The notes under the pieces: model-generated
Databases searched by the model: none
The model's input: only the letters and a program-made list of their open reading frames with translations
Told to the model about the DNA's origin: nothing
NCBI GenBank assembly: GCA_965208905.1
Contig: OZ242365.1
Span: 128,001-192,000, forward strand
Length of the DNA: 64,000 nt
Reading direction: 5' to 3'
DNA from: Nitrosopumilaceae archaeon
GTDB lineage: Archaea; Thermoproteota; Nitrososphaeria; Nitrososphaerales; Nitrosopumilaceae
Part shown: piece after piece, positions 1 to 64,000 of the stretch
Layout of the letters: the number at the start of each line of letters is the position of its first letter
Position numbering within the stretch: position 1 is the first letter of the stretch
Made by a program: the position numbers and the translations under genes

Positions 1-9
1 GTCAAAAGG

Positions 10-747
10 GTGGGCCGCTACATCAAGGGCAGGATGGTGGAGCGATGCTTCCGCAAGTCATCCATGATCTTGCCTATATGCAACCATCTCAAGGAGATAG
101 TGGGGCGGAGATACCCTGGCATGCCTGCCACTACCATGTATCAGGGGATAGATCCGAGTAGGTGGAACAGCAAGGACACGGGTGCGTCAAAAGGGGGCGA
201 CATGGACCTTGCACATCCATGCGTGGGCCTCCTACAGAGCGCTAGCATCTGGGGCAAGGTTCGCGAGATGCTCGTGTTGCCGGAGGTCATGAAGGCGCTG
301 CCTGATGTAACCTTTTACTGGGCCGGTGACGGTCCGTACCGCGACGAGATACTCCCGGCGCTCTCAAAATGTGACAACTTTGTGTGGCTCGGAAATCTGG
401 ACTATCCAGACGCCGTTAAGAGATACCTTGCCGAGATAGACATGTATGCCCTGATTAGCGGCATCGACATGTCGCCACTGACGTTGCAAGAGGCCCAGCT
501 GATGCAGAGACCTGTATTGGCCACCGATGTGGGCGGCATACCGGAGCTTATGCAGGACGGAACCACAGGTATATTGGTGGGACGGCAGAACCCTAAGGAT
601 ATCGCGGCGGGGATCGAAGAGCTACTACATGATGAGAAAAGATCAAGGAAGATGGGCAGGAACGGCAGGCGGTTTGTAGAGGAGAACTTCAACTTGGACA
701 GGATCGCGGCGGATTTTGTCAGGGCGGCGGAGCCGGTAATGGGTTAA
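10..747 (+). CDS. GT4-family glycosyltransferase (probably 5'-truncated by window edge)
   Basis: AGDGP and 'LQEAQLMQRPVLATDVGGIPEL' GT-B motifs. Confidence 0.9.
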   Translation: MGRYIKGRMVERCFRKSSMILPICNHLKEIVGRRYPGMPATTMYQGIDPSRWNSKDTGASKGGDMDLAHPCVGLLQSASIWGKVREMLVLPEVMKALPDVTFYWAGDGPYRDEILPALSKCDNFVWLGNLDYPDAVKRYLAEIDMYALISGIDMSPLTLQEAQLMQRPVLATDVGGIPELMQDGTTGILVGRQNPKDIAAGIEELLHDEKRSRKMGRNGRRFVEENFNLDRIAADFVRAAEPVMG

Positions 748-2042
748 GAGATACTTGCCTCGTGGCCGAGATCTCTCGTTATGAATATGCGGTACCAGAC
801 CTCAAAGGCTAAAAGTCCCAGAAACTTGTTGACATACCGTACGTCTTGGATGTCGCGAGACAGATTGCGCAGAATCCACTCCCTGTTTACCCACCCGTCG
901 TGCACGGTTCGGGCACCGTCTGCCAGATACGCGGCGCATGTGTCATACCCGTGCCGCCTCCAGTAAGACACGGTATCCGGCGAGAATCCGGCCTTGGAGT
1001 CTGATACCAAGTGGTCCAGATTCATTGCGCGCAATAGGGCGCGAAGCGGCAGCTTACCCACACCGCTTTTTGTATCGTACTTCTCGTCTGCCCGCACATT
1101 CATGGCGTACAGTATCATGCCACTTGAGAGAAGAGGGGACGCGGTAGGAATGCCAAAGCGGCGCGACATGGCGCTGCTAACGTGTGCAAAGTTGTAGAGT
1201 AGCTTGCCGTTGTAATCGGCCAGAAATACCTGTTCCAGCGGCTCCAGTCGGTTGTTAAAGTGCGGACTCAGCACCCTCCAGATATCGTCCCACGAAAACT
1301 TCATGCGGGGTCCGAAGACATTCTCTTGATCTGGTACATAGTCGCGCCGGTGGTTCCTGAGATAGGCGCGCATCCTGTGATCTGGAGATGAGATACCTCC
1401 ACATTCCGCCAAGAATCCCTCATACCTGAAGGTATACCCCCCGAAGAGCTCGTCTCCACCGTCGGCCGATATCAGAATGTCGGCAGATTCCGCCGCCGCC
1501 TGTCTGGCTACGTGATACCAGTGCAGATCCCACATGGGCAAGGCCGCGGCGGAGACCGCCGTGGGCATCTCGTGCGCATAGTTGTCAACGTTCACTATGG
1601 TGTGGTCTACTCCCACATGCTCCGCGGTGCGGGCAGCCGCCTCGGTCTCGTCATATCCGTCAACAAACCGTACCGATATGGCCTTTATATCCAGATCTGG
1701 AAAGTGCCGACACAGCAAACCCAGCACCAAGGTGGAGTCGACACCTCCGCTCAGCGAGACCGCAACCCGGGCATCGGGTATATCGCGGAGCATACCGTCC
1801 AATGCCTCCACGGCTAGGCTCTCTATCGCGCCAAGCGAATACTGTGGCGGGGGACGGGTCGGACGTATGTCGGGCGGTCCAACTGCCTGCAGGGTGGGCT
1901 CCAGCAACGGATTGTAGCGCAACGACAGAATATACCGCGCAGCGGCAGGATCGTACGCCGCGTCCTTAGGAAGATCGCGTTTTGCCATGGCTCTCTTGCC
2001 TACCCTGACCGGTTCGCCCTCCTGCGTCTTGACTTTTGTCAT
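744..2042 (-). CDS. Asparagine synthase C-terminal-domain (ATP pyrophosphatase) protein of a polysaccharide locus
   Basis: SLSGGVDS PP-loop, DGGDELFGGY, GKLPLR, KAGF; start uncertain (1988-2081). Confidence 0.85.
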   Translation of the reverse strand: MTKVKTQEGEPVRVGKRAMAKRDLPKDAAYDPAAARYILSLRYNPLLEPTLQAVGPPDIRPTRPPPQYSLGAIESLAVEALDGMLRDIPDARVAVSLSGGVDSTLVLGLLCRHFPDLDIKAISVRFVDGYDETEAAARTAEHVGVDHTIVNVDNYAHEMPTAVSAAALPMWDLHWYHVARQAAAESADILISADGGDELFGGYTFRYEGFLAECGGISSPDHRMRAYLRNHRRDYVPDQENVFGPRMKFSWDDIWRVLSPHFNNRLEPLEQVFLADYNGKLLYNFAHVSSAMSRRFGIPTASPLLSSGMILYAMNVRADEKYDTKSGVGKLPLRALLRAMNLDHLVSDSKAGFSPDTVSYWRRHGYDTCAAYLADGARTVHDGWVNREWILRNLSRDIQDVRYVNKFLGLLAFEVWYRIFITRDLGHEASIS

Positions 2043-2169
2043 AGGGGCACGGGAATCACAACATTTTACAAATCTTTGCAATGCGGGGAAATTGCGTGCC
2101 GTCGCGTTCCAAAATTGGATGGGTTGCTACGGTGTTGGTAGAGTAGGTGGTTGGATTACAATTTCCTCC

Positions 2170-2592
2170 CCTACCGACTCGCAGTTCTACGCCAACGATG
2201 CAGAGACCAGAAAGAGGGACGAGTCTACATACAAGAATCCGGTGGATCTTGACATCAGGCATATATTGGCACGACTAAAGCACCCGCAGATCAATGGCAA
2301 GATGGAATGGCTGCACGGGGAGATTGAGTGTAATCTGCACCGCTTTGAGGCATCCTCGTATAGCAGCACCGTAAAGAATTCCGAATCGGGTAATATTGGA
2401 GGCCAATTCGATACGGAACGGTAAAACCTGCCCTTGAGCAGTTCATGGAATGGTACCATTACCGCCGGGTGCACATGTCTCTAGACTGGTAAAACAGGGA
2501 AACACCCGCCTAGGAATTCCTACGTAAGATGGCTCCCGCAGGGGAGATGGTCGTAGACGAACAAACCGGGGAGGGGTACCGCGCAGAATGAC
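2170..2592 (+). pseudogene. IS481-like integrase-core transposase remnant
   Basis: 'SQFYAN', 'HILARLKHPQINGKMEWLHGEIE'; frameshifted downstream. Confidence 0.65.
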
Positions 2593-3054
2593 CCACATAC
2601 AGACTCAAGTCGGGCCGGAGGCATATTCCACAGAGAAGGCATCTAGCAGAGTGGAAATGGAATCTGGTCCGGCGGCGGGCCGGATTCTTTTGTTTCTTTC
2701 GCAAGGTACTTGTCAGGTAATTTGCATATATTGGTAACCGCTTTGCTTTTTGAAGTTGATCGTGCATAATGCCTCTAATGTCTACGATATACAAAAGATT
2801 CAAGGTTTTAGTTACCAATAACAGACATTTTGAACTATTTTTTGACATGAAGTGGCAACTATTACTTATTTGTGGTACTTCAAAAAGTGAAACAGTAACA
2901 TATTTCGACCATGACATCCAAGGCGCGAACTACTTTCCAGACAGTATATAAATATGATCCAGTAGTCTAACACAAACTTTTCATCCAACACACTAATTTA
3001 CCAGTCCCACGATAACCAATCTTTTAAAACCACCATAAACCTCCTCAGTAACAT

Positions 3055-4155
3055 ATGGCGGATAGAAAAACTAGAATAGCATTCATTTACAAAGCATCCG
3101 ACCCCTTCTGGACGGGTAGACACTATGACAACACGCTCTACGAGTTTCTTGTCAAGGCCATGCAGCGGAACAGGGATGTAGACTACATGCTTGTACCCAT
3201 ATCCGGCGAGTACGATGCGGGGAGATCGCTTAAAGATAGATGCGATGCGGTCATCCTTGCCGCATTTAGGGACTATAATATGCCGAGGATATGCGGGTTG
3301 AAATCGTTGGATGTGCCGGTGCTCGCAAGGTGTGGTGACTTTCACGATGCCCGACGATACGGGATGGGTGAACGAAATTACGATGATTACGGGATCGACT
3401 GTGTGTTCAATTTCATAAGTGAGAGATACTTTTACAAATATTATCCCCGCCACATGAATTATAGAACAATATTCTTTGGTGTTGAGCCCTCATTGTACCA
3501 GAACCTCACGCCGTTCAAGCGTAGAATAGGGGACAAGATACTCAATTCCGGTACTACTGCCAGAGTGTACCAGAACCACACACCCTCCAAGCACCAAGTG
3601 GTGGGAAATGTTATCAATTTCGTCTCAGTTACCCCCGGAGCCATCTGGTGGAAGATCGCTGGCGTAGCGTGTCTGTCGTACGCGATAGATGTGCTCAGAA
3701 ACCCCGAGGGACTTCCGCTCAGGTCGCGGCTGTTGCATCCGAAGCTACCCACATACCATTTTTACAAGTTGAGAACTGACTGCAACCGACTCGCATACGT
3801 AGTGTATGGAAGAAGTGCCTCGTACCAACAAACTCTGTCCAAATATAAAGCGGCAATAGCCGCCACCACTCCTTACCCCACCATAAAATACTGGGAGATC
3901 GCCGCCGCGGGCTGCCTTGTATTCATGGAGATCACAGAAAATAACCACGGCCACTATCTGGGATTCAGGGACGGGGAGAACTGTGTTGTCATAAACGAGT
4001 ACAACTACAAGGAGCAGTTTAAGAAATATCTGGACAATTCAGACGATCCAAAATGGGAAAAAATAGCAGATGCCGGTAGGTCTCACGCCATGCGGAACTT
4101 CAGTAATGACAAGGCAGTAGAGTGTCTCTTGGAATTGATCAAGGATCTGTCATGA
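3055..4155 (+). CDS. Glycosyltransferase-like protein (CgeB-type C-terminus)
   Basis: 'IKYWEIAAAGCLVF...GFRDGENCV...IADAGR'. Confidence 0.7.
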   Translation: MADRKTRIAFIYKASDPFWTGRHYDNTLYEFLVKAMQRNRDVDYMLVPISGEYDAGRSLKDRCDAVILAAFRDYNMPRICGLKSLDVPVLARCGDFHDARRYGMGERNYDDYGIDCVFNFISERYFYKYYPRHMNYRTIFFGVEPSLYQNLTPFKRRIGDKILNSGTTARVYQNHTPSKHQVVGNVINFVSVTPGAIWWKIAGVACLSYAIDVLRNPEGLPLRSRLLHPKLPTYHFYKLRTDCNRLAYVVYGRSASYQQTLSKYKAAIAATTPYPTIKYWEIAAAGCLVFMEITENNHGHYLGFRDGENCVVINEYNYKEQFKKYLDNSDDPKWEKIADAGRSHAMRNFSNDKAVECLLELIKDLS

Positions 4156-4210
4156 ACGGCGCATATTGGATGTTACAGGGCGAGGAACCCCGTGCGCGGG
4201 ATGGTGGTCG

Positions 4211-5125
4211 ATGAGATTTTTGGTGACCGGCGGTGCCGGTTTTGTTGGAAGCCATATAGCAAAAGCGTTGTTGGTAGCGGGGCATTCGGTGCGCATATTG
4301 GACAACCTGCATACAGGCTCTCTGAAACGACTGTCCGATGTTTTGGACATCTTGGAGTTCGTTAAGGCCGACATCAGGGATTTAAATGCCCTAGATGCCG
4401 CCATGCACGATTGTGACGGTGTGTTCCACGAGGCAGCACTCGTGGCCGTGCAGGAGTCCTACGACATGGAACAAGAGTATCGCGATGTCAACGTGGGCGG
4501 CACGGAGAACGTTCTAAGCTTGGCCGCAGAGCACGGCGTAAGGGTGGTCTACGCCAGCAGTTCGAGTGTTTACGGGAACGCGCAGTTCGTCCCGATACAT
4601 GAGGATGCGTCCAAAGCACCCGAGAACCCCTACGGCGTCACCAAGGCCGATGCAGAAACGGTTGCCTTACAATACATGGTCAGGGACGGGGCCGGGGTAA
4701 TAGGACTGCGCTACTTTAACGTATACGGAAGAGGCCAGACGGGTTCATACGCCGGAGTGATAACACAGTTTATGCGGAGGCTAGAAGGAGGCATGCCTCC
4801 CGTAATCAACGGGGACGGCTCACAGTCGCGCGACTTTGTACATGTGTCGGATGTGGCATTTGCCAATCTTGCTGCCATGACCAGTCATACACGTGACGGC
4901 TTCTTCAATGTGGGTACAGGCAGGAGCATCACCATCAACGAACTGGCGCGCGCCATGATACAGGCCTACTCACTGGACACGTCTCCAGAATACGCGGATC
5001 TGCCGCCGGGTGATGTGGCGGCAAGTAGGGCCGACACCTCGCTCGCCACACAGTCCCTGCCGTGGACGTATTCCATAGGTCTAGAGGACGGACTAGCCCA
5101 GCTGGTCGGTTCCACTCCCTCCTGA
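4211..5125 (+). CDS. NAD-dependent nucleotide-sugar epimerase/dehydratase
   Basis: TGGAGFVG, ASSSSVYG, YGVTK, LRYFNVYG, RDFVHV. Confidence 0.95.
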   Translation: MRFLVTGGAGFVGSHIAKALLVAGHSVRILDNLHTGSLKRLSDVLDILEFVKADIRDLNALDAAMHDCDGVFHEAALVAVQESYDMEQEYRDVNVGGTENVLSLAAEHGVRVVYASSSSVYGNAQFVPIHEDASKAPENPYGVTKADAETVALQYMVRDGAGVIGLRYFNVYGRGQTGSYAGVITQFMRRLEGGMPPVINGDGSQSRDFVHVSDVAFANLAAMTSHTRDGFFNVGTGRSITINELARAMIQAYSLDTSPEYADLPPGDVAASRADTSLATQSLPWTYSIGLEDGLAQLVGSTPS

Positions 5126-5214
5126 ACGCACTGGATCGGGCCCATTCATGAAGACCGATTTTGGGGCATTCTATTTACGCCCGACACCTTGGACGGTCCA
5201 GAGGAGCCAACCTG

Positions 5215-5405
5215 AGCCTGTCGGAGGCATAGTGTGGGTCCTACGGCTCCGTAGACTACAAGTGGCACGAGACCATCAGTATAAAGGGAATAGTAGGCAA
5301 GCACGAACGTTACGAGTGCAACGAATACGGTGTCAGGTTCACCGACAGATCCGGCTTTAAGGGGATGCATTATGCCGAATGGATTGTGCTCCAGGCGCTG
5401 CATGG
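5215..5405 (+). pseudogene. IS6-like transposase zinc-ribbon remnant
   Basis: 'HERYECNEYGVRFTDRSGFKGMHYAEWIVLQAL' resembles 'QQYKCKDCGKRFTQNLGFEGKHATPEQITMAV' of 30356-31492. Confidence 0.55.
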
Positions 5406-5879
5406 CCTCCGGTATATGCTTGGTTTTGCTAATCTACTCCTTGAATGCCGTGGTTGGCTGATCTGTATCTGCCCCAGGCATGAACTCCGTGTCTTTGGGT
5501 ATTGCTTCTTACTCTTTATCGGCGATTGCTGTCAGAGTACACAGAGACGAAAGGATGATCTAAATTCTGCGATTTAAATTGTCCTTACCCACACCCAGGA
5601 TGATCGCATGTTTCTGACCAGCAGCACATGCGTGTTCACATACACGTACCGTGTGAGTCGTGGGCAAGCGGATTCTGGTCTATCCTCGGTGGGTGGTCTC
5701 TAATTCATCTGTACGTGATGTGAAATTCATCAGATCAACATACTACATGATACGACACAATACGGTAGACACACAGCCATTATGGCACCTACTGATGCCA
5801 AAATGCATGGTGTGGAATCTATACCTGATGTCCATAGCGGAACATAAAATTCAGAGTCGTTTGCATCAGATAATGGTTG

Positions 5880-6175
5880 TTAAGGACACTCCGGTGTTTA
5901 GTCTGGACGACAGAGAAATTGCGAATAAATAAGATCGTTATCAATCGGACCAGAATCTGTAAGCGTGACACTTATAATGATGGAAATGATAGGCATCAAA
6001 CATATATTGGCATGCATAAAGCACCCGCAGACTAACGGTAAGCTGGACTGGCCGCCTAGGGAGATCCGATGCAAATTGCACCGTTTTAAGGTATTCTCGT
6101 ATGGTAGCGCCATCAAGAGTTCCGAACCTGACCACGCTGGAGGACAGTTCGGCATATTGCCTTGGAAGTACACCG
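5880..6175 (+). pseudogene. Second IS481-like transposase remnant
   Basis: 'KHILACIKHPQTNGKLDW...LHRF' homologous to 2260-2410. Confidence 0.65.
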
Positions 6176-6224
6176 TATCATTTGAAGAGGGATTGGCTAA
6201 AACCCTTGTTGCTAGCTGCGGGCG

Positions 6225-7061
6225 GTGCTAGCGTTGGCCATATTACATGTGTGGGATGTAGCTGGTGTGGGAAGTATTCTGTGTAAGTGGCAACGAAGGG
6301 CAGGTCATCGCAGTAACGTGCTGATGAGATCCACGCATGATCCATTTGGCATATCACGATATTATGGCAGCACGCTTGTGCGCGATGGAAAATCGCTTTT
6401 TATCAAGGCTCATTTGATGGCAACTCGAGCAGACGTTTTGCATCTACACGACATGGTTCTGCTGTTGCCCTGGTGGAGACGGCTACATGTTGGCAAGCGT
6501 ATGGTGTTACACGAGCACGGTAGCAGGACACGCGACACACCGCCGCACATACGAGCACCCTTGGAACGGTATGTTGATCATATATTGGTTGCCATGCCTG
6601 AGATGCTAGGATACGGACATACAAAACAACCCACGTATCTACCTATTCCGATAGATACTGAGTTGTTTATGCCACGCGACATACCGCAGAATAACAAGGG
6701 ACTGGTACTGATGCAGCGTTCCCAAACAGAACAGGAAACCTTGTCCCTGCTTGAGGAAAACGGTTATGCTGACGTAGATTGGGATTGTGTTGTACGGGGA
6801 AACAAATTGGTATACAATGGACGACAAAATTCACTGTATCAAGATATGCCAGAGATGCTCTCACAGTATCAGTATTATGCTGACGTTCGTGTTATAAATG
6901 GAGTGCTACTACGTGACTACTCTTCAACGGCACTACAGTCAATGTCGCTTGGCCTTGATGTTACCGGAGGTCCAGATTACAAGATCCATAACAAGCTTCC
7001 CGACATACACAGACCGGAAAACATCGTGGCAAAGTTGGATACTATATATGAAAGCCTATGA
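6225..7061 (+). CDS. Glycosyltransferase-like protein
   Basis: GT-B-like N-terminus 'ILHVWDVAGVG', 'ADVLHLH', 'LHEHGS', 'PIPIDTELF'. Confidence 0.6.
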   Translation: MLALAILHVWDVAGVGSILCKWQRRAGHRSNVLMRSTHDPFGISRYYGSTLVRDGKSLFIKAHLMATRADVLHLHDMVLLLPWWRRLHVGKRMVLHEHGSRTRDTPPHIRAPLERYVDHILVAMPEMLGYGHTKQPTYLPIPIDTELFMPRDIPQNNKGLVLMQRSQTEQETLSLLEENGYADVDWDCVVRGNKLVYNGRQNSLYQDMPEMLSQYQYYADVRVINGVLLRDYSSTALQSMSLGLDVTGGPDYKIHNKLPDIHRPENIVAKLDTIYESL

Positions 7062-7562
7062 TACAACAGGGTTCTGGTATGCGGTCAGGGGTCTTTGTGT
7101 GTTAACTGTTGATGGTGCTTTATAGTCATTCTACGTACTTTACGCTTATGATGTATAACGTGTGGGTTGCATTAAACGCAGTAATGGCATACTGTAACAC
7201 CCTTGTCATATATTCACACATAACACTGACTGCATTTAGAATGATTTTGCTCGATATTGCATCAAATGTATCATCTAGAAGATCACCAAAAGACGGACTG
7301 CGGGGCAATAGTGGGGGAGACTGCGCAAAACCATCCACAATTGCATAAAATAGAGCATAAAATAGGTACACACATTTTGTACGATGCATCTAGTCGTATG
7401 AATGCATTTTGTATTGACCATATGATCATGTAATGATCAATAACTGTCTATTCTCACGTCTTTTGTCTGAATCCCATCAGTTGGCAGATTTGGGCAAGTT
7501 TACCTTTCGGTAAACTGGTATCTTAGATAAAGATAATTAGTACGATTAGCTAAATTATACGA

Positions 7563-9005
7563 ATGGTGCAACAAGAACAAACTATGCAGACAGAGCATGA
7601 CCACCCTGTTGGCAAAAGCATTTTGAGTATTGACGTAACAGACTTTGGTCCGGTAACAAGAGGAGTTCTGAATCTGAAGCCACTCACGATATTGGTTGGC
7701 CCTAACGGTTGCGGCAAGTCTCACATTGCAACCCTTACTCACTCAGTCATAAATGCCGAGTACGATGCCCCAGTTGAAATGTTAACCCCTAATCCAAATG
7801 CGTCGTTTAACATAAACACTCTACTTGAGGAAGCTATACGCATACATAACGCACGTATGGCCGGTGCCAATTCCATTGATTCAAACATATATGAGTCATA
7901 TACTCGTCACAAATTCCAAAAACTACATGATATGCTCGCCGCTAATTTTGCCGGAGGGCACAAGTCTCTCATTCGTACAGGAAAAGAGCATTTCAAAATC
8001 ATATTGACATCAAAAGACCTCAGTGGAGTAGTAGAATGCACCGATACCATAACGAGCATACCTGCGAATAAAGCACGACTAAAAATTCATTTCAAAAGGC
8101 ACAAGGGTTCTATAAATGTCGATTTGGACAAAATGTTGCGCATAGACGGTGATACTGTACATATTGATATTCCTGATTTTCATGACCATAAACTGCTTGA
8201 GGCAGGCGCAGCATTGCCATTACTGACGGCTGCACTTCACATCAGGCAACCATCTTTGGGGCGCAGCATATATTTTCCCGCCGAACGAGGAGGTTTGACA
8301 TTGGCATACCGATCTCTGACACTACATTTTTACAATAATATTGGCTGGCCTAGCGTAAATTCCCTAGATTTGGACATGACAAACGTTTCAACCAACTTTT
8401 TAAGTCTACTACTTAAGCACGCTGGGGACAAAACAAAGTTTGCGGACTCTGTTGAAACCTTTGAAAAAAAGGCGCTAAATGGGTGTATCGTCGCACGTGA
8501 GGATGAAAAAAAATCAATAAATGTAGTTTTTGAGCAGTCTGGCGCCAGTTTTCCGCTCAGCAAGTCGGCCTCGTCAGTCAAGGATTTGGCCCTGTTTTTG
8601 CTGTATTTGAAACACCGAGCAAATAAGGGAGAGACCGTAATCCTGGAAGAACCCGAGACTACCATGCACCCGAGAAATCAGATAATGCTTGCCCGCTTTA
8701 TTGCCAAGATGGTTAATGCGGGATTGCGTGTGTTGATTACCACGCACAGTCAGTATTTTCTGGAGCAATTAAGTCATTGTGTAATGGCTGGCTCTAGTTC
8801 TGGAGAAGGTCCCATACCATTTCAGAATGATGAGATGTTAAACAACAATAGCGTAGCTGCATACGGATTCAAAAAAGATGGCGACGGTTACCGCATGTCG
8901 CCTATTGAGGTTGATGCTGAGGGTATTCCGCAGTATGAATTTATCGATGTAAGCGAAAGTTTGTACGACGAGCTCTTGAGATTGGAGCGGGCTGATGATT
9001 CGTGA
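7563..9005 (+). CDS. AAA_15/AAA_21-type ABC-like ATPase
   Basis: Walker A GPNGCGKS, 'FPAER', signature 'SASSVK', Walker B ILEEPE, H-loop ITTHS. Confidence 0.9.
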   Translation: MVQQEQTMQTEHDHPVGKSILSIDVTDFGPVTRGVLNLKPLTILVGPNGCGKSHIATLTHSVINAEYDAPVEMLTPNPNASFNINTLLEEAIRIHNARMAGANSIDSNIYESYTRHKFQKLHDMLAANFAGGHKSLIRTGKEHFKIILTSKDLSGVVECTDTITSIPANKARLKIHFKRHKGSINVDLDKMLRIDGDTVHIDIPDFHDHKLLEAGAALPLLTAALHIRQPSLGRSIYFPAERGGLTLAYRSLTLHFYNNIGWPSVNSLDLDMTNVSTNFLSLLLKHAGDKTKFADSVETFEKKALNGCIVAREDEKKSINVVFEQSGASFPLSKSASSVKDLALFLLYLKHRANKGETVILEEPETTMHPRNQIMLARFIAKMVNAGLRVLITTHSQYFLEQLSHCVMAGSSSGEGPIPFQNDEMLNNNSVAAYGFKKDGDGYRMSPIEVDAEGIPQYEFIDVSESLYDELLRLERADDS

Positions 9006-9501
9006 CATGTATAATGTACATGTCTCTGACATGTGTAAGGACAATAACAAGTGCAGCGTTATACTACCGGAGTCGTTCTTTTCCTTATGCGGCGAGGATG
9101 TCCGAGACATGTTGATAAGCGGTCGCAAACGGAAAAAGATGTGCGATTGCATAATTGTCGACAACCAAGAAAGCCGAATAACGTTGGCCGAGCTCAAATC
9201 CGGCAAACCCAATGCTGGAATGGTTAAACGTGCCAAAAGTCAACTAAAAACTGGTCTAACCATACTAGCAGAAATACTACAACAGGCCAACATACCACAA
9301 ATTAAGATGCAGTTGATATTACTCAGTAAACGACCTCGAAATGATTCGGTGCTTGTGTTATTGAAAAAACCAGTGATAGACTCTTGGCCAAAAACGCGTG
9401 TAATACGTGTTGACTGCGACTCTGCACTTCCGGACTCGTATACAGATGTGAGTGTGTCCGATGTGGCGAAAATGGGACTGTATAAATATCCGTTGAATTA
9501 G
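8995..9501 (+). CDS. Small putative PD-(D/E)xK nuclease partner of the ATPase
   Basis: 'CDCIIVD...LAELKSG...AKSQL'; overlaps the ATPase stop. Confidence 0.55.
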   Translation: MIRDMYNVHVSDMCKDNNKCSVILPESFFSLCGEDVRDMLISGRKRKKMCDCIIVDNQESRITLAELKSGKPNAGMVKRAKSQLKTGLTILAEILQQANIPQIKMQLILLSKRPRNDSVLVLLKKPVIDSWPKTRVIRVDCDSALPDSYTDVSVSDVAKMGLYKYPLN

Positions 9502-9811
9502 AGAGCGGATTTGCTCTTACGGAACTCCCATGTGTATGGGATGGTTAACCAATGCTGACTTTGTTGAGGTAATGCGTTCTGGTCCAAGTTAATTGTTGTA
9601 TGTTGGACATACTTTTTAATTTTAACTCAGGTTGCCCCAGTATACGATGGTATCGCCCAAACAATATCATGAATTTTGCCGGAAAGCGGAGGTCAAGGGG
9701 CCTTGAAGCCGCCCCTCACCTTGATGGGGCGGCAAGAGGTCCCGACTCTGGAAAAAATGCGCAGTCTCCCCCACATAATACAGGGCAGTATTCCCTTCCA
9801 CTGAAGGGTTT

Positions 9812-10860
9812 CTAATGCTGTATTGCCCGTGTGCGTATGCGTTGCATCTTGCGCTTTACAAGACCTTCATTCTTGGTTCTATACTCGGTATCATTGGTTA
9901 GCATATGCCAGATGATCTCAGTCATCGTTCTTGCGATAGCGACCTTTGCCTTCATCTTGCCTATTCTGACCGATAGTCTCTCGTATTTTGCCTTCAGACG
10001 AACATCATGTCGTACCGCGGTAGTGGCCGCTTCCACCATGGCGTTACGCAGTCACACAGAGCCAGTTTTTGTTATGTGGCCATCTTTTTTGACATCCCCA
10101 CTATTCCGGTGTGACGGTACCAGGCCCGCATATGAGGCCATCTTTTCGGCGCTGGGAAACCTCTTGTGGTCTGAATCTCGGCCAGTACAGTGATGGCTGT
10201 TATGTGTCCTATTCCTGGTATGGTCATAATACGGCGCGCCCTTGCATCATCCAGTGCCATCCGGGCAATTGTATTTTCCAGAGATGTTAGTTCCTTGTTT
10301 ATAGTGCAAATTACACTCCGGTGCATATTTACCAATTGCCGGTCTATGTCACGCATGTTTATTTCATCAGCATTAATAGTGCAGAGTGTTTCTGGTTTGC
10401 GTGGGTATTTGCAGATGATGGCATGTATGCGGTTTCCACGCGCTACACGGGCACGCTACAGATCCAACCTGCCGCGCACAAGGGCACGCATGTCCCGATA
10501 GTAATTGCTTGGCACATACGACTCGGATATCATGTCGGACCGAAGTAGGTCCGCCAACACCTCTGAATCAATCTTGTCGTCCTTAAGCTTTGCCTGCGCT
10601 ATGACCTTGGTATTTCTTGGGTTTGCCATCTTTATCTCAATACCTGCTTCGGCCAACATATCATATGGCAGCACCCAATAGTTTCCTGTAGATTCGCAGA
10701 CTGCCTTGGCAGGCCAGTATTTCTTACTAACCATTTGTGTAAAATCAGATATTTCTTTGGTGTTATTTGCAAACGACACTCGATGTATGACACTGCGTTC
10801 TTTCCCCTTTATGGTTGCAACACACTTTTTCAAATGAACGTCAATTCCGATGTAATACAT
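9812..10860 (-). pseudogene. IS110 DEDD recombinase/transposase with two frameshifts
   Basis: YIGIDVH, CESTGNYW, KDDKIDS, TIPGIG, KAKVAIAR spread over three frames. Confidence 0.9.
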
Positions 10861-10884
10861 TTTTCTATTTTCTCACCTCCTTTA

Positions 10885-11054
10885 CAATAAATTGAACCCG
10901 ACCAGCGGAAGGCTCCCATTCGCCCTCAATGTGGCAGTCTACCATCCGCATACCTTGAGTCAATCTGTTCAACGCCTTTATGCATGGCAAGCTCAACACG
11001 ACTCTCAGGCCCAACAGGGTAGATGGAATGCTCAGGCTAATAATGCCCACACAT
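10885..11054 (-). ncRNA. Putative IS110 bridge RNA (copy 1)
   Basis: Closing stem 11005-11014/10892-10901; two arms, each an internal loop capped by a GCC..GGC hairpin; loop 10963-10971 identical to flank 11058-11066. Confidence 0.7.
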
Positions 11055-12144
11055 AGTATCTGTTCAGGACGGTCCGGTGGGCCAACGGCCTGTTCTGCCC
11101 ACGTTGCGGCGGGGTTGATATCGTCCGATACTGCCGATACCGGGGACACGTCCGGAGGTACACATGCAAGGGCTGCCGCCGGACCTTCAACGACAAGACT
11201 GGAACTATTCTTCACTACCGGCACGTCCGGATGGGAGACTGGATGCTGGCGGTCTGGATGTTCCTGTGCGGGCCGCCCAACGGGATATCGATAAACTACA
11301 TTGCAACTTCGATAGGCCGCGCCTACGGGGCCGTCTACCAGATGTACCGCGACATCATGCGGAAGGTGGGCGAGCTGCCGGAGGGCAAGCTGTCCGGGAC
11401 GGGAGAGACCGATAAGGGATACACCAGAGCCGGCTCCAAGGGGGTGTCACCGGGCAGCAACGGCGAGAACCGGACTGTCCCCAGCCGCCGCCGACTGCCC
11501 CGCGGTCCGGGCAGGGGCACCTTCGAGAAGAATGTACCGATGGTCACCATCTACCATCAGCGGGCCGCAGAAGGCGAACCGGATGTGACAATCTTCGAGG
11601 TTCCCCGTGGCGACGGCAAAACGCTGGCCGAAATGGTGGCCGAAAAGTTCGAACCGGGCTCGACGGTGATCACCGACGAGCATCCCGCCTACAAGAGCCT
11701 TGGGGAGATGGGATATGGCCACTTGGCCATCAACCACAGCGAGGGCGAGTACGCATCAGGCGAGCACAACGAGTTTCATACCAACAACTACGAGTGCCGT
11801 ATAGGTCTGCTGTATATGGTGGCTGAAAAAACACCGCGGCGTGAGCAAATGGCATCTGGAACGATACGTCAAGTCTTTCCAGTTTGTTCACAACCACAGG
11901 CACTATGGCATCAATGGTAGGTTCGTGGCTGCGCTAGCCGCCATCCTTGACCAATATGCCGGGAGACAAGCCTGACCAAGATGTTTTTCGCGCCGTAATT
12001 ATTTTCCGCAGCATCCGTCCTGCAGGCGCGTGTCGTCTGACCGGTTCATGCTTTTTCTGCACTGAACGCCAACTCCGCCGCCCTATGGGCGTAATTGCCA
12101 CCCCCAACATTAGATAGATGAGCGTTCTCATTTCACCTCCTTTT

Positions 12145-12314
12145 TAGTGGATAGTCGGACCTGACCATGGTCGACTTCCATCCGCCCTCGAAGGGGCTGA
12201 AGCTTTTCACGTACCTTGAGCCATTCTGTTAAACGCCCTCGGAGGGGCCAGTTCCTGCCGACTCTCAGGTCCAACAGGAAGAGTGCAGGTATCGCCGATA
12301 TAACAACGACACAT
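12145..12314 (-). ncRNA. Second, divergent bridge-RNA-like module with no transposase downstream
   Basis: Colinear homologue of 10872-11054 with pairing-preserving stem changes and different loops; followed by GGAGGTGA and ATG at 12131. Confidence 0.65.
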
Positions 12315-12319
12315 AACTT

Positions 12320-12373
12320 CTGGTAAGTTATCGGTAGATGTTCCTTGCTGGTAAGTGTCGGTAGATCGTCCTT
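12320..12373. repeat. Imperfect tandem repeat, 2 x ~27 bp (CTGGTAAGT..TCGGTAGAT..TCCTT)
   Basis: Units 12320-12347 and 12348-12373. Confidence 0.8.
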
Positions 12374-12581
12374 AGAGGTGTTTTGTATGGGGGCTTAGCC
12401 CTGTGGGACAGGCCTGGGCTGGTAACTTATCCGCGCTTGAAAAGCCCATGTTAGAATTACAATATTCTCCAAAAAAGCCGTGATTTTTACATTTCAAGTC
12501 CGCACCACCCACCAACAACCACAATGCGCAAATACGGAATCTTGGAACAACCTTAAAACGTACCTCGGGAAAAACAATACC

Positions 12582-15038
12582 GTGAAGCCATTCCACAAGA
12601 TCCTCGAAGTCAGACCTGATGTACAGGACGGCACATTAGACCAATCTGCATATGCGGCCAATCTGGGTGATGTAGTGTCTGATATAGACAAACCTGCCGC
12701 CAAAGAATACCGCAACCCTGTACTATTCAGAGAGATGACATATGAGACTGAAGGAATGCGCAAGGCATTAGATCACATTCGTGTACGGCTACAAGACGGC
12801 AAGGGTAATGGATTAAGACAGCTAGAGACAAGTTTTGGTGGTGGAAAGACGCATGCAATGATTGCAATGTATCATAAATGCAAGGACTGGGATACTACAC
12901 CTGTTGTCATAGACGGCCAGTCCCTGCGCACAACATCCACGTTATGGGGCGAGATAGAACGGCAGTTAGACGGTAATATACAAAAGATGGCCGGCCAGGT
13001 TGCACCTTCAGGAGACCAAATCTATGAGTTGCTACACAACAGGAAGAAGCCCATACTCATACTGATAGATGAGATCTTCAACTATGTGGCAGGCGCGGCT
13101 GCCATACCAATAGGCAATTCAGACTTGGCTGCACAGACCATAATATTCATGCAGAGGTTATACGGCCAGCTAGGTAGTCTGCAAAACGTATGCTTGGTGA
13201 TGTCTCTATCCAAACGTGATGATGTACTTGGTACTGATACCGGTAATCGCACTGCAAAAATACAAAATGAGTACTACTCAAAACTACAAAAGATAGCCGG
13301 TAGGCATCACCAGCTAGACACCATATCTGAGGATAACGACATATCACACATAATACGTCGCAGACTATTCAGTACAAGTGAAGAGACCATACAGTATGGT
13401 GCAAAGGACACTATACAGTGGTGTATAGAACAGATGGTGGAGGGTGAATCACTACTAGGTGATGACATAGAGAAGTACAAGGAGAGATTTGCCAACACAT
13501 ACCCATTCACGCCAGATGTAATCGACACACTACACAAAAAATGGGCATCCTACCCGACATTTCAGAGGACTCGCGGGGTACTGCGACTACTCTCACTAGT
13601 AGTGCACTCGTTGTTGGAGTCCAAGAGGTCTTGGATTGCACCAAGCGATATTGACTTGTCCGTACCTGAGATACGCCAGGAATTGTTAAAGCATACCGGC
13701 GATAACACCGAGAGTGTGATATCTACCGACATAGTGGGAAGCGATGCATTATCCAGAAAGGCAGATGAAGAGATAGGTGTTCGTTGCGCAGCAAGCATAT
13801 TCATGTATTCATTTCCGCCCAGGACTGGTCGTGGTGCGACATATGAGGAGGTAAAGCGCTCCACCTTCACGTATAACATAACACACTCGTTTATTGGAGA
13901 TACAGTGGGTAAACTACTGCGGCGTTGTTTCTATCTTGATGAGACAGATGACAAGATGTTGTATTTCGACATAAAGCCAAACATAAACCACATGATAGAC
14001 CAGGCCAAGCGGAATGTATCTGATGGAACAGTACATGATGAGGAGCGAAATAGATTGGATGGAGCTATAGATGGCGGGATGTTCGGTGACATACACATAT
14101 GGCCTGATGAGACCGAGGCATACAACATACCAGACAGGCCGGTTTTACAGTTGGTAATATGCAAGAAGGATGATCCGGAGTGGTGTGCAAAGGTCGTGAA
14201 CGGCACTAACAAGTCGCGCCGCATAAACATGAATGGCCTGATATTTCTGCTTCCCAGCAATGGGATTATGCTAAGTGATCTGTTGCGACTGTATCTAGGC
14301 GTGAAGTTTGTCAAAGGGAGTTTGTCTGCAGAGTACAAGGCTTCCACGCGCTCCTACCTGAACTCGGAGATAAAGCGCGCAAAGGACGGAATAGGTGATG
14401 AGTTGTGCAAAAAGTATTCTGTGGTGTATGTTCCGGCGGAGGGCGGTAAGGTCAGAAAGATTCGCGACTATATGTTCAATCCCGCCACTGACAGCTTAAA
14501 GTCGTTGGATAGTCTGATGTGGGAGCGCCTCACCAAGGAAGACCATGTGGCCGCCAGAATAGCCCCGGACATCGCAGCGCGATACGGGAAGGATGCAGAC
14601 GGCGCGTACGAGTCGATGATACGCACGCCGGGCAGCATAATGCCCGCATCCTTTGAGGTTGTACGGGAGGCATTCGAGTCTGATGAACCAGAAGTACCCG
14701 AGACTCCGGACACGCCTACGCATGGAGGGCGTCCATGGGGAGGTTCAACGTGGGATGAGCCAATACAGGATGAGCCAATACAGGAACCAGAAAAGACGTA
14801 TGAGCGCGTACTGTATACTGATGTGGTCGACGCGGCAAGGTTGACCGGCATGCGCTGGATGCTTCGGTCGCCGCAGGAACTATCTCTTAAGGGATTTGTC
14901 TGCAACATAAGCCAGCGCCCTGATGGAATGTACGACATACGCGTGGAGATGGGAGGTGCGGTCCCGGACAGTGTGGTGTCCAACATAAGACCCACCAACC
15001 GGGGAAAATTGGAGAAGGATGACGGCTGGGACGAATAG
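12582..15038 (+). CDS. DUF499 AAA+ ATPase (BrxC-related)
   Basis: 'LETSFGGGKTHAMIAMYH', 'LILIDE', 'YPF', 'FQRTRGVLRLL'; GTG start ~30 nt after a TTAAAA box. Confidence 0.9.
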   Translation: MKPFHKILEVRPDVQDGTLDQSAYAANLGDVVSDIDKPAAKEYRNPVLFREMTYETEGMRKALDHIRVRLQDGKGNGLRQLETSFGGGKTHAMIAMYHKCKDWDTTPVVIDGQSLRTTSTLWGEIERQLDGNIQKMAGQVAPSGDQIYELLHNRKKPILILIDEIFNYVAGAAAIPIGNSDLAAQTIIFMQRLYGQLGSLQNVCLVMSLSKRDDVLGTDTGNRTAKIQNEYYSKLQKIAGRHHQLDTISEDNDISHIIRRRLFSTSEETIQYGAKDTIQWCIEQMVEGESLLGDDIEKYKERFANTYPFTPDVIDTLHKKWASYPTFQRTRGVLRLLSLVVHSLLESKRSWIAPSDIDLSVPEIRQELLKHTGDNTESVISTDIVGSDALSRKADEEIGVRCAASIFMYSFPPRTGRGATYEEVKRSTFTYNITHSFIGDTVGKLLRRCFYLDETDDKMLYFDIKPNINHMIDQAKRNVSDGTVHDEERNRLDGAIDGGMFGDIHIWPDETEAYNIPDRPVLQLVICKKDDPEWCAKVVNGTNKSRRINMNGLIFLLPSNGIMLSDLLRLYLGVKFVKGSLSAEYKASTRSYLNSEIKRAKDGIGDELCKKYSVVYVPAEGGKVRKIRDYMFNPATDSLKSLDSLMWERLTKEDHVAARIAPDIAARYGKDADGAYESMIRTPGSIMPASFEVVREAFESDEPEVPETPDTPTHGGRPWGGSTWDEPIQDEPIQEPEKTYERVLYTDVVDAARLTGMRWMLRSPQELSLKGFVCNISQRPDGMYDIRVEMGGAVPDSVVSNIRPTNRGKLEKDDGWDE

Positions 15039-17613
15039 GCTCATTGGTACGATAATACCAATAAATGATATATCAAAGGGTGGAGCCGCAGAGAAGAAGA
15101 GGGGTCGCGGTAGAATCAACAACTTACATCGGTGGTGGGCTTCGCGGCCTACTACAGTATCCCGCATCACAGCATATGCAGCACTGGTTGATCCGCCAAT
15201 AGAAGAACATAAGAAAATGATACTAGACATGTGCGACTATGATAATACAACCAAACCCGAACGGATAGCAGTACGGGATGCCGCGCGCAAGCGAATCAAA
15301 GAAAAGTGGGAAAATCCTCCAAAGGTGCTGGATCCGTTCGGCGGCACGGGGGCGCTGCCGTTCAGCGCCGCGTGGCTGGGCTGTGAATCACATTCTATGG
15401 ATTACAATCCTGTTGCTGTTATATTACAAAAGTGCGCGTTGGAGTATCCGACCAGGTACGGGCATGAACTCAAGGAAGATGTCATGCGGTATGCGAAACA
15501 AGTTGGCGAGCTGTTGAAGGAGCGTACCACGCCTTATTATCCGGGCGAGTCGCACTACGGGTATATCTGGTGCCGGACAATCCGGTGTAAGTGCGGGTGT
15601 ATAATCCCACTTATACACGACTACACACTCTCAAAAAGTTATGGTATGCATTTCCGGCCCGCTGCGCGAGACGGCGAGGTTGAATTCACCATACACGACA
15701 AGGGTGAGATACCTCCCGGTCAGGTGGGAGGTAGGCGGGCCATATGTGTAAACTGTGGACACACGTACACCAACATAGAGATACGAGACATGGTATGGGA
15801 CCACGGCTCGGAGATGATGTGTGTTGCCACATCCGTACCAAAGCGAGGGAGGAGTAAGTCGTATAGGTCGGTTGATGCGGATGACCGGACACTGTATGAG
15901 TCATGCGCCGCGCAGCTGAAAGAGTGTCGTGCGCAGTTTCGCGAGAAATATGACATAGACCCAATACCTGACATCGTCATCCCCATGCCAGACGGCCTGG
16001 AGTATAGGCCGGGTGGACCGGTATGGCATGTCTTGCGCATAGCTACGTTTGGCCACACCCGTTGGTCGCAACTCTTCAACAACCGGCAGCTACTGTGCAT
16101 GGTGATACTATTGGATATACTGCGCGAGATCGAGGCGGACGTAATAAAGAATCACGGCATGGAGCGCGGCATTGCCATAATGACTTACCTTGGGCTAATG
16201 ATGGACAAGACTCTGGAAAGGTACTGTAGATTGTCACCTTGGCTAACAGATAGTGGCAGAGTCACACATTGCTTCTCCCAACAAAATCTACGTAACACGT
16301 GGGACTATCCGGAGGTTGCCCCCCACATATTATGGGGGCAGTCAATCACCCATATTTCGGACGGCATGAACGCGGCCCTCTCCAACAACACCGTATGCGA
16401 CGTGCGACGGGCCTCGGCCACCAACCTACCATATGATGACTGTACATTCGATGCCGTATGCACGGACCCGCCGTATTATGATGCCATGCAGTACTCATAC
16501 ACGTCCGACTTCTATGTGTGGCTGAAGCGCTCCATTGGACATTTACACCCTGAATTATTCCGCGGCACGCATACTCCAAAGAAAAACGAGGTGATTGAGA
16601 CAGAAAGCCTGGCCATGCATATAACACCGGAATGTAAGGTGCGAGACAGTGATGGCTATCAACAGCTAATGTCACGGTCACTACACGAGATGCATCGTGT
16701 GTTGAAACCAGATGGTATACTCACATTAGTATACGCGCATAAGACCACTGAGGGTTGGGAGACCCTCATCAAATCAATATTAGAGGCGGGATTCACGATA
16801 ACAGCGGCCTGGCCGGTCGATACTGAGAGTTCATCCCGCATGAAATCCCGTGGTACGGCAGCCCTTGCCTCATCAATATACATGGTGGGCCGTAAGTGGG
16901 AGCGCAAACCGGTAGCCGAGTGGCGCACAGTACAGTTAGAGTTCCGCGAGCATGTGTGCGCCATGCTGGACAGGCTCATCAAGGCAAACATAACGGGCTC
17001 GGACTTTTACATTGCGGCCATCGGGTCCGCTCTGGAGATATTCGGTAAGTATAAGGCGGTGCGAAGAAGTAATGGCGAGCAAATCACTATAGACGAAATA
17101 CTTGATGAGATACGCACCCTGTGCTCGGAGTTCATAGTAAAGATGCTCACACAGGGTGGTGGCGGAAACATAGATCCGCTAACCAAGCTCTACATAACGT
17201 GGCGGTGGGCGTACGGCAATCAAAAAATACACTTTGATGTTGCGCGAAAGTTGTTCACCGGTGTGGGACGAGACATGGACGAATATTCGGGCAAGGGTGG
17301 TATAATACGGCGCAAAGGCAGTGAAGTAAAGCTGCTGACGCATCAGGAGCGCGATGAAGAGATACGTATCAAGAGCCGCATAGATGCCATACATCAGGCC
17401 ATCCGCTACTGGCACGCCAACAAGCTTGACGACATGAAGGAGATATTGCGCGAGACTGGCAATATAGGCGATGTGTTCAATGCCGTCTGCAAGGCGATTG
17501 CAAGGGCCGGGAATGGAGAGACAGATGAAGCGAGGGAGATCGACCAGTTCCGTTCAGGGCGAGAAGAAGAGATAAACGAACCTGTGGGGCAGCTAAGGAT
17601 GACTGATTACTGA
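15019..17613 (+). CDS. DUF1156 adenine DNA methyltransferase with Zn-finger insert
   Basis: 'LHRWWASRP', LDPFGGTG, TDPPYYD, 'YAHK...WETLI', 'ALASSI'. Confidence 0.9.
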   Translation: MTAGTNRLIGTIIPINDISKGGAAEKKRGRGRINNLHRWWASRPTTVSRITAYAALVDPPIEEHKKMILDMCDYDNTTKPERIAVRDAARKRIKEKWENPPKVLDPFGGTGALPFSAAWLGCESHSMDYNPVAVILQKCALEYPTRYGHELKEDVMRYAKQVGELLKERTTPYYPGESHYGYIWCRTIRCKCGCIIPLIHDYTLSKSYGMHFRPAARDGEVEFTIHDKGEIPPGQVGGRRAICVNCGHTYTNIEIRDMVWDHGSEMMCVATSVPKRGRSKSYRSVDADDRTLYESCAAQLKECRAQFREKYDIDPIPDIVIPMPDGLEYRPGGPVWHVLRIATFGHTRWSQLFNNRQLLCMVILLDILREIEADVIKNHGMERGIAIMTYLGLMMDKTLERYCRLSPWLTDSGRVTHCFSQQNLRNTWDYPEVAPHILWGQSITHISDGMNAALSNNTVCDVRRASATNLPYDDCTFDAVCTDPPYYDAMQYSYTSDFYVWLKRSIGHLHPELFRGTHTPKKNEVIETESLAMHITPECKVRDSDGYQQLMSRSLHEMHRVLKPDGILTLVYAHKTTEGWETLIKSILEAGFTITAAWPVDTESSSRMKSRGTAALASSIYMVGRKWERKPVAEWRTVQLEFREHVCAMLDRLIKANITGSDFYIAAIGSALEIFGKYKAVRRSNGEQITIDEILDEIRTLCSEFIVKMLTQGGGGNIDPLTKLYITWRWAYGNQKIHFDVARKLFTGVGRDMDEYSGKGGIIRRKGSEVKLLTHQERDEEIRIKSRIDAIHQAIRYWHANKLDDMKEILRETGNIGDVFNAVCKAIARAGNGETDEAREIDQFRSGREEEINEPVGQLRMTDY

Positions 17614-20600
17614 TGAAGTATGGCGACTTGAAGCCGGACATGCTGATAGACGGTCCGTATTGGGACAGGCCGGTTACACTGGAACAGTTCGAGAGTGCTG
17701 GACAGCACACCAAACTAACCATACGACGTTACAATGGCACTACGAGCACTATACGTGTGAAACTTGAAGATATAGACATTCATCACACACAGTACGGCAC
17801 GCCATGGCGTACAAGGGCGGCGGTTGACATGCTGCGCCACAAACATGCAAAGGGTGGTGGGGCCGACATGGGTGGGATGGACCCCCTTCCGCACCAGATA
17901 CAGTCAATACGCCGCATAACCAGCCAGTACGATAACATAAGGTTCCTGCTGGCAGATGAGCCCGGGGCCGGCAAGACCGCAGTCGCGTCCAGCATAATAC
18001 GCGAGATGAAACTACAGGGACGTGCGGACCGCACACTGATAGTTACACCCGCACACCTCAAATACCAGTGGAGGGCTGAGTTGAAGCGATTCACCGGCCT
18101 GAAGGGATACATAGTTGAGGGAGGCAGTATAGACCAGTCCAACCCGTGGCCGACAGACGAGCACGACATACTCATAACATCCATTGATTACGCCAGGGGT
18201 GAGAAGAACCTTCAGGTATTGGCGCGCATGGAGTTTGATCTGGTGGTTGTGGATGAGGCCCACCACATGAACTCGTCCGGCAAGAACGTAAGTAAACGGT
18301 ACAGGGTGGGCGAGGCACTCTCAAACATATCGAAACACATGCTGTTCCTGACCGCGACACCGCACCGCGGCAAGCCTGAAAACTTCCAGCGCCTCCTGAA
18401 ACTACTAAATCCGGAACTGTTCCCTGACGGCCTTTCATCCGAGGAGGTGGCTGTCCGCAAGGGGCCGATGTTCCTGCGCCACCTCAAAACGGAGATGACG
18501 GACATGGATGGCAGGCCAATATTTCCCAAACGCAGTGTAAGATCCCTCAAATACGAGATGTCCATACCGGAGAGCGACATGTATAAAATGGTGAGCAACT
18601 ATGTGCGCAAACAGCATCAGAGATTAGTAGAACAGGATGAGCGACAACTCGCACCATTCCTAATACTACTGATACAGAAACGCATGGCATCCAGCACGTA
18701 CGCGCTGCAAAAGACGTTGGAGCGACGCAGGGACAAACTCAAGGACTATCTGGAGAGGGACATATTCCCAAGACCCAATCTGGAGTACGAAGAAGTGGAC
18801 GATGAGTATGATGAGGATGACCCCGAGCATGAGCGGCGGGACGACGAGTTGAGCGGCATAAGCGCGTCGCGCACGCCAGAAGAGCTGAAGGTAGAGATTG
18901 CCGAACTGGACAGCTTGGTTGAGGCAGCAGACCAGGCGGCCAGCACAAAGCCGGACAGGAAGCTTGAAAAGCTGCTCGACATAGTAAAGAGTCTCGGTGA
19001 CGGCAAACTGCTGGTATTCAGTGAGTACATGGACACCATACAGTATCTGGAGAAGCATATTGGTGAGCGGGTATGCCGTATAGACGGCAAGATGAAGCAA
19101 CAGCAACGAGATGCTGCTGTGCAGGAGTTCCGTGATACATACCGCATAATGCTGGCAACAGATGCCGCGCGAGAGGGAATGAACATGCAGTTCTGTAATA
19201 CAATGGTGAACTATGATTTGCCCTGGAGTCCAATTGTACTGGAGCAGCGCATGGGTCGTCTGCACAGATACGGCCAGGAGAAGGATGTTACAATACACAA
19301 CATGATAGCAGACAACACAATAGAGGGGGACGTATTGGAGAGGCTGGATGCCAAAATCAAAGAGATAGAGAAGCAATACGAGGCAGTAGACGTCATAGGA
19401 ACAATACTGTCGGAGGTCAACATAAAGGACATAATGGTGGAATCGATTACGGGGCGCGTCTCCGATGGCGTCAGTAAGCGGATGCGGTATGTCGGGGAGA
19501 AGATGCGGCGGGAGCAGGAGATGTTGGAGCGCACACCGGTGGATCTGGAAGCGGCTCTCAGGGCAAAGGGTGAGATTGCTGCAAAACATGTTGATGGTAA
19601 ACATCTTGTATACATGATGCAGAACATATTCAGTGGATTGGGCGGGAGCGTCAAGTCAACCAACACAAAGACCACGATACAGGTACCATCAGAGTTGCGC
19701 AGTGGGCCGTTTAGGCGCAAGCGGGAGTCGTTTGACATACCCGTGCAGGAGGCTCTGTCAAGGGGCACCAAACTGTACAAGCACATAGAATCCTGGGTCA
19801 TGGACAACTGCAGGGCCGACCTGCAGGGAGGGTCGGTGTTTGCAGGCAACTATGAAGGCCACATAGTGTTCCATATAACCAAATTGAAGGACAGTTCGGG
19901 TAAGACTGCTGAAGTTTTGGTGCAGGCCCACCGCGTCGGCGCGGACGGTGTTGTGCAGTCCGTGCATCCGGATATATTGAGCGAGTTGGACGATATGGGT
20001 GGAGACCCCGGAGCCAGGCCGGAGGTTGGCAGTGCAACGGACAGGGCGTTTGAGGATGCCCAGGCTAGGTCAAGGCAGCTGAACGAGGAAGCGAGAGAGT
20101 ACTGGAGGCATCGGAGTGAGACGATGAACATAGGCGGGGGTTTGGAGTCGCTACGGATGGAGTTGGGCGATCTCATGCCCGGGACGCCAGAGTGGAAGGC
20201 GATAGATGAAAAGATAAAGAACTTGGAGTCGTGGGAGGGTAACATGCAGAGGAGCGCCAGCACAGACAAGCTGCACGTGGAGGAGCCTGTATTGGTGGGC
20301 TGGGTCAGGGTAGTGCGGCGCAAGGATACACAGGATACAGAGATACGCGGCATGAACCGCAGTATGGAGATAGAACGCAAAGAGGGTTTCATACCCGAGG
20401 ATGTCTCGAATAAACGCGGCCTTGGATACGATATACTATCAAAACATCCAGATGGCCGGGAGCGTCATATAGAGGTGAAGGCGCGGTGTTCATTCACACC
20501 AGTACAACTCACCCCCAATGAGGAGAATGCACGTCTTAAAGACCCGAACTACAAACTACACGTGCACGTAATTGATGGTGATACACATTATACAACCATC

Positions 20601-20705
20601 TTAGACGATCCATCTAAACTGATTACAAAGAAAAATCTTTCATATGATGCTCCAATTTCTGAGCTTAACCGTCTTGGTGTAAAGTATGAGTATTCTGAAG
20701 AGTAA
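17613..20705 (+). CDS. SNF2-family helicase with C-terminal DUF3883 nuclease
   Basis: LLADEPGAGKT, DEAHH, TATPH, QRMGRLHRYGQ; C-terminal 'GYDILS...IEVK...LTPNE'. Confidence 0.92.
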   Translation: MKYGDLKPDMLIDGPYWDRPVTLEQFESAGQHTKLTIRRYNGTTSTIRVKLEDIDIHHTQYGTPWRTRAAVDMLRHKHAKGGGADMGGMDPLPHQIQSIRRITSQYDNIRFLLADEPGAGKTAVASSIIREMKLQGRADRTLIVTPAHLKYQWRAELKRFTGLKGYIVEGGSIDQSNPWPTDEHDILITSIDYARGEKNLQVLARMEFDLVVVDEAHHMNSSGKNVSKRYRVGEALSNISKHMLFLTATPHRGKPENFQRLLKLLNPELFPDGLSSEEVAVRKGPMFLRHLKTEMTDMDGRPIFPKRSVRSLKYEMSIPESDMYKMVSNYVRKQHQRLVEQDERQLAPFLILLIQKRMASSTYALQKTLERRRDKLKDYLERDIFPRPNLEYEEVDDEYDEDDPEHERRDDELSGISASRTPEELKVEIAELDSLVEAADQAASTKPDRKLEKLLDIVKSLGDGKLLVFSEYMDTIQYLEKHIGERVCRIDGKMKQQQRDAAVQEFRDTYRIMLATDAAREGMNMQFCNTMVNYDLPWSPIVLEQRMGRLHRYGQEKDVTIHNMIADNTIEGDVLERLDAKIKEIEKQYEAVDVIGTILSEVNIKDIMVESITGRVSDGVSKRMRYVGEKMRREQEMLERTPVDLEAALRAKGEIAAKHVDGKHLVYMMQNIFSGLGGSVKSTNTKTTIQVPSELRSGPFRRKRESFDIPVQEALSRGTKLYKHIESWVMDNCRADLQGGSVFAGNYEGHIVFHITKLKDSSGKTAEVLVQAHRVGADGVVQSVHPDILSELDDMGGDPGARPEVGSATDRAFEDAQARSRQLNEEAREYWRHRSETMNIGGGLESLRMELGDLMPGTPEWKAIDEKIKNLESWEGNMQRSASTDKLHVEEPVLVGWVRVVRRKDTQDTEIRGMNRSMEIERKEGFIPEDVSNKRGLGYDILSKHPDGRERHIEVKARCSFTPVQLTPNEENARLKDPNYKLHVHVIDGDTHYTTILDDPSKLITKKNLSYDAPISELNRLGVKYEYSEE

Positions 20706-20764
20706 TAGTTTGGAGATGGCTATCTATGTCCATTAACTTCTGGATTACTACCTCATAACAGCAC

Positions 20765-22636
20765 TTAATTTTGGTCACACGGATACATCCTGTCCAACCA
20801 ATCTGATTTCTTGGACCAATCACCTTCCATAATCTTGTATGGCTTTCCCAATATTTTGGCAAGTCTCCCTGCTGTTTCTTTGTACTTGAACGATGGTTTG
20901 TAGTAAACAAATGTACCACAATCATATACCTGAAGCATACATACATGATCTGGGAGTAGTTCATCTGATGTCAGATACTTGAGTGCCGTTTGATCCGCCT
21001 TCTGAATCAAAAAGTTTTGTCCCTGTTTAGGTAGTTTGTCTATCTTTTTTTTGGGCTTTTTATTCTCTATTTCCCAATCAAAATTGTAAGGACGACGATT
21101 AACGCCGGTATCAAACAGGTATCTTATGCGATGCCCCATACCAGTCATACCATGCCAAGCCTGAATGTTGATTATATCATCCGAATTGTCCTTGTCAAGG
21201 AGTTTAATATCAATAGCAATATATCTCTCATCCACCTTATCGGACTCTGCGGCTTCAACTGTGAAGGTACCATCCTCATAAAAGAGCCTGACAAGTTCTG
21301 TGTGCCAAACATGACCATCATGTCGCCGCTGGCCATCTGTTACATCATCAAAATTCTCTATGAGTTTTTTCATGTATGGTATATCCCTATGTGCGTCCAA
21401 CCATTCTCGTAATTTATCCCTGTATGCCTTTTCATCAGGGGTTTCGTCGTATTCAATACCAAAATATTTACATCTCTCAACCCAGAACACTTTGGCAATA
21501 CATGAATGTAGACAAGATTCATACTCAGCAAGTAGCGCCAAGGCATTTCTGTTATTGGTGGTTTCCCTAGCCTTCTCAATTTCCGTAATTCTGTCCTTAC
21601 ATTTCTTGCTATATGACATGTTAATTAGACCGTTGGTCGGGTCTGCATCCAGATTTAGGAGTAGATGTAATGCTACATCCGCCTTGTCTTTTGCCTCACA
21701 GACAGACATCCACTTGATCATCGTATCCAGTTCACTAGGCAATATGGAGGCGATCATGTTGGATCTTTTCTGTATGTCTTTGTTCACCCACGCTTGGATT
21801 GTACTTAGTGCCTCATCATTATTCAACACTCCACTTTGTTTACGCAATAATGACCACACCTGTAATCGATGATCTTCCATATGACGCAGAATTGCATTCC
21901 ATGTTGCCTTTGTGTTGAGTTCCAACATGTTAGTTAGTATGTGTGACCACTCAGAACCATGTGTTATATGTTTACGCGTTTGTTCAATGGCCCGTGTGAT
22001 GGATTTGGAGATTATTTTAGTGTCAGCCGGATTTTCCTTCATATATCTGACCAATAACTCTTTCCACTCCCAGAATGACCCTTGTACATATCTTGTGACT
22101 GGATATGCAAGAAGTACGTCACGTATGAATCGCGGCAGGGGCGTGTTGGACTTGTAATAATAAGAGAAGCACATCTTTTGCGCATTGCTTTGAGATACAT
22201 CATCACATTTGAGTAAGACTCCGATTAATTTTTCCAGTGATTCTACTGACAAATCCTTGATACGTACACTGTTACTCCCAAACCATCTGAAGGCATAAAT
22301 TGTTTGACCTTTCGTAACAGCATCACATATCCTGTTAATTGCAACATCACTGTCATTTGAGAAAATACCTTCAATATACCCGTCTTGGAAGTTGTGTGTA
22401 GTTGTACTATCTTGTACTTTTAGTATGTCGAATAATAGAGTAGCATCTATATCGGCTTGGCCCACCAAACATCCGAACTGCCCGACGCGCTCGCTATTAT
22501 GAGTGGACAATTTTTGTAGATGTGTAGAATCTAACGGTAATTGTGCCAAGTGCTTGAGTTTGCCAATCTCATCATCTGTCGCCATGGCATCAGGCACATA
22601 GACATATTGTTGCATTTCTGCTTGGTAGTCTGCCAT
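20765..22636 (-). CDS. Hypothetical 623-aa protein; helical N-terminus, possible nuclease-like C-terminus
   Basis: Long ORF; 'IDIKLL...INIQAW' is only suggestive. Confidence 0.6.
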   Translation of the reverse strand: MADYQAEMQQYVYVPDAMATDDEIGKLKHLAQLPLDSTHLQKLSTHNSERVGQFGCLVGQADIDATLLFDILKVQDSTTTHNFQDGYIEGIFSNDSDVAINRICDAVTKGQTIYAFRWFGSNSVRIKDLSVESLEKLIGVLLKCDDVSQSNAQKMCFSYYYKSNTPLPRFIRDVLLAYPVTRYVQGSFWEWKELLVRYMKENPADTKIISKSITRAIEQTRKHITHGSEWSHILTNMLELNTKATWNAILRHMEDHRLQVWSLLRKQSGVLNNDEALSTIQAWVNKDIQKRSNMIASILPSELDTMIKWMSVCEAKDKADVALHLLLNLDADPTNGLINMSYSKKCKDRITEIEKARETTNNRNALALLAEYESCLHSCIAKVFWVERCKYFGIEYDETPDEKAYRDKLREWLDAHRDIPYMKKLIENFDDVTDGQRRHDGHVWHTELVRLFYEDGTFTVEAAESDKVDERYIAIDIKLLDKDNSDDIINIQAWHGMTGMGHRIRYLFDTGVNRRPYNFDWEIENKKPKKKIDKLPKQGQNFLIQKADQTALKYLTSDELLPDHVCMLQVYDCGTFVYYKPSFKYKETAGRLAKILGKPYKIMEGDWSKKSDWLDRMYPCDQN

Positions 22637-22846
22637 ACGAAGACATTATGCATATCATGTAAAAGCATTACAGTGAGTGGTTCCTCCCCCCCCCCCCCCA
22701 AAATATCACCAGTGTCAGTATGACCCGCGCTTCCACGAAGCATGGGTACGGTGGCCACCATTCCACTTCAGGTCAGGTAGACGGGCGGTGGCTGCGCGGT
22801 GGACAAACAATCAAGATATTTATTGCTCCGCCCGGTTCATCACGCC

Positions 22847-23914
22847 ATGAAGACTGCCCTGTTTCTTGGAGCCGGGGCCTCGGCGTTCATACAATATCCT
22901 ACCGCCAGGGGGTTGATGGAACGCCTACGGAACCGAGTACAGGACGGTGAATCTGGAGGTATTGGCGAAGTCACCAAATACACCATTGAGGGCTATGATG
23001 ACATTGAGAAGTTGTACGACGGAATAGACCGTCTGTTGAGTATGCGTTATAGTGCATACCCTGACAGCTCTAACATCGGACCGATCATCCGCACATTGTA
23101 TGACAGGAACAACTCGTTCAAGGCGACACTGGATGAATTGAAAAATTTGAAGTCAGTCATCAACGACATACTCCTTGAATCGTTCAAATTCAATACCAGT
23201 AACATCGAATCAGTCGTGCGAATGTATGACATGGTAAGGCAAGTCATCAAAGACGATGAGTCAGACGGACTTCAGATATTCACTACCAACTACGACATGG
23301 TGATTGAGAAATACGCGAGGGAGATTGGCCTCGAACCTGTCAATGGCTTCCAGTATCGCAAGAGCACGGACAATGTCTGGGTCGGCAGGTGGGAGACTAC
23401 GACTCACCGTAAACCACTCTACTTGACTAAACTGCACGGCTCGGTGAGCTGGTACGAGGATGATAAAAAGATCTGGGAGACGGATGATGTCAAACAAAGA
23501 CCTGCAAACCGTAGCGTCATGATTGCTCCTACCGAGGGGCCAAAGGACTACAGTAGGACGCCGTTTCCGGAACTACTGAAGCATTTTGAGGATGAGATTG
23601 TCAAGGTTGATGTATTGCTGGTGATTGGATTCTCGTACAGGGATAAACATATTGTAGATATAATCAAAAATAATCTGGACAGGGGGATGAAGATGATCAC
23701 CGTCTCACCGACATCCATGGACGATATAAAACTCGTGGACACAGATGTCCCTAAACCTATACTGACTTTTACAGGAAGCTCATTTTCCGCGATAGATTAC
23801 AGAATAGTCCTGATCAACGAGGAGTTCAAGTTGGAGACGATTGATCGTATGGTTATGTCGTTGAATGATGGCCTCTATTATGCTTCCCATAGTCCTAAAG
23901 ACAATTCAGCGTAA
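22847..23914 (+). CDS. SIR2-like (SIR2_2) protein
   Basis: LFLGAGAS, FTTNYD, KLHGS, VIGFSYRD. Confidence 0.9.
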   Translation: MKTALFLGAGASAFIQYPTARGLMERLRNRVQDGESGGIGEVTKYTIEGYDDIEKLYDGIDRLLSMRYSAYPDSSNIGPIIRTLYDRNNSFKATLDELKNLKSVINDILLESFKFNTSNIESVVRMYDMVRQVIKDDESDGLQIFTTNYDMVIEKYAREIGLEPVNGFQYRKSTDNVWVGRWETTTHRKPLYLTKLHGSVSWYEDDKKIWETDDVKQRPANRSVMIAPTEGPKDYSRTPFPELLKHFEDEIVKVDVLLVIGFSYRDKHIVDIIKNNLDRGMKMITVSPTSMDDIKLVDTDVPKPILTFTGSSFSAIDYRIVLINEEFKLETIDRMVMSLNDGLYYASHSPKDNSA

Positions 23915-24630
23915 TGACTATACATCATACGCGGAGATGTCCAATCATCGACGTATCTGGGAACCCGACGGCAGTCGTATGTGGAGTGGAAATGATGGTC
24001 AATTAAGGCACAGGCGTAACTTTACAATAGGTGCCGTTAATGCAATAGTCTAGGAAATATGGTCTGGAGTGGAAGCGTAGGTTACACCGATGTTGGACGT
24101 CATCACATGGGACAATTCATTCAAAGGCGAGCATAATTACATAACTTGGCATATCCAAACCACCTATGTAATCTCCCCACCATACACGAGTGGGCGAATA
24201 CCTTTTTGATGTGTGAAACTACTTATCAAAGGGCATCACTCTTATTCCAAATGTTGGAGTTGGCGGTTTGATCAAGATAACCCACGATTTTGTGGCTAAA
24301 GTCCGGACGGCGCGGAGTATCACCTTGTGATATCATGCATGGCCTACAAAGTGCGAGACCTGTACATACCCAACCCCTCTACTTTGTCGGGCATAAATCA
24401 ACTGAACGATGTTGTTACTCACGCCTAAAATTACAGTAGTGAAAGTATGTACAGGCATCGCCCTGTGGTGTGATACATAACGCCTATCACAAACTCCATA
24501 AGGTACGGCCAGACGCTCACCGTACAGTCTTACCATATTGTGTGGTGGTGTGATGGTCTGCAACAAGCGCACATTTCCATCCACTGTAGTCATCCTATTA
24601 TTTTTATAACTTGAAGATGATATTGCTACA

Positions 24631-25560
24631 ATGAAACTACCCAAACTCGGCGATTTCCAACCTCACATAGACTACCTCAAAGACGGCTTTGCTTGTGATT
24701 TTTTTGTATTGGAGAGAATGTTTGACTCAATATATCAGGAAATATGTCTGCTTCACATATACCATCCGCCAACCGATGCTGCCCCACAGATGGAAAAAAT
24801 ATTCAATGAATTGAAAGGTATCGGCTTTAAGGAGTTGGTGAGAAACGAAGGAAAGTTTACTGTGCCGAGCAAAAACATAGACATTGTTCTGATTGGCTAC
24901 CATCACGGCAATGACATGGAGTATGTCAATGAGCTACTATCAACATTTGAAAGGAATTATGGAGTACTCAGACCTGACATATTGATATATCCTCTAGATG
25001 AGGAGGAACCCCGGATTACAGAGTTTAACCGACTTGAGGTTATGTATTGCCCGCATTATGAGTTTACCAAGCATGCACTACACATGATTATATCACATTT
25101 ATGGAATCGTCGGAACTTCATATATGAGCGCGGATTTTATGTGCTGCTTGATCGACTATTAAATGAAAGTCTGCTACTGGCCTTGGGTATTGGTAAAAAA
25201 GAAGATACAATCACACTGGGCCAGAAAATAGGGAAATTAAGAGGTGTGTTGAAGGGGCATTTGCCGAATAGTGATGCTGAGTTTGTACTAAAGTTTTTGA
25301 ACTTTTTGGTTGAGGTTAGAAATTACGGCATACATGGTAATGAAGAAGCGTGGAAGAAAAGAAAAGAGTCATATGACAAAGTCAGACCGGATTTAGTACA
25401 ACGTGGCTGGATAATTCCAAGTAATAGTAAGTTAGCAAGTATGGATGAGAAAACAACAAAAGAACAGAATGGACACAGTCTACTAAAGATTCTTACTGTC
25501 TCAACGTATATCATCAAGGACTGGGTGAACGAGTACGCGAAACTTAGCGGCCAGACATGA
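24631..25560 (+). CDS. Hypothetical protein with HEPN-like C-terminus
   Basis: 'TLGQKI...EVRNYGIHG' (RNxxxH). Confidence 0.55.
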   Translation: MKLPKLGDFQPHIDYLKDGFACDFFVLERMFDSIYQEICLLHIYHPPTDAAPQMEKIFNELKGIGFKELVRNEGKFTVPSKNIDIVLIGYHHGNDMEYVNELLSTFERNYGVLRPDILIYPLDEEEPRITEFNRLEVMYCPHYEFTKHALHMIISHLWNRRNFIYERGFYVLLDRLLNESLLLALGIGKKEDTITLGQKIGKLRGVLKGHLPNSDAEFVLKFLNFLVEVRNYGIHGNEEAWKKRKESYDKVRPDLVQRGWIIPSNSKLASMDEKTTKEQNGHSLLKILTVSTYIIKDWVNEYAKLSGQT

Positions 25561-25599
25561 TCACTGCCGAAGTCTAACCTATCGCCAATCTGTACCAAA

Positions 25600-26359
25600 C
25601 ATTAGAGGACTGGAAACGTAACAGTGGTGCATAAAAAGTGTAGTACCGGCCACAATCATATGATGTTTTATCAGAATCAGGGCATGTCCGACGGGGTTTT
25701 TTGCTCTCCTGACCGGTCCGACATCTCATAATCATCTGATATGCCGCCTGTATCAACACTCTGCCCCAACAGTGATGTATAATTCAGTAATATCGCCTAC
25801 TGACTCATCTGTAATGGATATGGCGACTATCTTCATGGTCTGCGTGTCAACCATCGCGTGCATCTTTACAAAACCACGTTTTACCTTCCACTTTTTGCTC
25901 ATCCACCTCCCCTATTGTGTTGCTTTAGCCCTGTTGTATCGACTGCCAGTATACGAGAATATTTTTTGTTTGACACTGTTATCGTTTCATTCTGATTTAT
26001 ATTCACATGTATCATGCCTATCCGCTTGCGTATATGGCTAAAGGAAGGTGTGTTGGATTCTCCAATCATCTTTCCGATTATGCCCTCAAGCTGCCTGTAC
26101 CGGACTCCAATACCGACCCTGAGGGCAGCGGTCAGCATAATCAATGTCTCCGAATATTGGTACGGGGCACCCACCTTTCCCCTGTTGGCATGGTCGACTT
26201 CATACTTCCACTCAGGGTTATACTGTACGACATGTCTGCCCCACGCTTGACGTAGTGTATGGTTGTCGGTTTTTACCATAAAATAGATGGTTTAATGATG
26301 GGAGCTATATGTGTTTTGATCAATGTGGCGGTATTCAGGAATAGTTACGATACAAAGTT
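25600..26359 (-). pseudogene. Truncated/frameshifted IS5-family element, paralogue of 56960-58184
   Basis: Closely matches 57570-58184, including terminus TTACGATACAAAGTT; frameshift near 25905; 3' half missing. Confidence 0.9.
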
Positions 26360-26406
26360 GTATAGAAGTAATACCTATAAAATATGATATATATGTACAT
26401 ATACTG

Positions 26407-26919
26407 ATGTCGACAGAAGATACCTTTGAGTTCTCCACATCGGATAGGGCGCTCATGGTTATCAGTGATGCCACCCTATATGGTACTACACGTCTTCAAA
26501 AGTACGGATTTCTACTTACCCAACAATACAAGAAAGAGATGAATGTTATTGCAGAAGCCGAACCGAAATTGAAGTTTTATGACGATTGGGAGCCACTCTG
26601 GTTCGGACCATTCAGTAAGAGTTTGGCCGATGACATTGACATCTGTATGGACAACAGTCTCATATATAGGGAGGCTGTCAAACTGTCTCAGGACTCATTC
26701 AGGTATGGCTTGACACTTAAGGGGCGTGTGCGGTGGCGGGTCATGCTACGTAAATTCAACAACGAGATGACTGCCATCCACAAGAAGGTGATGAACCTAC
26801 AAAAAATGCGTTTGGGAAGGCTGTTGGAGAACATATACAGCGCGTACCCTGAGTATACTGTGAATAGTACTATACTGAAAAAGATTCAAGATTCTGAGCG
26901 AAAAGTGTTCCGTATGTGA
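26407..26919 (+). CDS. YwgA/SocA(Panacea)-like antitoxin-type protein
   Basis: 'GTTRLQKYGFLL...WFGPFSKSLADDI...IYSAYPEY'. Confidence 0.6.
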   Translation: MSTEDTFEFSTSDRALMVISDATLYGTTRLQKYGFLLTQQYKKEMNVIAEAEPKLKFYDDWEPLWFGPFSKSLADDIDICMDNSLIYREAVKLSQDSFRYGLTLKGRVRWRVMLRKFNNEMTAIHKKVMNLQKMRLGRLLENIYSAYPEYTVNSTILKKIQDSERKVFRM

Positions 26920-27860
26920 TATTGGAGAGGTATTATTGCGCACAAGAAGCATGCAAAGGAAATTACTGCGGACACACGCAAGTCCGGACTATACTCAAGA
27001 GCTGTTGCAAACCCTATAATGCATATCATAACCATGCAAATACCGTCAATAATTATACCATTCCTATTGGCCTCTATTTTTCCTCTAATGTTGCCCAGCT
27101 CCATGTATGTATTAGATAATGAACCACTTCCTTTTTCATGAGCATTGTTAGCAGAATCGCCTGTAGATTGTCCACTGTTACCATGAGCGGTCTGAGCAGA
27201 ATGGTCTGTGTCATCCCACTTCACATCTATTGTCCTATTGCGCGTCCTATATTCCTCATCAACATATAGCAGACGCAGTACGGTACCCCCGGCAACTATG
27301 ACCATTAATCCAGAGATAATCGCGAACACTCCGATACTCGCCCCCATACCAATTACATCTCCTGACTGGCTCTCCCCATTCGTAGTGGCAGGAATGATTT
27401 GGATGAATCCTAACACTAATGCGAATCCCAACAGTATCAAGATCATCAAAACGGCTAACCATCTGATCGTTGAAATCCAACTTGGTTTATTCCAGCCCAA
27501 CATATATGTGGGTGCTGGTAATAGTAACACTGACATCCATCCCGCGGACGGCATATCATGTACATAGTTCAATGCTACCAAAACAGTGAGTGCTGTAATA
27601 CAAACCAAACTAACAATTATCACATACTTTGTACTAGAGATTTTCTCACCTAGTTCACTTATTCTCCAAGAAGATAGTTTAAGGAAAATCGAATATTCTT
27701 CTTTAAATGTTTCTTTATACTTAGTGTTCTTTATCCAGTTGTCGTGTATAGTGTCCAAAATACCAGCCCACTCTTGTCTCTCTTTGGAGTATTGTGTATG
27801 AAGTATACAACGCGCAGTCAATAACCAGATCAATATGCCAATGACTATGATATCAATCAT
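26886..27860 (-). CDS. Hypothetical multi-pass membrane protein
   Basis: 324-aa ORF with about 7 hydrophobic segments. Confidence 0.65.
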   Translation of the reverse strand: MIDIIVIGILIWLLTARCILHTQYSKERQEWAGILDTIHDNWIKNTKYKETFKEEYSIFLKLSSWRISELGEKISSTKYVIIVSLVCITALTVLVALNYVHDMPSAGWMSVLLLPAPTYMLGWNKPSWISTIRWLAVLMILILLGFALVLGFIQIIPATTNGESQSGDVIGMGASIGVFAIISGLMVIVAGGTVLRLLYVDEEYRTRNRTIDVKWDDTDHSAQTAHGNSGQSTGDSANNAHEKGSGSLSNTYMELGNIRGKIEANRNGIIIDGICMVMICIIGFATALEYSPDLRVSAVISFACFLCAIIPLQYHIRNTFRSES

Positions 27861-28689
27861 CCCATAGCCTCCAAACGATCATGGTTTAAACCCCACAAAC
27901 TCTATCCAGTCTTTGACATACTCAACATACCACTGGTTTACCATAATGTATACATGAATTATATGACATAAAATATTATCTCAAGCTGTGTAAATATATA
28001 TAGATACTCAACCACTATTACACCTACACTCACGTTTGCGCTGAACTGTCTCAAATATGGAGTGTGTCTCGAAGTGGTGCGCGAACTCGGCCCGGCATAT
28101 GTTTCCATGAGACTGACCGAAATCACCTTGCTGAGGCCCCGTGTTAGAGAAAATATAATGAAATGGTGGAATAGATGATTGAGAGTAAGAATGTATCTTC
28201 GTAGATATAGATGTGATCGAGTATTGTGCACATTAGACAACTATCTCTAAAATTTTTGTCGGCGGTCCACCTATCCGCTAAAACCTCAGCCTGCTCCAAG
28301 ACGGTCCGCGTGGTTCTCTTCTTCCTGTCCTATAGCAAGGACTTGTGGGATTGGCTATGTGTTCAAGCGCGTCTTGAAGGTATCCGAGATAGCCTACATC
28401 GTGTCGATGAACTCTGGTAAGGGTTGTTATGATATCAGTTCCCAGGTATAGCGGCGTGTATAAGTTTCTGCGCACTGGTTTTCAAATACATGACGGTTTT
28501 GTCATTGTGGCAGCTTGTTTCTGCCATACATGTTTGGCGCCGTACCAGGCGCTACATGCGTAGCATGTCCCGCTATATGAGAAGAATTATGACACAGAAC
28601 TCTGCACTATATCTACTTACATAGTCCTAAATAGTATCAACACTAGCTCAACATTATTGATAAACTACGTCACCCGAACTATATAAGGA

Positions 28690-29757
28690 ATGACACGCGA
28701 AGACCACGGCAGACGCATAGCATCAGAGAATAGAATTAGAAAACTGGGCAGGAACTCATACGCTGTACCATCTGAGACTATACAGAACCATGAGTATGTA
28801 GTACGACTGGGCAAGGTGGGATGGGTGTGTGAATGCCCCGACCATACTGAGAAAAAATCAGTATGTAAGCACATACACGCAGTCTTTGTATTTCGCAAGC
28901 CGGAGGCGCGTTCCATCTGGTATGTACCGGAAATACAGTGCCCCAAATGCCTTAGTAAACAGACGATATCGCGGGGCCAGAGCAGGTACTGTAAAATATG
29001 TAACTCGCGCTATGTACCTTATGGAATAAAGTCCCGTTTTGGGCTAGACACAATCATAGAGGGAATGAATATGGTGTATAGTGGTAGCTCACTCCGCAAG
29101 ACCGAATACATATTGGCGCAGCGCGGAATAGACGTATCGCATATAGGCATACTGAAATGGCTCTCCAAGTATGGCACAATGGTTGATGAATACATCAAGA
29201 CACTCCGGCCACGGGTTGGCGACCATTGGAGAATCGATGAAGTTTACATGAGTGTAGCCGGTGTACGGATGTATGCGTTTCATATGCTAGATACCGAGAC
29301 GCGATACGTAATAGACAGTATGGTTTCAGAGAATAAAGGCACGGATGATGTGCGACCGCTGTTCAGGTCATGCATGAATATAGCCGGCAAGAAGCCGTAT
29401 TTGTTGTCATCTGACGGTGCGGGGAATTTTGGTGAGGCGTGGCGCGATATATATAAACAGAAGAATCCGCGCGACATGTATACTATACATGAGAGTAAGG
29501 CTCGTGACAAGACCCCACTGCACAACAACCAGATGGAGTCGTGGAATGGGAATACGTTTAGGCTGCGCGAGCAGGGGTGTCGTGGATTGAAAAAACAGGA
29601 CTCTGTGATTCTGGCAGGGATACGAATCTACCATAATTTTATACGCCCACATCTTGCGCTGGGTGGAGATGTCCCGGCTGAGAGGGCAGGACTGCGTCTT
29701 GAGGGAGTGAATGGCCTCAAGATTTTAGTCCAGAATGCCGCGATGCAGAAAAAGTAA
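28690..29757 (+). CDS. IS6-family DDE transposase with N-terminal SWIM Zn finger
   Basis: CECPDH..CKHIHAV; WRIDEVY, LSSDG, NNQMESWN, YHNFIRPH. Confidence 0.9.
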   Translation: MTREDHGRRIASENRIRKLGRNSYAVPSETIQNHEYVVRLGKVGWVCECPDHTEKKSVCKHIHAVFVFRKPEARSIWYVPEIQCPKCLSKQTISRGQSRYCKICNSRYVPYGIKSRFGLDTIIEGMNMVYSGSSLRKTEYILAQRGIDVSHIGILKWLSKYGTMVDEYIKTLRPRVGDHWRIDEVYMSVAGVRMYAFHMLDTETRYVIDSMVSENKGTDDVRPLFRSCMNIAGKKPYLLSSDGAGNFGEAWRDIYKQKNPRDMYTIHESKARDKTPLHNNQMESWNGNTFRLREQGCRGLKKQDSVILAGIRIYHNFIRPHLALGGDVPAERAGLRLEGVNGLKILVQNAAMQKK

Positions 29758-30017
29758 GATTTACAAATTTTTTACAAAAAGCTATGAAAATTACATACTG
29801 TTTTTGAGTATATAAGCACGCGCGGATAAGTTACCAGCCCATGTCAAAAATAGCAGGGCGGTAACACGTCAATACGGAACTGTCAAAAACTTGTGTGATG
29901 GCGTACACTGTCAAATTTGTGTGATGGTGTCAAAAAGGGTACACGAATAGAAAAAGAACAACAAACAAACAACCTTGTAGTGTGATAATTTAAATGTGCA
30001 TGTTGTGTATATTGTAC

Positions 30018-30359
30018 ATGGAAAAAACACAAGATACGCCTCTTACCCGCGAAGAGTTTACACAATTCATGGCCGGATTTACTAAAGACCTGAATGTTGC
30101 GTTTACCAACTTTTCTGACAGTATAGACACCCAAATTATTCACATCTTTATGCGACTTGATGATATTGACCGAAGGATAGATAGGTTGGAAAGTAGAATA
30201 GGTAATATCGGGAGTAAAGTAGACAGTATGGGAAGTGATGTACATGACATAAAGAATGAGACAAAACTCATAACACCAATCTTTGAGTTGACACGTATGG
30301 ATGGGCATGATATTGGAGAACTCAAATTACGTGTAAGGAAATTAGAAACTCAATCCTAA
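30018..30359 (+). CDS. Small coiled-coil protein (cargo)
   Basis: Heptads 'LDDIDRRIDRLESRIGNIGSKVDSM'. Confidence 0.7.
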   Translation: MEKTQDTPLTREEFTQFMAGFTKDLNVAFTNFSDSIDTQIIHIFMRLDDIDRRIDRLESRIGNIGSKVDSMGSDVHDIKNETKLITPIFELTRMDGHDIGELKLRVRKLETQS

Positions 30360-31492
30360 ACATTTTTCTGTTGTTTAATATATGATTTAGTTGCAGCCTG
30401 TATCATCGTAAGATATTTGTTGTCTCCTTCAATATGTATTCCTGCGACCTCACCGGGTGTTTGGCCATCCAAACCAAGATGTGGTCTTACATAATTGTGG
30501 TATATGCGCAAGCCTGATAGTATAGCCGAATCATCTTTCTTCAAGCCACGTGTTACCTTCTCTCTATGTCGTAGTGTGGCACCGTTGAAGGATTCCATTT
30601 GGTTGTTGTTCATGTCACCAGCTAGATGTATGTGTCGCTCATGTTTAGATTCTTTGTGTAGAAAGTTCTTTGCTGCATACTGTTTCTTGTGGGCATGACT
30701 AAAGTTAGATGCACCATCTGATGTTAGTTGTTCTGGTACCTTGCCCGCTAACTGTTTGGCCTGTTTAAACATGGGTGCTACATCGTCATTACCCTTGTGT
30801 TCTGCGACCATCTTGGCCAGCCAGAATCTAGTCTCCGAGTCCAGCATGGCAAACAGGTATTTTCGTTCACCCTTTATCTTTAGATACATTTCATCAGTAC
30901 GCCACTTTTCACCAACTTGGGGCTGTATCTTATCCATGAACTTGTCCATCAAACGTGAATACTCGGTAGCCCAATTCAATACGGTTTGATGTGTAACCTT
31001 GACATTCATTCCCTTTAATGTAAATGCAGTCTTGCGGGTTGACAAACCACTAAACACCAAGTCAACAGCCATTGTAATCTGTTCAGGTGTGGCATGTTTG
31101 CCTTCAAAGCCTAGATTCTGTGTGAACCGTTTACCACAGTCTTTACACTTGTATTGTTGTACATTACCCCTTTTGAGTCGCCGTATGCTGTCCTTGACTA
31201 TATGTATAGAATCACAGAACTTACACTTTCCCAAGTCTATTTGTTTGATGGTAACTGATTGCTTGACGGCCTCACGCATTTTGCGTGATATTTCAACAGC
31301 ATGAATGTGCTTGCAGCATACATGTCTATATGTATGGTCAGGGCATGAGCATGTATAGCCACGTTCAGTAGATATTACATCATACTGCTTGTCGCTTGAC
31401 TGTGAGTTTACTTTGTATTCGGTGTCTGTTACACGGAATATTTGGTTTTGTTGTTGTGCTATTATTTTACCACGTTCTTGCCTAGTCGTCAT
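30356..31492 (-). CDS. IS6-family DDE transposase with SWIM and Zn-ribbon domains
   Basis: CSCPDH..CKHIHAV, CKFC/CKDC, WRTDEMY, TSDG, NNQMESFN, YHNYVRPH. Confidence 0.92.
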   Translation of the reverse strand: MTTRQERGKIIAQQQNQIFRVTDTEYKVNSQSSDKQYDVISTERGYTCSCPDHTYRHVCCKHIHAVEISRKMREAVKQSVTIKQIDLGKCKFCDSIHIVKDSIRRLKRGNVQQYKCKDCGKRFTQNLGFEGKHATPEQITMAVDLVFSGLSTRKTAFTLKGMNVKVTHQTVLNWATEYSRLMDKFMDKIQPQVGEKWRTDEMYLKIKGERKYLFAMLDSETRFWLAKMVAEHKGNDDVAPMFKQAKQLAGKVPEQLTSDGASNFSHAHKKQYAAKNFLHKESKHERHIHLAGDMNNNQMESFNGATLRHREKVTRGLKKDDSAILSGLRIYHNYVRPHLGLDGQTPGEVAGIHIEGDNKYLTMIQAATKSYIKQQKNV

Positions 31493-31664
31493 TATGTATA
31501 GGCCTCCAAAAACATAAATTGAAAACAAGTGTCAAGAGCTCTGAACGTTACAACCAGTTCACGGATTGCCTTTTGGGCGATCTCATTTTTCCTATCCTTC
31601 ATCATTGCTTTTCTTGCTTGCTTCATGTACTACTATGGTAATTTCCCATATATATAGTATACCA

Positions 31665-31684
31665 ATTTACCATATATGGTAAAT
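31665..31684. promoter_or_regulatory. Perfect 20-bp palindrome in a divergent promoter region (putative operator)
   Basis: ATTTACCATATATGGTAAAT, with extra TGGTAA half-sites nearby. Confidence 0.5.
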
Positions 31685-31716
31685 AATTATATAATGTAAT
31701 ACTGGTAATTATTATA

Positions 31717-31872
31717 ATGAGTAGTACACAGGTAAAAGGTGATTATTGGTGCCATGAATGTAATCGCTGTGGCAATATATGGTATAGTAAGAATCAAACT
31801 CCCAAAAACTGTGCAAACATGAAGTGTAAATCTCCATACTGGAACAAGCCTAGAATACGTATTCCGAATTAA
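31717..31872 (+). CDS. 51-aa zinc-finger microprotein (not in the ORF track)
   Basis: MSSTQVKGDYWCHECNRCGNIWYSKNQTPKNCANMKCKSPYWNKPRIRIPN. Confidence 0.7.
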   Translation: MSSTQVKGDYWCHECNRCGNIWYSKNQTPKNCANMKCKSPYWNKPRIRIPN

Positions 31873-31897
31873 GGAGAAATCGACAGCCTTGCAAAAT

Positions 31898-31939
31898 TAC
31901 AATGCAATACTGCGTACAATGCAATACTGCGTACAATGC
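31898..31939. repeat. 17-bp tandem repeat x2.5
   Basis: TACAATGCAATACTGCG x2 + TACAATGC. Confidence 0.85.
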
Positions 31940-31985
31940 TCTAGATGATTACCTACAATATGAACCAACTGGGGGCCATCTATGA

Positions 31986-33503
31986 ATGCCCGGCATTGCG
32001 AACCGGACATTATTCCACGCCGACAATCTCGACATATTACGTGGTATTGATACAGGTACAATACATCTTATCGCCACCGATCCACCCTTCAACAAAGGCC
32101 GTGACTTTCATGCCACACCGGATAGTTTGGCAAAAGGCGCATCCTTTCAGGATAGATGGTCATGGAAGGATGATGTACATCCTGAATGGGTTGATCAACT
32201 GGAGGATGACTGGCCTAAGGTATGGTCTACAATACAAGGTTCAAGGGATAGTTGGGGCGATGACATGGGCGCTTTTCTGTGCTTTATGGCAGTGCGCTTA
32301 CTGGAGATGTATCGGGTGTTGCGGCCTGATGGTTCTTTGTATTTACATTGTGACCCTACGGCTTCACATTATCTTAAGGCATTGATGGATTCCATATTCG
32401 ACAGATATAATTTCCGCAATGAGATTATCTGGAAAAAAATCAGGGTCAAAAAATCACAGTCAGATGGATTTGGTAATGTACACGACACCATCCTAGCATA
32501 TAGGAAGACGTCTGATAGTGTATTTCACAGTCAGTATATACCGTATTCGGAAAAGTACATCAAGAGCCACTGGGGACAGACCGATGAAGACGGCAGACGA
32601 TACCAGCTCATAGCCATAGACCAACAGGGGGCGGGCCCGCCCAGATGTTTCAACGGTAAGCTGATTGAACCGCCGGAAGGCAAACATTGGATCTGGACGC
32701 AGGATAAAATAGACCGGGGGCTGAAGGACGGCGTCATCGTATTCAACAGTAACGGACGACCGCGAATCAAAAAGTACCTCGATGAAATGAAGGGTGATAT
32801 AGTTACCAACATGTGGGACGATATCATACCACTAAATTCCATGAGCAATGAACGCACCGGCTACCCCACACAGAAACCTCTTGCTCTCTACGAGCGGATT
32901 ATCCGGGCATCAAGTAATGAAGGCGACATGGTTTTGGATCCTTTTGCAGGATGTGCCACCACCTGCGTGGCGGCAGAGCGTCTAGGCCGGCAGTGGATAG
33001 GTATTGACATTTGGGACGGCGCTCATGATGTTACTATACAACGTCTCAAAAAAGAGGGGTTCTTGGCTACACCTGATGACAACCGCCCCGACTTGTTGAT
33101 AACAGAGGGACACATCACATATACGACAAAACCCCCTAGACGCACTGACAGTGGCGAGTATGCCGTCCCATTCCTCAAAACCATCAAACAAGTACATGAA
33201 CCACCCGGCCCTAAGATGAACCGTACACAGATGCGCAACTTCCTACTAGACCAGAACGGACCTATGTGCCAAGGATGTGACCGTGTCTTTGATGATCCAC
33301 GATATTTGGAACTAGACCATAACACGCCCCGCGCCGATGGCGGACTCAATCATATTAGCAACCGCATACTATTATGTGGTCCTTGTAACAAGCTCAAGAG
33401 CCATACTTTAACACTTTCAGGCTTACGGCGAGAAAATAAGAAACGTGGTTACATGCAAGACCCGACCAATCGACCTACACCCAAACAGGCAAAACTGTTT
33501 TGA
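31986..33503 (+). CDS. N6/N4 DNA methyltransferase fused to a C-terminal HNH endonuclease
   Basis: DPPFN, YPTQKP, LDPFAG; CQGC..LDHNTP..GG.NH..N..LLCGPCNKLK. Confidence 0.9.
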   Translation: MPGIANRTLFHADNLDILRGIDTGTIHLIATDPPFNKGRDFHATPDSLAKGASFQDRWSWKDDVHPEWVDQLEDDWPKVWSTIQGSRDSWGDDMGAFLCFMAVRLLEMYRVLRPDGSLYLHCDPTASHYLKALMDSIFDRYNFRNEIIWKKIRVKKSQSDGFGNVHDTILAYRKTSDSVFHSQYIPYSEKYIKSHWGQTDEDGRRYQLIAIDQQGAGPPRCFNGKLIEPPEGKHWIWTQDKIDRGLKDGVIVFNSNGRPRIKKYLDEMKGDIVTNMWDDIIPLNSMSNERTGYPTQKPLALYERIIRASSNEGDMVLDPFAGCATTCVAAERLGRQWIGIDIWDGAHDVTIQRLKKEGFLATPDDNRPDLLITEGHITYTTKPPRRTDSGEYAVPFLKTIKQVHEPPGPKMNRTQMRNFLLDQNGPMCQGCDRVFDDPRYLELDHNTPRADGGLNHISNRILLCGPCNKLKSHTLTLSGLRRENKKRGYMQDPTNRPTPKQAKLF

Positions 33504-33678
33504 ATTGCCACCCATCACACAGATTTGACAGTGTTATCCATCACACAAGTTTTTGACAGTTCCGTCAATACACAAAAAATTTGGGCATGCAACACGTGTT
33601 TGAGCATGTCAGGAAGGTAGCAGAAGTGGCGTACATTATAGCAAATAACACGGGAAAGGATACCACGGTGTTAATGCA

Positions 33679-35040
33679 TTGATGTATGGTACAATGCGCG
33701 GTCCTGACCCCAAAGTACGTTCATCCATAACGCAGACCGCCATACGGGACGGAGTTGCCGCCCATAAAACGTACAATACAAAGACTGCGCAGGGCATGAA
33801 GGTGTCTGAGCCCGTGTTTCGCAATCCGGTTGTAAAGTTGAAAAACCAAGATTGGGGGCTGAATCCGATAGCGGGTGGATATATGGCTATTGCAAATGTT
33901 GGCTCATCAAAACATCGACGTATAATAGCAATTCCCGTCTCTTCAGATGTGGTACGCAGAATAGGACAAAATGAACTAGGTGAGTTGTGGATCACACCAA
34001 CCACATATACCATTACATATTACAACAAAGTGCCCAAGGTTGAAAAACCCCACCCACACGGCAAGTCGGAGATTATTGAACTACTTACGGATGTGGGATA
34101 TGTGGGTGGCACACCAAAGGATGTAATTGGCGTGGATATTAATGAAAAGAACATCACCGTAGGCGACAAGAATACAATGGTACGGTTTGATCTATCCGAT
34201 ACCATACAGGCCATTGAGGAGGCAGAGACCGAAGATGCAAACAATACGTATACACGTACACATGATAATGCCGCATATGCGGCACGTACCGGAAGGTGCA
34301 TTACACACAAGAAAGAGGAGGAGCGCAGAGAAAGGCAACAAGTCACACATGGCGGTCCCAAACTACACAGCAAACTCAAACGCAGATACAGGAAACTCAA
34401 GAGGGCCGGCAAACACAAGAGGGCCGCCGAGATAAAGAAGCAGATGAGCAGATGTATACTGAGCATACCACATAACCACACAAAGTCAAAAAAGAATGCT
34501 AAAAAGCGCAGGATGACCAAAGCCGTGCGCCGCCACGAACATGTGCTGAACGTAATAGCGTTATGTATAGCACAATGGGCCGCACAATCCGGATGCTTGG
34601 TTATGTTGGAGGATTTGACCCATATATCATACAATTGGCAGAAGGGGGGAAAGTTTGGACGTAGTATACGTCGCAGATTATATTCTGCCATGATGCGAAA
34701 GGCATCGAATTTAATTTATGAAAAGTCCCAATTTTTGGGAGTGGGGGCACTACATATGCGTCCACACAACACATCCAAGCTATGTGCTGGATGTCGAACC
34801 CCACTAACTGGAACTTATCATAAAAAAGACTGCACCCACTGCCATACAGTTGGCGTAGATCGTGACGTCAACGCAGTGGAGAACATACGGCGAACAAGCG
34901 CCGTATCCCGATATGGTCGTAAGGTTTCGGCCAGTCTGGGCGAAGTCCGTCGTGGTGTGGATGTAATACTCGATCCCACACCACTCATACAGGGTTGCTG
35001 GAGCAACTGGGCTGACAGACTATCCCGTATGGTGATGTGA
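33679..35040 (+). CDS. tnpB: Divergent TnpB-like RuvC nuclease (5' end probably disrupted)
   Basis: GVDIN, MLEDL, TSKLCAGC..CTHC, DRDVNAVENI. Confidence 0.8.
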   Translation: MMYGTMRGPDPKVRSSITQTAIRDGVAAHKTYNTKTAQGMKVSEPVFRNPVVKLKNQDWGLNPIAGGYMAIANVGSSKHRRIIAIPVSSDVVRRIGQNELGELWITPTTYTITYYNKVPKVEKPHPHGKSEIIELLTDVGYVGGTPKDVIGVDINEKNITVGDKNTMVRFDLSDTIQAIEEAETEDANNTYTRTHDNAAYAARTGRCITHKKEEERRERQQVTHGGPKLHSKLKRRYRKLKRAGKHKRAAEIKKQMSRCILSIPHNHTKSKKNAKKRRMTKAVRRHEHVLNVIALCIAQWAAQSGCLVMLEDLTHISYNWQKGGKFGRSIRRRLYSAMMRKASNLIYEKSQFLGVGALHMRPHNTSKLCAGCRTPLTGTYHKKDCTHCHTVGVDRDVNAVENIRRTSAVSRYGRKVSASLGEVRRGVDVILDPTPLIQGCWSNWADRLSRMVM

Positions 35041-35170
35041 CATCACCCGACTTTGCGGGAGGAACCCGGCATAAGAAAACATAAATAGAATTTGCCAAAA
35101 TCATATATGACATCGATTCAAACCGATCGGGGAACAAAGCTGGCAGTCAGTGCGTTGACTGTCAGCCCCA

Positions 35171-36925
35171 TTATGTTATTGTATTTAGGCGGCTATACAA
35201 GGAGTCTACATAGTCAAAGCCTTCTCGCCAAAAGTTTGCCGAGCCGATGTCAAATCCATACTTTTGTAGTAGTGTCTCGGGCTTTTGGGAGCCGCCAGCA
35301 GATAAGATTCCCAAGTATGAGGGTACAAAGTCACCACCTTCTTGTTTGTATCTCTGAAACAGTGAAGCGGCTAACAGATTGCCAAATGCATACGAGTAGC
35401 AGTAAAATGGCGAGTGGTAAAAGTGTGGAATTGCCAGCCACTCGGAGGCAAATACATCATTGACCTGTACAGAGTCGGCAAACTGTCTGTGTAGTGTGTC
35501 TATGTATACATCAGAGATTTGAGCTGCTGTAGCGCCTTCTGATAGTCTTTCGTGTGCCTGAATCTCAAACTGTGTAAAGAATGCCTGGCGCAGTATTGTA
35601 GCGTAGAGGTCATCTATCTTGCCGGCCAGCACAGATACCTGCTCGGAGGAATCCATCATGTCTAACATTACATCGAACAGAAGCATCTCAGAGAATGTGG
35701 AGGCTGTCTCAGCCAGAGGCAGAGGTGCATGCTGCACCAGTATAGATTTGGAGGATGCGGCGATGCTGTGTATGGCATGGCCTAGTTCATGAGCGAGTGT
35801 AAAGACATCCCTGGACTCACCGGTATAATTTAGTAGTACAAAGGGCGTAATCTTTGGGGATATGGTACTGCAGAACGCCCCACTCATCTTGCCCGGGTGC
35901 AGCTTAGAGTGGACATGTCCTTGGTCAAATACGCTCTTGGCATAATCGCCCACGGTATCACTAAACCTGTAGAATGTGTCAAGGACCATGTTTACTGCCT
36001 CATTGTAGGTGTATGACTTTTCTGAATCTGTCATGGGCGCATATACATCATATCTAGATAGTCTCTTCATGTGTAGTATGGAGGCTTTTTTGGTAAAGTA
36101 TCGCTGAAATGTATCAGCACGCTCAGAGCAGACATTCAGCAAGGCATTTACGGTAGAGTCGTCTATGTTGCTGCCAGCATTCATCACCGATATTGGAGAG
36201 TCATATCCGCGCAGAGATACAAACTCGTTGCGATAGTTCAATACTACATTGTGGTATATCTCGCCTAGTACGTTACGACTTTGACTGTATTTATGCAAGA
36301 GTGCATCGTATGCTGTTTTACGTGCGGCATGGTCTGCATCTCGAACGTATACCATCAACTCTTCACGGCTCAAACTCTTCTGTTTGTCGCGTATGGTGAC
36401 ATCATAGATGTATGCGTTTGTTATTGTGTCGTATAGTTTCACCAAGGCCGAGGCGCCAGTCACATCTAGAAGGTTGATTATCTGCTCTTCGCCTTCTTTG
36501 AGTGAGTGTTTGGCCAGATGTCTCTTGTGTAGTAGCATGTTAGAGAGATCAGCTGATGACTTGGCTAGACGGTCAGCGTTATCAGTATCAATGTCACGCT
36601 TCCACCACAGATCAAAGAAGAGTATATCATTGTGTATCTCGGATGCTATCTGGCTTATTCGTGTCTTTAGGGCAGATGCCTCCTCAGATTGTGTGTCTTG
36701 AGCATATATCAAAGAGGTGTGGCCGCCTATACGGGCCAACTGCTCGCTTATCTCTTCTAACTTACACAGTATATTGCAAAACTCGGATGCAGGTATCTTT
36801 GGGTTCAGAGATGGTCGCATATCTGCAAATGTATCTGCACTGTGACGCGCATCGGATATCAACTGCTCAAGTGTCTGGTCTGCTAGTATGCCATCAAGAC
36901 TCCAAGAACCCATCGTATATGCCAT
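35171..36925 (-). CDS. pepF: M3 oligoendopeptidase F
   Basis: GKMSGAFC, TLAHELGH, AETASTFSE, PHFY. Confidence 0.92.
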   Translation of the reverse strand: MAYTMGSWSLDGILADQTLEQLISDARHSADTFADMRPSLNPKIPASEFCNILCKLEEISEQLARIGGHTSLIYAQDTQSEEASALKTRISQIASEIHNDILFFDLWWKRDIDTDNADRLAKSSADLSNMLLHKRHLAKHSLKEGEEQIINLLDVTGASALVKLYDTITNAYIYDVTIRDKQKSLSREELMVYVRDADHAARKTAYDALLHKYSQSRNVLGEIYHNVVLNYRNEFVSLRGYDSPISVMNAGSNIDDSTVNALLNVCSERADTFQRYFTKKASILHMKRLSRYDVYAPMTDSEKSYTYNEAVNMVLDTFYRFSDTVGDYAKSVFDQGHVHSKLHPGKMSGAFCSTISPKITPFVLLNYTGESRDVFTLAHELGHAIHSIAASSKSILVQHAPLPLAETASTFSEMLLFDVMLDMMDSSEQVSVLAGKIDDLYATILRQAFFTQFEIQAHERLSEGATAAQISDVYIDTLHRQFADSVQVNDVFASEWLAIPHFYHSPFYCYSYAFGNLLAASLFQRYKQEGGDFVPSYLGILSAGGSQKPETLLQKYGFDIGSANFWREGFDYVDSLYSRLNTIT

Positions 36926-37179
36926 ATTGGTAGTTACACAGACACGTCTCTAAATGTGTTGGTATATTTATGGTGTACGCTACAAAGTTGGGCCATGGTT
37001 GGAAGAGTTGATGCAATGATCTTTAATAACACTATCATGGATAATAGGCATCATGTAGGACATGACATCCAACTTTATACAATACCAGATATCATCTGAG
37101 AGCTCAGACTATCAGTGTATAATTGTGCAGGTAATATGCCAAAGATGTGATTCTACATTGGGCAGAAAGTGTCGTATAG

Positions 37180-37713
37180 TTATTTGAGCGTGTGGCGGTA
37201 TCTCTTGTGCGAGTCCACAACGACTCTTTTGGCATCCTTGGATGACTTCCAGCCCAATATCTCCACTTTCTTTCCCTCCAAATCCTTGTACACCTGAAAG
37301 AAGTGAGCTATCTCAGAACGATAGTGGTCCTCGATATCGGTTATATCAGTGGTGTGTAGGTAGCGCGGGTCATTCATGGCGACGCATACCACTTTATCGT
37401 CAAGCTCGCCATCATCGGTCATCTGTAACAGTCCAATGGGGCGTGCCTCTATCAATATTCCAGGAAATGTGGGGTTTGTGACCAGAACCAGCGCATCTAG
37501 GGGGTCTGCATCTTCGGACAGCGTCTGGGGGACTATACCATAATCACCCGGATAGTGAAATGGGGAGAAGAGCACCCGGTCTAGTTTCATCATGTTGTTT
37601 GTCTTGTCGTACTCGTACTTGTTCATGGATCCCTTTGGTATCTCCACAATCACATTTATGATCTCGGGCATATCCATGCCTGTAATGATATCGTGCCAGT
37701 AGTTTTTACTCAA
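37180..37713 (-). CDS. ppa: Inorganic pyrophosphatase
   Basis: EIPKGS.NKYE, YPGDYG..PQTLSEDADPLD, DDK, FF..YK. Confidence 0.95.
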   Translation of the reverse strand: MSKNYWHDIITGMDMPEIINVIVEIPKGSMNKYEYDKTNNMMKLDRVLFSPFHYPGDYGIVPQTLSEDADPLDALVLVTNPTFPGILIEARPIGLLQMTDDGELDDKVVCVAMNDPRYLHTTDITDIEDHYRSEIAHFFQVYKDLEGKKVEILGWKSSKDAKRVVVDSHKRYRHTLK

Positions 37714-37766
37714 CGTATACGAAACGATGCAACCATTATAACAAGTATTGCAAACATCATATCTGG

Positions 37767-38075
37767 ATGGTCCACCCCAAAGACGTTCCGGTATCAAAGA
37801 CGTTCACACTAAAGGATGTAACAGACGCCAACGAGGCAGTTGAGGATATGGTCAGTGTGGGGTTTGCAGGTAGAAAGGAGGGGTTCAAGGTGCTGATGCC
37901 TCGGGAGAAACGTATTGCAAAACGTATAGGATATACGGTTACGACGGGTGTATCGTATGGTCTGCGCAAGAGGGGGCATCCCAGAGATGTCAAATATTGG
38001 ACGTACATACATGATAAAGACCACTATGCCATAGTACTGGTGGACTCGGCCGTAGCAGACAAGCTAGGTCTTTGA
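37767..38075 (+). CDS. Hypothetical protein
   Basis: 102-aa ORF divergent from ppa. Confidence 0.7.
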   Translation: MVHPKDVPVSKTFTLKDVTDANEAVEDMVSVGFAGRKEGFKVLMPREKRIAKRIGYTVTTGVSYGLRKRGHPRDVKYWTYIHDKDHYAIVLVDSAVADKLGL

Positions 38076-38726
38076 GTATATGCGGTGTAGTTTTGTTTGA
38101 TGGGCCAGTATTCCCGTCAAAAGGACTCCCAAGATTATACCGGCTATAACATCTGTCGGATAGTGCTGCAGTACCAGTACACGACTTATCGATACTGATG
38201 CAGGGTATATGAAGAGTAACAAGGCGCCGCGCGGAAATCTCATAGATAACGCATACGCCAGTAGTATGGCGATTATGGTTGAGCGTATGGCATGTCCGGA
38301 TGGGTACGATGCAGTTGCCCCGCCTTCACAGAATAGGGCGAATGTGTCTCGGCTCACTTCCACAGGTAGGTGTATCGCATCATACTGCTCCTGCGGTCTG
38401 TCACGGTCCACGCCGCACTTTATGTAGCCTGCCAGTATTGTGGATATTACAAGGAGAATCATCAATGTTATACCAATACGTCGGGTACGACGCACAATCA
38501 ATAGTATTATGGCCAGTACCAGCATGTATATGACATCGCCGGTCTCTGTTGTGATTTGTATCAAAAAGTCAATTGTTTCATCGCCACCAGTATTCTGGGC
38601 TAATACGATTGCGGACTGATCAAGATCATCTGTAGCGCCAGACATAATTAGTAGCGTAATAGAGACAAACAGCGCGGCCAAGAGCACCGATGGGCGTGAC
38701 CGCATTGGAAATATCCAGCCCTGCAC
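38064..38726 (-). CDS. PAP2-family membrane phosphatase
   Basis: K..VDRDRP, SYPSGH, SRVLVLQHYPTDV. Confidence 0.9.
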   Translation of the reverse strand: MQGWIFPMRSRPSVLLAALFVSITLLIMSGATDDLDQSAIVLAQNTGGDETIDFLIQITTETGDVIYMLVLAIILLIVRRTRRIGITLMILLVISTILAGYIKCGVDRDRPQEQYDAIHLPVEVSRDTFALFCEGGATASYPSGHAIRSTIIAILLAYALSMRFPRGALLLFIYPASVSISRVLVLQHYPTDVIAGIILGVLLTGILAHQTKLHRIYSKT

Positions 38727-38869
38727 AATGGCGCTACAACAACAGTATGTCTTTAATGTTTGTAAAGTACTTGAGATATAACTCTGGCGTGTATGTAGGC
38801 GCAGAATTATTCTGGAATTAAATTTTAGAGTCACTTCATGCGGCATGGACGACTTGGTGTGTAAGCCAA

Positions 38870-39088
38870 GTGGTTACACCCAAAAAATTAATGATTTTTA
38901 TAGGAATTTATGCAACGGCATTTGAATTGGGACGTCACGAAAAGTGTGCATTGTGCAACGGTACAATAACAAAGATGTATGCTGCAATGAAGGAGTGGTC
39001 CATATCCGGACATCTGTGTGGTGCGTGCTATTCGGCAAAGATCAGTGAGCACTATCCAGGAGAGCATGTACGTATGAAGACAGATTAA
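38870..39088 (+). CDS. Small Zn-finger protein
   Basis: CALC...LCGACY; true start probably further downstream. Confidence 0.6.
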   Translation: MVTPKKLMIFIGIYATAFELGRHEKCALCNGTITKMYAAMKEWSISGHLCGACYSAKISEHYPGEHVRMKTD

Positions 39089-39130
39089 ATTCCAAGAGTT
39101 GTTATATGACACGTTATTTTACATTGTTTG

Positions 39131-39418
39131 ATGGATAAGATAGAGTATGAGGGTACTGTCTGGGCCATTGATCACAAGTATCCAAAGCCGCTCATAGACC
39201 ACAGTCTGCACAAGTTGGAACAATACGGCATAGACCGTCAGGATATCGTCCTAACGGATGCGCCCAACGATGTAAAAGTTGGTGCCATTGTGGTAGACAT
39301 ATGGCCGTATCATCTAGATGTGAGTCGTGTCAGGACCATTCGTAATGAATCCTTCATCAGTGGCACTGTAATGACCATAGAGTTGAAATTGGATGATGAG
39401 GGCAACTATACAGATTGA
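39131..39418 (+). CDS. Hypothetical protein
   Basis: Operon-like ORF overlapping the next gene. Confidence 0.7.
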   Translation: MDKIEYEGTVWAIDHKYPKPLIDHSLHKLEQYGIDRQDIVLTDAPNDVKVGAIVVDIWPYHLDVSRVRTIRNESFISGTVMTIELKLDDEGNYTD

Positions 39419-39888
39419 AGGTTGGAATCATTATACTACTAGTAGTAGCGGCAATATCTGCAATAATAGGACTAAACCAGTATTGGGCTGAAGAGACCCG
39501 CCAGCAGGGATTCATCTTTGGAAATGAGCTGCAACAGATACAACAAGATGTCAGGGATTTACAGACCAAATTTTATGCAGATATAGACATATGGGAGGAG
39601 GGTCAGATAAGCCGTACAGAGTTACAAGAGAGATTACAGTTTCATGTGGATGAATTTCATGATGTATTGACTCGATACGATACTCTAGAACCACCAGATG
39701 GTTTTGCCGGGGCAGTGGAGTTGTTCCGACTATCATCACAAGCACAGTTAGAGAGTGATGAACAGTACATACTGTGGATTACAACGTCTGATGAGTCTGC
39801 AAAGACACGCTCGGACCTACAGTTAAAGGAGTCGTTTGATTTAGAGATGTCAGCCTTAGCCGAGTATAACCAAGCAAAGGGTCCCTGA
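39415..39888 (+). CDS. Membrane-anchored hypothetical protein
   Basis: N-terminal hydrophobic helix, then helical acidic domain. Confidence 0.7.
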   Translation: MKVGIIILLVVAAISAIIGLNQYWAEETRQQGFIFGNELQQIQQDVRDLQTKFYADIDIWEEGQISRTELQERLQFHVDEFHDVLTRYDTLEPPDGFAGAVELFRLSSQAQLESDEQYILWITTSDESAKTRSDLQLKESFDLEMSALAEYNQAKGP

Positions 39889-39898
39889 AGGTATAATA

Positions 39899-40867
39899 GT
39901 GATACAGAATATCGCCGATATAATGAATACTGTAAGAATTCCCAAAGTTATTAATTTTGGCGAGGATGCATTAGGCAACACAACATACCCTGACAATGCA
40001 CTGATTGTAACAACGGCTCCACCTCCGCTATCGGACAAGTGGATCAAAAAAATGGGCATTAAAGACTATATGTTATTCGATAAGGTGACACCAGAACCAT
40101 CCATAAATGATGTAAATCAGGTCATTAGTGAATACAAAGACAAGAATCCATCAGTACTGATAGGTCTTGGTGGAGGTAGTTCTATGGACGTTGTAAAGTA
40201 TGCCGCCCCAGAGATGAAAAAGTCAAAGATTCTGATTCCCACAACATTTGGTACAGGGGCCGAGATGACAACATACTGTGTGTTAAAGTTTGATGGAAAG
40301 AAAAAGTTGTTACGAGAAGATAGGTTTTTGGCAGATATGGCAGTAGTAGACTCTTACTTTATGGATGGAACCCCAAAACAGATAGTGAACAATTCAGTAT
40401 GTGATGCCCTGGCACAAGCATCAGAAGGCCATGACAGTGAACTAGGAAATGAACTGACTCGAATGTTCTGCAAGGAGGCATTCGATAGGCTTTATGATGC
40501 CATAATGAATGACAGGCCTCAAGACTACCCGTATGGTTCGATGCTGTCAGGTATAGGATTTGGTAACTGTTCGACCACCTTAGGACATGCGCTCTCGTAT
40601 GTATTCTCCAATGAAGGTGTACCTCATGGATACTCACTATCTTCGTGTACCACAATAGCGCACAAATTCAACAACTCTCCGTTCTATGAAAAATTCAAGG
40701 AATGCATGGAGAAGTTGGGCTTTGAAAGGATGGACCTAAAAGCAGATGTCGCCGAAGCTGCCGCAGTTGTAATGACCGACAAGGGGCATTTGGATCCCAA
40801 TCCAAAACCCGTTACAGAGCAGGATGTCATACAATGCCTAAATGACATAAAAGCGTACAACCTCTAA
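39899..40867 (+). CDS. Iron-containing alcohol dehydrogenase (possibly a 3HP/4HB-cycle semialdehyde reductase)
   Basis: GLGGGSSMD, IPTTFGTGAE, DALAQ, GHALS, HG. Confidence 0.88.
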   Translation: MIQNIADIMNTVRIPKVINFGEDALGNTTYPDNALIVTTAPPPLSDKWIKKMGIKDYMLFDKVTPEPSINDVNQVISEYKDKNPSVLIGLGGGSSMDVVKYAAPEMKKSKILIPTTFGTGAEMTTYCVLKFDGKKKLLREDRFLADMAVVDSYFMDGTPKQIVNNSVCDALAQASEGHDSELGNELTRMFCKEAFDRLYDAIMNDRPQDYPYGSMLSGIGFGNCSTTLGHALSYVFSNEGVPHGYSLSSCTTIAHKFNNSPFYEKFKECMEKLGFERMDLKADVAEAAAVVMTDKGHLDPNPKPVTEQDVIQCLNDIKAYNL

Positions 40868-40912
40868 AGATATTTTTTATTACACATCAAGCGCGGCTGT
40901 AGTGTTGCGTTT

Positions 40913-41086
40913 TTACTGACCCCAATCTTCACCTATTGACTCGGCGACTTGTAGTGATATGGCTCCGTCGGAGTTTTGTAGTTCGTAACTCTGCCCACAA
41001 TCCGGGCACGCAACAATCTCACCCTGTACCGAGTCGGCAGGTATAGGCAGTTCCGCATCGCATTCTGGACATAGTAAAGATCCCAT
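40913..41086 (-). CDS. lysW: LysW/ArgW amino-group carrier protein, 57 aa (not in the ORF track)
   Basis: MGSLLCPECDAEL...GEIVACPDCG...GEDWGQ. Confidence 0.9.
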   Translation of the reverse strand: MGSLLCPECDAELPIPADSVQGEIVACPDCGQSYELQNSDGAISLQVAESIGEDWGQ

Positions 41087-41852
41087 AAATGTGAGATTTT
41101 ACATTCCTTTATAATTGTTCTATTTTCTGATATTTGATGCCACACCTACAAGTTTGGGGGGGTGGTTTGGGTAAAACGTTACAAATCATCATACATAATG
41201 GCAGTTGAGAAGTTGATGAGGGATGAAAAACTCAGAAAAACGGGACATAATTAGGAAGTTAGAGTGTGGCCGTTGAACGTGAAGTATAGAACTGTTCATT
41301 CTTTCCTACTCCTCGGTATATTGATGTGCACCACGCCGTGTATTGAGCGGGCCGACCGTCATTTGCTACAGGCCGGTCAGGGCATTTGGGTGGCATAGGG
41401 GAGGGAGTAATTTTTTAGAGCAGGCGTGAAGTCTCAAACGTGCGTTAATATGACGCTTCTCTTTTTTGCATATTTTACGTATTATTATATTGGTATGAAA
41501 TCATCATCTTCGAGTAGTTATTTGTTAATTATCAAAAAATTAATGTTTAACATTGGTATCACACATAGTGGTTTTTTATTTGAATTTAAATTATAAATTT
41601 GTAGGAACGCCAATCATTGTCGCCATACAATCTTTTATTCTCTGTCAGTATACCCTACGGTCGTTGATTCTAGTTTTCATGCCATAAATTTTGTTCAGAT
41701 GTAATGAAAATTACATTTAACATTATAATTAGAAGATTTAATTAATTATTAAAAGCACTAAATTACATAGATCATAAATTATCCAGATTAAAAGCTACAC
41801 ATAAACTCTATTAGGTCAAACCAAACCCCAGCATAATACAAGTAATAATTAT

Positions 41853-42065
41853 CTAGTTATTGCGACGCCATGCCAGACTCTTTTCTGCGCGACGTATTCT
41901 GCCAAATTCAAAGACATCCTCAGCTATATCATACATATTGTGTGGGGTTATCAGGGTTATTGCATCATGCTCAGCAATAATAGATTCTACCTCAAGTAAC
42001 GCTTCAATCGTTTCATCTATGATATCATTACATTCAGATATAATATTAGACCAATCAGTGTCCAT
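41853..42065 (-). CDS. Small hypothetical protein
   Basis: Abuts the LLM gene stop. Confidence 0.55.
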   Translation of the reverse strand: MDTDWSNIISECNDIIDETIEALLEVESIIAEHDAITLITPHNMYDIAEDVFEFGRIRRAEKSLAWRRNN

Positions 42066-43166
42066 CTATTTTGCAACCTGTTCCCGCAGATACGGCATTA
42101 CATGATTGGCAAACTTGTCGATGGAACCAACATACTCTCTTCCCCAGAATCGAATTACAAAGTGAGTGACTCCGGCCTTCATAAATCTCTCAAATGTGGG
42201 AATTACATCATCGGGCGTACCAATGGCAGTAGAGGATCGTGCCACATCATCGGGTAGTTTGGTGGCGGCCTCCCGCATTCGTACAATCCAGTTCGAGTCA
42301 GACATGGAATATTCAGTAAAGTATTTTCTAAAATCAAAGCCCTCTATTGATTTTAGGTTGTGGACTCTAAGTATCTCAGGTTTGAAGAGACTGACTTTGA
42401 CGGCCTCCTTCATCTTTGCCCATGACAGTTCGGCATCCTCAGAGAAGTACACATCTATATCCAGCGCCCATTGGAACCGTTCCTTGTCTTCCTCGGAGCG
42501 ATCATTTACCTCCATAGATTTTACAATTTGGCTACGATGATCTTCAAACAACTCTGGCGTATATCCTATGGGCAACCAACCATCACCCAACCTACCGGTC
42601 ATGGCCAACGTCCGTTTCCCACCAGCGGCCATATATGTTGGTATACGGGGGGCTCTTATAGATGGAGCCTGTAGACATGCAGACTGCAGCTCATAGTATT
42701 TGCCTTGATAGTCTACCAAATTGTCGGGGTTTGATTCGTATAGTTTGTGTATTACCTCTATCTGCTCTTCCCACTTACTGACTGGTGAGACAAACGGAAT
42801 GCAGAACTCTTTGAGGTTTTGTGCCTCGCCAGCACCGATTCCCAGTATGGCTCGGCCACCAGAGATGCGGTCCAAAGTTATGGCTGCCAGGGCTATATTG
42901 GATGGATGACGTCTGATGGCATCAGTAACACATGTACCTAGCTCGACATTTTTTGTAACCGCAGCAATGGCAGATAACATCACCCAGGGGTCCAATACTA
43001 TGGCTTTGCGCCACTGAGGCACGTTCGTATGATCCATATAGAATATTGAGTCATAGCCGGATTTATCAGCCAGCATGCATGCAGTTAGTATACGCTCCTC
43101 AGTGTAGCCGGCTCTTGCCACGTTTAGTCCGTTTTGGATCCCAAACTTGAGATCTACACTTGTCAT
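42066..43166 (-). CDS. LLM-class (luciferase-like, probably F420-dependent) oxidoreductase
   Basis: DH, DPW..LSAIAA.T, TLDRISGGRAILGIGAG, GDGWLP. Confidence 0.9.
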   Translation of the reverse strand: MTSVDLKFGIQNGLNVARAGYTEERILTACMLADKSGYDSIFYMDHTNVPQWRKAIVLDPWVMLSAIAAVTKNVELGTCVTDAIRRHPSNIALAAITLDRISGGRAILGIGAGEAQNLKEFCIPFVSPVSKWEEQIEVIHKLYESNPDNLVDYQGKYYELQSACLQAPSIRAPRIPTYMAAGGKRTLAMTGRLGDGWLPIGYTPELFEDHRSQIVKSMEVNDRSEEDKERFQWALDIDVYFSEDAELSWAKMKEAVKVSLFKPEILRVHNLKSIEGFDFRKYFTEYSMSDSNWIVRMREAATKLPDDVARSSTAIGTPDDVIPTFERFMKAGVTHFVIRFWGREYVGSIDKFANHVMPYLREQVAK

Positions 43167-43368
43167 AAGAGTTTTCAATTTTGTTTGTTTAAAAATCTTA
43201 GGTTATGATGGACGCAATAGCAGTAAAAACGCCTTTGAGCATATAGTGCGACATCCCTCCAAGGACAGATATACACAATATCGCATCCGTTGAGGAAACA
43301 AAACTGATTATATAATTTGGCTACATAAAAAACGAAACAATCACATATGCCAGCCAACTATACAGATC

Positions 43369-44001
43369 ATGAAACTGTTAGGCAAGCTGGAGATAAAGTC
43401 CCCAAAAAGGATAGCTAAATTTTGTGAGACAGAGCATGTGGGACGCATAGCCACGATAGACTCAGAAGGATACCCCCAAGTGATACCCATGAACTTTGTG
43501 TTTTTGGGTGGCTTTGTGTATATGCACTCGCACATACATGGTGAAAAGTTGGACAACATAGTGCGAAATGTCAAGGTAGGTTTTGAGATGGACAGGGAAC
43601 TTGAATTTTTGCCATCATACTTTACACACCCCACAGACGCATCTGTTGCGGACACACTCTACATCAGTGTGGTGATGAAAGGAGTTGCGCACATCATAAC
43701 CGACAAGGTGGAAAAATGTATGGCGCTCAACGGCCTAATGGAGAAGTATCAGCCCGAGGGCGGATACGAGCCTGTAAAACCCACTGATGACACACTACAC
43801 TATGTGACTGTAATACGAATAACGCCAAGTTCCATACAGGGCAAATACAAAATTGGTCAACATCTTCAGCCGAATGAAAGGAGATCATTGGCCCAAAAGA
43901 TACTGGAGCGCAACTCAGATACAGCCTTGGAGACATTAAATGTCATGGGGTTTGCTGTTCGTGATGGCAGTGTCATACAAACAAATGATGAAAAGTGGTA
44001 G
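43369..44001 (+). CDS. Pyridoxamine-5'-phosphate oxidase-like (NimA-type) flavin-binding protein
   Basis: GRIAT..YPQVIPMNFV, GEKLDNI, YISVV.KG, GKYKIGQ. Confidence 0.85.
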   Translation: MKLLGKLEIKSPKRIAKFCETEHVGRIATIDSEGYPQVIPMNFVFLGGFVYMHSHIHGEKLDNIVRNVKVGFEMDRELEFLPSYFTHPTDASVADTLYISVVMKGVAHIITDKVEKCMALNGLMEKYQPEGGYEPVKPTDDTLHYVTVIRITPSSIQGKYKIGQHLQPNERRSLAQKILERNSDTALETLNVMGFAVRDGSVIQTNDEKW

Positions 44002-44101
44002 CGGCGCTCGGTCAAATGCCTTATCATCATTTCATCAGGCATAACTCTGATTCCTCACGGCAGCCGTAATCATCATTGTACGACTATTAATTTAAGGTGT
44101 A

Positions 44102-44178
44102 TGGTGGGCCCGGTGGGCTTCGATCCCGCGGCTCACCGATTATGAGTCGGTTACTCTACCAAGCTGAGTTACGGGCCC
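44102..44178 (-). tRNA. tRNA with CAT anticodon, probably tRNA-Ile2 (Met not excluded); CCA encoded
   Basis: GGGCCCG/CGGGCCC acceptor stem, ACCGA-CTCATAA-TCGGT anticodon arm; one T-stem mismatch. Confidence 0.88.
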
Positions 44179-44204
44179 TAAAAATAACGAAGGCGCATTA
44201 GCTA

Positions 44205-44834
44205 TTAATTGTTGTTACAGTACTGCTCGTAGCAGGCATCCAGTAAGAGATTCTGGGCCTGTACAGACTTTGTAGCAGCATCAATGAGTATGTCATCATC
44301 AACGTCTGCAGATTTTAATATCTCACTCCAGTCTCGGGCATGCCGTATATCTGCCTCAGTATGCTGTACAAAGTACTCCACATCATCAGATATGCCATAG
44401 AACTCTTGTAGTCCCTCCAGTTTGGTTTGGCTGACTTTTGGTATCTCTTTTTCAAGTGCATACATGGCAGCTGCTGCAGCATAGAACTGGTCCGTCTGCG
44501 CATACATGATGTTTACAGCCTCTTGTGTCTTTGGCAGACCCCCATACTCTTCCAGCTCAACAGTATCAACTCCTAGTTTTGCAGCAAACTCTCTCCATAG
44601 TGGCATATGATCATACTCTTCGCGCATGTTCTGTTCCATATTATCACTATGGGGGGCCAATGGCAGTATACGCTCCATCAAATCTGGTACAGCCTTTACC
44701 ATCTGGTAATACTCTTTAGAGTATCCGGCCAACATGGGCAGTGTTAACTGACCCTCAGACCACATTGTATAGAACTTGTGTTTTAGTAGACTGTTGCGCT
44801 CTATTATATCATCTATCTGTTCTATTACATTCAT
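44205..44834 (-). CDS. PqqC/CADD/TenA-like haem-oxygenase-fold protein
   Basis: LLKHKFY.MW..G, EE..H, YF..H.EAD..H. Confidence 0.85.
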   Translation of the reverse strand: MNVIEQIDDIIERNSLLKHKFYTMWSEGQLTLPMLAGYSKEYYQMVKAVPDLMERILPLAPHSDNMEQNMREEYDHMPLWREFAAKLGVDTVELEEYGGLPKTQEAVNIMYAQTDQFYAAAAAMYALEKEIPKVSQTKLEGLQEFYGISDDVEYFVQHTEADIRHARDWSEILKSADVDDDILIDAATKSVQAQNLLLDACYEQYCNNN

Positions 44835-44975
44835 AATACAATCTTTATGCAACCATACTAAAATCTTTCCAAAATCACCAAAATATATCTGCGCAATCTA
44901 TACAATGGTGGGCACAACCCAAACGTATAGTACTACATGTGGTCGCTGGACTTTTTTTTGTATTATACAGAGATG

Positions 44976-45689
44976 TTACTTTTTTGTGGTGAGATACTCT
45001 AAAACTTGTCTCTCCAGTGTATCTCCAACTTCGTCAGCTGGAAGGTTTCCATCAATAGATACTAAATTATATTTTTTCTTTAATATTTCAAACTCCCGGG
45101 CTAATTTTTGTTGATATATAATAAACGACTCAAACATATCATCCGAGAAGCCCATATCTGCTCCAGACTCATAGTAATCTAGTTGCTGGTGCTTTTCAAA
45201 TACACGATGAACTAGCTTGAACGGATCTACATCCAAATAAAATACCAAATCCGGAACCATGGCAAAGCTATACAGCGCTGCAGACCATAAGCGGCGTATA
45301 CCACGCACAGTATTACGAGCCATCAGTGTGTAGATGTACCGATCTGCCAAGACCACATAGCCAGACTGTAATGCAGGAATTATTTTATGTTCTAATTGAG
45401 ATGCAAAATCAGCAGCATAAAACAGAGCGATAGTACGTTTGCCCAGTGTGATGTTGCGCTTTGCCTCTAGGATTCCATCGCCAATAAGTTGGGAGTGTCT
45501 TAAACCAGTATTCAAGACTGCAAATCCGCGAGCCTCCAACTTTGATGTCAATCGCTCAACCTGCGTACTGCGACCTGATGCATCCGGACCCTCTATAACA
45601 ATGAGTTGTCCTGTTATCTTGGTATCTGCAAGGTAAGGTATGCCGCCGGTACTTCCATACCATTTTGGAAGTTTAGGTGTTTGAGACAT
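44976..45689 (-). CDS. tmk: Thymidylate kinase-like (paralogue 2)
   Basis: IEGPDASGRST, LADRY. Confidence 0.8.
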   Translation of the reverse strand: MSQTPKLPKWYGSTGGIPYLADTKITGQLIVIEGPDASGRSTQVERLTSKLEARGFAVLNTGLRHSQLIGDGILEAKRNITLGKRTIALFYAADFASQLEHKIIPALQSGYVVLADRYIYTLMARNTVRGIRRLWSAALYSFAMVPDLVFYLDVDPFKLVHRVFEKHQQLDYYESGADMGFSDDMFESFIIYQQKLAREFEILKKKYNLVSIDGNLPADEVGDTLERQVLEYLTTKK

Positions 45690-45690
45690 T

Positions 45691-46365
45691 TTAGTATATG
45701 TCCACCTCTTCTGAAATTGTACCAAGCTTATCTAGTACTATGCGACGCATAATTTTTTGTTGTGCCTGAATACCCAGTGTAGCATCTATAACAGCAAAAT
45801 TCTCTCGTTTCTTCATTAATTCGTATTGGTGGATTATGCGACTCTGAAACAACCTATAACTCTCATATGGATCCCGACTCAATCCCAAATCCATTCCTGC
45901 TTCATAATATTTCAGTTTGGGCCTATTGGACAGTATACGATCCATGGATACATCTATGGGAACCCTAAAGTAGAATGCAATATCTGGTTTTAGTGCAAAA
46001 TCATAGAGTTTACGTATCCATGTGGGGTTGCAGCCCCGGGTCACGTCACGGGAGTAAGCAGTGTATATGTAGCGGTCTGCCAACACAAAGTAACCAGAAC
46101 GAAGTAATGGCATAATATTTCGCTCAAATCTATCTGCAAAATCAGTGGCGTGTAACAGACTAAATGTTGTGGGGGTGAGATTTGTCTTCTTTTTGGCTTT
46201 TGATGTTATTGACTTTACCATGGCAGATGAGTTCCATTCGGTAAGAAATACATCCATCCCATAAAACCGCAACCATTTTTCCAGCAGACGAATTTGTGTA
46301 GATTTACCCGATCCGTCAATACCCTCCACAACTATCAGTTTTCCCGGTATACCATATTCTTTCAT
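45691..46365 (-). CDS. tmk: Thymidylate kinase
   Basis: VEGIDGSGKSTQ, LADRY. Confidence 0.9.
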   Translation of the reverse strand: MKEYGIPGKLIVVEGIDGSGKSTQIRLLEKWLRFYGMDVFLTEWNSSAMVKSITSKAKKKTNLTPTTFSLLHATDFADRFERNIMPLLRSGYFVLADRYIYTAYSRDVTRGCNPTWIRKLYDFALKPDIAFYFRVPIDVSMDRILSNRPKLKYYEAGMDLGLSRDPYESYRLFQSRIIHQYELMKKRENFAVIDATLGIQAQQKIMRRIVLDKLGTISEEVDIY

Positions 46366-46715
46366 CCATTTAGAGGGCAGTAATTATACATCATATGGCC
46401 CTTAAAAAAACTTTTCAGTACATCTAGAGAGAATTATATCAAAAGGTAGAACCCCTCTGTGCAGATGGTTTGATGTGGCGTCTATCTTTTATCACATATA
46501 ATTAGTAAATGTATTAATGTCTAGAAATGGAGATCTTAATAATGTACACATAAAAACCTCAACCGTTAAAAGCCTCAATCAACAAAAGCAGTCATTCGGT
46601 GTAAATCTGGATACAATAAAATTTTAATTATTAAAAAATTAGGATTTAATTGGATAGATGCCATATTCAAGACAATTTAGAATAGATTTATTTCCAATAA
46701 CATACTAGAGCGAGT

Positions 46716-48062
46716 ATGGCTATTCTACCAATCGACGGCGGAAGATACGGAACCACCGAGATGTTGGCCATATTTGATGAGCAGAGGCGGGTAGACTATC
46801 AGATACAGATAGAGGGTGCAGTCGCCAGTGCTCAGGGAGTTCTAGACATAATACCACAGGAAGCCGCCAAAAACATCACCAAAGTGGCAACACTGGGCAG
46901 GGTAACTACAAAACGGATAGCAGAGTTGGAGGCCAAAAGCGATCATGATACTGCGGCGCTAGTTGAGGCGCTAGCCGAGTTGTGCGCAAAGACGGCAAGA
47001 CCATGGATACATTATGGGCTCACCAGCAATGATCTGGTGGACACCTGTACATCCATGCAGATGAGGGACGCTCTAAACATAATCATACCAAAAGCCATCA
47101 AGCTGGCCCACAGTCTCATACATATGGCTGAGACACACGCCAAACTACCAGCGGTGGGTCGAACACATGGACAGCATGCCAGCATCATATCATTTGGTTT
47201 AAAGTTTGCAAATTGGGCAGAAGAGATAGCCGTGCATGTCGAAAGACTGCGCAGTGCATCAAAGCGTGTCAGCATATGTAAAACTTTAGGGGTTGTGGGG
47301 ACCGGCTCGTTGATGGGCCAGAATGCATTGGTGGTACAAGACATGGTGGCCAAAACGCTGAATCTGAGTCCCATCATGGTGGCGACACAGATAATCCCCC
47401 GAGAAAGGTATGCCGAGTACATATTTTCCCTAGCATTATTAGGGTCAACGCTGGACAAGATTGCTCTGGAGATAAGAAACCTACAAAGAACCGAGATCAA
47501 TGAGGTGGCAGAGCAGTTTAAGCAGGGACAGATGGGCAGTAGTGCCGTTCCTGTAAAGCGCAACCCCATAAAGTCTGAGAGGATATCATCATTAGCAAAG
47601 CTACTACGAGGACAGGTGGGTACTGCATTTGAGAATATAGCACTTTGGCACGAGCGAGATCTCACCAACTCGGCCAATGAAAGGTTCACCATACCCACCG
47701 CATCAATCCTACTAGATGAGATGCTAGAGAGTATTTTGCGCATAATACCAACCATGGTTATAAACAAGGACAAAATAACTGAAAATCTAAACATTACACA
47801 GGGCCACATATTTGCCGAATTTGTAATGGGCGCATTAATAAAGAGAGGCATCTCTCGAATGAGCGCTTATAGAGCCGTGCAGAGTGTAGCCTTTGAGGCG
47901 CTAAAGACAGATATTCATCTTCGGGACGCACTGATGCAAGATCCTACAATATCTCAAAGCCTGAGTATACATGATTTAAACATGATATTTGATCCATCCA
48001 CACGGTTGGGAGCCTCACTATCCATAATACACAATGTATCTGAACATGTAAAAAGGCTATGA
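46716..48062 (+). CDS. purB: Adenylosuccinate lyase
   Basis: HYGLTSND, GRTHGQHA, GSSAVPVKRNP, HERDL. Confidence 0.95.
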   Translation: MAILPIDGGRYGTTEMLAIFDEQRRVDYQIQIEGAVASAQGVLDIIPQEAAKNITKVATLGRVTTKRIAELEAKSDHDTAALVEALAELCAKTARPWIHYGLTSNDLVDTCTSMQMRDALNIIIPKAIKLAHSLIHMAETHAKLPAVGRTHGQHASIISFGLKFANWAEEIAVHVERLRSASKRVSICKTLGVVGTGSLMGQNALVVQDMVAKTLNLSPIMVATQIIPRERYAEYIFSLALLGSTLDKIALEIRNLQRTEINEVAEQFKQGQMGSSAVPVKRNPIKSERISSLAKLLRGQVGTAFENIALWHERDLTNSANERFTIPTASILLDEMLESILRIIPTMVINKDKITENLNITQGHIFAEFVMGALIKRGISRMSAYRAVQSVAFEALKTDIHLRDALMQDPTISQSLSIHDLNMIFDPSTRLGASLSIIHNVSEHVKRL

Positions 48063-48776
48063 AATCATATGATGATGTATTCGAGTGCCATATTGTAGAG
48101 CTTTTTTACGCTTGTAACAGACATCATGTGGCAGTCCCATCTGTTCTGCAGCAGCTCGTATAGCATGCTTTCTGGTATAATCATCAGTGCCCCGTATTTT
48201 ATCGTATAATGGTATGGTAAAAGAGTAGTCGATAAAATCTTGGCTCAAAAATGGATGATGCATGGTAATATTACATATTTTAGATATTATACGTAACATT
48301 GCAACTTCATTGGATATTTTATCATGCATTACAGATAAAATGGCATCAATGCCCCTGTCGCATATACGTCGATACACATCATACCCACAGTACAACTCAT
48401 CAACTCCGTTGGCGGTAATTATTGCGTTTAAATTATATTTTTTTGCCAGTTTAGAGACAAAATAAAATGCTATACAATTCTCATGCCAGGATAATGACTT
48501 TTTACCTATTTTATCGTGTATGATACTGCGGATGTGATCAAACTCGTCTCTCTGTATTACATGTATGTGATGTGGCAGTTTGAGTATGCTAGACACTTTT
48601 TTACTATACTCTACATCATGACTGTTATCAAAACCCACCGTCAGCAGAGTTATATCACAATCACACATATGACATAGCCTGGCTAATGCGGCGCTATCCA
48701 CACCTCCAGAGAAAGCCACCCCAACACTATACTTGACATCGCATGCACAAAGGGCCTGACGCATTGCATCATACAT
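48057..48776 (-). CDS. Asparagine synthase C-terminal-domain protein
   Basis: [26 protein letters not shown]. Confidence 0.85.
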
Positions 48777-48817
48777 TAGGCTCCTTTAAATTTGGGCCCT
48801 CATATATTACCAGTATA

Positions 48818-49081
48818 ATGAGGAGATTAGACCACATACCACTAGATACGCTGAATGGTTGGAGCATACAGAACGAAAAACTGCACAAAGACTTTGAGTT
48901 TAAGGACTTTAAAGAGGCATTTGAGTTCATGGTGCGTGTAGCCGACATGGCTGAAGATATGAACCATCATCCAGAGTGGTTCAACGTATACAATAAGGTA
49001 TCAATAGATCTGACAACTCATGATGCAGGCGGTATAACTACCAACGATGTAGAGTTTGCCAAGAGGGTAAACCAGATATAG
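48818..49081 (+). CDS. Pterin-4-alpha-carbinolamine dehydratase
   Basis: [21 protein letters not shown]. Confidence 0.95.
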
Positions 49082-49149
49082 ATTAGGTTTGGGAATTGTA
49101 TCAGAAGGCGGGAATTTGCGTACCGATGCCTAACTATCAGGCGTGAAGA

Positions 49150-49460
49150 TTTTTTCAGATCCGACCTAACAACTCTATTGTTGGGAAATCTGATGGTACA
49201 ATCGCCATGCTGACACTTCGTGAAAAAGATACCCTGCGTAATATTGCACGGATTCAGAAAAAGATGTCTCGTTGTAGGCGTGGCTCCCATAAGTGGTGTA
49301 GATTACACGCGCAGTTACAAAGCGTTTACAAAAAGATGGGAAACAAGCAGACAGATAGGTTGCGCAACTTCTCCAAAAAGTTGATGATACAGTGTGATAA
49401 GTTAATCATGGAGGGCATGAATTTGGCGACGATGGCCAGAAAGGGGCCCTCTGAATGGCA
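49150..49460 (+). pseudogene. IS200/IS605 tnpB internal remnant
   Basis: 'RIQKKMSRCRRGSHKW...SKKL...LIMEGMN'; RuvC I and III missing. Confidence 0.75.
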
Positions 49461-49575
49461 TAGGGACCGTTCCTCGTGGACAGAACTAACGCCAACATCA
49501 CTCGAAAGAGTGGTTATGTCTACTTAAAGATATAATTCCTTTATGTTTTATATTATCGTGTAACGGCCTCTATTT

Positions 49576-50385
49576 ATGACCACCACAGATATCATAGATG
49601 CGGATTTCAAGTATGTCGACCAAGAAGGAAACTTAATGAGATCCCGTACAGAGTTATCGGTGGCAAAGTTGCTCTCCTTTCTAAACAAACCATACAAACA
49701 TAATTACATAATACCTGGACAGCCGCCGCTGGTGGCAAATTTTAAAACTCCAGATGGGTACATACAGATTCTTGATGATGAGTCAGATATAGCAGCATAT
49801 TTGAATATAAAAGAGCGACTAGGCAATGAAAGAGTAATCGCCATGGGCCATCCGCGATTAGCATCCAAAATCAGAGAGATGGATGATGTCATATTGTATA
49901 ATAATGCTCCAGAGACCGGTTCCATATTTTTGGAGGACTCATCATTTGCATTTGACTATTCACATATTCTACCGCTGGAGAAAAAATGCTCCATACTACA
50001 TGGACACACATCATCTGTGATGGTAGAGATGACTGGTAGCATGAAAGACAACCTGTTGATAGACTTTGCAGAGGCTAAAAGAATTGTTAAAGATGTTATT
50101 AGTATTTTTGATCATAAATTTCTCATAAATAAAAAATATCTGATATCTCAAACCCAGCAACACTACAGAATTGCATTTGATGGGCCAAAAGGAACATTTG
50201 ATCTGCAGTTACCTAAGCATACAACATGTCTGCTAGAAGGAGAGGTTACCGTTGAGAATCTTGCAGCCGAGATAATCAGACGAATGGCGCCTGCCCTTCC
50301 CAAGAATATAGAGGGTGTGGGCGTATACATATACGAAGGGTACAACAAGGGCGCCCATATAATATCCAGAATTCCGGTGAGATAG
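49576..50385 (+). CDS. queD: 6-pyruvoyl/6-carboxy-tetrahydropterin synthase-like protein with extra N-terminal domain
   Basis: SHILP...CSILHGH, IDF, FDHK, TVENLA. Confidence 0.8.
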   Translation: MTTTDIIDADFKYVDQEGNLMRSRTELSVAKLLSFLNKPYKHNYIIPGQPPLVANFKTPDGYIQILDDESDIAAYLNIKERLGNERVIAMGHPRLASKIREMDDVILYNNAPETGSIFLEDSSFAFDYSHILPLEKKCSILHGHTSSVMVEMTGSMKDNLLIDFAEAKRIVKDVISIFDHKFLINKKYLISQTQQHYRIAFDGPKGTFDLQLPKHTTCLLEGEVTVENLAAEIIRRMAPALPKNIEGVGVYIYEGYNKGAHIISRIPVR

Positions 50386-52692
50386 ATGGCAATAGATGCC
50401 AAAGCATGGGATCCGAATATTGAAAAAGAGATTCTCCAGCGATGGAAGAGTGATGCAGATTACACGCCCGAGGCTGACTCTTACTTTACCATAGATACGC
50501 CCCCGCCATACCCATCAGGAAGACCCTGGCATATAGGGGCTGCTGCGCACTATGCGCAGATTGACATGATAGCCCGTACCGCCCGAATGAGTGGTAATGC
50601 AGTGTATTTTCCCATAGGTATCGACAGAAATGGACTGCCTGTAGAGATTTACACTGAAAAGAAGCTAAAGATTCGCATGAGGGACACTCCACGAGAGAAG
50701 TTTCTTGAGATGTGTAGAGAGTCACTAGATGAGTTAGAGGGCGAGATGGTCCAAATAATGGAGAGTCTTGGTCTAAGTGGCGATATAAAGAACAGATACA
50801 AGACTGACACTCCAGAGTACAGGGCCCTGACACAGGCCACGTTTATAGAACTATGGAATAAGGGGCGCATATATCAGGCTACCCGCCCAAATAATTACGA
50901 CTGGGCTTCTGGTACCACCATAGCTGATGCAGAAATCACATATCAGGACATACCAACAAAGTTAGTCTCCATGAAGTTTGCCGTTGAGGATACAGATATC
51001 ATAATTGCCAGTACAAGGCCCGAGTTGTTGTGCGCCTGCCAAGTCATCATAGTCAATCCAGAGGATACTCGATATAAGAGATACATAGGAAGAAAGGCCA
51101 AGGTTCCCATCTTTGGTCATGAGGTGGAGATTAAGGCTCATCCGTCGGCAAAGATAGAGTTTGGGTCGGGTGCAGTTATGGTGTGTAGTTATGGTGATCA
51201 AAACGATGTAATGTTGTTCCGAGAGATGAACTTGACCGAGATCATATCCATAGGGACCGATGGGCGCATGACCAAAGCCGCGGGAGCATATGCAGGATTG
51301 CGCCCAAAGCAGGCGCGCGCCGCCATAATACAAGACATGAAAGATGAGAACATAATAAAAGATATTCAAGATATAGTACATCGTACACCACTCTCAGAAC
51401 GCAGTAAGACTCCCATAGAGATAATCCCCATGGATGAGTACTACATGAGACAGAAAGACTCCATAGAGAGACTTCGCATGTTAGGGGACGAGATACAGTT
51501 TCATCCGCCGATGCACCATCAAATACTGATAAATTGGCTGAATTCAATAAATATAGACTGGCCCATATCCCGGCGAAGATATTATGGTACCGAAGTTCCC
51601 ATATGGCATTGTAGTAAGTGTAACCATCCATATCTTCCGCCACCAGGCAAGTACTATCAGCCTTGGCGGCAGAAGTGTCCTGCCAAATATTGCATAAAAT
51701 GTAAAAATAGTGAGTTCATTGGTGAGAGTCGCACATTTGATACATGGATGGACTCTAGTGTATCGCCCCTCTTCATATCCAAGTATTATGATAAAGATGA
51801 TACATTCTTCAAAAAGGCGTATCCAGCAGCCATTAGGCCTCAATCAAAGGATATAGTCAGAACCTGGTTATACTACACACTGTTAAGGTGTGATGCGCTG
51901 ACCGGTGAGAAGCCATGGTCAGATGCATGGATTATGGGTTATGGTGTAGATGAGAGAGGTTTGAAGATGAGTAAGAGTAAGGGCAATGCTATTGATCCAC
52001 TACCTGTGATCCAAAAATATGGTGCAGATGCCTTCAGACTGTGGAGCGCCAGTGAGGTAAACCACGGATATGACTTTCGATGTAACGAGCAAAAGATACA
52101 GTCCACAAAAAAATTCCTAAGTAAATTATGGAATATTTCTAGATTTTTATCCGAATTTCCTATTGTGTCATCAGCAAGTCTGGAAGAGACAGATAGATGG
52201 ATAATACAAGAATCGGATGACTTGATAAAAAAATGCATGAAAGGCTACAAAGAATATAACTTCTTTATGCCGGCCATAGCTGTGCGCGAATTTACCTGGA
52301 ATGTATTTGCAGCGCATTATATAGAGATGGTAAAACGGCGAGCACGTGGAGAGGGATTTACTACACAACAGAGGGATGCTGCTCGATACACACTACATTA
52401 TGTGTTGCGTGTAGTACTAAAGTTACTAGCACCCATTATACCATTTATTACAGAATATATCTGGGGGGCAATATATTCAGAGAGTAGTATACATAAAGAG
52501 AGTCATCCTGAGCCATTAAACCACATGTATGATACAGCAGATACGGTAGATATTATATCATTTAATTCGCAGGTCTGGAACGAGAAAAAATCTAAAAATC
52601 TCTCCTTAAAGGACGATATAAGTATCGATATACCATCAAATCTTCAAGGCATGGAGTTGGACTTGAGGGCCATGCACAATATTATTTTGTAG
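50386..52692 (+). CDS. valS: Valine--tRNA ligase
   Basis: IDTPPPY, HIGA, DWPISR, DTWMDSS, KMSKS. Confidence 0.95.
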   Translation: MAIDAKAWDPNIEKEILQRWKSDADYTPEADSYFTIDTPPPYPSGRPWHIGAAAHYAQIDMIARTARMSGNAVYFPIGIDRNGLPVEIYTEKKLKIRMRDTPREKFLEMCRESLDELEGEMVQIMESLGLSGDIKNRYKTDTPEYRALTQATFIELWNKGRIYQATRPNNYDWASGTTIADAEITYQDIPTKLVSMKFAVEDTDIIIASTRPELLCACQVIIVNPEDTRYKRYIGRKAKVPIFGHEVEIKAHPSAKIEFGSGAVMVCSYGDQNDVMLFREMNLTEIISIGTDGRMTKAAGAYAGLRPKQARAAIIQDMKDENIIKDIQDIVHRTPLSERSKTPIEIIPMDEYYMRQKDSIERLRMLGDEIQFHPPMHHQILINWLNSINIDWPISRRRYYGTEVPIWHCSKCNHPYLPPPGKYYQPWRQKCPAKYCIKCKNSEFIGESRTFDTWMDSSVSPLFISKYYDKDDTFFKKAYPAAIRPQSKDIVRTWLYYTLLRCDALTGEKPWSDAWIMGYGVDERGLKMSKSKGNAIDPLPVIQKYGADAFRLWSASEVNHGYDFRCNEQKIQSTKKFLSKLWNISRFLSEFPIVSSASLEETDRWIIQESDDLIKKCMKGYKEYNFFMPAIAVREFTWNVFAAHYIEMVKRRARGEGFTTQQRDAARYTLHYVLRVVLKLLAPIIPFITEYIWGAIYSESSIHKESHPEPLNHMYDTADTVDIISFNSQVWNEKKSKNLSLKDDISIDIPSNLQGMELDLRAMHNIIL

Positions 52693-53290
52693 CCATTCGT
52701 ATCAGATATTCGTGAAGTTCCGTACTCCCGGATAGTTCAGGATGAAATGATGTTCCAATTATGTTGTCTCGTCTTACGGCAACAATTCGATTATCATATA
52801 CGGATATTACATCTATATCCGGACTGACCGCAGTTATCGATGGTGCGCGAATAAAGACGCCAGGAAAGTCTGCGATTCCCAAAGGTTCCAAAGAGAGTGT
52901 GGTCTCAAAAGAGTCGCGTTGGCGTCCAAAGGAGTTTCGCTCCAGTTTTATATCCAAAACTTTGAGTAATGGTTGGCCGGTACCGCCCAGCATTCTATCT
53001 GTGACATCACCCGCCAACAATATCAAACCCGCACATACTCCCAAAGTTGGCATACCGCCGCGTATACGCTCGCCCAAAGTTGCCAGTGTATCGCCGGCTA
53101 GTGTCAACAGTCCTATTGTAGTGCTCTCGCCGCCAGGTATTATCATAACATCAACATCAGATATTGCCGATGGCGTCTTTACTGGGATTACATCACCAGA
53201 GATGTTCATCTCGTTTAATGCTTCATGTGAGGCGACCACATTCTCGTATACATCACCTTGTACAGATAGTACTCCCACTGTAACGCTCAT
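52682..53290 (-). CDS. pdxT: PLP synthase glutaminase subunit
   Basis: PGGEST, GVCAG, RNSFGRQ, FIRAP, FHPE. Confidence 0.97.
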
Positions 53291-54243
53291 GCGTCGGCTC
53301 CCCTCTCTTGCATGCGCAGATCAAGTTTTGTGGTGTCAAGGCCCAGCATAGATTGTTGCTCGTCTATCATCTCTTGCGCCTCACGTACCTTTGCGGGTCT
53401 ATCCCAAAATGTTGTTGCCAAAACCACGGCGCGGGCCCGGTTCTTGGCATCATCGGACTTGAATATTCCAGATCCGACAAATATACCATCACAGCCCAGT
53501 GACATCAAGTATGCAGCATCAGCAGGTGTGGCAACTCCACCGGCAGCAAAGTTTACCACGGGTAGTCTGCCTAGGCGAGCCGTCTGGTATAAAATATCAT
53601 AAGATACACGAAAGTCTCGGGCCAGTCGCATCAAGTCTTGTTTGTCCCCCGAGTCAAGTATTGACTTTGCGCGGCGTATCTCATCATTGACTCTTTTGAT
53701 GTGAGTGATCGCTTCGGCCACATTGCCGGTTCCGGGCTCTCCTTTCGTGCGAATCATGGCAGCACCTTCCTCTATGCGTCGCAAGGCTTCGGCGAGGGAT
53801 CTGGCACCGTTAACGAACGGTGTGGTATAGTCCCATTTCCATATGTGATGGGATTCATCAGCGGGTGTCAGCACTTCAGACTCATCAATCATGTCCACAT
53901 TTATCTCAGATAGAACCCTGGCTTCATATACGTGTCCAATTCTACACTTTGCCATTACAGGTATGGTTACAGAGTCCATAATGTCACGAATCACACTGGC
54001 ACTGGCAGACCTGGCAACACCCCCGGCAGCGCGCACATCAGATGGTAGCTTGTCCAGCACCATCACTGAGACGGCACCCGCTTCTTCGGCAATATTGGCC
54101 TGTTCTATGGTGGTCACATCCATGACAACACCATTCTTTAGCATGTGGGCGAATCCCCGCTTTACTTTGGCGGTACCTCGGACGCTGTCTTTGTCATGTA
54201 GAACCCCTGAAGCATCATCTCGATCTCCGGCCAGTGATATCAT
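53287..54243 (-). CDS. pdxS: PLP synthase lyase subunit
   Basis: [40 protein letters not shown]. Confidence 0.97.
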
Positions 54244-54269
54244 AGTAGTAGTAAGTATACTGTATATTT

Positions 54270-54803
54270 TTAGTTATCACGTGTTTGTGTCAAGAGGTCA
54301 TAGAGTTTAGTTTCAACCTGAGTGATTAATGGCGGGATAAATGCATCTGTAACGTTCTGTTCCGGCCAGAATATCTGTGTACTGGCCCCATTGAGTGTTA
54401 TCTTGACAGCGTGTCTTCTATATTCGGTTATACCATCTTTAACAGGAAATGTATCCTCAGGGATTGCCATAAAGCCCGTCTCTTTTATGAGAGCAAGTAT
54501 TCGCATGACTTCATCTTGAGATATCTGATTACGTATTACAGGGCTGGGATAACCATCCTCTGTAATTAAGAGTCGAACATCACCATCCTCTCGTATTGTA
54601 AGTATCTGAGAGATATCCGCCCCTAGCCTCTCAGTTACACCAAATGAGACGACTCTGAGGTCATGTACCGAATACTCTATCTCTATAGAGTCGTTGGGGA
54701 CGGCTGCGGAGAAGGGAATATCTTGCTGTGTTAGAAGTGGTATGCTTATCAGAATTGCTATTAGTGCGGGAATGGCTCCCAGTATAATGATGGTGGGCTT
54801 CAT
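54270..54803 (-). CDS. Membrane-anchored hypothetical protein
   Basis: N-terminal hydrophobic helix. Confidence 0.7.
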
Positions 54804-55460
54804 CGTATATGCCACCCACAAAGACCCATCATAATTTACACACCGCCTCTAGACATGGAAAGCCCGGTATTGCGTGTAGTCCTCCTGAAATCAGCACTTG
54901 ATGCCATCCGTATGGTATTAGTATAATTTGTTAAACTGAGGGCCGTATCATATTGTGTCAACTTGAGTGCATAACTATACAGTATAGACTCGTATATTTT
55001 GGTAGGGACATCATACTGTATAATAGTATCTGTGATGGCCAAAGATATCTTGGTGTATAGTCTACACATGATACTGTTCATCATCAAATTGACTACCACA
55101 CGACATGCAAAAAAGTCTTCGGTGTGGTTTATTGGCTCGAATATATGATGAATATATCAAGAACTTGTTCTCACTTTTTTTCTTCAAGAACGAGCCTCCC
55201 TAAAAATACGGGACGTATTACTCGGTTCTGGGTAATCTACGTGATGTGAATTTTGGTGGAAAGCAAGTGACGTGAGAAAAAATGTGGGATTAGGCCGCCG
55301 ACTTTGCGGCAGCCTAAACCCCCTTTTCATTTTAATCCTTGAGAAGAGCCGCTTCTGCGTCCATGTCCCTGATTTAACACTAGATCCTATGTCCCGTCAA
55401 CTTGACAGAACCTTCCAAAACTAAAAGTTAAATAGCAGACAATGTCAATCTGTAAAAGAT

Positions 55461-55793
55461 ATGAATACTAAAGTAATCCTATCGGTAGCTATAATGACAG
55501 TCTTTATGTTGGGTTACTATGGAGCTAGCTCTGTAGCATTTGCTCAATATATGGGAAACATAGGTTCACAAGGTGAAACAGGTCAAAACACATTAGAGGA
55601 GACTCTCTTGTTGGCCCAAAGAAGAATTGAAGCCGCCGAGTCTAATCCCTCCAGTGGTTCAGGAACACCATATCTTGATGCTGGTGGCGTAGTTGGAGCA
55701 TCAATCATTGCAGGAGCCGTATTTGGTGGTATTGCCGCCGCCTTCTTCGTAAGGGCGCGCTCTGGCAAGTATGCTGCAATGGGACGAGGTTAA
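55461..55793 (+). CDS. Small secreted/membrane protein
   Basis: Signal peptide ending AFA and a C-terminal TM helix. Confidence 0.75.
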   Translation: MNTKVILSVAIMTVFMLGYYGASSVAFAQYMGNIGSQGETGQNTLEETLLLAQRRIEAAESNPSSGSGTPYLDAGGVVGASIIAGAVFGGIAAAFFVRARSGKYAAMGRG

Positions 55794-56003
55794 ACTTCTT
55801 TTTCTATATTTTATTGATTCTGTCGCGGTCTCGGCTGTGGGGACCGCGAGTAGATTACAATGTTGTAACATGTAATTCCAATCTACATTAGATACATCTG
55901 TAACAATATACAGCTTGGCGATAATCATACCGCACAAAATCCACAGTCATATGTTTGATGATTGCACCACATGCTTTAAACATCGAGGAGCGTATGTTTC
56001 ATC

Positions 56004-56390
56004 ATGTTAAGCCACATGCTGGAGAACAAACCTGCACTCTTCTCTGTCACGGCAGGTGTGGTGATAGCAATTCTGGCCGTTCCGGTGATCATCCCACATG
56101 TACTACACGGGTATCATATGGCGCATATTGCGCTACACATAGTAGGTCTGACGCTTGCATTATTCCTTACAGTTCTGTCGGTAGCATCATATCGACGGAC
56201 CAGAAGTAGAAGACTCATGATAAGCACTCTGGCGTTTGCATGTTTTGCTGCCTCGGAGGTGGCGCTGTTGATCTATGCAGTATGGCCATTCCTGGACAGT
56301 ATAGGAATACTTCCCATAGAAGAGCTGGGCCACCTACTGGCATTCTCTGCGCTGGGACTACTTGCTATTGCGGTGTTTCGAAATGACTGA
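56004..56390 (+). CDS. 4-TM membrane protein
   Basis: Hydrophobic segments; overlaps the regulator start. Confidence 0.75.
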   Translation: MLSHMLENKPALFSVTAGVVIAILAVPVIIPHVLHGYHMAHIALHIVGLTLALFLTVLSVASYRRTRSRRLMISTLAFACFAASEVALLIYAVWPFLDSIGILPIEELGHLLAFSALGLLAIAVFRND

Positions 56391-56883
56391 CAAGCGGAAC
56401 CACATACTTGAGATAATAGAGAAGAGTCCGGGTATTCGGTTCCGAGAGATAATGCGCATATCTGGTTTGAAGAACGGTGTATTGAGCCACCATCTCAGAC
56501 ACATGGAGGACAGAGGCAGGATTCGGGTATCCCGTGGTCCAGGAAAGGTGCATTATTCTTCGCTGAACATAACTGAAGAGCAGTTCAAGGTGGCAAGAGC
56601 ACTTCAGAGATCCACCACCCGTGCCATACTACTAGCCCTAACAGCAGATGATAACCTTCGGTTTACAGAGATAGTTGAACGGTGCAAAAAATCTCCCTCG
56701 ACTATATCGATATATCTTACAGATATGATAAAGGAGGGGGTGGTAAAAGTCAAGATAGTAGATGCAAAGAAGGTATACTATACAAACTACCGTAGTGAAG
56801 TAAACTTCCTTGTGGATATACAAAAGCCATCCCACATTGACCGGCCTGTGTCCGGATTTGAGGACATTATAAACTCACTATAG
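56383..56883 (+). CDS. Double winged-helix transcriptional regulator
   Basis: PGIRFREI..G.L.HHL; second HTH 'SPSTISIYL'. Confidence 0.85.
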   Translation: MTDKRNHILEIIEKSPGIRFREIMRISGLKNGVLSHHLRHMEDRGRIRVSRGPGKVHYSSLNITEEQFKVARALQRSTTRAILLALTADDNLRFTEIVERCKKSPSTISIYLTDMIKEGVVKVKIVDAKKVYYTNYRSEVNFLVDIQKPSHIDRPVSGFEDIINSL

Positions 56884-56959
56884 CTACGCTTCGGTCAGGC
56901 CAGATTACATGATATATCATACAAGATAATCTGTCAACCAACCGTACTTCATAGTTCAC

Positions 56960-58184
56960 AACTCTGTGTCATAATTCTATTCGCATGTAAATCGGACTCT
57001 GCTCATGTAGAGTTACACGTTACACTTCGACTCCCGGGCTAACGATTCATCCCGCCATCTGTTGTATAGAGATACCTTGAGCTGTATCTCATGTACGATA
57101 TTCTCCCATTTGAGGGCGAGAACATGTTCACCAAACACGCGTTTAAATATAGAAAATACACCCTCCACAACCCATCTCCTGCGGTATCCAATCTTGGCCT
57201 TCCAGTACACCTGATTCTCCCTCTTCTCTTCTTGGCTTAACAGATCTAGCCGTGTAGCCTTGGTACTGCCTCCCAGTTGGTCCCTTACAGATATGCCCCA
57301 TGCAGCGCCAGACCCCCTACTGCGCGGCGTAACATTGATCGTGTGCAGTATGCCTGGAACTACCCCTGCACGCGCACATGCAGCAATGTTGGCCCTTGAG
57401 CCGTACGCGGCATCTCCATATATGATAGTGGGCATCTCTGAACCATCATCTGAACAGTCCGATGTGGTATCTGCAAGAGGTGGCATGCCCGATACGAGTA
57501 GATTTTTGTATCTGGGCATATCAGATGAGATTTCTTGCTCTCCAGACTGGTACGACATCTCAGATGCGCAGTCTGCATCAACACTCTGTCCTAACAGTGA
57601 TTGGAATTTAGTAATATCGCCTACTGACTCGTCTGTAATGGATATGGCGGTTATCTTCATGGTCTGCGTGTCAACCATCGCGTGCATCTTTACAAAACCA
57701 CGTTTTACCTTCCACTTTTTGCTCATCCACTCTCCCCTATTGTGTTGCTTGAGCCCTGTTGCATCGACTGCCAGTATACGAGAATGTTTTTTGTTTGACA
57801 CTGTTATCATTTCATTCTGATTTATATTCACATCAAGCATGCCTATCCGCTTGCGTATATGGCTAAAGGAAGGTGTGTTGGATTCTCCAATCATCTTTCC
57901 GATTATGCCCTCAAGTTGCCTGTACCGGACTCCAATCCCGACCCTGAGGGCAGCGGTTAGCATAATCAATGTCTCCGAATATTGGTACGGAGCACCCACC
58001 TTTCCCTTGTTGGCATGGTTGACCTCACGCTTCCACTCGGGGTTATACTCTATGAACATGTCTGCCCCACGCTTGACGTACTTTTCGTTGTCAGTTTTTA
58101 CCATAAAATAGATGGCTTAATGATGGGAGCTATATGTGTTTTGATCAATGTGGCGGTATTCAAGAATAGTTATGACACAAAGTT
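56960..58184 (-). mobile_element. Complete IS5-family element, 1225 bp, 8-bp TSD
   Basis: TIR AACTCTGTGTCATAA / TTATGACACAAAGTT (14/15); TSD TAGTTCAC at 56952-56959 and 58185-58192. Confidence 0.93.
57013..58104 (-). CDS. IS5-family DDE transposase
   Basis: AVDATG, VKMH, GDAAY, Y.RRW.VEGVFS..KR. Confidence 0.92.
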   Translation of the reverse strand: MVKTDNEKYVKRGADMFIEYNPEWKREVNHANKGKVGAPYQYSETLIMLTAALRVGIGVRYRQLEGIIGKMIGESNTPSFSHIRKRIGMLDVNINQNEMITVSNKKHSRILAVDATGLKQHNRGEWMSKKWKVKRGFVKMHAMVDTQTMKITAISITDESVGDITKFQSLLGQSVDADCASEMSYQSGEQEISSDMPRYKNLLVSGMPPLADTTSDCSDDGSEMPTIIYGDAAYGSRANIAACARAGVVPGILHTINVTPRSRGSGAAWGISVRDQLGGSTKATRLDLLSQEEKRENQVYWKAKIGYRRRWVVEGVFSIFKRVFGEHVLALKWENIVHEIQLKVSLYNRWRDESLARESKCNV

Positions 58185-58343
58185 TAGTTCACCATCATCC
58201 TATATAGGAGATGTACTATGACAACGAATCAACACTCGTGACGGCTCCAGTGTGGAATACCAGAAAAATGCGTGGACAGCACCGGTTAGCGCCACTCTTG
58301 TATATAATTTCCTAAAAATAAAAGTGATAAAAATATGTGCTGA

Positions 58344-59465
58344 CTAATGCATGTGGTCGGAGTCATCATGATCTGAGACCTCGACGGTAACACTAGTCTC
58401 TATGGGTTCGCCATCCCAGTGGTATGGACTGTGGTCATAGGCAAACAAGCTTACTGTAATGGTGTGTGCTCCCGGTTCCAGTGCGGGTATTTGAATCCAG
58501 TCTCCGTAGAGGCGATTGTGATATTCACCATCAATGCTTACCACAACATACCCTTCACCAGGTACATGCTCGCCGTCAACGCCCTCACCAGATATGACAA
58601 AGTCGGTCACCTCCACCTCTAAGTTGTAGCCACTCTTAGCATCAACATGGGCAGTAGCATCAATGGACATTAGGGCGGTTCCGTCCACCGGGACAGGTTC
58701 ATGTTCATGATCGTCTTCGTCCACTATCACTGTAGCCACGGCTTCCACAGGGAATCCGTTGACATACATATCATCGTGGCTGTTTGCATTAAGTGTCACT
58801 CGGATGTGGTGGCTACCTGCCTCCAACCCCGGAATATGATAGTATGGAGTATACGCACGGGTCTTTACACCATCTACGTATATGTGAGCGTGTCCTTCAC
58901 CAGGGACATGATCTTCGTTTACGTTCTCCGGAGCCCATCTCCAGCCTTCTGTCAGTATGTGTATGTTGATGCCGCTGCCGTCCTCTATGGCAACATCTAT
59001 GCCAATAGCTAGTGGCTCTGAGGCCTCCATTGTAGCGTGCATGTGACCGTCTGAGTCTTCATCGTGTGTATGTTCTTCATCCGACACCACAGTAATAGAG
59101 CCCGCCATCCATGGACTATCCACAATATGGAAGTTTATCTCGCCAGCCTCATTGAAGATGCGAGAGTATGTCTGTCCTGGAGCCAGGTCTAGTAGTCCAA
59201 AGTCATCTCCAGCATGATGATCTCCAGACTCGCCGCTTGTAAGTGTGATAGTCTCACTACCGTCGTTGGCCCAAATTATCTCACCGCCAACATCCAGTGT
59301 GGCAGCAGATAAGCTGACGCAGGTGACAGAGTATGCGCATTCATCCTCCGTACCCGACACCAAACTTATGGTTATCTGAACATGATCTGAGTACGATGGC
59401 GCAGCTGCAACTGCTAGCAGTACTGCCAGTACAGTAGCCGATATAACCTTTATTCTCATTAGCAT
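58344..59465 (-). CDS. Secreted cupredoxin-like, His-rich metal-binding protein
   Basis: Signal peptide, plastocyanin-like domain 'PWMAGSITV', two 'HVPGEG' domains, His/Asp linkers. Confidence 0.75.
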   Translation of the reverse strand: MLMRIKVISATVLAVLLAVAAAPSYSDHVQITISLVSGTEDECAYSVTCVSLSAATLDVGGEIIWANDGSETITLTSGESGDHHAGDDFGLLDLAPGQTYSRIFNEAGEINFHIVDSPWMAGSITVVSDEEHTHDEDSDGHMHATMEASEPLAIGIDVAIEDGSGINIHILTEGWRWAPENVNEDHVPGEGHAHIYVDGVKTRAYTPYYHIPGLEAGSHHIRVTLNANSHDDMYVNGFPVEAVATVIVDEDDHEHEPVPVDGTALMSIDATAHVDAKSGYNLEVEVTDFVISGEGVDGEHVPGEGYVVVSIDGEYHNRLYGDWIQIPALEPGAHTITVSLFAYDHSPYHWDGEPIETSVTVEVSDHDDSDHMH

Positions 59466-59600
59466 ATCATAGTATTATTAATTAATAATATCTGTGGTAC
59501 AAATAAGAAAGTTAAAAGTATCTTGATGTACACTAGAGTCTATGCGTAATCGAATTATGAGGTATGATACCGTATACATAAATAGCACAAACCATACATC

Positions 59601-61004
59601 ATGTGTATGGGTATGATAGTACGCACCATCCATGTAACACATGACAACGGGCATCTTTTGGGTGGCTTGTTACATTATGTGGAGGTTGCATCCAACCATG
59701 CTGCGAAGGCATTACGCAGGGGTGTGCGTGGCAAGAAATTATATCATATTGTAGTTCACCGTACCGGCGTATACCACTCGCGCTTCGCCGACTATATAAT
59801 ACAAAACGTGCATGGAAACCACAAGGCATGGCGTACGAATCAGTTGACTGATATGCATGTACGTGCGCCGCACTATCACAACCCTGTGGCGCAGACAGAC
59901 AGGTTCGAGTTGGCATTTGATGATACATCAAAGCGGTGGAATGGCACACCATCAATATATGTACCCATATACGGCAGAGGCCGTCCAGATAAGCCATGGC
60001 TGGTCTTCCCGGTACCACCATATGTAGTGGATGAGCTCACCAAGCCTGGCAGAACGCCAAAGACTGTACTGCTAAGGGGCAATAAAATATACATTACATA
60101 CAAGGAAAGCATTCCGGATTGTGAGCCTGTATCCTGGGCCGGTGTGGACATGAATGCCAAAAACAACACCTATGCATTCGCCGATGGTACTGCAATTATG
60201 CGGCCCAACCGCAATGCACATGAATACAACAAGGCACACAGCAGGATGCTAAAGGTAAAGCGGCGTAGTGATAACCGCATCATGACAAAATATACAAACA
60301 AGGCATGGAGTGTATACAAAAATCGCATCCACAACGATATGTGTGTGGAAGCTCGGAAGATGGCCAATGCCGGATACGGTATAGGGCATGAAACGTTGGG
60401 CATACACCGCTTGTACACCAAAAACGGCAAAACATCACCATTTGTGCGTGGCAAAACAAAGTCCACACTGAATACGGGCCAAAGACAGAACGCCCTCAAA
60501 AACGCAGCCGAGTCCGAGGGCCTGCCGTGTATAGGCATCGAACCACGGAATACGTCCGCTAAATGTCTCAAGTGCGGCGGGAGTCTAGAATATATCGGTA
60601 CAAATACCGGTAAAATACCTACTCGCGGCATGTGGTGCCATACATGCCGTACAATTAGGGAACGGGATGCCAATGCGGGTGCCAACATACTATTTCGTAC
60701 CATACTGGCCCTGATGTGTAATACCACTATGTCATCAAACGCCACACTGTATCACATAACACGGTTGCTGAAAGAGGCGGCCGCTGACCGGGCAATCACA
60801 CATGGCCTGAACATTACACTTCTTAACATCATGCGGCTGTTAGAGGGCCGTAGTGCAGATGCTGAATGGCATCTGTCGGGGGCGCACAAACCGGAACGCC
60901 AGAATTCCGTCGGCGGTGAACCGATGGGCTGTACCGGGGTGGGTGATACCGGCCAGAGCGGGCCGGGACCGCCCAATGTTGCCAAGTTGTGCAATTACGC
61001 ATAA
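59601..61004 (+). CDS. tnpB: Divergent TnpB-like RuvC nuclease
   Basis: GVDMN, GHETL, TSAKCLKC..CHTC, ERDANAGANI. Confidence 0.82.
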   Translation: MCMGMIVRTIHVTHDNGHLLGGLLHYVEVASNHAAKALRRGVRGKKLYHIVVHRTGVYHSRFADYIIQNVHGNHKAWRTNQLTDMHVRAPHYHNPVAQTDRFELAFDDTSKRWNGTPSIYVPIYGRGRPDKPWLVFPVPPYVVDELTKPGRTPKTVLLRGNKIYITYKESIPDCEPVSWAGVDMNAKNNTYAFADGTAIMRPNRNAHEYNKAHSRMLKVKRRSDNRIMTKYTNKAWSVYKNRIHNDMCVEARKMANAGYGIGHETLGIHRLYTKNGKTSPFVRGKTKSTLNTGQRQNALKNAAESEGLPCIGIEPRNTSAKCLKCGGSLEYIGTNTGKIPTRGMWCHTCRTIRERDANAGANILFRTILALMCNTTMSSNATLYHITRLLKEAAADRAITHGLNITLLNIMRLLEGRSADAEWHLSGAHKPERQNSVGGEPMGCTGVGDTGQSGPGPPNVAKLCNYA

Positions 61005-61156
61005 ACTCTACTCAAGCAGGAATACGAATATCTCCTTGGTGTATAATTAGATGAACCACATGTGGCGTATGGGAACAAATAGTAGGGCTTGATTGTGTGC
61101 GACTCATGAGTGGTCTTGGATCGTTTAAATTAAAGCATACAGCGGATAATAATTGT

Positions 61157-61300
61157 GGGGTCGTAGCCTAGCCTGGTAGGGCGACAGTGCAAAGTCACCG
61201 CTAAGGGCTCCAGAGGTGAACTAAGCTACTGATGAAAGGATGATGTAAGTTTGGAGCTGTAGTGACCCGTAGGTCGCCGGTTCGATTCCGGTCGGCCCCA
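61157..61300 (+). tRNA. tRNA-Trp(CCA) with two introns (~61186-61204 and ~61214-61264)
   Basis: Removing both inserts gives ACGGG-CTCCAGA-CCCGT anticodon arm, GGTTCGATTCC T-arm, GGGGTCG/CGGCCCC acceptor stem. Confidence 0.9.
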
Positions 61301-61302
61301 CA

Positions 61303-63576
61303 TCAAACATTAAGTGTATTTAGTGCCGAGCCGGCCCGGAACCACTCTAGTTGAGACTGACTATACGAATGATTCAAAGATATTGTGTCCTCATCGCCAG
61401 ATGAGTGATGCAATACGCACGATACAGGATTGCCCGGTGAGATATCCAAGAGTCCAGTTATAGATATGTGATCATCCTCAAGCATCTTATCATAATCAGA
61501 TTTATCGGCAAATGTAAGGGCTAGTACGCCTTGTTTCTTCAGATTTGTCTCATGTATGCGCGCAAAACTACGTGCAATAACTGCAACACATCCCAGATAG
61601 CGCGGTGTCATGGCAGCATGCTCACGACTGCTACCCTCACCATAATTTTCATCGCCAACTATAATCCACCGTAACCCTGCTTTTTGATACTCCCGGGCAA
61701 TGGTAGAAAAGTCACCCACATCATCAGTAAGAAGATTTTTGCCAGTACCCACCTCACCAGTGTAATCGTTTACTGCACCCAACAGCATGTTATCACTGAG
61801 ATTGTCAAGATGTCCCCGAAATGACAACCAAAGGCCTGCCGGAGATATATGGTCTGTGGTACACTTTCCCCGAGCCTTCACCAGCAGACGTAGATTGGCC
61901 ATATCTTTGCCATCCCACGCCTCAAATGGTTGGATTCGTTGGAGCCTCTTACTGGCAGGGTCTATTATTACATCTACATTGATACCATCTTTTGGAGGCG
62001 GCACATAGACGCCGGTAGGAGTTTCAAAACCACCTTCTGGAACTTCAGGGGCGACAGGGGGCGGTTCCAACATAAAACTGGTACCGTCTGGCGACTCTAA
62101 TGTATCCTGTAGAGGATTGAATGATAGACGTCCACCCAATGCCATGGCAATTACTATCTCAGGACTCCCTATGAAGTTGAGCGTGTTTCTACGGCCATCG
62201 TTTCGACCTGGAAAGTTGCGGTTGAACGATGTGATTATAGAGTTTGTCTCGTCTTGTTTTAGTTCAGGTCGACTCCATTGGCCAATACAAGGACCGCACG
62301 CATTGGCCAATACTGTGGCACCTATATCCATTAAAGATTGCATTTGACCATCACGTTGAATTGTGGATCGTATCTGTTCAGAACCTGGCGTTACCAATAA
62401 TGGTACTTTAGATATCACTCCCCGAGCATGAGCCTGTCTAGCTATGCTAGCAGCCCGCGACATATCTTCATATGAAGAGTTGGTACAACTACCCACCAAC
62501 GCAACAGATATGACATCAGTATACTCGCCTTGCACAACATCATCAGATAGTAAAGATATTGGTCGTGTAAGGTCGGGGGTGTGAGGACCTGCTATGTGTG
62601 GTTCAAGTTCTGATAGGTCAATGTATATTATTTCAGAGTAGTATGCAGATGGATCACTCTCCACCTCAGCATCGGGTACTAGAATATCACGGTTTTGGTT
62701 TGCCAGATTTGCAATCTCTGCGCGGTTTGTGGACTTTAGATAAGTCTCCATTCTAGCATCATATGGAAATATTGAGCATGTAGCTCCCATCTCAGCACCC
62801 ATATTTGTTATGGTTGCCTTTCCGGTGCAACTTATACTAGAGACGCCAGGTCCAAAGTACTCCACTATGGCGTTAGTTCCCCCAGAGACACTTAGGTTAT
62901 CCAATACCTTTAGTATTACATCTTTTGGAGATGCCCAGGATTGCAGCTTACCTGTCAGGTATACACCGATTCTGCGAGGATACAGCACCTCCCATGGAAG
63001 GCCAGCCATCACTTCGGCGGCATCAATACCACCCACACCCACTGCAATCATTCCCAACCCGCCGGCGTTAGGCGTATGAGAGTCAGTTCCAATCATAAGA
63101 CCGCCAGGAAATGCATAATTTTCTAGTACCACTTGATGTATGATTCCAGCTCCCGGCTTCCAAAAGCCACATCCGTATCGGGCAGCTGCAGACTTTAGAA
63201 ACTCAAAGACCTCGTTGTTCTCGTTTAATGATATCTTCATATCCGAATCACTCTCTGTTCGGGCACGAATCAAGTGATCACAGTGAACCGTTACAGGTAG
63301 TGCCACGCAGTCTAGGCCCGCCTGCATGAACTGAAGCATCACCATTTGTCCGGTGACATCCTGCAAGGCCACACGGTCTGGCTTCAAATGTACATAGTTA
63401 TGTTTTCCATCCAGACTTGAGTTAGGGACACTTATCATGTGGCCTGCAAGTATCTTCTCTGTAAGTGTTAGAGGCCGCTTTACAGTATCTCGGTATAACT
63501 CTGCGTTCTTGTGTATTCTATCATATGCTGCGCAGACCATCTCTGTAGTACTGGCAATCTCCATGACTGCCGGCAT
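61303..63576 (-). CDS. Aconitate hydratase
   Basis: DRVALQD, HCDH, GTDSHT, GSCTNS, ANACGPCIG, TTDHISP, GSSREHAA. Confidence 0.97.
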   Translation of the reverse strand: MPAVMEIASTTEMVCAAYDRIHKNAELYRDTVKRPLTLTEKILAGHMISVPNSSLDGKHNYVHLKPDRVALQDVTGQMVMLQFMQAGLDCVALPVTVHCDHLIRARTESDSDMKISLNENNEVFEFLKSAAARYGCGFWKPGAGIIHQVVLENYAFPGGLMIGTDSHTPNAGGLGMIAVGVGGIDAAEVMAGLPWEVLYPRRIGVYLTGKLQSWASPKDVILKVLDNLSVSGGTNAIVEYFGPGVSSISCTGKATITNMGAEMGATCSIFPYDARMETYLKSTNRAEIANLANQNRDILVPDAEVESDPSAYYSEIIYIDLSELEPHIAGPHTPDLTRPISLLSDDVVQGEYTDVISVALVGSCTNSSYEDMSRAASIARQAHARGVISKVPLLVTPGSEQIRSTIQRDGQMQSLMDIGATVLANACGPCIGQWSRPELKQDETNSIITSFNRNFPGRNDGRRNTLNFIGSPEIVIAMALGGRLSFNPLQDTLESPDGTSFMLEPPPVAPEVPEGGFETPTGVYVPPPKDGINVDVIIDPASKRLQRIQPFEAWDGKDMANLRLLVKARGKCTTDHISPAGLWLSFRGHLDNLSDNMLLGAVNDYTGEVGTGKNLLTDDVGDFSTIAREYQKAGLRWIIVGDENYGEGSSREHAAMTPRYLGCVAVIARSFARIHETNLKKQGVLALTFADKSDYDKMLEDDHISITGLLDISPGNPVSCVLHHSSGDEDTISLNHSYSQSQLEWFRAGSALNTLNV

Positions 63577-64000
63577 CTCTAACCAAATTTAACACTTGAC
63601 ATTTTAGGGTTCGGTCCCATAAGATTGGGTGCGAATAAACAAAATTATGTTAATGATCTTAAATATCAGTAATAATTATTGCAGATACAAGGTAAGACAA
63701 TACAAAAATCATAAGGGACGCACAGACAAAAGTGATCAAATAGATGAAAACTGATGGCATGTGGCTTCCAAAAGTCAGCCAAAATGTCGCAAGATAAAAT
63801 GATACTGATAACATCCTATGAGCTGCGCAGCATTACACATGAGTGACTCTCAATGGGATAATACATGTACAAGTTTGTATACTATCGACTTTTGTATGAT
63901 GTTCTGGACAACTATGGTATAGAAATTTTGGAGTTACTGGGCATCGGGCTAGGCCATGACATATACAGGTAACTGGGTGTCGGAACGTATGCTTTGTGGT

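What the first reader, a model, noticed from the sequence alone, without database searches (positions are those of the whole stretch)
10872..12326. Two divergent bridge-RNA-like modules whose guide loops covary with their own insertion flanks
Seen: 10872-11054 and 12133-12314 are colinear homologues. On the minus strand each has a closing stem with pairing-preserving changes (TTGGGCCTGA/TCGGGTTCAA vs GTTGGACCTGA/TCAGGTCCGAC), two arms with internal loops capped by GCC..GGC hairpins, then GGAGGTGA and ATG. Both elements end in ACACAT plus a 3-nt core (AGT vs AAC, plus strand). The copy-1 loop ATCTGTTCA (10963-10971) equals the adjacent flank (11058-11066) at 9/9. The copy-2 loop TTCTGTTAA (12224-12232) matches its flank TTCTGGTAA (12318-12326) at 8/9 in the same register, and both loop differences track the flank differences. 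Known: IS110 recombinases use bridge/seek RNAs with target- and donor-binding loops (IS621, IS1111). Inference: an archaeal programmable bridge-RNA family. The matching guide sits on the 3' side of the loop, which appears to differ from the IS621 layout. Matches for the second target half and the donor are weak (GGGAGCCT vs junction GGGAGACT).
Basis: partly seen in the sequence, partly recalled or inferred. Interest (0 to 1): 0.88.

Follow-up and report, generated by a model that had tools for sequence, protein, structure and literature searches.

The report
Archaeal insertion-sequence bridge RNA modules
The two modules are the guide-RNA genes of two decayed IS110/IS1111-type jumping genes in an ammonia-oxidising archaeon; they belong to a large archaeal family whose RNA loops track each copy's insertion site, which makes them a well-supported new member of the known bridge/seek-RNA recombinases, not a new kind of system.

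Summary
On the minus strand, 10891-11016 and 12154-12276 are homologous two-arm RNA modules. Each lies in the left end of an IS110/IS1111-family insertion sequence.

Eight left-end copies occur in this 2.2 Mb archaeal genome. In 6 of the 7 that keep the loop, the loop 9-mer equals its own left junction 9/9, with four different sequences.

A covariance model found the module in 31 of 65 related genomes. Over 114 non-redundant copies, the five variable guide bases match the flank 5/5 in 54, against 1.1% for swapped guides.

- The other side of the same loop predicts the right flank.
- The second loop matches the element's own two ends.

The guide order is the reverse of IS621. It equals the order published for IS1111-type seekRNAs. 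The ends also carry IS1111-type subterminal inverted repeats with 7/3-nt extensions. The RNA gene nevertheless lies upstream of the recombinase gene.

Both window copies are fossils. Copy 1 has a broken recombinase gene and a chimeric right junction. Copy 2 is truncated by an IS1595-like element.

No RNA expression or recombinase binding was shown.

Verdict: real, a new member of a known kind.

The parts
9521..9524 (-). Right flank TTCC (minus strand) next to copy 1's right end. It is the right target half predicted by copy 2's loop, not by copy 1's.
   Evidence: Right junction reads ATGGG-AG-TTCC. The reverse complement of copy 2's 5' loop side is C-AG-TTCC. For copy 1 it is A-AG-CTC.
9525..9526 (-). 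Right copy of the core dinucleotide (AG on minus, CT on plus).
   Evidence: AG is common to both junctions and to both 3' loop sides.
9527..9535 (-). Right end of copy 1: 3-nt extension GGG (9527-9529) and right subterminal inverted repeat ACACAT (9530-9535).
   Evidence: Inverted-repeat analysis. Exact copy of the donor-loop 7-mer ATGGGAG spans 9525-9531.
9812..10860 (-). Recombinase pseudogene of copy 1 (DEDD_Tnp_IS110 plus Transposase_20). It carries an in-frame stop, a frameshift and a TGA where relatives have W.
   Evidence: Pfam E 5.2e-21 and 6.2e-07. ORF pieces. One TAG inside the match. A related RNA-library contig has an extra C behind 10173.
10873..10880 (-). GGAGGTGA ribosome-binding site. 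The ATG lies at 10858-10860.
10891..11016 (-). Bridge/seek-RNA module, copy 1 (closing stem 11005-11014 with 10892-10901).
   Evidence: Model R1, 123.5 bits. Structure counts. Coordinates.
10989..10999 (-). Target loop, 5' side (GUGUUGAGCUU). It is complementary to core plus right target half (AG-CTC).
   Evidence: Uninterrupted IS1595 copies read TGAAC-AG-CTCGGC at this site. Family test: 30 of 47 at 4/6 or better, against 12% permuted.
10962..10973 (-). Target loop, 3' side (G-UUGAAC-AG-AU-U). It has the same sense as left target half, core and the first 2 nt of the element.
   Evidence: 9/9 with 11058-11066. Family test: 54 of 114 at 5/5, against 1.1%.
10936..10944 (-). Donor loop, 5' side (UGGUAGACU). 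It is complementary to part of the left-end extension.
   Evidence: Common substring of 4 or more in 14 of 31 distinct pairs, against 7.5% permuted. Copy 1 itself matches only TAC.
10910..10921 (-). Donor loop, 3' side (G-AAUGGG-AG-CC-U). It has the same sense as right end plus core.
   Evidence: ATGGGAG equals the right end at 9525-9531. The copy-2 family has ATGGAAG in both places.
11017..11059 (-). Left-end leader of copy 1: extension ATACT (11055-11059), left subterminal repeat ATGTGT (11049-11054), and an A/T-rich block about 25 nt before the module.
11060..11061 (-). Left copy of the core (AG on minus).
   Evidence: Homology to uninterrupted IS1595 copies starts here. A DNA contig's loose end lies at 11060.
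11062..11066 (-). Left target half TGAAC (minus), inside the IS1595 fragment.
11062..12123 (+). IS1595-like element fragment. Its 5' part is missing. It was the target of copy 1 and the disruptor of copy 2.
   Evidence: PF12762, E 6e-15. Other genomic copies. The same element end abuts another truncated left end elsewhere in the genome.
12124..12319 (-). Copy 2: a solo left end cut 8 nt into the recombinase ORF (ATGAGAAC). Extension AAGTT at 12315-12319, subterminal repeat at 12309-12314.
12154..12276 (-). Bridge/seek-RNA module, copy 2. Target loop 5' side 12249-12259 and 3' side 12223-12234. Donor loop 5' side 12198-12205 and 3' side 12172-12183.
   Evidence: R1, 104.5 bits. Coordinates.
12320..12326 (-). 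Core AG (12320-12321) and left target half TTACC (12322-12326) of copy 2.
   Evidence: The three sister copies sit behind the same TTACC-AG at unrelated loci.

Best explanation
What it is
Both modules are the bridge RNA (seekRNA) genes in the left ends of two IS110/IS1111-family insertion sequences of an ammonia-oxidising archaeon.

The RNA (minus-strand sense)
- It folds into a closing stem that carries two arms.
- Each arm is a stem, an internal loop and a capping hairpin.

Arm 1, the target-binding loop
- The 3' side (G-N6-AG-N2-U) has the sequence of the left flank (5 effective nt) plus the AG core. It would therefore pair with the bottom strand.
- The next 2 nt of that side equal the first 2 nt of the element, like a handshake guide.
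- The 5' side is complementary to AG plus 3-7 nt of the right flank on the top strand.

Arm 2, the donor-binding loop
- The 3' side (AAUGGG-AG) has the sequence of the right end plus core.
- The 5' side is complementary to the 5-nt left-end extension.

Inferred action
The DEDD/Ser recombinase encoded directly downstream would use this RNA to align the circular element's joined ends with the target. It would then exchange strands at the AG/CT core.

Shown and inferred
- Shown here: homology; structure covariation; all four guide-DNA correspondences; the core; the subterminal repeats; and homology of a relative's intact recombinase to IS621.
- Inferred from the published IS621/IS1111 mechanism: that the RNA is made, that it binds the recombinase, and that the reaction goes through a circular intermediate.

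State of the window copies
- Copy 2 inserted at ..CTTACC-AG-TTCC..
- An IS1595-like element then cut it.
- Copy 1 inserted into that IS1595 at TGAAC-AG-CTC.
- A deletion between the two right junctions then fused copy 1's right end to copy 2's right flank.
For: Recombinase
- Pfam PF01548 and PF02371 on the downstream ORF pieces.
- An intact 372-aa relative (L126) matches the solved IS621 transposase (8wt6, E 1.5e-18) and ISCro4 (E 2.3e-18). The aligned motifs are GID, (C/I)E(S/A)T, D..D and SG.

Structure
- 85.1% of cells paired, against 28-45% when partners are slid. 12 of 27 pairs have compensatory changes (18 sequences).
- 81.2% against 28-44%, and 18 of 27 pairs, on 87 distinct rows.

Own genome
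- Six copies have loop 9-mer = left junction at 9/9, using four different sequences (TGAACAGAT, GAGTTAGAT, TAATTAGAT, and TTACCAGAA three times at unrelated loci). Copy 2 is 8/9.

Family spread
- Recombinase relatives in 67 of 401 genomes of the class.
- RNA model R1 hits 31 of 65 of those genomes.

Left guide at fixed register (114 non-redundant pairs)
- 5/5 in 54 and 4/5 in 21. Swapped guides give 1.1% and 4.2% over 12,608 pairings.
- The signal is confined to loop positions 2-6 and 10.
- 27 of 49 distinct guides have at least one perfect flank.

Right guide
- 47 non-redundant right junctions, taken from the 50 of 128 rows where one was found.
- At least 4/6 in 30 (12% permuted). At least 5/6 in 17 (2.4% permuted).
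- Contiguous run of 4 or more from the core in 20 (1.7% permuted).

Donor loop
- The 3'-side 7-mer recurs exactly at the right end in three co-varying versions: ATGGGAG, ATGGAAG and ATGGATG.
- The 5' side against the left extension shares 4 or more nt in 14 of 31 distinct pairs, against 7.5% permuted.

Empty site
- Other IS1595 copies read TGAAC-AG-CTCGGC where copy 1 sits, as both halves of copy 1's target loop predict.

Ends
- Perfect inverted-repeat runs of 7-11 bp in 27 of 34 distinct end pairs.
- Offsets are 5 (+2 core) on the left and 3 on the right in 22.
Against: - No evidence that the RNA is made. RNA-library contigs that match the stretch cover only recombinase-gene parts, and they come from a 90-99% similar relative.
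- Minimum-free-energy folds of the two window copies are not unusually stable (z -0.57 and -1.75).
- The closing stem is only 61-69% paired in the alignments.
- 39 of 114 non-redundant copies match their flank at 3/5 or fewer. Many of these have truncated or non-canonical left ends: 25 of the 114 lack AG at the register.
- 17 of 47 right flanks match at 3/6 or fewer, and a 1-nt bulge must be allowed.
- The 2-nt handshake-like match of the donor loop to the right flank is modest: 2/2 in 12 of 47, against 10%.
- Related copies are not independent, so the permutation figures overstate significance.
- No intact recombinase gene of this family was seen in this genome. Copy 1 is broken, and the three full copy-2-type elements share a 1-nt insertion.
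Confidence: 0.9

Rival explanations
1. The module is an IS110-group (IS621-like) bridge RNA in the strict sense. That would mean left guide on the 5' side, right guide plus handshake on the 3' side, CT core on the RNA-sense strand, and no real subterminal repeats.
For: - The RNA gene lies upstream of the recombinase gene, as in the IS110 group.
- The recombinase matches IS621 in the PDB.
Against: - The order of the guides is reversed. The guide with the left flank's own sequence is on the 3' side. The guide complementary to the right flank is on the 5' side. In IS621 the LTG is at nt 50-58 and the RTG at 77-80.
- The core reads AG on the RNA-sense strand.
- The subterminal repeats are 7-11 bp.
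Confidence: 0.04
2. The conserved structure is only a 5' leader that controls translation of the recombinase. The loop-flank identities are then chance, or by-products of a target preference set by the protein.
For: - The module ends 11 nt before the GGAGGTGA ribosome-binding site and is part of the 5' untranslated region.
- The folds are not unusually stable.
Against: - Protein-set specificity does not explain why the loop sequence changes in step with the flank across 49 guide variants.
- It does not explain why the other loop side tracks the right flank.
- It does not explain why the second loop tracks the element's own ends.
Confidence: 0.03
3. The guides act as single-stranded DNA rather than RNA, as the subterminal guide sequences of IS200/IS605 elements do (recalled knowledge).
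For: Nothing here shows a transcript.
Against: - The recombinase is homologous to IS621 and ISCro4. IS621 is shown in the papers read to work with a bridge RNA.
- The helices hold many G-U pairs that would be A-C mismatches on the other strand. These do not exclude single-stranded DNA of the same strand.
- The module directly precedes a ribosome-binding site in the sense orientation.
Confidence: 0.03

Closest known systems
IS1111-group elements and their seekRNAs (ISEc11, ISKpn4, ISPa11; Siddiquee et al. 2024, PMC11187229; passages read)
   Same: - The RNA segment complementary to the top strand precedes the bottom-strand match.
- Subterminal inverted repeats are present.
- The terminal extensions are asymmetric: 7 nt on the left, counting one copy of the duplicated bases, and 3 nt on the right.
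- Each lineage has its own target, and natural reprogramming occurs.
   Different: - Here the non-coding RNA region lies upstream of the recombinase gene, not downstream. The paper notes a few such exceptions (ISMtsp17), but the passages I read do not describe their RNA.
- The repeats are 7-11 bp, against the usual 11-13.
- The hosts are ammonia-oxidising archaea.
- Both loops are simple internal loops in two arms under one closing stem.
- Relatedness of the recombinase to IS1111's was not tested.
IS621 bridge RNA (IS110 group; Durrant et al. 2024, PMC11208160; Hiraizumi et al. 2024, PMC11208158; passages read)
   Same: - Left-end-encoded RNA with one target-binding and one donor-binding internal loop.
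- Each loop carries a left and a right guide that overlap on a 2-nt core.
- Two extra bases next to one guide match the partner DNA after exchange, like handshake guides.
- The recombinase is homologous (E 1.5e-18).
   Different: - The guide order within each loop is reversed.
- The long guide is on the 3' side.
- The core is AG on the RNA-sense strand, i.e. CT on the opposite strand.
- Real subterminal repeats are present.
- No match to any Rfam 15 family.
ISEc21 seekRNA (IS110 type; PMC11187229)
   Same: Upstream non-coding region that gives the guide RNA.
   Different: ISEc21 has the bottom-strand match 5' of the top-strand match, which is the opposite of this family.

Membership tests
IS110/IS1111 superfamily of RNA-guided DEDD recombinase elements | [quoted passage not shown] | tested here: met
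   Window ORF pieces score E 5.2e-21 and 6.2e-07. An intact 372-aa relative matches IS621 (8wt6) at E 1.5e-18.
IS110/IS1111 superfamily of RNA-guided DEDD recombinase elements | Catalytic acidic residues and serine conserved | tested here: met
   The alignment to 8wt6 keeps GID, E(S/A)T, D..D and the SG serine motif. S241 is named in the paper passages. The numbering of the acidic residues is recalled, not checked. Tested on a relative, because the window gene is broken.
IS110/IS1111 superfamily of RNA-guided DEDD recombinase elements | Structured non-coding RNA region whose loop covaries with both target flanks | tested here: met
   Left: 54 of 114 at 5/5, against 1.1%. Right: 30 of 47 at 4/6 or better, against 12%. 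Stem covariation.
IS110/IS1111 superfamily of RNA-guided DEDD recombinase elements | Second loop matching the element's own ends (donor) | tested here: met
   The 3'-side 7-mer equals the right end in 50 of 128 rows, in three covarying versions. The 5' side against the left extension matches in 14 of 31 pairs, against 7.5%.
IS110/IS1111 superfamily of RNA-guided DEDD recombinase elements | RNA is transcribed, binds the recombinase and is required for movement | not testable with these tools
   RNA-library contigs gave no information on the module.
IS110 group (IS621-like) | Non-coding RNA region upstream of the recombinase gene | tested here: met
IS110 group (IS621-like) | Bottom-strand (left) guide 5' of top-strand (right) guide | tested here: not met
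   The order is reversed in all aligned modules (against papers read).
IS110 group (IS621-like) | Subterminal repeats absent or only 2-3 bp | tested here: not met
   Perfect runs of 7-11 bp in 27 of 34 distinct end pairs.
IS1111 group | Subterminal inverted repeats (usually 11-13 bp per PMC11187229; 7-17 bp per PMC11208160) | tested here: met
   7-11 bp perfect runs in 27 of 34 pairs. The window's copy 1 has only 6.
IS1111 group | Terminal extensions of 7 bp on the left and 3 bp on the right | tested here: met
   Left 5 nt plus the 2-nt core, right 3 nt, in 22 of 34 pairs. In 8 more the repeat simply runs 2 bp further out.
IS1111 group | Top-strand complement precedes bottom-strand match in the RNA | tested here: met
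   against
IS1111 group | Long non-coding region downstream of the recombinase gene | tested here: not met
   The guide module is upstream. The copy-1 and copy-2 types also have 280-450 nt after the stop codon whose content I did not analyse.
IS1111 group | Recombinase related over its full length to that of IS1111 | not tested
   No labelled IS1111 reference was at hand. The plasmid tblastn gave only generic names.
Any Rfam 15 family | Covariance-model match | tested here: not met
   0 matches at E up to 1 in 9000-13000.

The most novel reading that the evidence does not exclude
This may be a distinct lineage, widespread in ammonia-oxidising archaea, that is a circular permutation of the IS1111 plan. 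It would have IS1111-type ends, core polarity and guide order, with the bridge RNA moved in front of the recombinase gene.

The RNA might be driven by a TATA-like box inside the left end: an invariant A/T block 23-27 nt before the module. Guide RNA would then be made from integrated copies, not only from the circular form.

That could promote junction-to-junction deletions like the chimeric right junction seen in the window.
Probability: 0.25. Interest if true: 0.55.

Novelty: new member of a known kind. Interest (0 to 1): 0.4.

Why it matters
- It gives a mechanistic annotation for a repeat family found in 31 of 65 related genomes searched. Dozens of naturally reprogrammed guides come with their matched insertion sites.
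- It shows that the IS1111-type guide order and ends can go with an upstream RNA gene. This bears on how the RNA moved between element ends during evolution.
- As far as I recall (no call checked this), ammonia-oxidising archaea have no established genetic system. A native RNA-guided recombinase with readable targeting rules (5 nt, AG, then 3-7 nt) is a candidate tool for them.
- It also explains the local genome scar: three nested insertion sequences and a core-to-core deletion.

Tried and rejected
Searches that gave nothing useful
- Rfam 15 scan of 9000-13000: no match.
- Single-sequence folds: not more stable than shuffles.
- The search for related loci in genome contigs with the copy-2-type recombinase: only bacterial relatives at 35% identity or less. 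114 of 187 candidates were confirmed and 80 kept. None was used further.
- tblastn against plasmids, meant to place the recombinase with named IS1111 or IS110 members: 1793 records, all under 60% identity, with generic product names. Uninformative.
- Literature search for bridge RNA or seekRNA together with Nitrososphaer* or Thaumarchaeo*: among the 25 listed of 1,200 papers holding at least 2 of the 5 terms, none held both kinds of term.
- Supplementary tables of the bridge-RNA and seekRNA papers are closed. They list the orthologues those authors scanned and may already include this family.

Ideas I dropped
- My first idea was that ACT/GCT after a 'TG' spacer in the loop mirrors the 3 nt after the flank 9-mer. 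Those bases belong to the arm-1 stem (GACUC/GGCUC).
- Flank BLAST for empty sites of the copy-2-type insertions found only a rearranged paralogue at one site. It was not a clean empty site.
- The module-only copy at genome position 1544668-1544866 may be an internal-deletion derivative. Its right end could not be identified convincingly.

RNA evidence
- Three metatranscriptome runs hold 5-7% of the sampled words.
- Their contigs lie on 9766-10768 and 9521-9553 only, at 90-99% likeness. They therefore come from a relative.
- Nothing was laid on the modules, and this says nothing either way.

Not run or not available
- No structure prediction or complex prediction was run.

Unpublished genome
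- The genome marked unpublished (G282, locus L108) was fetched and its upstream stretch was printed.
- It was left out of the alignment, the model and the later genome search.
Full report
What is there

On the minus strand, 10860 down to about 9812 encodes a broken IS110-family recombinase. Pfam gives PF01548 at E 5.2e-21 and PF02371 at E 6.2e-07. The gene has one in-frame stop, one frameshift and a TGA at a conserved W position. The 200 nt in front of it (11059-10861) are 'copy 1'.

'Copy 2' (12319-12124) is a homologous left end (A1). It stops 8 nt into its ORF, where the end of an IS1595-like element abuts it. That element is the fragment 11062-12123 on the plus strand (PF12762, E 6e-15).

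The genome is archaeal. SSU rRNA matches RF01959 at 1444 bits, the best of its clan. It carries archaeal amoA at 386.7 bits.

Checking the observation

The genome holds eight left-end copies in two types.
- Four are like copy 1. One of them keeps only 77 nt and lacks the loop.
- Four are like copy 2. Three of them are full elements of about 1.67 kb, at unrelated loci.

Read on the RNA-sense strand, the loop 9-mer equals the junction 9-mer in six copies, using four different sequences: TGAACAGAT, GAGTTAGAT, TAATTAGAT, and TTACCAGAA three times. Copy 2 itself is 8/9, because its loop has drifted from the TTACCAGAA of its sisters. Each 9-mer occurs 15-29 times in the genome, so the coincidence of register is what counts.

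Anatomy and the core

I compared left and right junctions.
- Copy-2-type elements: left CTTACC-AG-AAGCT-ATGTGT.., right ..ACACAT-GGA-AG-TTCC, then unrelated sequence.
- Copy 1: left TGAAC-AG-ATACT-ATGTGT.., right ..ACACAT-GGG-AG-TTCC.

Only AG is common to both junctions. Uninterrupted IS1595 copies read TGAAC-AG-CTCGGC at copy 1's site. A DNA contig from another IS1595 copy joins the window sequence exactly at 11060. The core is therefore AG (CT on the plus strand), not the 3 nt next to ACACAT.

The RNA has a closing stem and two arms (coordinates).
- Arm 1, 3' loop side: G-N6-AG-N2-U.
- Arm 1, 5' side, read as reverse complement: A-AG-CTC.. in copy 1, which matches IS1595. In the copy-2 type it reads C-AG-TTCC.., which matches all three right flanks.
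- Arm 2, 3' side: (G/A)AATGGG-AG-NN-U, or GGATGGA-AG in the copy-2 type. This is the right end plus core.
- Arm 2, 5' side: complementary to the 5-nt left extension. The copy-2 type is clearest, GAAGCT.

Family-wide tests

Recombinase relatives occur in 67 of 401 genomes of the class.

From 18 modules I built an alignment (A2) and a structure.
- 85.1% of cells are paired, against 28-45% when partners are slid.
- 12 of 27 pairs show compensatory change.
- 0 of 500 shuffles reach the covariation score.

The resulting model R1 finds 7 modules in this genome. It hits 31 of 65 recombinase-positive relatives (26 of 48, 4 of 8 and 1 of 1 genomes in three families). I left the one unpublished genome out of that search.

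I fetched 120 hit regions and realigned 129 modules. On 87 distinct rows the structure keeps 81.2% pairing, against 28-44% slid, with 18 of 27 compensatory pairs. The closing stem is weaker at 60.6%.

Left guide. I used one fixed register for all copies, loop position k against flank position -52+k from the module start. No copy was selected on the outcome. There were 114 non-redundant pairs.
- The five variable positions match 5/5 in 54, 4/5 in 21 and 3/5 or fewer in 39.
- Swapped guides give 1.1% and 4.2% (12,608 pairings).
- The signal is confined to loop positions 2-6: 0.65-0.79 own, 0.28-0.33 swapped. Position 10 also shows it: 0.73 against 0.47. Positions 0-1 show none.
- 27 of 49 distinct guides have at least one perfect flank.
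- 25 of the 114 lack AG at the register. These have truncated or different left ends.

Right guide. An exact copy of the donor-loop 7-mer more than 600 nt downstream marks a right end in 50 of 128 rows, giving 47 non-redundant junctions.
- The first 6 flank bases match the reverse complement of the 5' loop side at 4/6 or better in 30 (12% permuted).
- They match at 5/6 or better in 17 (2.4% permuted).
- A contiguous run of 4 or more from the core occurs in 20 (1.7% permuted).
- Three offsets had to be allowed, because some subfamilies show a 1-nt bulge.

Donor loop.
- The 5' side against the left extension shares 4 or more nt in 14 of 31 distinct pairs, against 7.5% permuted.
- The 2 nt after AG in the donor loop match the right flank 2/2 in 12 of 47, against 10%. 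This is modest.

A subclade in another family uses TG instead of AG in both loops and at both junctions. More distant relatives that R1 does not detect show the same loop-flank identity by eye (L121, L122). Related copies are not independent, so these figures overstate formal significance.

What it works like

The recombinase of an intact relative aligns to the solved IS621 and ISCro4 transposases (E 1.5e-18 and 2.3e-18), with the acidic and serine motifs kept. The logic is that of published bridge RNAs: two loops, four guides, a shared 2-nt core and handshake-like bases (passages read).

The order differs from IS621. There the left guide, which pairs with the bottom strand, is on the 5' side (nt 50-58). 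The right guide plus handshake is on the 3' side (nt 77-82). Here the left-flank guide is on the 3' side.

The seekRNA paper states that IS1111-type RNAs have the top-strand complement first and that the IS110-type ISEc21 has the reverse. It also states that IS1111 elements carry subterminal repeats with extensions of 7 bp on the left and 3 bp on the right, and that their non-coding region is usually downstream, with a few exceptions.

I measured the ends of this family.
- Perfect repeat runs of 7-11 bp occur in 27 of 34 distinct end pairs.
- Offsets are 5 nt (+2 core) on the left and 3 nt on the right in 22.
- In 8 more the repeat runs 2 bp further out.

The family is therefore IS1111-like in its ends and guide order, and IS110-like in where the RNA gene sits. 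An equivalent description is that, read on the other strand, the core is CT and the 3' guide with its 2 extra bases corresponds to IS621's right guide plus handshake. In that reading the genes are inverted relative to the site polarity. This last point is inference.

History of the window locus (inference)

1. Copy 2 inserted at ..CTTACC-AG-TTCC..
2. An IS1595-like element cut it just after its start codon.
3. Copy 1 inserted into that IS1595.
4. Copy 1's right junction now carries TTCC, the right half-site of copy 2, not the CTC that its own loop and IS1595 predict.

A deletion between the two right junctions at the core explains this. It also explains the loss of IS1595's 5' part and of copy 2's gene.

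Limits

- No transcript or RNA-protein binding is shown.
- The folds are not unusually stable.
- No intact recombinase gene of this family was seen in this genome. The three full copy-2-type elements share a 1-nt insertion relative to a same-genus intact ORF.
- Placement relative to IS1111 by recombinase phylogeny was not tested.
- Supplementary tables of the two key papers, which may already list this family, were closed.

Verdict

This is a real, well-supported bridge/seek RNA family of archaeal IS110/IS1111-type elements. The window holds two fossil copies. It is a new member of a known kind, with an unusual mix of IS1111-type and IS110-type features.

Noticed in passing
window 9521-12326: Three nested insertion sequences. 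Copy 2's left end is cut by an IS1595-like element, which in turn carries copy 1. Copy 1's right end is fused at the AG core to copy 2's right flank (TTCC). This implies a deletion between two right junctions that removed IS1595's 5' part and copy 2's gene.
   Followed up: partly
G000:C1 1374843-1376515, 1695414-1697086, 1908829-1907160 (L095, L006/L007, L005): The three full copy-2-type elements share one extra A (CCAAAG against CCAAG in a same-genus intact 369-aa ORF). This splits the recombinase gene after ..GGITK. One of the three is only 93% identical in protein to the other two. The frameshift may therefore be old, tolerated, or spread by conversion.
   Followed up: partly
L100 / L209 (G203:C3 about 936963-937261): One element copy is inserted exactly into the guide-coding DNA (ACCGGC-AG) of another copy's target loop. 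Only the left half-site matches.
   Followed up: no
L239-L245 (G197, G301): A subclade in another family uses TG instead of AG as core. The change appears in both loops and at both junctions.
   Followed up: partly
window 11017-11048 and the 45-nt leaders of 55 distinct relatives: An invariant A/T-rich block (TTATA / TTTTT / TTATC) lies 23-27 nt before the module's first base. It could be an archaeal TATA box inside the left end, or the loop of a 5' hairpin.
   Followed up: no
window 10173: A 1004-nt contig from a metatranscriptome library (59 differences, about 94% alike) covers 9766-10768. It has an extra C behind 10173, in the region where copy 1's reading frame shifts.
   Followed up: no
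G000:C1 1544668-1544866 (L002): A module-only copy with an intact two-arm RNA gene and a perfect 9/9 flank match has no recombinase gene behind it. It may be a miniature derivative.
   Followed up: partly
window 7563-9501 and 12480-17613: The insertion sequences lie between genes that look like a defence island. These are an AAA_15/AAA_21 ATPase (E 1e-18), a weak sub-threshold RE_TdeIII match, a DUF499 protein (E 7.5e-30), and a long 864-aa ORF that I did not examine.
   Followed up: no
window 12318-12372: Copy 2's left flank holds two tandem ~27-nt units, each ending in CTTACCAG (minus strand). Two of the three sister copies have a similar ATCTCAC..(A/G)TTACCAG motif in their flanks, so the target seems to be a repeated sequence.
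   Followed up: no

What the first reader, a model, noticed from the sequence alone, without database searches (positions are those of the whole stretch)
12415..29841. 17.4-kb defence island enclosed by one pair of perfect 22-bp inverted repeats with a single SWIM-IS6 transposase
Seen: TGGGCTGGTAACTTATCCGCGC (12415-12436) and its exact reverse complement (29820-29841). The left repeat is just upstream of the DUF499 operon, the right is ~60 bp after the transposase, and I found no copy directly upstream of the transposase. Known: IS6 TIRs start with GG, and IS6 normally moves cargo as two-copy composite or translocatable units. Inference: a unit-type cargo transposon mobilising a BREX-related operon, SIR2, HEPN-like and antitoxin-like genes. 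The adjacent 3.7-kb element has the same architecture with a clean TSD, suggesting a possibly undescribed family of archaeal defence-cargo IS6 transposons. Caveat: no TSD here.
Basis: partly seen in the sequence, partly recalled or inferred. Interest (0 to 1): 0.85.

Follow-up and report, generated by a model that had tools for sequence, protein, structure and literature searches.

The report
Archaeal IS6-like defence-cargo transposon
The 17.4-kb island is a real transposon of an IS6-like kind that carries anti-phage defence genes, one of a little-known group of such cargo transposons in an ammonia-oxidising archaeon and in environmental DNA.

Summary
The 22-nt inverted repeats at 12415-12436 and 29820-29841 are exact, and 0 of 100 shuffles gave two matches. 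The missing target-site duplication (TSD) exists but is split. A third copy of the repeat lies 1 Mb away (locus 2) and starts an 8,222-bp identical copy of the cargo operon. Its left flank and the window's right flank are the two halves of one TnpB insertion sequence. They overlap by exactly 8 bp (TGTCAAAA), the IS6-type TSD. The other two flanks pair in the same way, as halves of another IS6-like element. A very close relative (G005) lacks the element, and there the flanks are joined the other way round. The two ends therefore inserted together, and the two copies mark a chromosomal rearrangement, as expected from IS26-style replicative transposition or later crossover. The cargo is an Hma defence operon (DUF499, DUF1156, SNF2-nuclease), a SIR2 gene and unnamed genes. 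The second copy carries PDC-M23 instead. At least five sibling elements in this genome (3.4-6.4 kb) and metagenomic relatives (3-13.5 kb, 8-bp TSDs) carry restriction-modification or candidate defence genes. My literature searches found no description of such a group. Transposition activity is untested.

The parts
12316..12414 (+). Left flank: left end of another IS6-like element ('Z'), cut by the island. It has a two-part terminal repeat (ACTTCTGGTAAGTTATCGGTAGATG ... GCTGGTAAGTGTCGGTAGATCG). An IS110-like element abuts its tip at 12315.
   Evidence: The inner repeat has one other copy in the genome (3 mismatches in 27), inverted, at C1:1135418-1135444, 1.1 kb to the right of locus 2.
12415..12436 (+). 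Left terminal inverted repeat (IRL) of the island. The 22 nt are exact and the repeat extends to 12439.
   Evidence: Identity with the second genomic copy starts exactly at 12415.
12437..12494 (+). Conserved subterminal region of the left end. Also present in the 714-bp element X3, in relic L3 and in a same-genus MAG contig.
12480..15038 (+). HmaC (DUF499 AAA+ ATPase). The true start is probably near 12582.
   Evidence: Pfam DUF499 7.5e-30; PADLOC HmaC 1.2e-66
15019..17613 (+). HmaB (DUF1156 N6-adenine DNA methyltransferase)
   Evidence: Pfam DUF1156 and N6_N4_Mtase; PADLOC HmaB 2.5e-81
17613..20705 (+). HmaA (SNF2 helicase with C-terminal NOV_C nuclease-like domain)
   Evidence: Pfam SNF2-rel_dom, Helicase_C, NOV_C; PADLOC HmaA 4.2e-111
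20765..22636 (-). 623-aa ORF of unknown family. It lies in a 3.9-kb segment that the second copy lacks.
   Evidence: No hit in Pfam, PADLOC or NCBIfam. Atlas best score 0.76, uninformative.
22799..23914 (+). SIR2-family defence-type protein
   Evidence: Pfam SIR2_2 5.4e-11; PADLOC SIR2 5.1e-29; NCBIfam SIR2_antiphage 2.9e-13, below its cut-off
24631..25560 (+). 309-aa ORF of unknown family. Shared with the second copy at 87.7% aa and 91.7% nt.
   Evidence: no family hit
25676..26359 (-). Fragment of an IS5-type insertion sequence (multi-copy in the genome, about 91% identical)
   Evidence: Pfam DDE_Tnp_1_5 2.6e-10
26323..28240 (.). Three ORFs of unknown function: 198 aa on +, 324 aa on -, 93 aa on -. 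The 198-aa ORF has a weak PDC-M19A hit.
28625..28702 (+). 78-bp segment that spans the transposase start. It is shared (97.4%) with the second copy, where another IS6-like element (C) cuts it at the position equivalent to 28702.
28690..29757 (+). Transposase t1, 355 aa. It has an IS6/IS240-type DDE domain behind an N-terminal CxCx11CxH (SWIM-type) motif. Single copy in the genome.
   Evidence: Pfam DDE_Tnp_IS240 48.1 bits, cut-off 27. NCBIfam best hit is IS6 transposase at 92.4 bits, cut-off 125. Motifs; copy number.
29820..29841 (-). Right terminal inverted repeat (IRR)
29842..29849 (+). Right copy of the 8-bp TSD, TGTCAAAA. The left copy is at genome C1:1116865-1116872, next to the IRL of locus 2.
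29850..29875 (+). Piece of the target TnpB insertion sequence 'T'. It continues at 33564-35068.
29876..33563 (-). Sibling element B, 3.69 kb. It carries a SWIM-IS6 transposase (30356-31528, -) and a methyltransferase-HNH fusion (31986-33503, +). It has 54-nt two-part terminal repeats and an 8-bp TSD, GTCAATAC (29868-29875 / 33564-33571).

Best explanation
The region 12415-29841 is a 17.4-kb non-composite (unit) transposon of an IS6-like lineage. It has one pair of terminal inverted repeats and one DDE transposase (t1) at the right end. Between them lies cargo made of anti-phage defence genes: an Hma operon, a SIR2 gene and several genes of unknown family. I infer that t1 binds the two repeats and moves the whole unit by IS26-style copy-in (replicative) transposition. 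That mechanism duplicates 8 bp of target and the element, and no resolvase gene was identified among the named ORFs. One such event, between a site in the IS6-like element Z and a site in the TnpB insertion sequence T, left two copies with reciprocal flanks. The window holds Z-left | E1 | T-right. Locus 2, 1 Mb away, holds T-left | E2 | Z-right. E2 later lost its transposase end when another IS6-like element (C) inserted and deleted adjacent DNA. The right-hand cargo of one copy was then exchanged: SIR2 module in E1, PDC-M23 module in E2. What is shown: the repeats, the 8-bp TSD, the reciprocal flanks, the empty sites in a relative, the cargo identities and the sibling elements. What is inferred: that t1 acts on these repeats, that the event was replicative, and the order of events.
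For: (1) Ends. The exact 22-nt inverted repeat is unique to 3 sites in the genome. Identity between the two copies begins exactly at the outer base of the IRL and runs for 8,222 bp without a mismatch. (2) TSD. I mapped the flanks onto three intact T copies. The locus-2 left flank ends at reference position p and the window's right flank starts at p-7 in 3 of 3 references. This is an 8-bp overlap, TGTCAAAA. (3) Reciprocity. The window's left flank is the left end of element Z. Z's only other repeat copy lies inverted, 1.1 kb right of locus 2. (4) Empty sites. G005 shares a 1113-aa protein at 100% aa identity and its flanks are 94-98% identical in DNA. It has no IRL, no t1 and no close Hma copy (its HmaC homologues are only 34-35% identical). 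In G005 the DNA left of locus 2 abuts the DNA right of T in the window. The DNA left of the window island and the DNA right of Z at locus 2 lie on either side of one 11.4-kb island. (5) Transposase. It has the IS240 DDE domain, its best NCBIfam hit is IS6, and the DE[V]Y, SDG and NNxxESxNG motifs are present. (6) Same design elsewhere in the genome. Of 13 full-length transposase loci, 6 lie in units of 3.4-6.4 kb bounded by repeats of 23-50 nt, and E1 makes a seventh. Their cargo is methyltransferase plus nuclease genes, and PDC-M32 in one of them. Elements A and B have clean 8-bp TSDs. (7) A second pair, D and F, is identical (0 mismatches in 3,602) and shows the same reciprocal 8-bp flanks (GTCCGTTG / AAAATAAC). 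Its empty site is contiguous in G005:C2. (8) Metagenomes. I examined 17 of the 38 related loci, and 10 of these have flanking repeats that span 3-13.5 kb. Of 8 elements checked, 5 have perfect 8-bp TSDs, and their cargo is restriction-modification genes. (9) The left-end-to-Hma linkage recurs in a same-genus MAG contig and in relic L3.
Against: E1 has no TSD of its own. The two copies differ to the right of 20636: a 3.9-kb segment is present only in E1, the 309-aa gene is only 91.7% identical, and the modules differ. A single recent replicative event does not explain everything, and the present 17.4-kb content may never have moved as one unit. The transposase t1 is single-copy with no close relative: at most 46% identity in 40 related genomes and at most 36% over full length among the 38 metagenome loci. 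The 22-mer was found in none of the 300 other genomes of the order that were searched. No independent second insertion of this exact element is therefore known. The t1 score is below NCBI's IS6 cut-off (92.4 against 125 bits). E's repeat is 22-25 nt, not the roughly 50-nt two-part repeat of its siblings. Short elements that carry only TnpB have similar repeats (4-6 mismatches), so this type of end is not exclusive to t1. The two copies are in direct orientation, which a one-step intramolecular event cannot produce in a single circle. Synteny with G005 is scrambled, so this cannot be resolved here. No transposition, binding or expression data exist.
Confidence: 0.72

Rival explanations
1. Same transposon, different history. 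Two diverged variants of the element inserted independently as simple insertions. One went into T (Hma-SIR2 type) and one into Z (Hma-PDC-M23 type). A homologous crossover inside the identical Hma operon then swapped their left flanks. On this view the reciprocal flanks come from host recombination and not from an unresolved replicative event.
For: The right halves of the two copies differ in gene content, and the shared 309-aa gene is 8% diverged. The 8.2-kb stretch of 100% identity is an ideal substrate for recombination. The genome is rearranged at many places relative to G005.
Against: A crossover does not make the Hma regions identical, so that needs an extra conversion or a recent shared origin. 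The D/F pair shows the same reciprocal pattern with fully identical copies, which fits replicative duplication more simply. The topological problem of direct copies is the same as in the best explanation.
Confidence: 0.3
2. The repeats belong to a different mobilisation system and t1 is a passenger or an unrelated neighbour. For example, the ends could be those of the short TnpB-bearing X/Y elements, which have similar repeats and are served by some other transposase.
For: X and Y elements (about 1.45 kb, with TnpB only) have repeats 16-18 of 22 identical to the 22-mer and 8-bp TSDs. X3 shares the island's left subterminal sequence. G005 lacks t1 yet holds X/Y-like internal sequence.
Against: An 8-bp TSD and a GG-CTG tip are IS6-type features, as stated in the review PMC7986276 (passages seen). 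A transposase 42% identical to t1 in another genus is followed by a GGAACTGGTAACTT-type end. All sibling elements pair one IS6-like transposase with such repeats. No other DDE gene lies inside the island apart from an IS5-type fragment.
Confidence: 0.08
3. The island is the remnant of a classical IS26-style two-copy (pseudo-compound) transposon. The left IS copy has been deleted down to its outer repeat, and the right copy has lost its inner repeat.
For: This is how IS6-family elements are known to move cargo (review PMC7986276, passages seen).
Against: There is only one t1 gene or fragment in the genome. No internal repeat exists at up to 6 mismatches. Both genomic copies and a MAG contig join the left repeat directly to the Hma leader. 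At least five sibling elements in this genome (six loci) and the metagenomic elements have the one-transposase design with TSDs around the whole unit.
Confidence: 0.04
4. The inverted repeat is a coincidence or a regulatory palindrome and the island is not mobile.
For: None beyond the lack of a TSD around this one copy.
Against: 0 of 100 shuffles gave 2 matches. There is a third copy with a split 8-bp TSD. The element is absent from the close relative G005.
Confidence: 0.01

Closest known systems
IS6/IS26 family insertion sequences (IS26, IS257, IS240)
   Same: DDE transposase with the IS240-type domain. Terminal repeats with G residues at the tip and a CTG core. 8-bp target duplication. Reciprocal ('crosswise') flanks on two copies, as left by copy-in cointegrate formation without a resolvase.
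   Different: Known members are 0.7-0.9 kb (up to 1.7 kb) with one gene, and they move cargo only as two-copy pseudo-compound transposons or translocatable units. This is one copy of the transposase inside a single pair of repeats that encloses 3-17 kb of cargo. The transposase has an N-terminal SWIM-type zinc motif plus a second Cys cluster, and it scores below NCBI's IS6 cut-off.
ISDsp3 and the zinc-finger clades h/i of IS6 (review PMC7986276, passages seen)
   Same: ISDsp3 is given there as the single IS6 member with a passenger gene. Clades h and i have N-terminal zinc-finger extensions and transposases of 340-450 aa, similar in size to t1 (355 aa).
   Different: ISDsp3 carries one hypothetical gene. 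Clades h and i are reported mostly from Clostridia. Here the host is an archaeon and the cargo is whole defence systems of up to about 16 kb.
Tn3-family unit transposons (recalled, not tested)
   Same: One pair of terminal repeats around a transposase plus cargo. Replicative transposition through cointegrates.
   Different: Tn3-family elements have transposases of about 1000 aa, about 38-bp repeats, 5-bp duplications and a resolvase with a res site. None of these was seen here.
Tn7-like transposons with defence cargo (PMC8649781, search listing and abstract only)
   Same: Transposons whose cargo is largely defence systems.
   Different: The transposition machinery is unrelated (TnsABC), as are the target choice and host range.
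Hma defence system (PADLOC; Liu et al. 2024, PMC11232893, passages seen)
   Same: The three genes HmaC (DUF499), HmaB (DUF1156 methylase) and HmaA (SNF2 helicase with NOV_C nuclease), each a strong match to its PADLOC model.
   Different: Here the operon sits immediately inside a transposon end and is present in two identical copies. Activity in this organism is untested.

Membership tests
IS6/IS26 family | DDE transposase of the IS6 (IS240) type | tested here: met
   Pfam DDE_Tnp_IS240 48.1 bits against cut-off 27. Best NCBIfam hit is IS6, covering profile positions 5-201 of 202, but at 92.4 bits it is below the equivalog cut-off of 125, so this is a distant member. DE[V]Y, SDG and NNxxESxNG motifs are present (I recalled the motif assignment).
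IS6/IS26 family | Short terminal inverted repeats with G residues at the tips and a cTGTt-like core | tested here: inconclusive
   The repeat reads T-GGGCTGGTAAC... The GG is one base in from the tip set by the TSD, and the core is CTGGT rather than CTGTT. Siblings start GGTTCTGT, GGAACTG or GGGGCTGT. The review's criterion was read.
IS6/IS26 family | 8-bp target-site duplication | tested here: met
   TGTCAAAA, split between the two copies and verified on 3 of 3 intact target copies. Siblings A and B and 5 of 8 metagenomic elements have 8-bp duplications.
IS6/IS26 family | Moves by cointegrate formation (copy-in), leaving crosswise flanks when unresolved | tested here: inconclusive
   Reciprocal flanks are seen for E1/E2 and for D/F, with empty sites in G005. 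Homologous crossover between two simple insertions gives the same picture.
IS6/IS26 family | Small, single-gene insertion sequence (0.7-1.7 kb) | tested here: not met
   17,427 bp with at least 10 cargo ORFs.
IS26-type pseudo-compound transposon | Two directly repeated IS copies flanking the cargo | tested here: not met
   One t1 copy in the genome. No internal repeat at up to 6 mismatches.
Unit (non-composite) cargo transposon / transporter IS | One transposase and cargo inside a single pair of terminal repeats, with a TSD around the whole unit | tested here: met
   The architecture is met for E1. The TSD joins its two ends but is now split between E1 and E2. It is met in full for siblings A and B and for metagenomic L028, L030, L037, L040 and L056.
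Hma defence system | Co-located HmaA (SNF2 helicase with nuclease), HmaB (DUF1156 methylase) and HmaC (DUF499 ATPase) | tested here: met
   PADLOC HmaA 4.2e-111, HmaB 2.5e-81, HmaC 1.2e-66. Pfam NOV_C at residues 910-984 of HmaA.
Hma defence system | Protects against phage | not testable with these tools
   Shown for a Halomonas HmaA by Liu et al. 2024 (PMC11232893, passages), not for this archaeon.
BREX | PglZ phosphatase and PglX methylase with BrxC | tested here: not met
   No PglZ among the 10 island ORFs scanned. There are only weak BrxC (7e-7) and PglX (3.7e-11) side hits under much stronger Hma hits.

The most novel reading that the evidence does not exclude
SWIM-zinc-finger IS6-like 'defence transposons' may be a widespread, so far undescribed class of unit transposons. 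This would be the first DDE cargo-transposon class in archaea. They would move whole restriction-modification and defence systems (3-17 kb) by unresolved copy-in transposition. In doing so they would both spread immunity genes and scramble the chromosomes of sponge-associated ammonia-oxidising archaea. This would explain why transposases and restriction-modification genes are enriched together in those symbionts. The same transposases may also mobilise short TnpB-carrying elements that have matching ends.
Probability: 0.5. Interest if true: 0.8.

Novelty: new variant of a known kind. Interest (0 to 1): 0.7.

Why it matters
IS6-family elements are textbook small insertion sequences that move other genes only when two copies bracket them. 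The 2021 family review (PMC7986276, passages seen) lists a single member with one passenger gene. A 2019 survey of thaumarchaeal mobile elements (PMC6563490, passages seen) states that cargo-carrying DNA transposons had not been detected in archaea. Here one genome holds at least six IS6-like unit transposons whose cargo is restriction-modification or defence genes. They include a 17.4-kb element with an Hma system. Two pairs sit at chromosomal breakpoints with reciprocal 8-bp duplications, and similar elements of up to 13.5 kb occur in metagenomes. This gives a concrete vehicle for the spread of defence systems in archaea. It also offers a mechanism for the joint enrichment of transposases and restriction-modification genes reported in sponge-associated Thaumarchaeota (PMC7848895, passages seen). 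Finally, it provides a natural system for asking whether an IS26-like copy-in transposase can carry large cargo.

Tried and rejected
- **Inversion model.** I first thought a 'trans' intramolecular event plus one later inversion could explain the direct orientation of both pairs. The marker comparison with G005 used 60 markers; 54 hit and 6 did not. It shows synteny broken at many places, so global orientation says nothing and I dropped the argument.
- **Replicon-fusion idea.** I considered two ancestral circles of 0.96 and 1.22 Mb, but the same scrambling leaves this unsupported.
- **Cumulative GC skew** was noisy and uninformative.
- **Close relatives of t1.** The best full-length identity among the 38 metagenome loci was 36%. 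The best non-self hit among the 41 related genomes was 46%. I therefore found no second insertion of this exact element.
- **22-mer in the order.** It was found only in G000 among 301 genomes. A degenerate version over genome-contig hit one stretch only, a same-genus MAG.
- **Cargo of unknown function.** The 623-, 309-, 324-, 198- and 93-aa ORFs gave nothing usable in Pfam, PADLOC or NCBIfam. The 623-aa ORF also gave nothing usable in the protein atlas. I could not confirm 'HEPN-like' or 'antitoxin-like'.
- **E-like left end upstream of HmaC.** I looked upstream of the 10 HmaC homologue loci from other genus members. One has it (L155), and two share only a 13-nt motif that may be a promoter element.
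- **Repeat search around transposases.** The search around the 13 transposase loci used exact 12-nt seeds within 6 kb. The 6 loci without a clear pair were not examined further.
- **Metagenome loci.** I examined 17 of the 38 loci for repeats, choosing those with enough flank. The taxonomic origin of these loci is unknown.
- **Literature.** Searches found no description of IS6-like unit transposons with defence cargo.

Full report
**The observation**

The 22-mer TGGGCTGGTAACTTATCCGCGC is at 12415-12436 (+) and 29820-29841 (-) with no mismatch. The window has no further copy at up to 3 mismatches, and 0 of 100 shuffles gave two matches. The repeat extends to 25 nt at 96%. It lies just before the DUF499 ORF and 62 bp after the transposase stop. 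Nothing like it lies upstream of the transposase, even at up to 6 mismatches.

**A third copy and the missing duplication**

The window is C1:128001-192000 of a single 2,214,775-bp contig. The genome has one more exact copy of the 22-mer, at C1:1116873 (+), which I call locus 2. From the outer base of that repeat, 8,278 bp match window 12415-20692. The first 8,222 bp are identical, and all 11 mismatches fall at 20637-20690.

To the left of the locus-2 repeat lies the left end of a multi-copy TnpB insertion sequence, which I call T. It ends ...CTTGTCAAAA|TGGGCTGG. To the right of the window's right repeat the same insertion sequence continues: CCAGCCCA|TGTCAAAAATAGCAGGG.... I mapped both flanks onto three intact T copies. 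The two flanks overlap by exactly 8 bp in 3 of 3 references. The left and right repeats were therefore joined to one staggered cut in T and made the 8-bp duplication TGTCAAAA. This is the size of duplication typical of IS6-family elements (review PMC7986276, passages seen).

**The other two flanks also pair**

The 99 bp left of the island (12316-12414) are the left end of another IS6-like element, which I call Z. It has a two-part terminal repeat. The inner part has a single other copy in the genome (3 mismatches in 27), inverted, at C1:1135418-1135444. That is 1.1 kb to the right of locus 2. The arrangement is therefore:

- Window: Z-left | E1 | T-right
- Locus 2: T-left | E2 | Z-right

E2 has no transposase. 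A different 3.4-kb IS6-like element, C, sits at the position equivalent to window 28702, inside the start of the transposase gene. C has no duplication of its own, as expected if it deleted adjacent DNA.

**A close relative has the empty arrangement**

Genome G005 shares a 1113-aa protein at 100% identity and a 768-aa protein at 99%. I did not check the family of either protein. G005 has no match to the left repeat, to the Hma operon (apart from 122 bp at 74%), to the SIR2 gene or to t1. Its HmaC homologues are only 34-35% identical.

- The DNA left of locus 2 (up to G000 1116780) directly abuts the DNA right of T in the window (from G000 163067, which is window 35067). G005 has neither T nor E at that point.
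- The DNA left of the window island (G000 105956-124196) and the DNA right of Z at locus 2 (from G000 1135467) lie on either side of one 11.4-kb G005-specific stretch.

The two copies of the element thus sit exactly at the breakpoints of a reciprocal exchange relative to G005. A 60-marker comparison (54 hit, 6 did not) shows that the two genomes are rearranged at many other places too. I therefore draw no conclusion from the fact that the two copies are now in direct orientation.

**What the element carries**

- **Hma operon.** The operon matches PADLOC's Hma system: HmaC 1.2e-66, HmaB 2.5e-81, HmaA 4.2e-111. The Pfam domains are DUF499, DUF1156 with N6_N4_Mtase, and SNF2, Helicase_C and NOV_C. 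Hma was shown to act against phage in a Halomonas strain (PMC11232893, passages).
- **Segment present only in E1.** A 623-aa ORF without any family hit, and a SIR2-family gene.
- **Shared gene.** A 309-aa ORF shared with E2 at 87.7% aa identity.
- **Further content.** An IS5-type fragment, three unnamed ORFs, and a 78-bp segment shared with E2.
- **The transposase t1**.
- **E2-specific cargo.** In place of the IS5 fragment and the unnamed ORFs, E2 has a PDC-M23A/B pair (4.3e-54, and 1052.9 bits).

The same ends thus enclose partly different defence cargo in the two copies. I found no support for the 'HEPN-like' or 'antitoxin-like' labels.

**The transposase**

t1 (355 aa) has the IS240-type DDE domain (48.1 bits against a cut-off of 27). 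Its best NCBIfam hit is the IS6 transposase model over nearly the whole profile, but below the curated cut-off (92.4 against 125 bits). It has a CxCx11CxH motif at residues 47-61, and the DE[V]Y, SDG and NNxxESxNG motifs that I recall as the IS6 catalytic regions. It is single-copy in the genome. Twelve other full-length paralogues are 37-42% identical. No closer relative was found:

- 21 of 41 related genomes have a match, and the best non-self hit is 46% identical.
- Of 79 candidate metagenome stretches, 38 are related, with at most 36% identity over full length.

**It is one of a set**

Of the 13 transposase loci in the genome, 6 lie inside units bounded by repeats of 23-50 nt. D and F are two copies of one element, so these are five distinct elements.

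| Element | Size | TSD | Cargo |
|---|---|---|---|
| A | 3.36 kb | GAATTTTT | methyltransferase plus an unnamed gene |
| B (in the window, 29876-33563) | 3.69 kb | GTCAATAC | methyltransferase-HNH fusion |
| C | 3.41 kb | none | D12 methyltransferase plus HaeIII-type endonuclease |
| D and F | 3.60 kb | reciprocal (see below) | methyltransferase plus NotI-like endonuclease |
| 6.4-kb element | 6.44 kb | none | methyltransferase-HNH plus PDC-M32A/B |

D and F are identical (0 mismatches in 3,602). Their 8-bp flanks are reciprocal: GTCCGTTG|D|AAAATAAC and AAAATAAC|F|GTCCGTTG. In G005 the F-left and D-right flanks are contiguous on contig C2. This is a second, independent case of the pattern seen for E1 and E2.

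**Relatives in metagenomes**

Among the 38 metagenome loci I examined the 17 with enough flank. Ten have flanking repeats that span 3.05-13.5 kb. Of 8 elements checked, 5 have perfect 8-bp duplications:

- L028: 13,541 bp, CCAATTTC, with a second element nested inside
- L056: GAGAAGAG
- L037: TGCCACCC
- L040: GTTCTGCG
- L030: GCGAAACA

L033, L034 and L049 do not. Their cargo is again restriction-modification genes: type IIG enzymes, specificity subunits, GmrSD-HNH, a PLD nuclease and methyltransferases. I do not know which organisms these contigs come from.

**Linkage of the left end to Hma in other genomes**

A degenerate repeat pattern hit one record in genome contigs. Its title is a Cenarchaeum sp. 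MAG. There a related repeat and the same subterminal sequence are followed by a 231-aa ORF and an HmaC homologue that is 72% identical. That contig appears to be the same as one in same-genus genome G008. I therefore infer that the window's organism belongs to that genus of sponge-associated ammonia oxidisers.

A third, diverged Hma operon in the genome (L3, 68-73% aa identity) keeps the subterminal sequence but has a decayed tip. HmaC homologues occur in 8 of the 10 genus genomes, counting G000. Only 1 of the 10 loci from other genomes has the E-like end.

**How it most likely works**

I think t1 binds the 22-25-nt repeats and moves the whole unit by copy-in transposition. This duplicates both the element and 8 bp of target. 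Because no resolvase gene was identified, the products stay as two copies with crosswise flanks until host recombination acts. This is the behaviour described for IS26 (PMC7986276, passages).

The shown parts are the ends, the duplication, the reciprocal flanks, the empty sites and the family design. The inferred parts are the cognate pairing of t1 with these ends, the replicative nature of the event, and the later exchange of right-hand cargo that made E1 and E2 differ.

The main rival keeps the transposon but explains the flank exchange differently: a crossover in the identical Hma region between two independent insertions. I cannot separate the two explanations with the data at hand.

**Comparison with what is known, and novelty**

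The IS6 review lists one member with a single passenger gene, and zinc-finger transposases mostly from Clostridia. The thaumarchaeal mobile-element survey says that cargo-carrying DNA transposons had not been detected in archaea, and its main text does not contain the word IS6. A 2026 archaeal IS survey has no occurrence of 'passenger', and no cargo-carrying IS6 element appears in the 12 of 17 passages shown to me. My six searches found no description of such elements. Supplements were closed.

I therefore rate this as a new variant of a known kind: the enzyme and chemistry are IS6-like, but the element is built as a unit transposon with large defence cargo, in an archaeon. Activity remains to be shown.

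Noticed in passing
window 29876-33563: Sibling element B inserted 26 bp from the island's right end, in the same TnpB insertion sequence. It carries a SWIM-IS6 transposase plus a methyltransferase-HNH fusion, has 54-nt two-part repeats, and has a clean 8-bp TSD (GTCAATAC).
   Followed up: yes
genome C1:376972-378456 (L021); also 1947276-1948700, 1954623-1955336, 250605-252075, 2209813-2211265: Short elements (0.7-1.5 kb) whose only gene is a TnpB homologue (Pfam OrfB_IS605 and TNB). They are bounded by terminal inverted repeats, more than 100 nt long in the one inspected (X1), whose tips resemble the island's 22-mer (4-6 mismatches). They are flanked by 8-bp duplications, e.g. TTAGTCTA and CTCTGAAC. 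TnpB appears here as a passenger in an IS6-type shell, perhaps mobilised in trans.
   Followed up: partly
window 12125-12315 and genome C1:1374821-1375035, 1908637-1908852, 1695404-1695606: An IS110-family element ends ...GACACATA directly against (A/G)CTTCTGGTAA in 4 of 4 copies. In 3 of these the sequence continues as an IS6-like terminal repeat. It may therefore target the tips of these transposons, as IS1111-group elements (recalled) target Tn21-family repeats.
   Followed up: partly
genome C1:1337692-1341644 (D) and 1851328-1854931 (F): Two identical copies of a 3.6-kb transposon carrying a methyltransferase and a NotI-like endonuclease. Their 8-bp flanks are reciprocal, and the empty site is contiguous in G005:C2. 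D also has a 351-bp tandem duplication of its right end.
   Followed up: yes
whole genome G000 against G005: The two genomes share a 1113-aa protein at 100% aa identity, yet their gene order is broken at many places: 60 markers, 54 placed, with order and strand scrambled. This indicates very fast rearrangement in this insertion-sequence-rich lineage.
   Followed up: partly
genome C1:1368404-1374844 (L019): A 6.4-kb IS6-like element that carries a methyltransferase-HNH fusion together with a PDC-M32A/B candidate defence pair. An IS110-like element abuts its right tip.
   Followed up: partly
genome C1:1644095-1658100 (L020): A third, diverged Hma operon (68-73% aa identity) with a decayed left end. 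About 2.2 kb of extra DNA, holding an unnamed 484-aa ORF, lies between that end and the operon. A fragment of a different IS6-like transposase lies downstream. This looks like a relic of a related transposon.
   Followed up: partly
L028 (metagenome contig, 109-13649): A 13.5-kb SWIM-IS6 transposon with 52-nt repeats and the TSD CCAATTTC. It appears to contain a second, nested element of the same kind, because it has two transposases and inner repeat pairs.
   Followed up: partly
window 7563-9501: A 480-aa AAA_15/AAA_21 ATPase followed by a 168-aa ORF with a weak TdeIII-nuclease hit, just left of the insertion-sequence cluster. This may be another small defence pair in the same variable island, which differs entirely from the 11.4-kb island at the same place in G005.
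   Followed up: no
window 25676-26359 and 57510-58184; 28583-28610 and 56951-56978: An IS5-type fragment lies inside the island, and a full copy lies 32 kb away. A solo end-like 28-mer of the same insertion sequence sits just before the 78-bp transposase-promoter segment.
   Followed up: no
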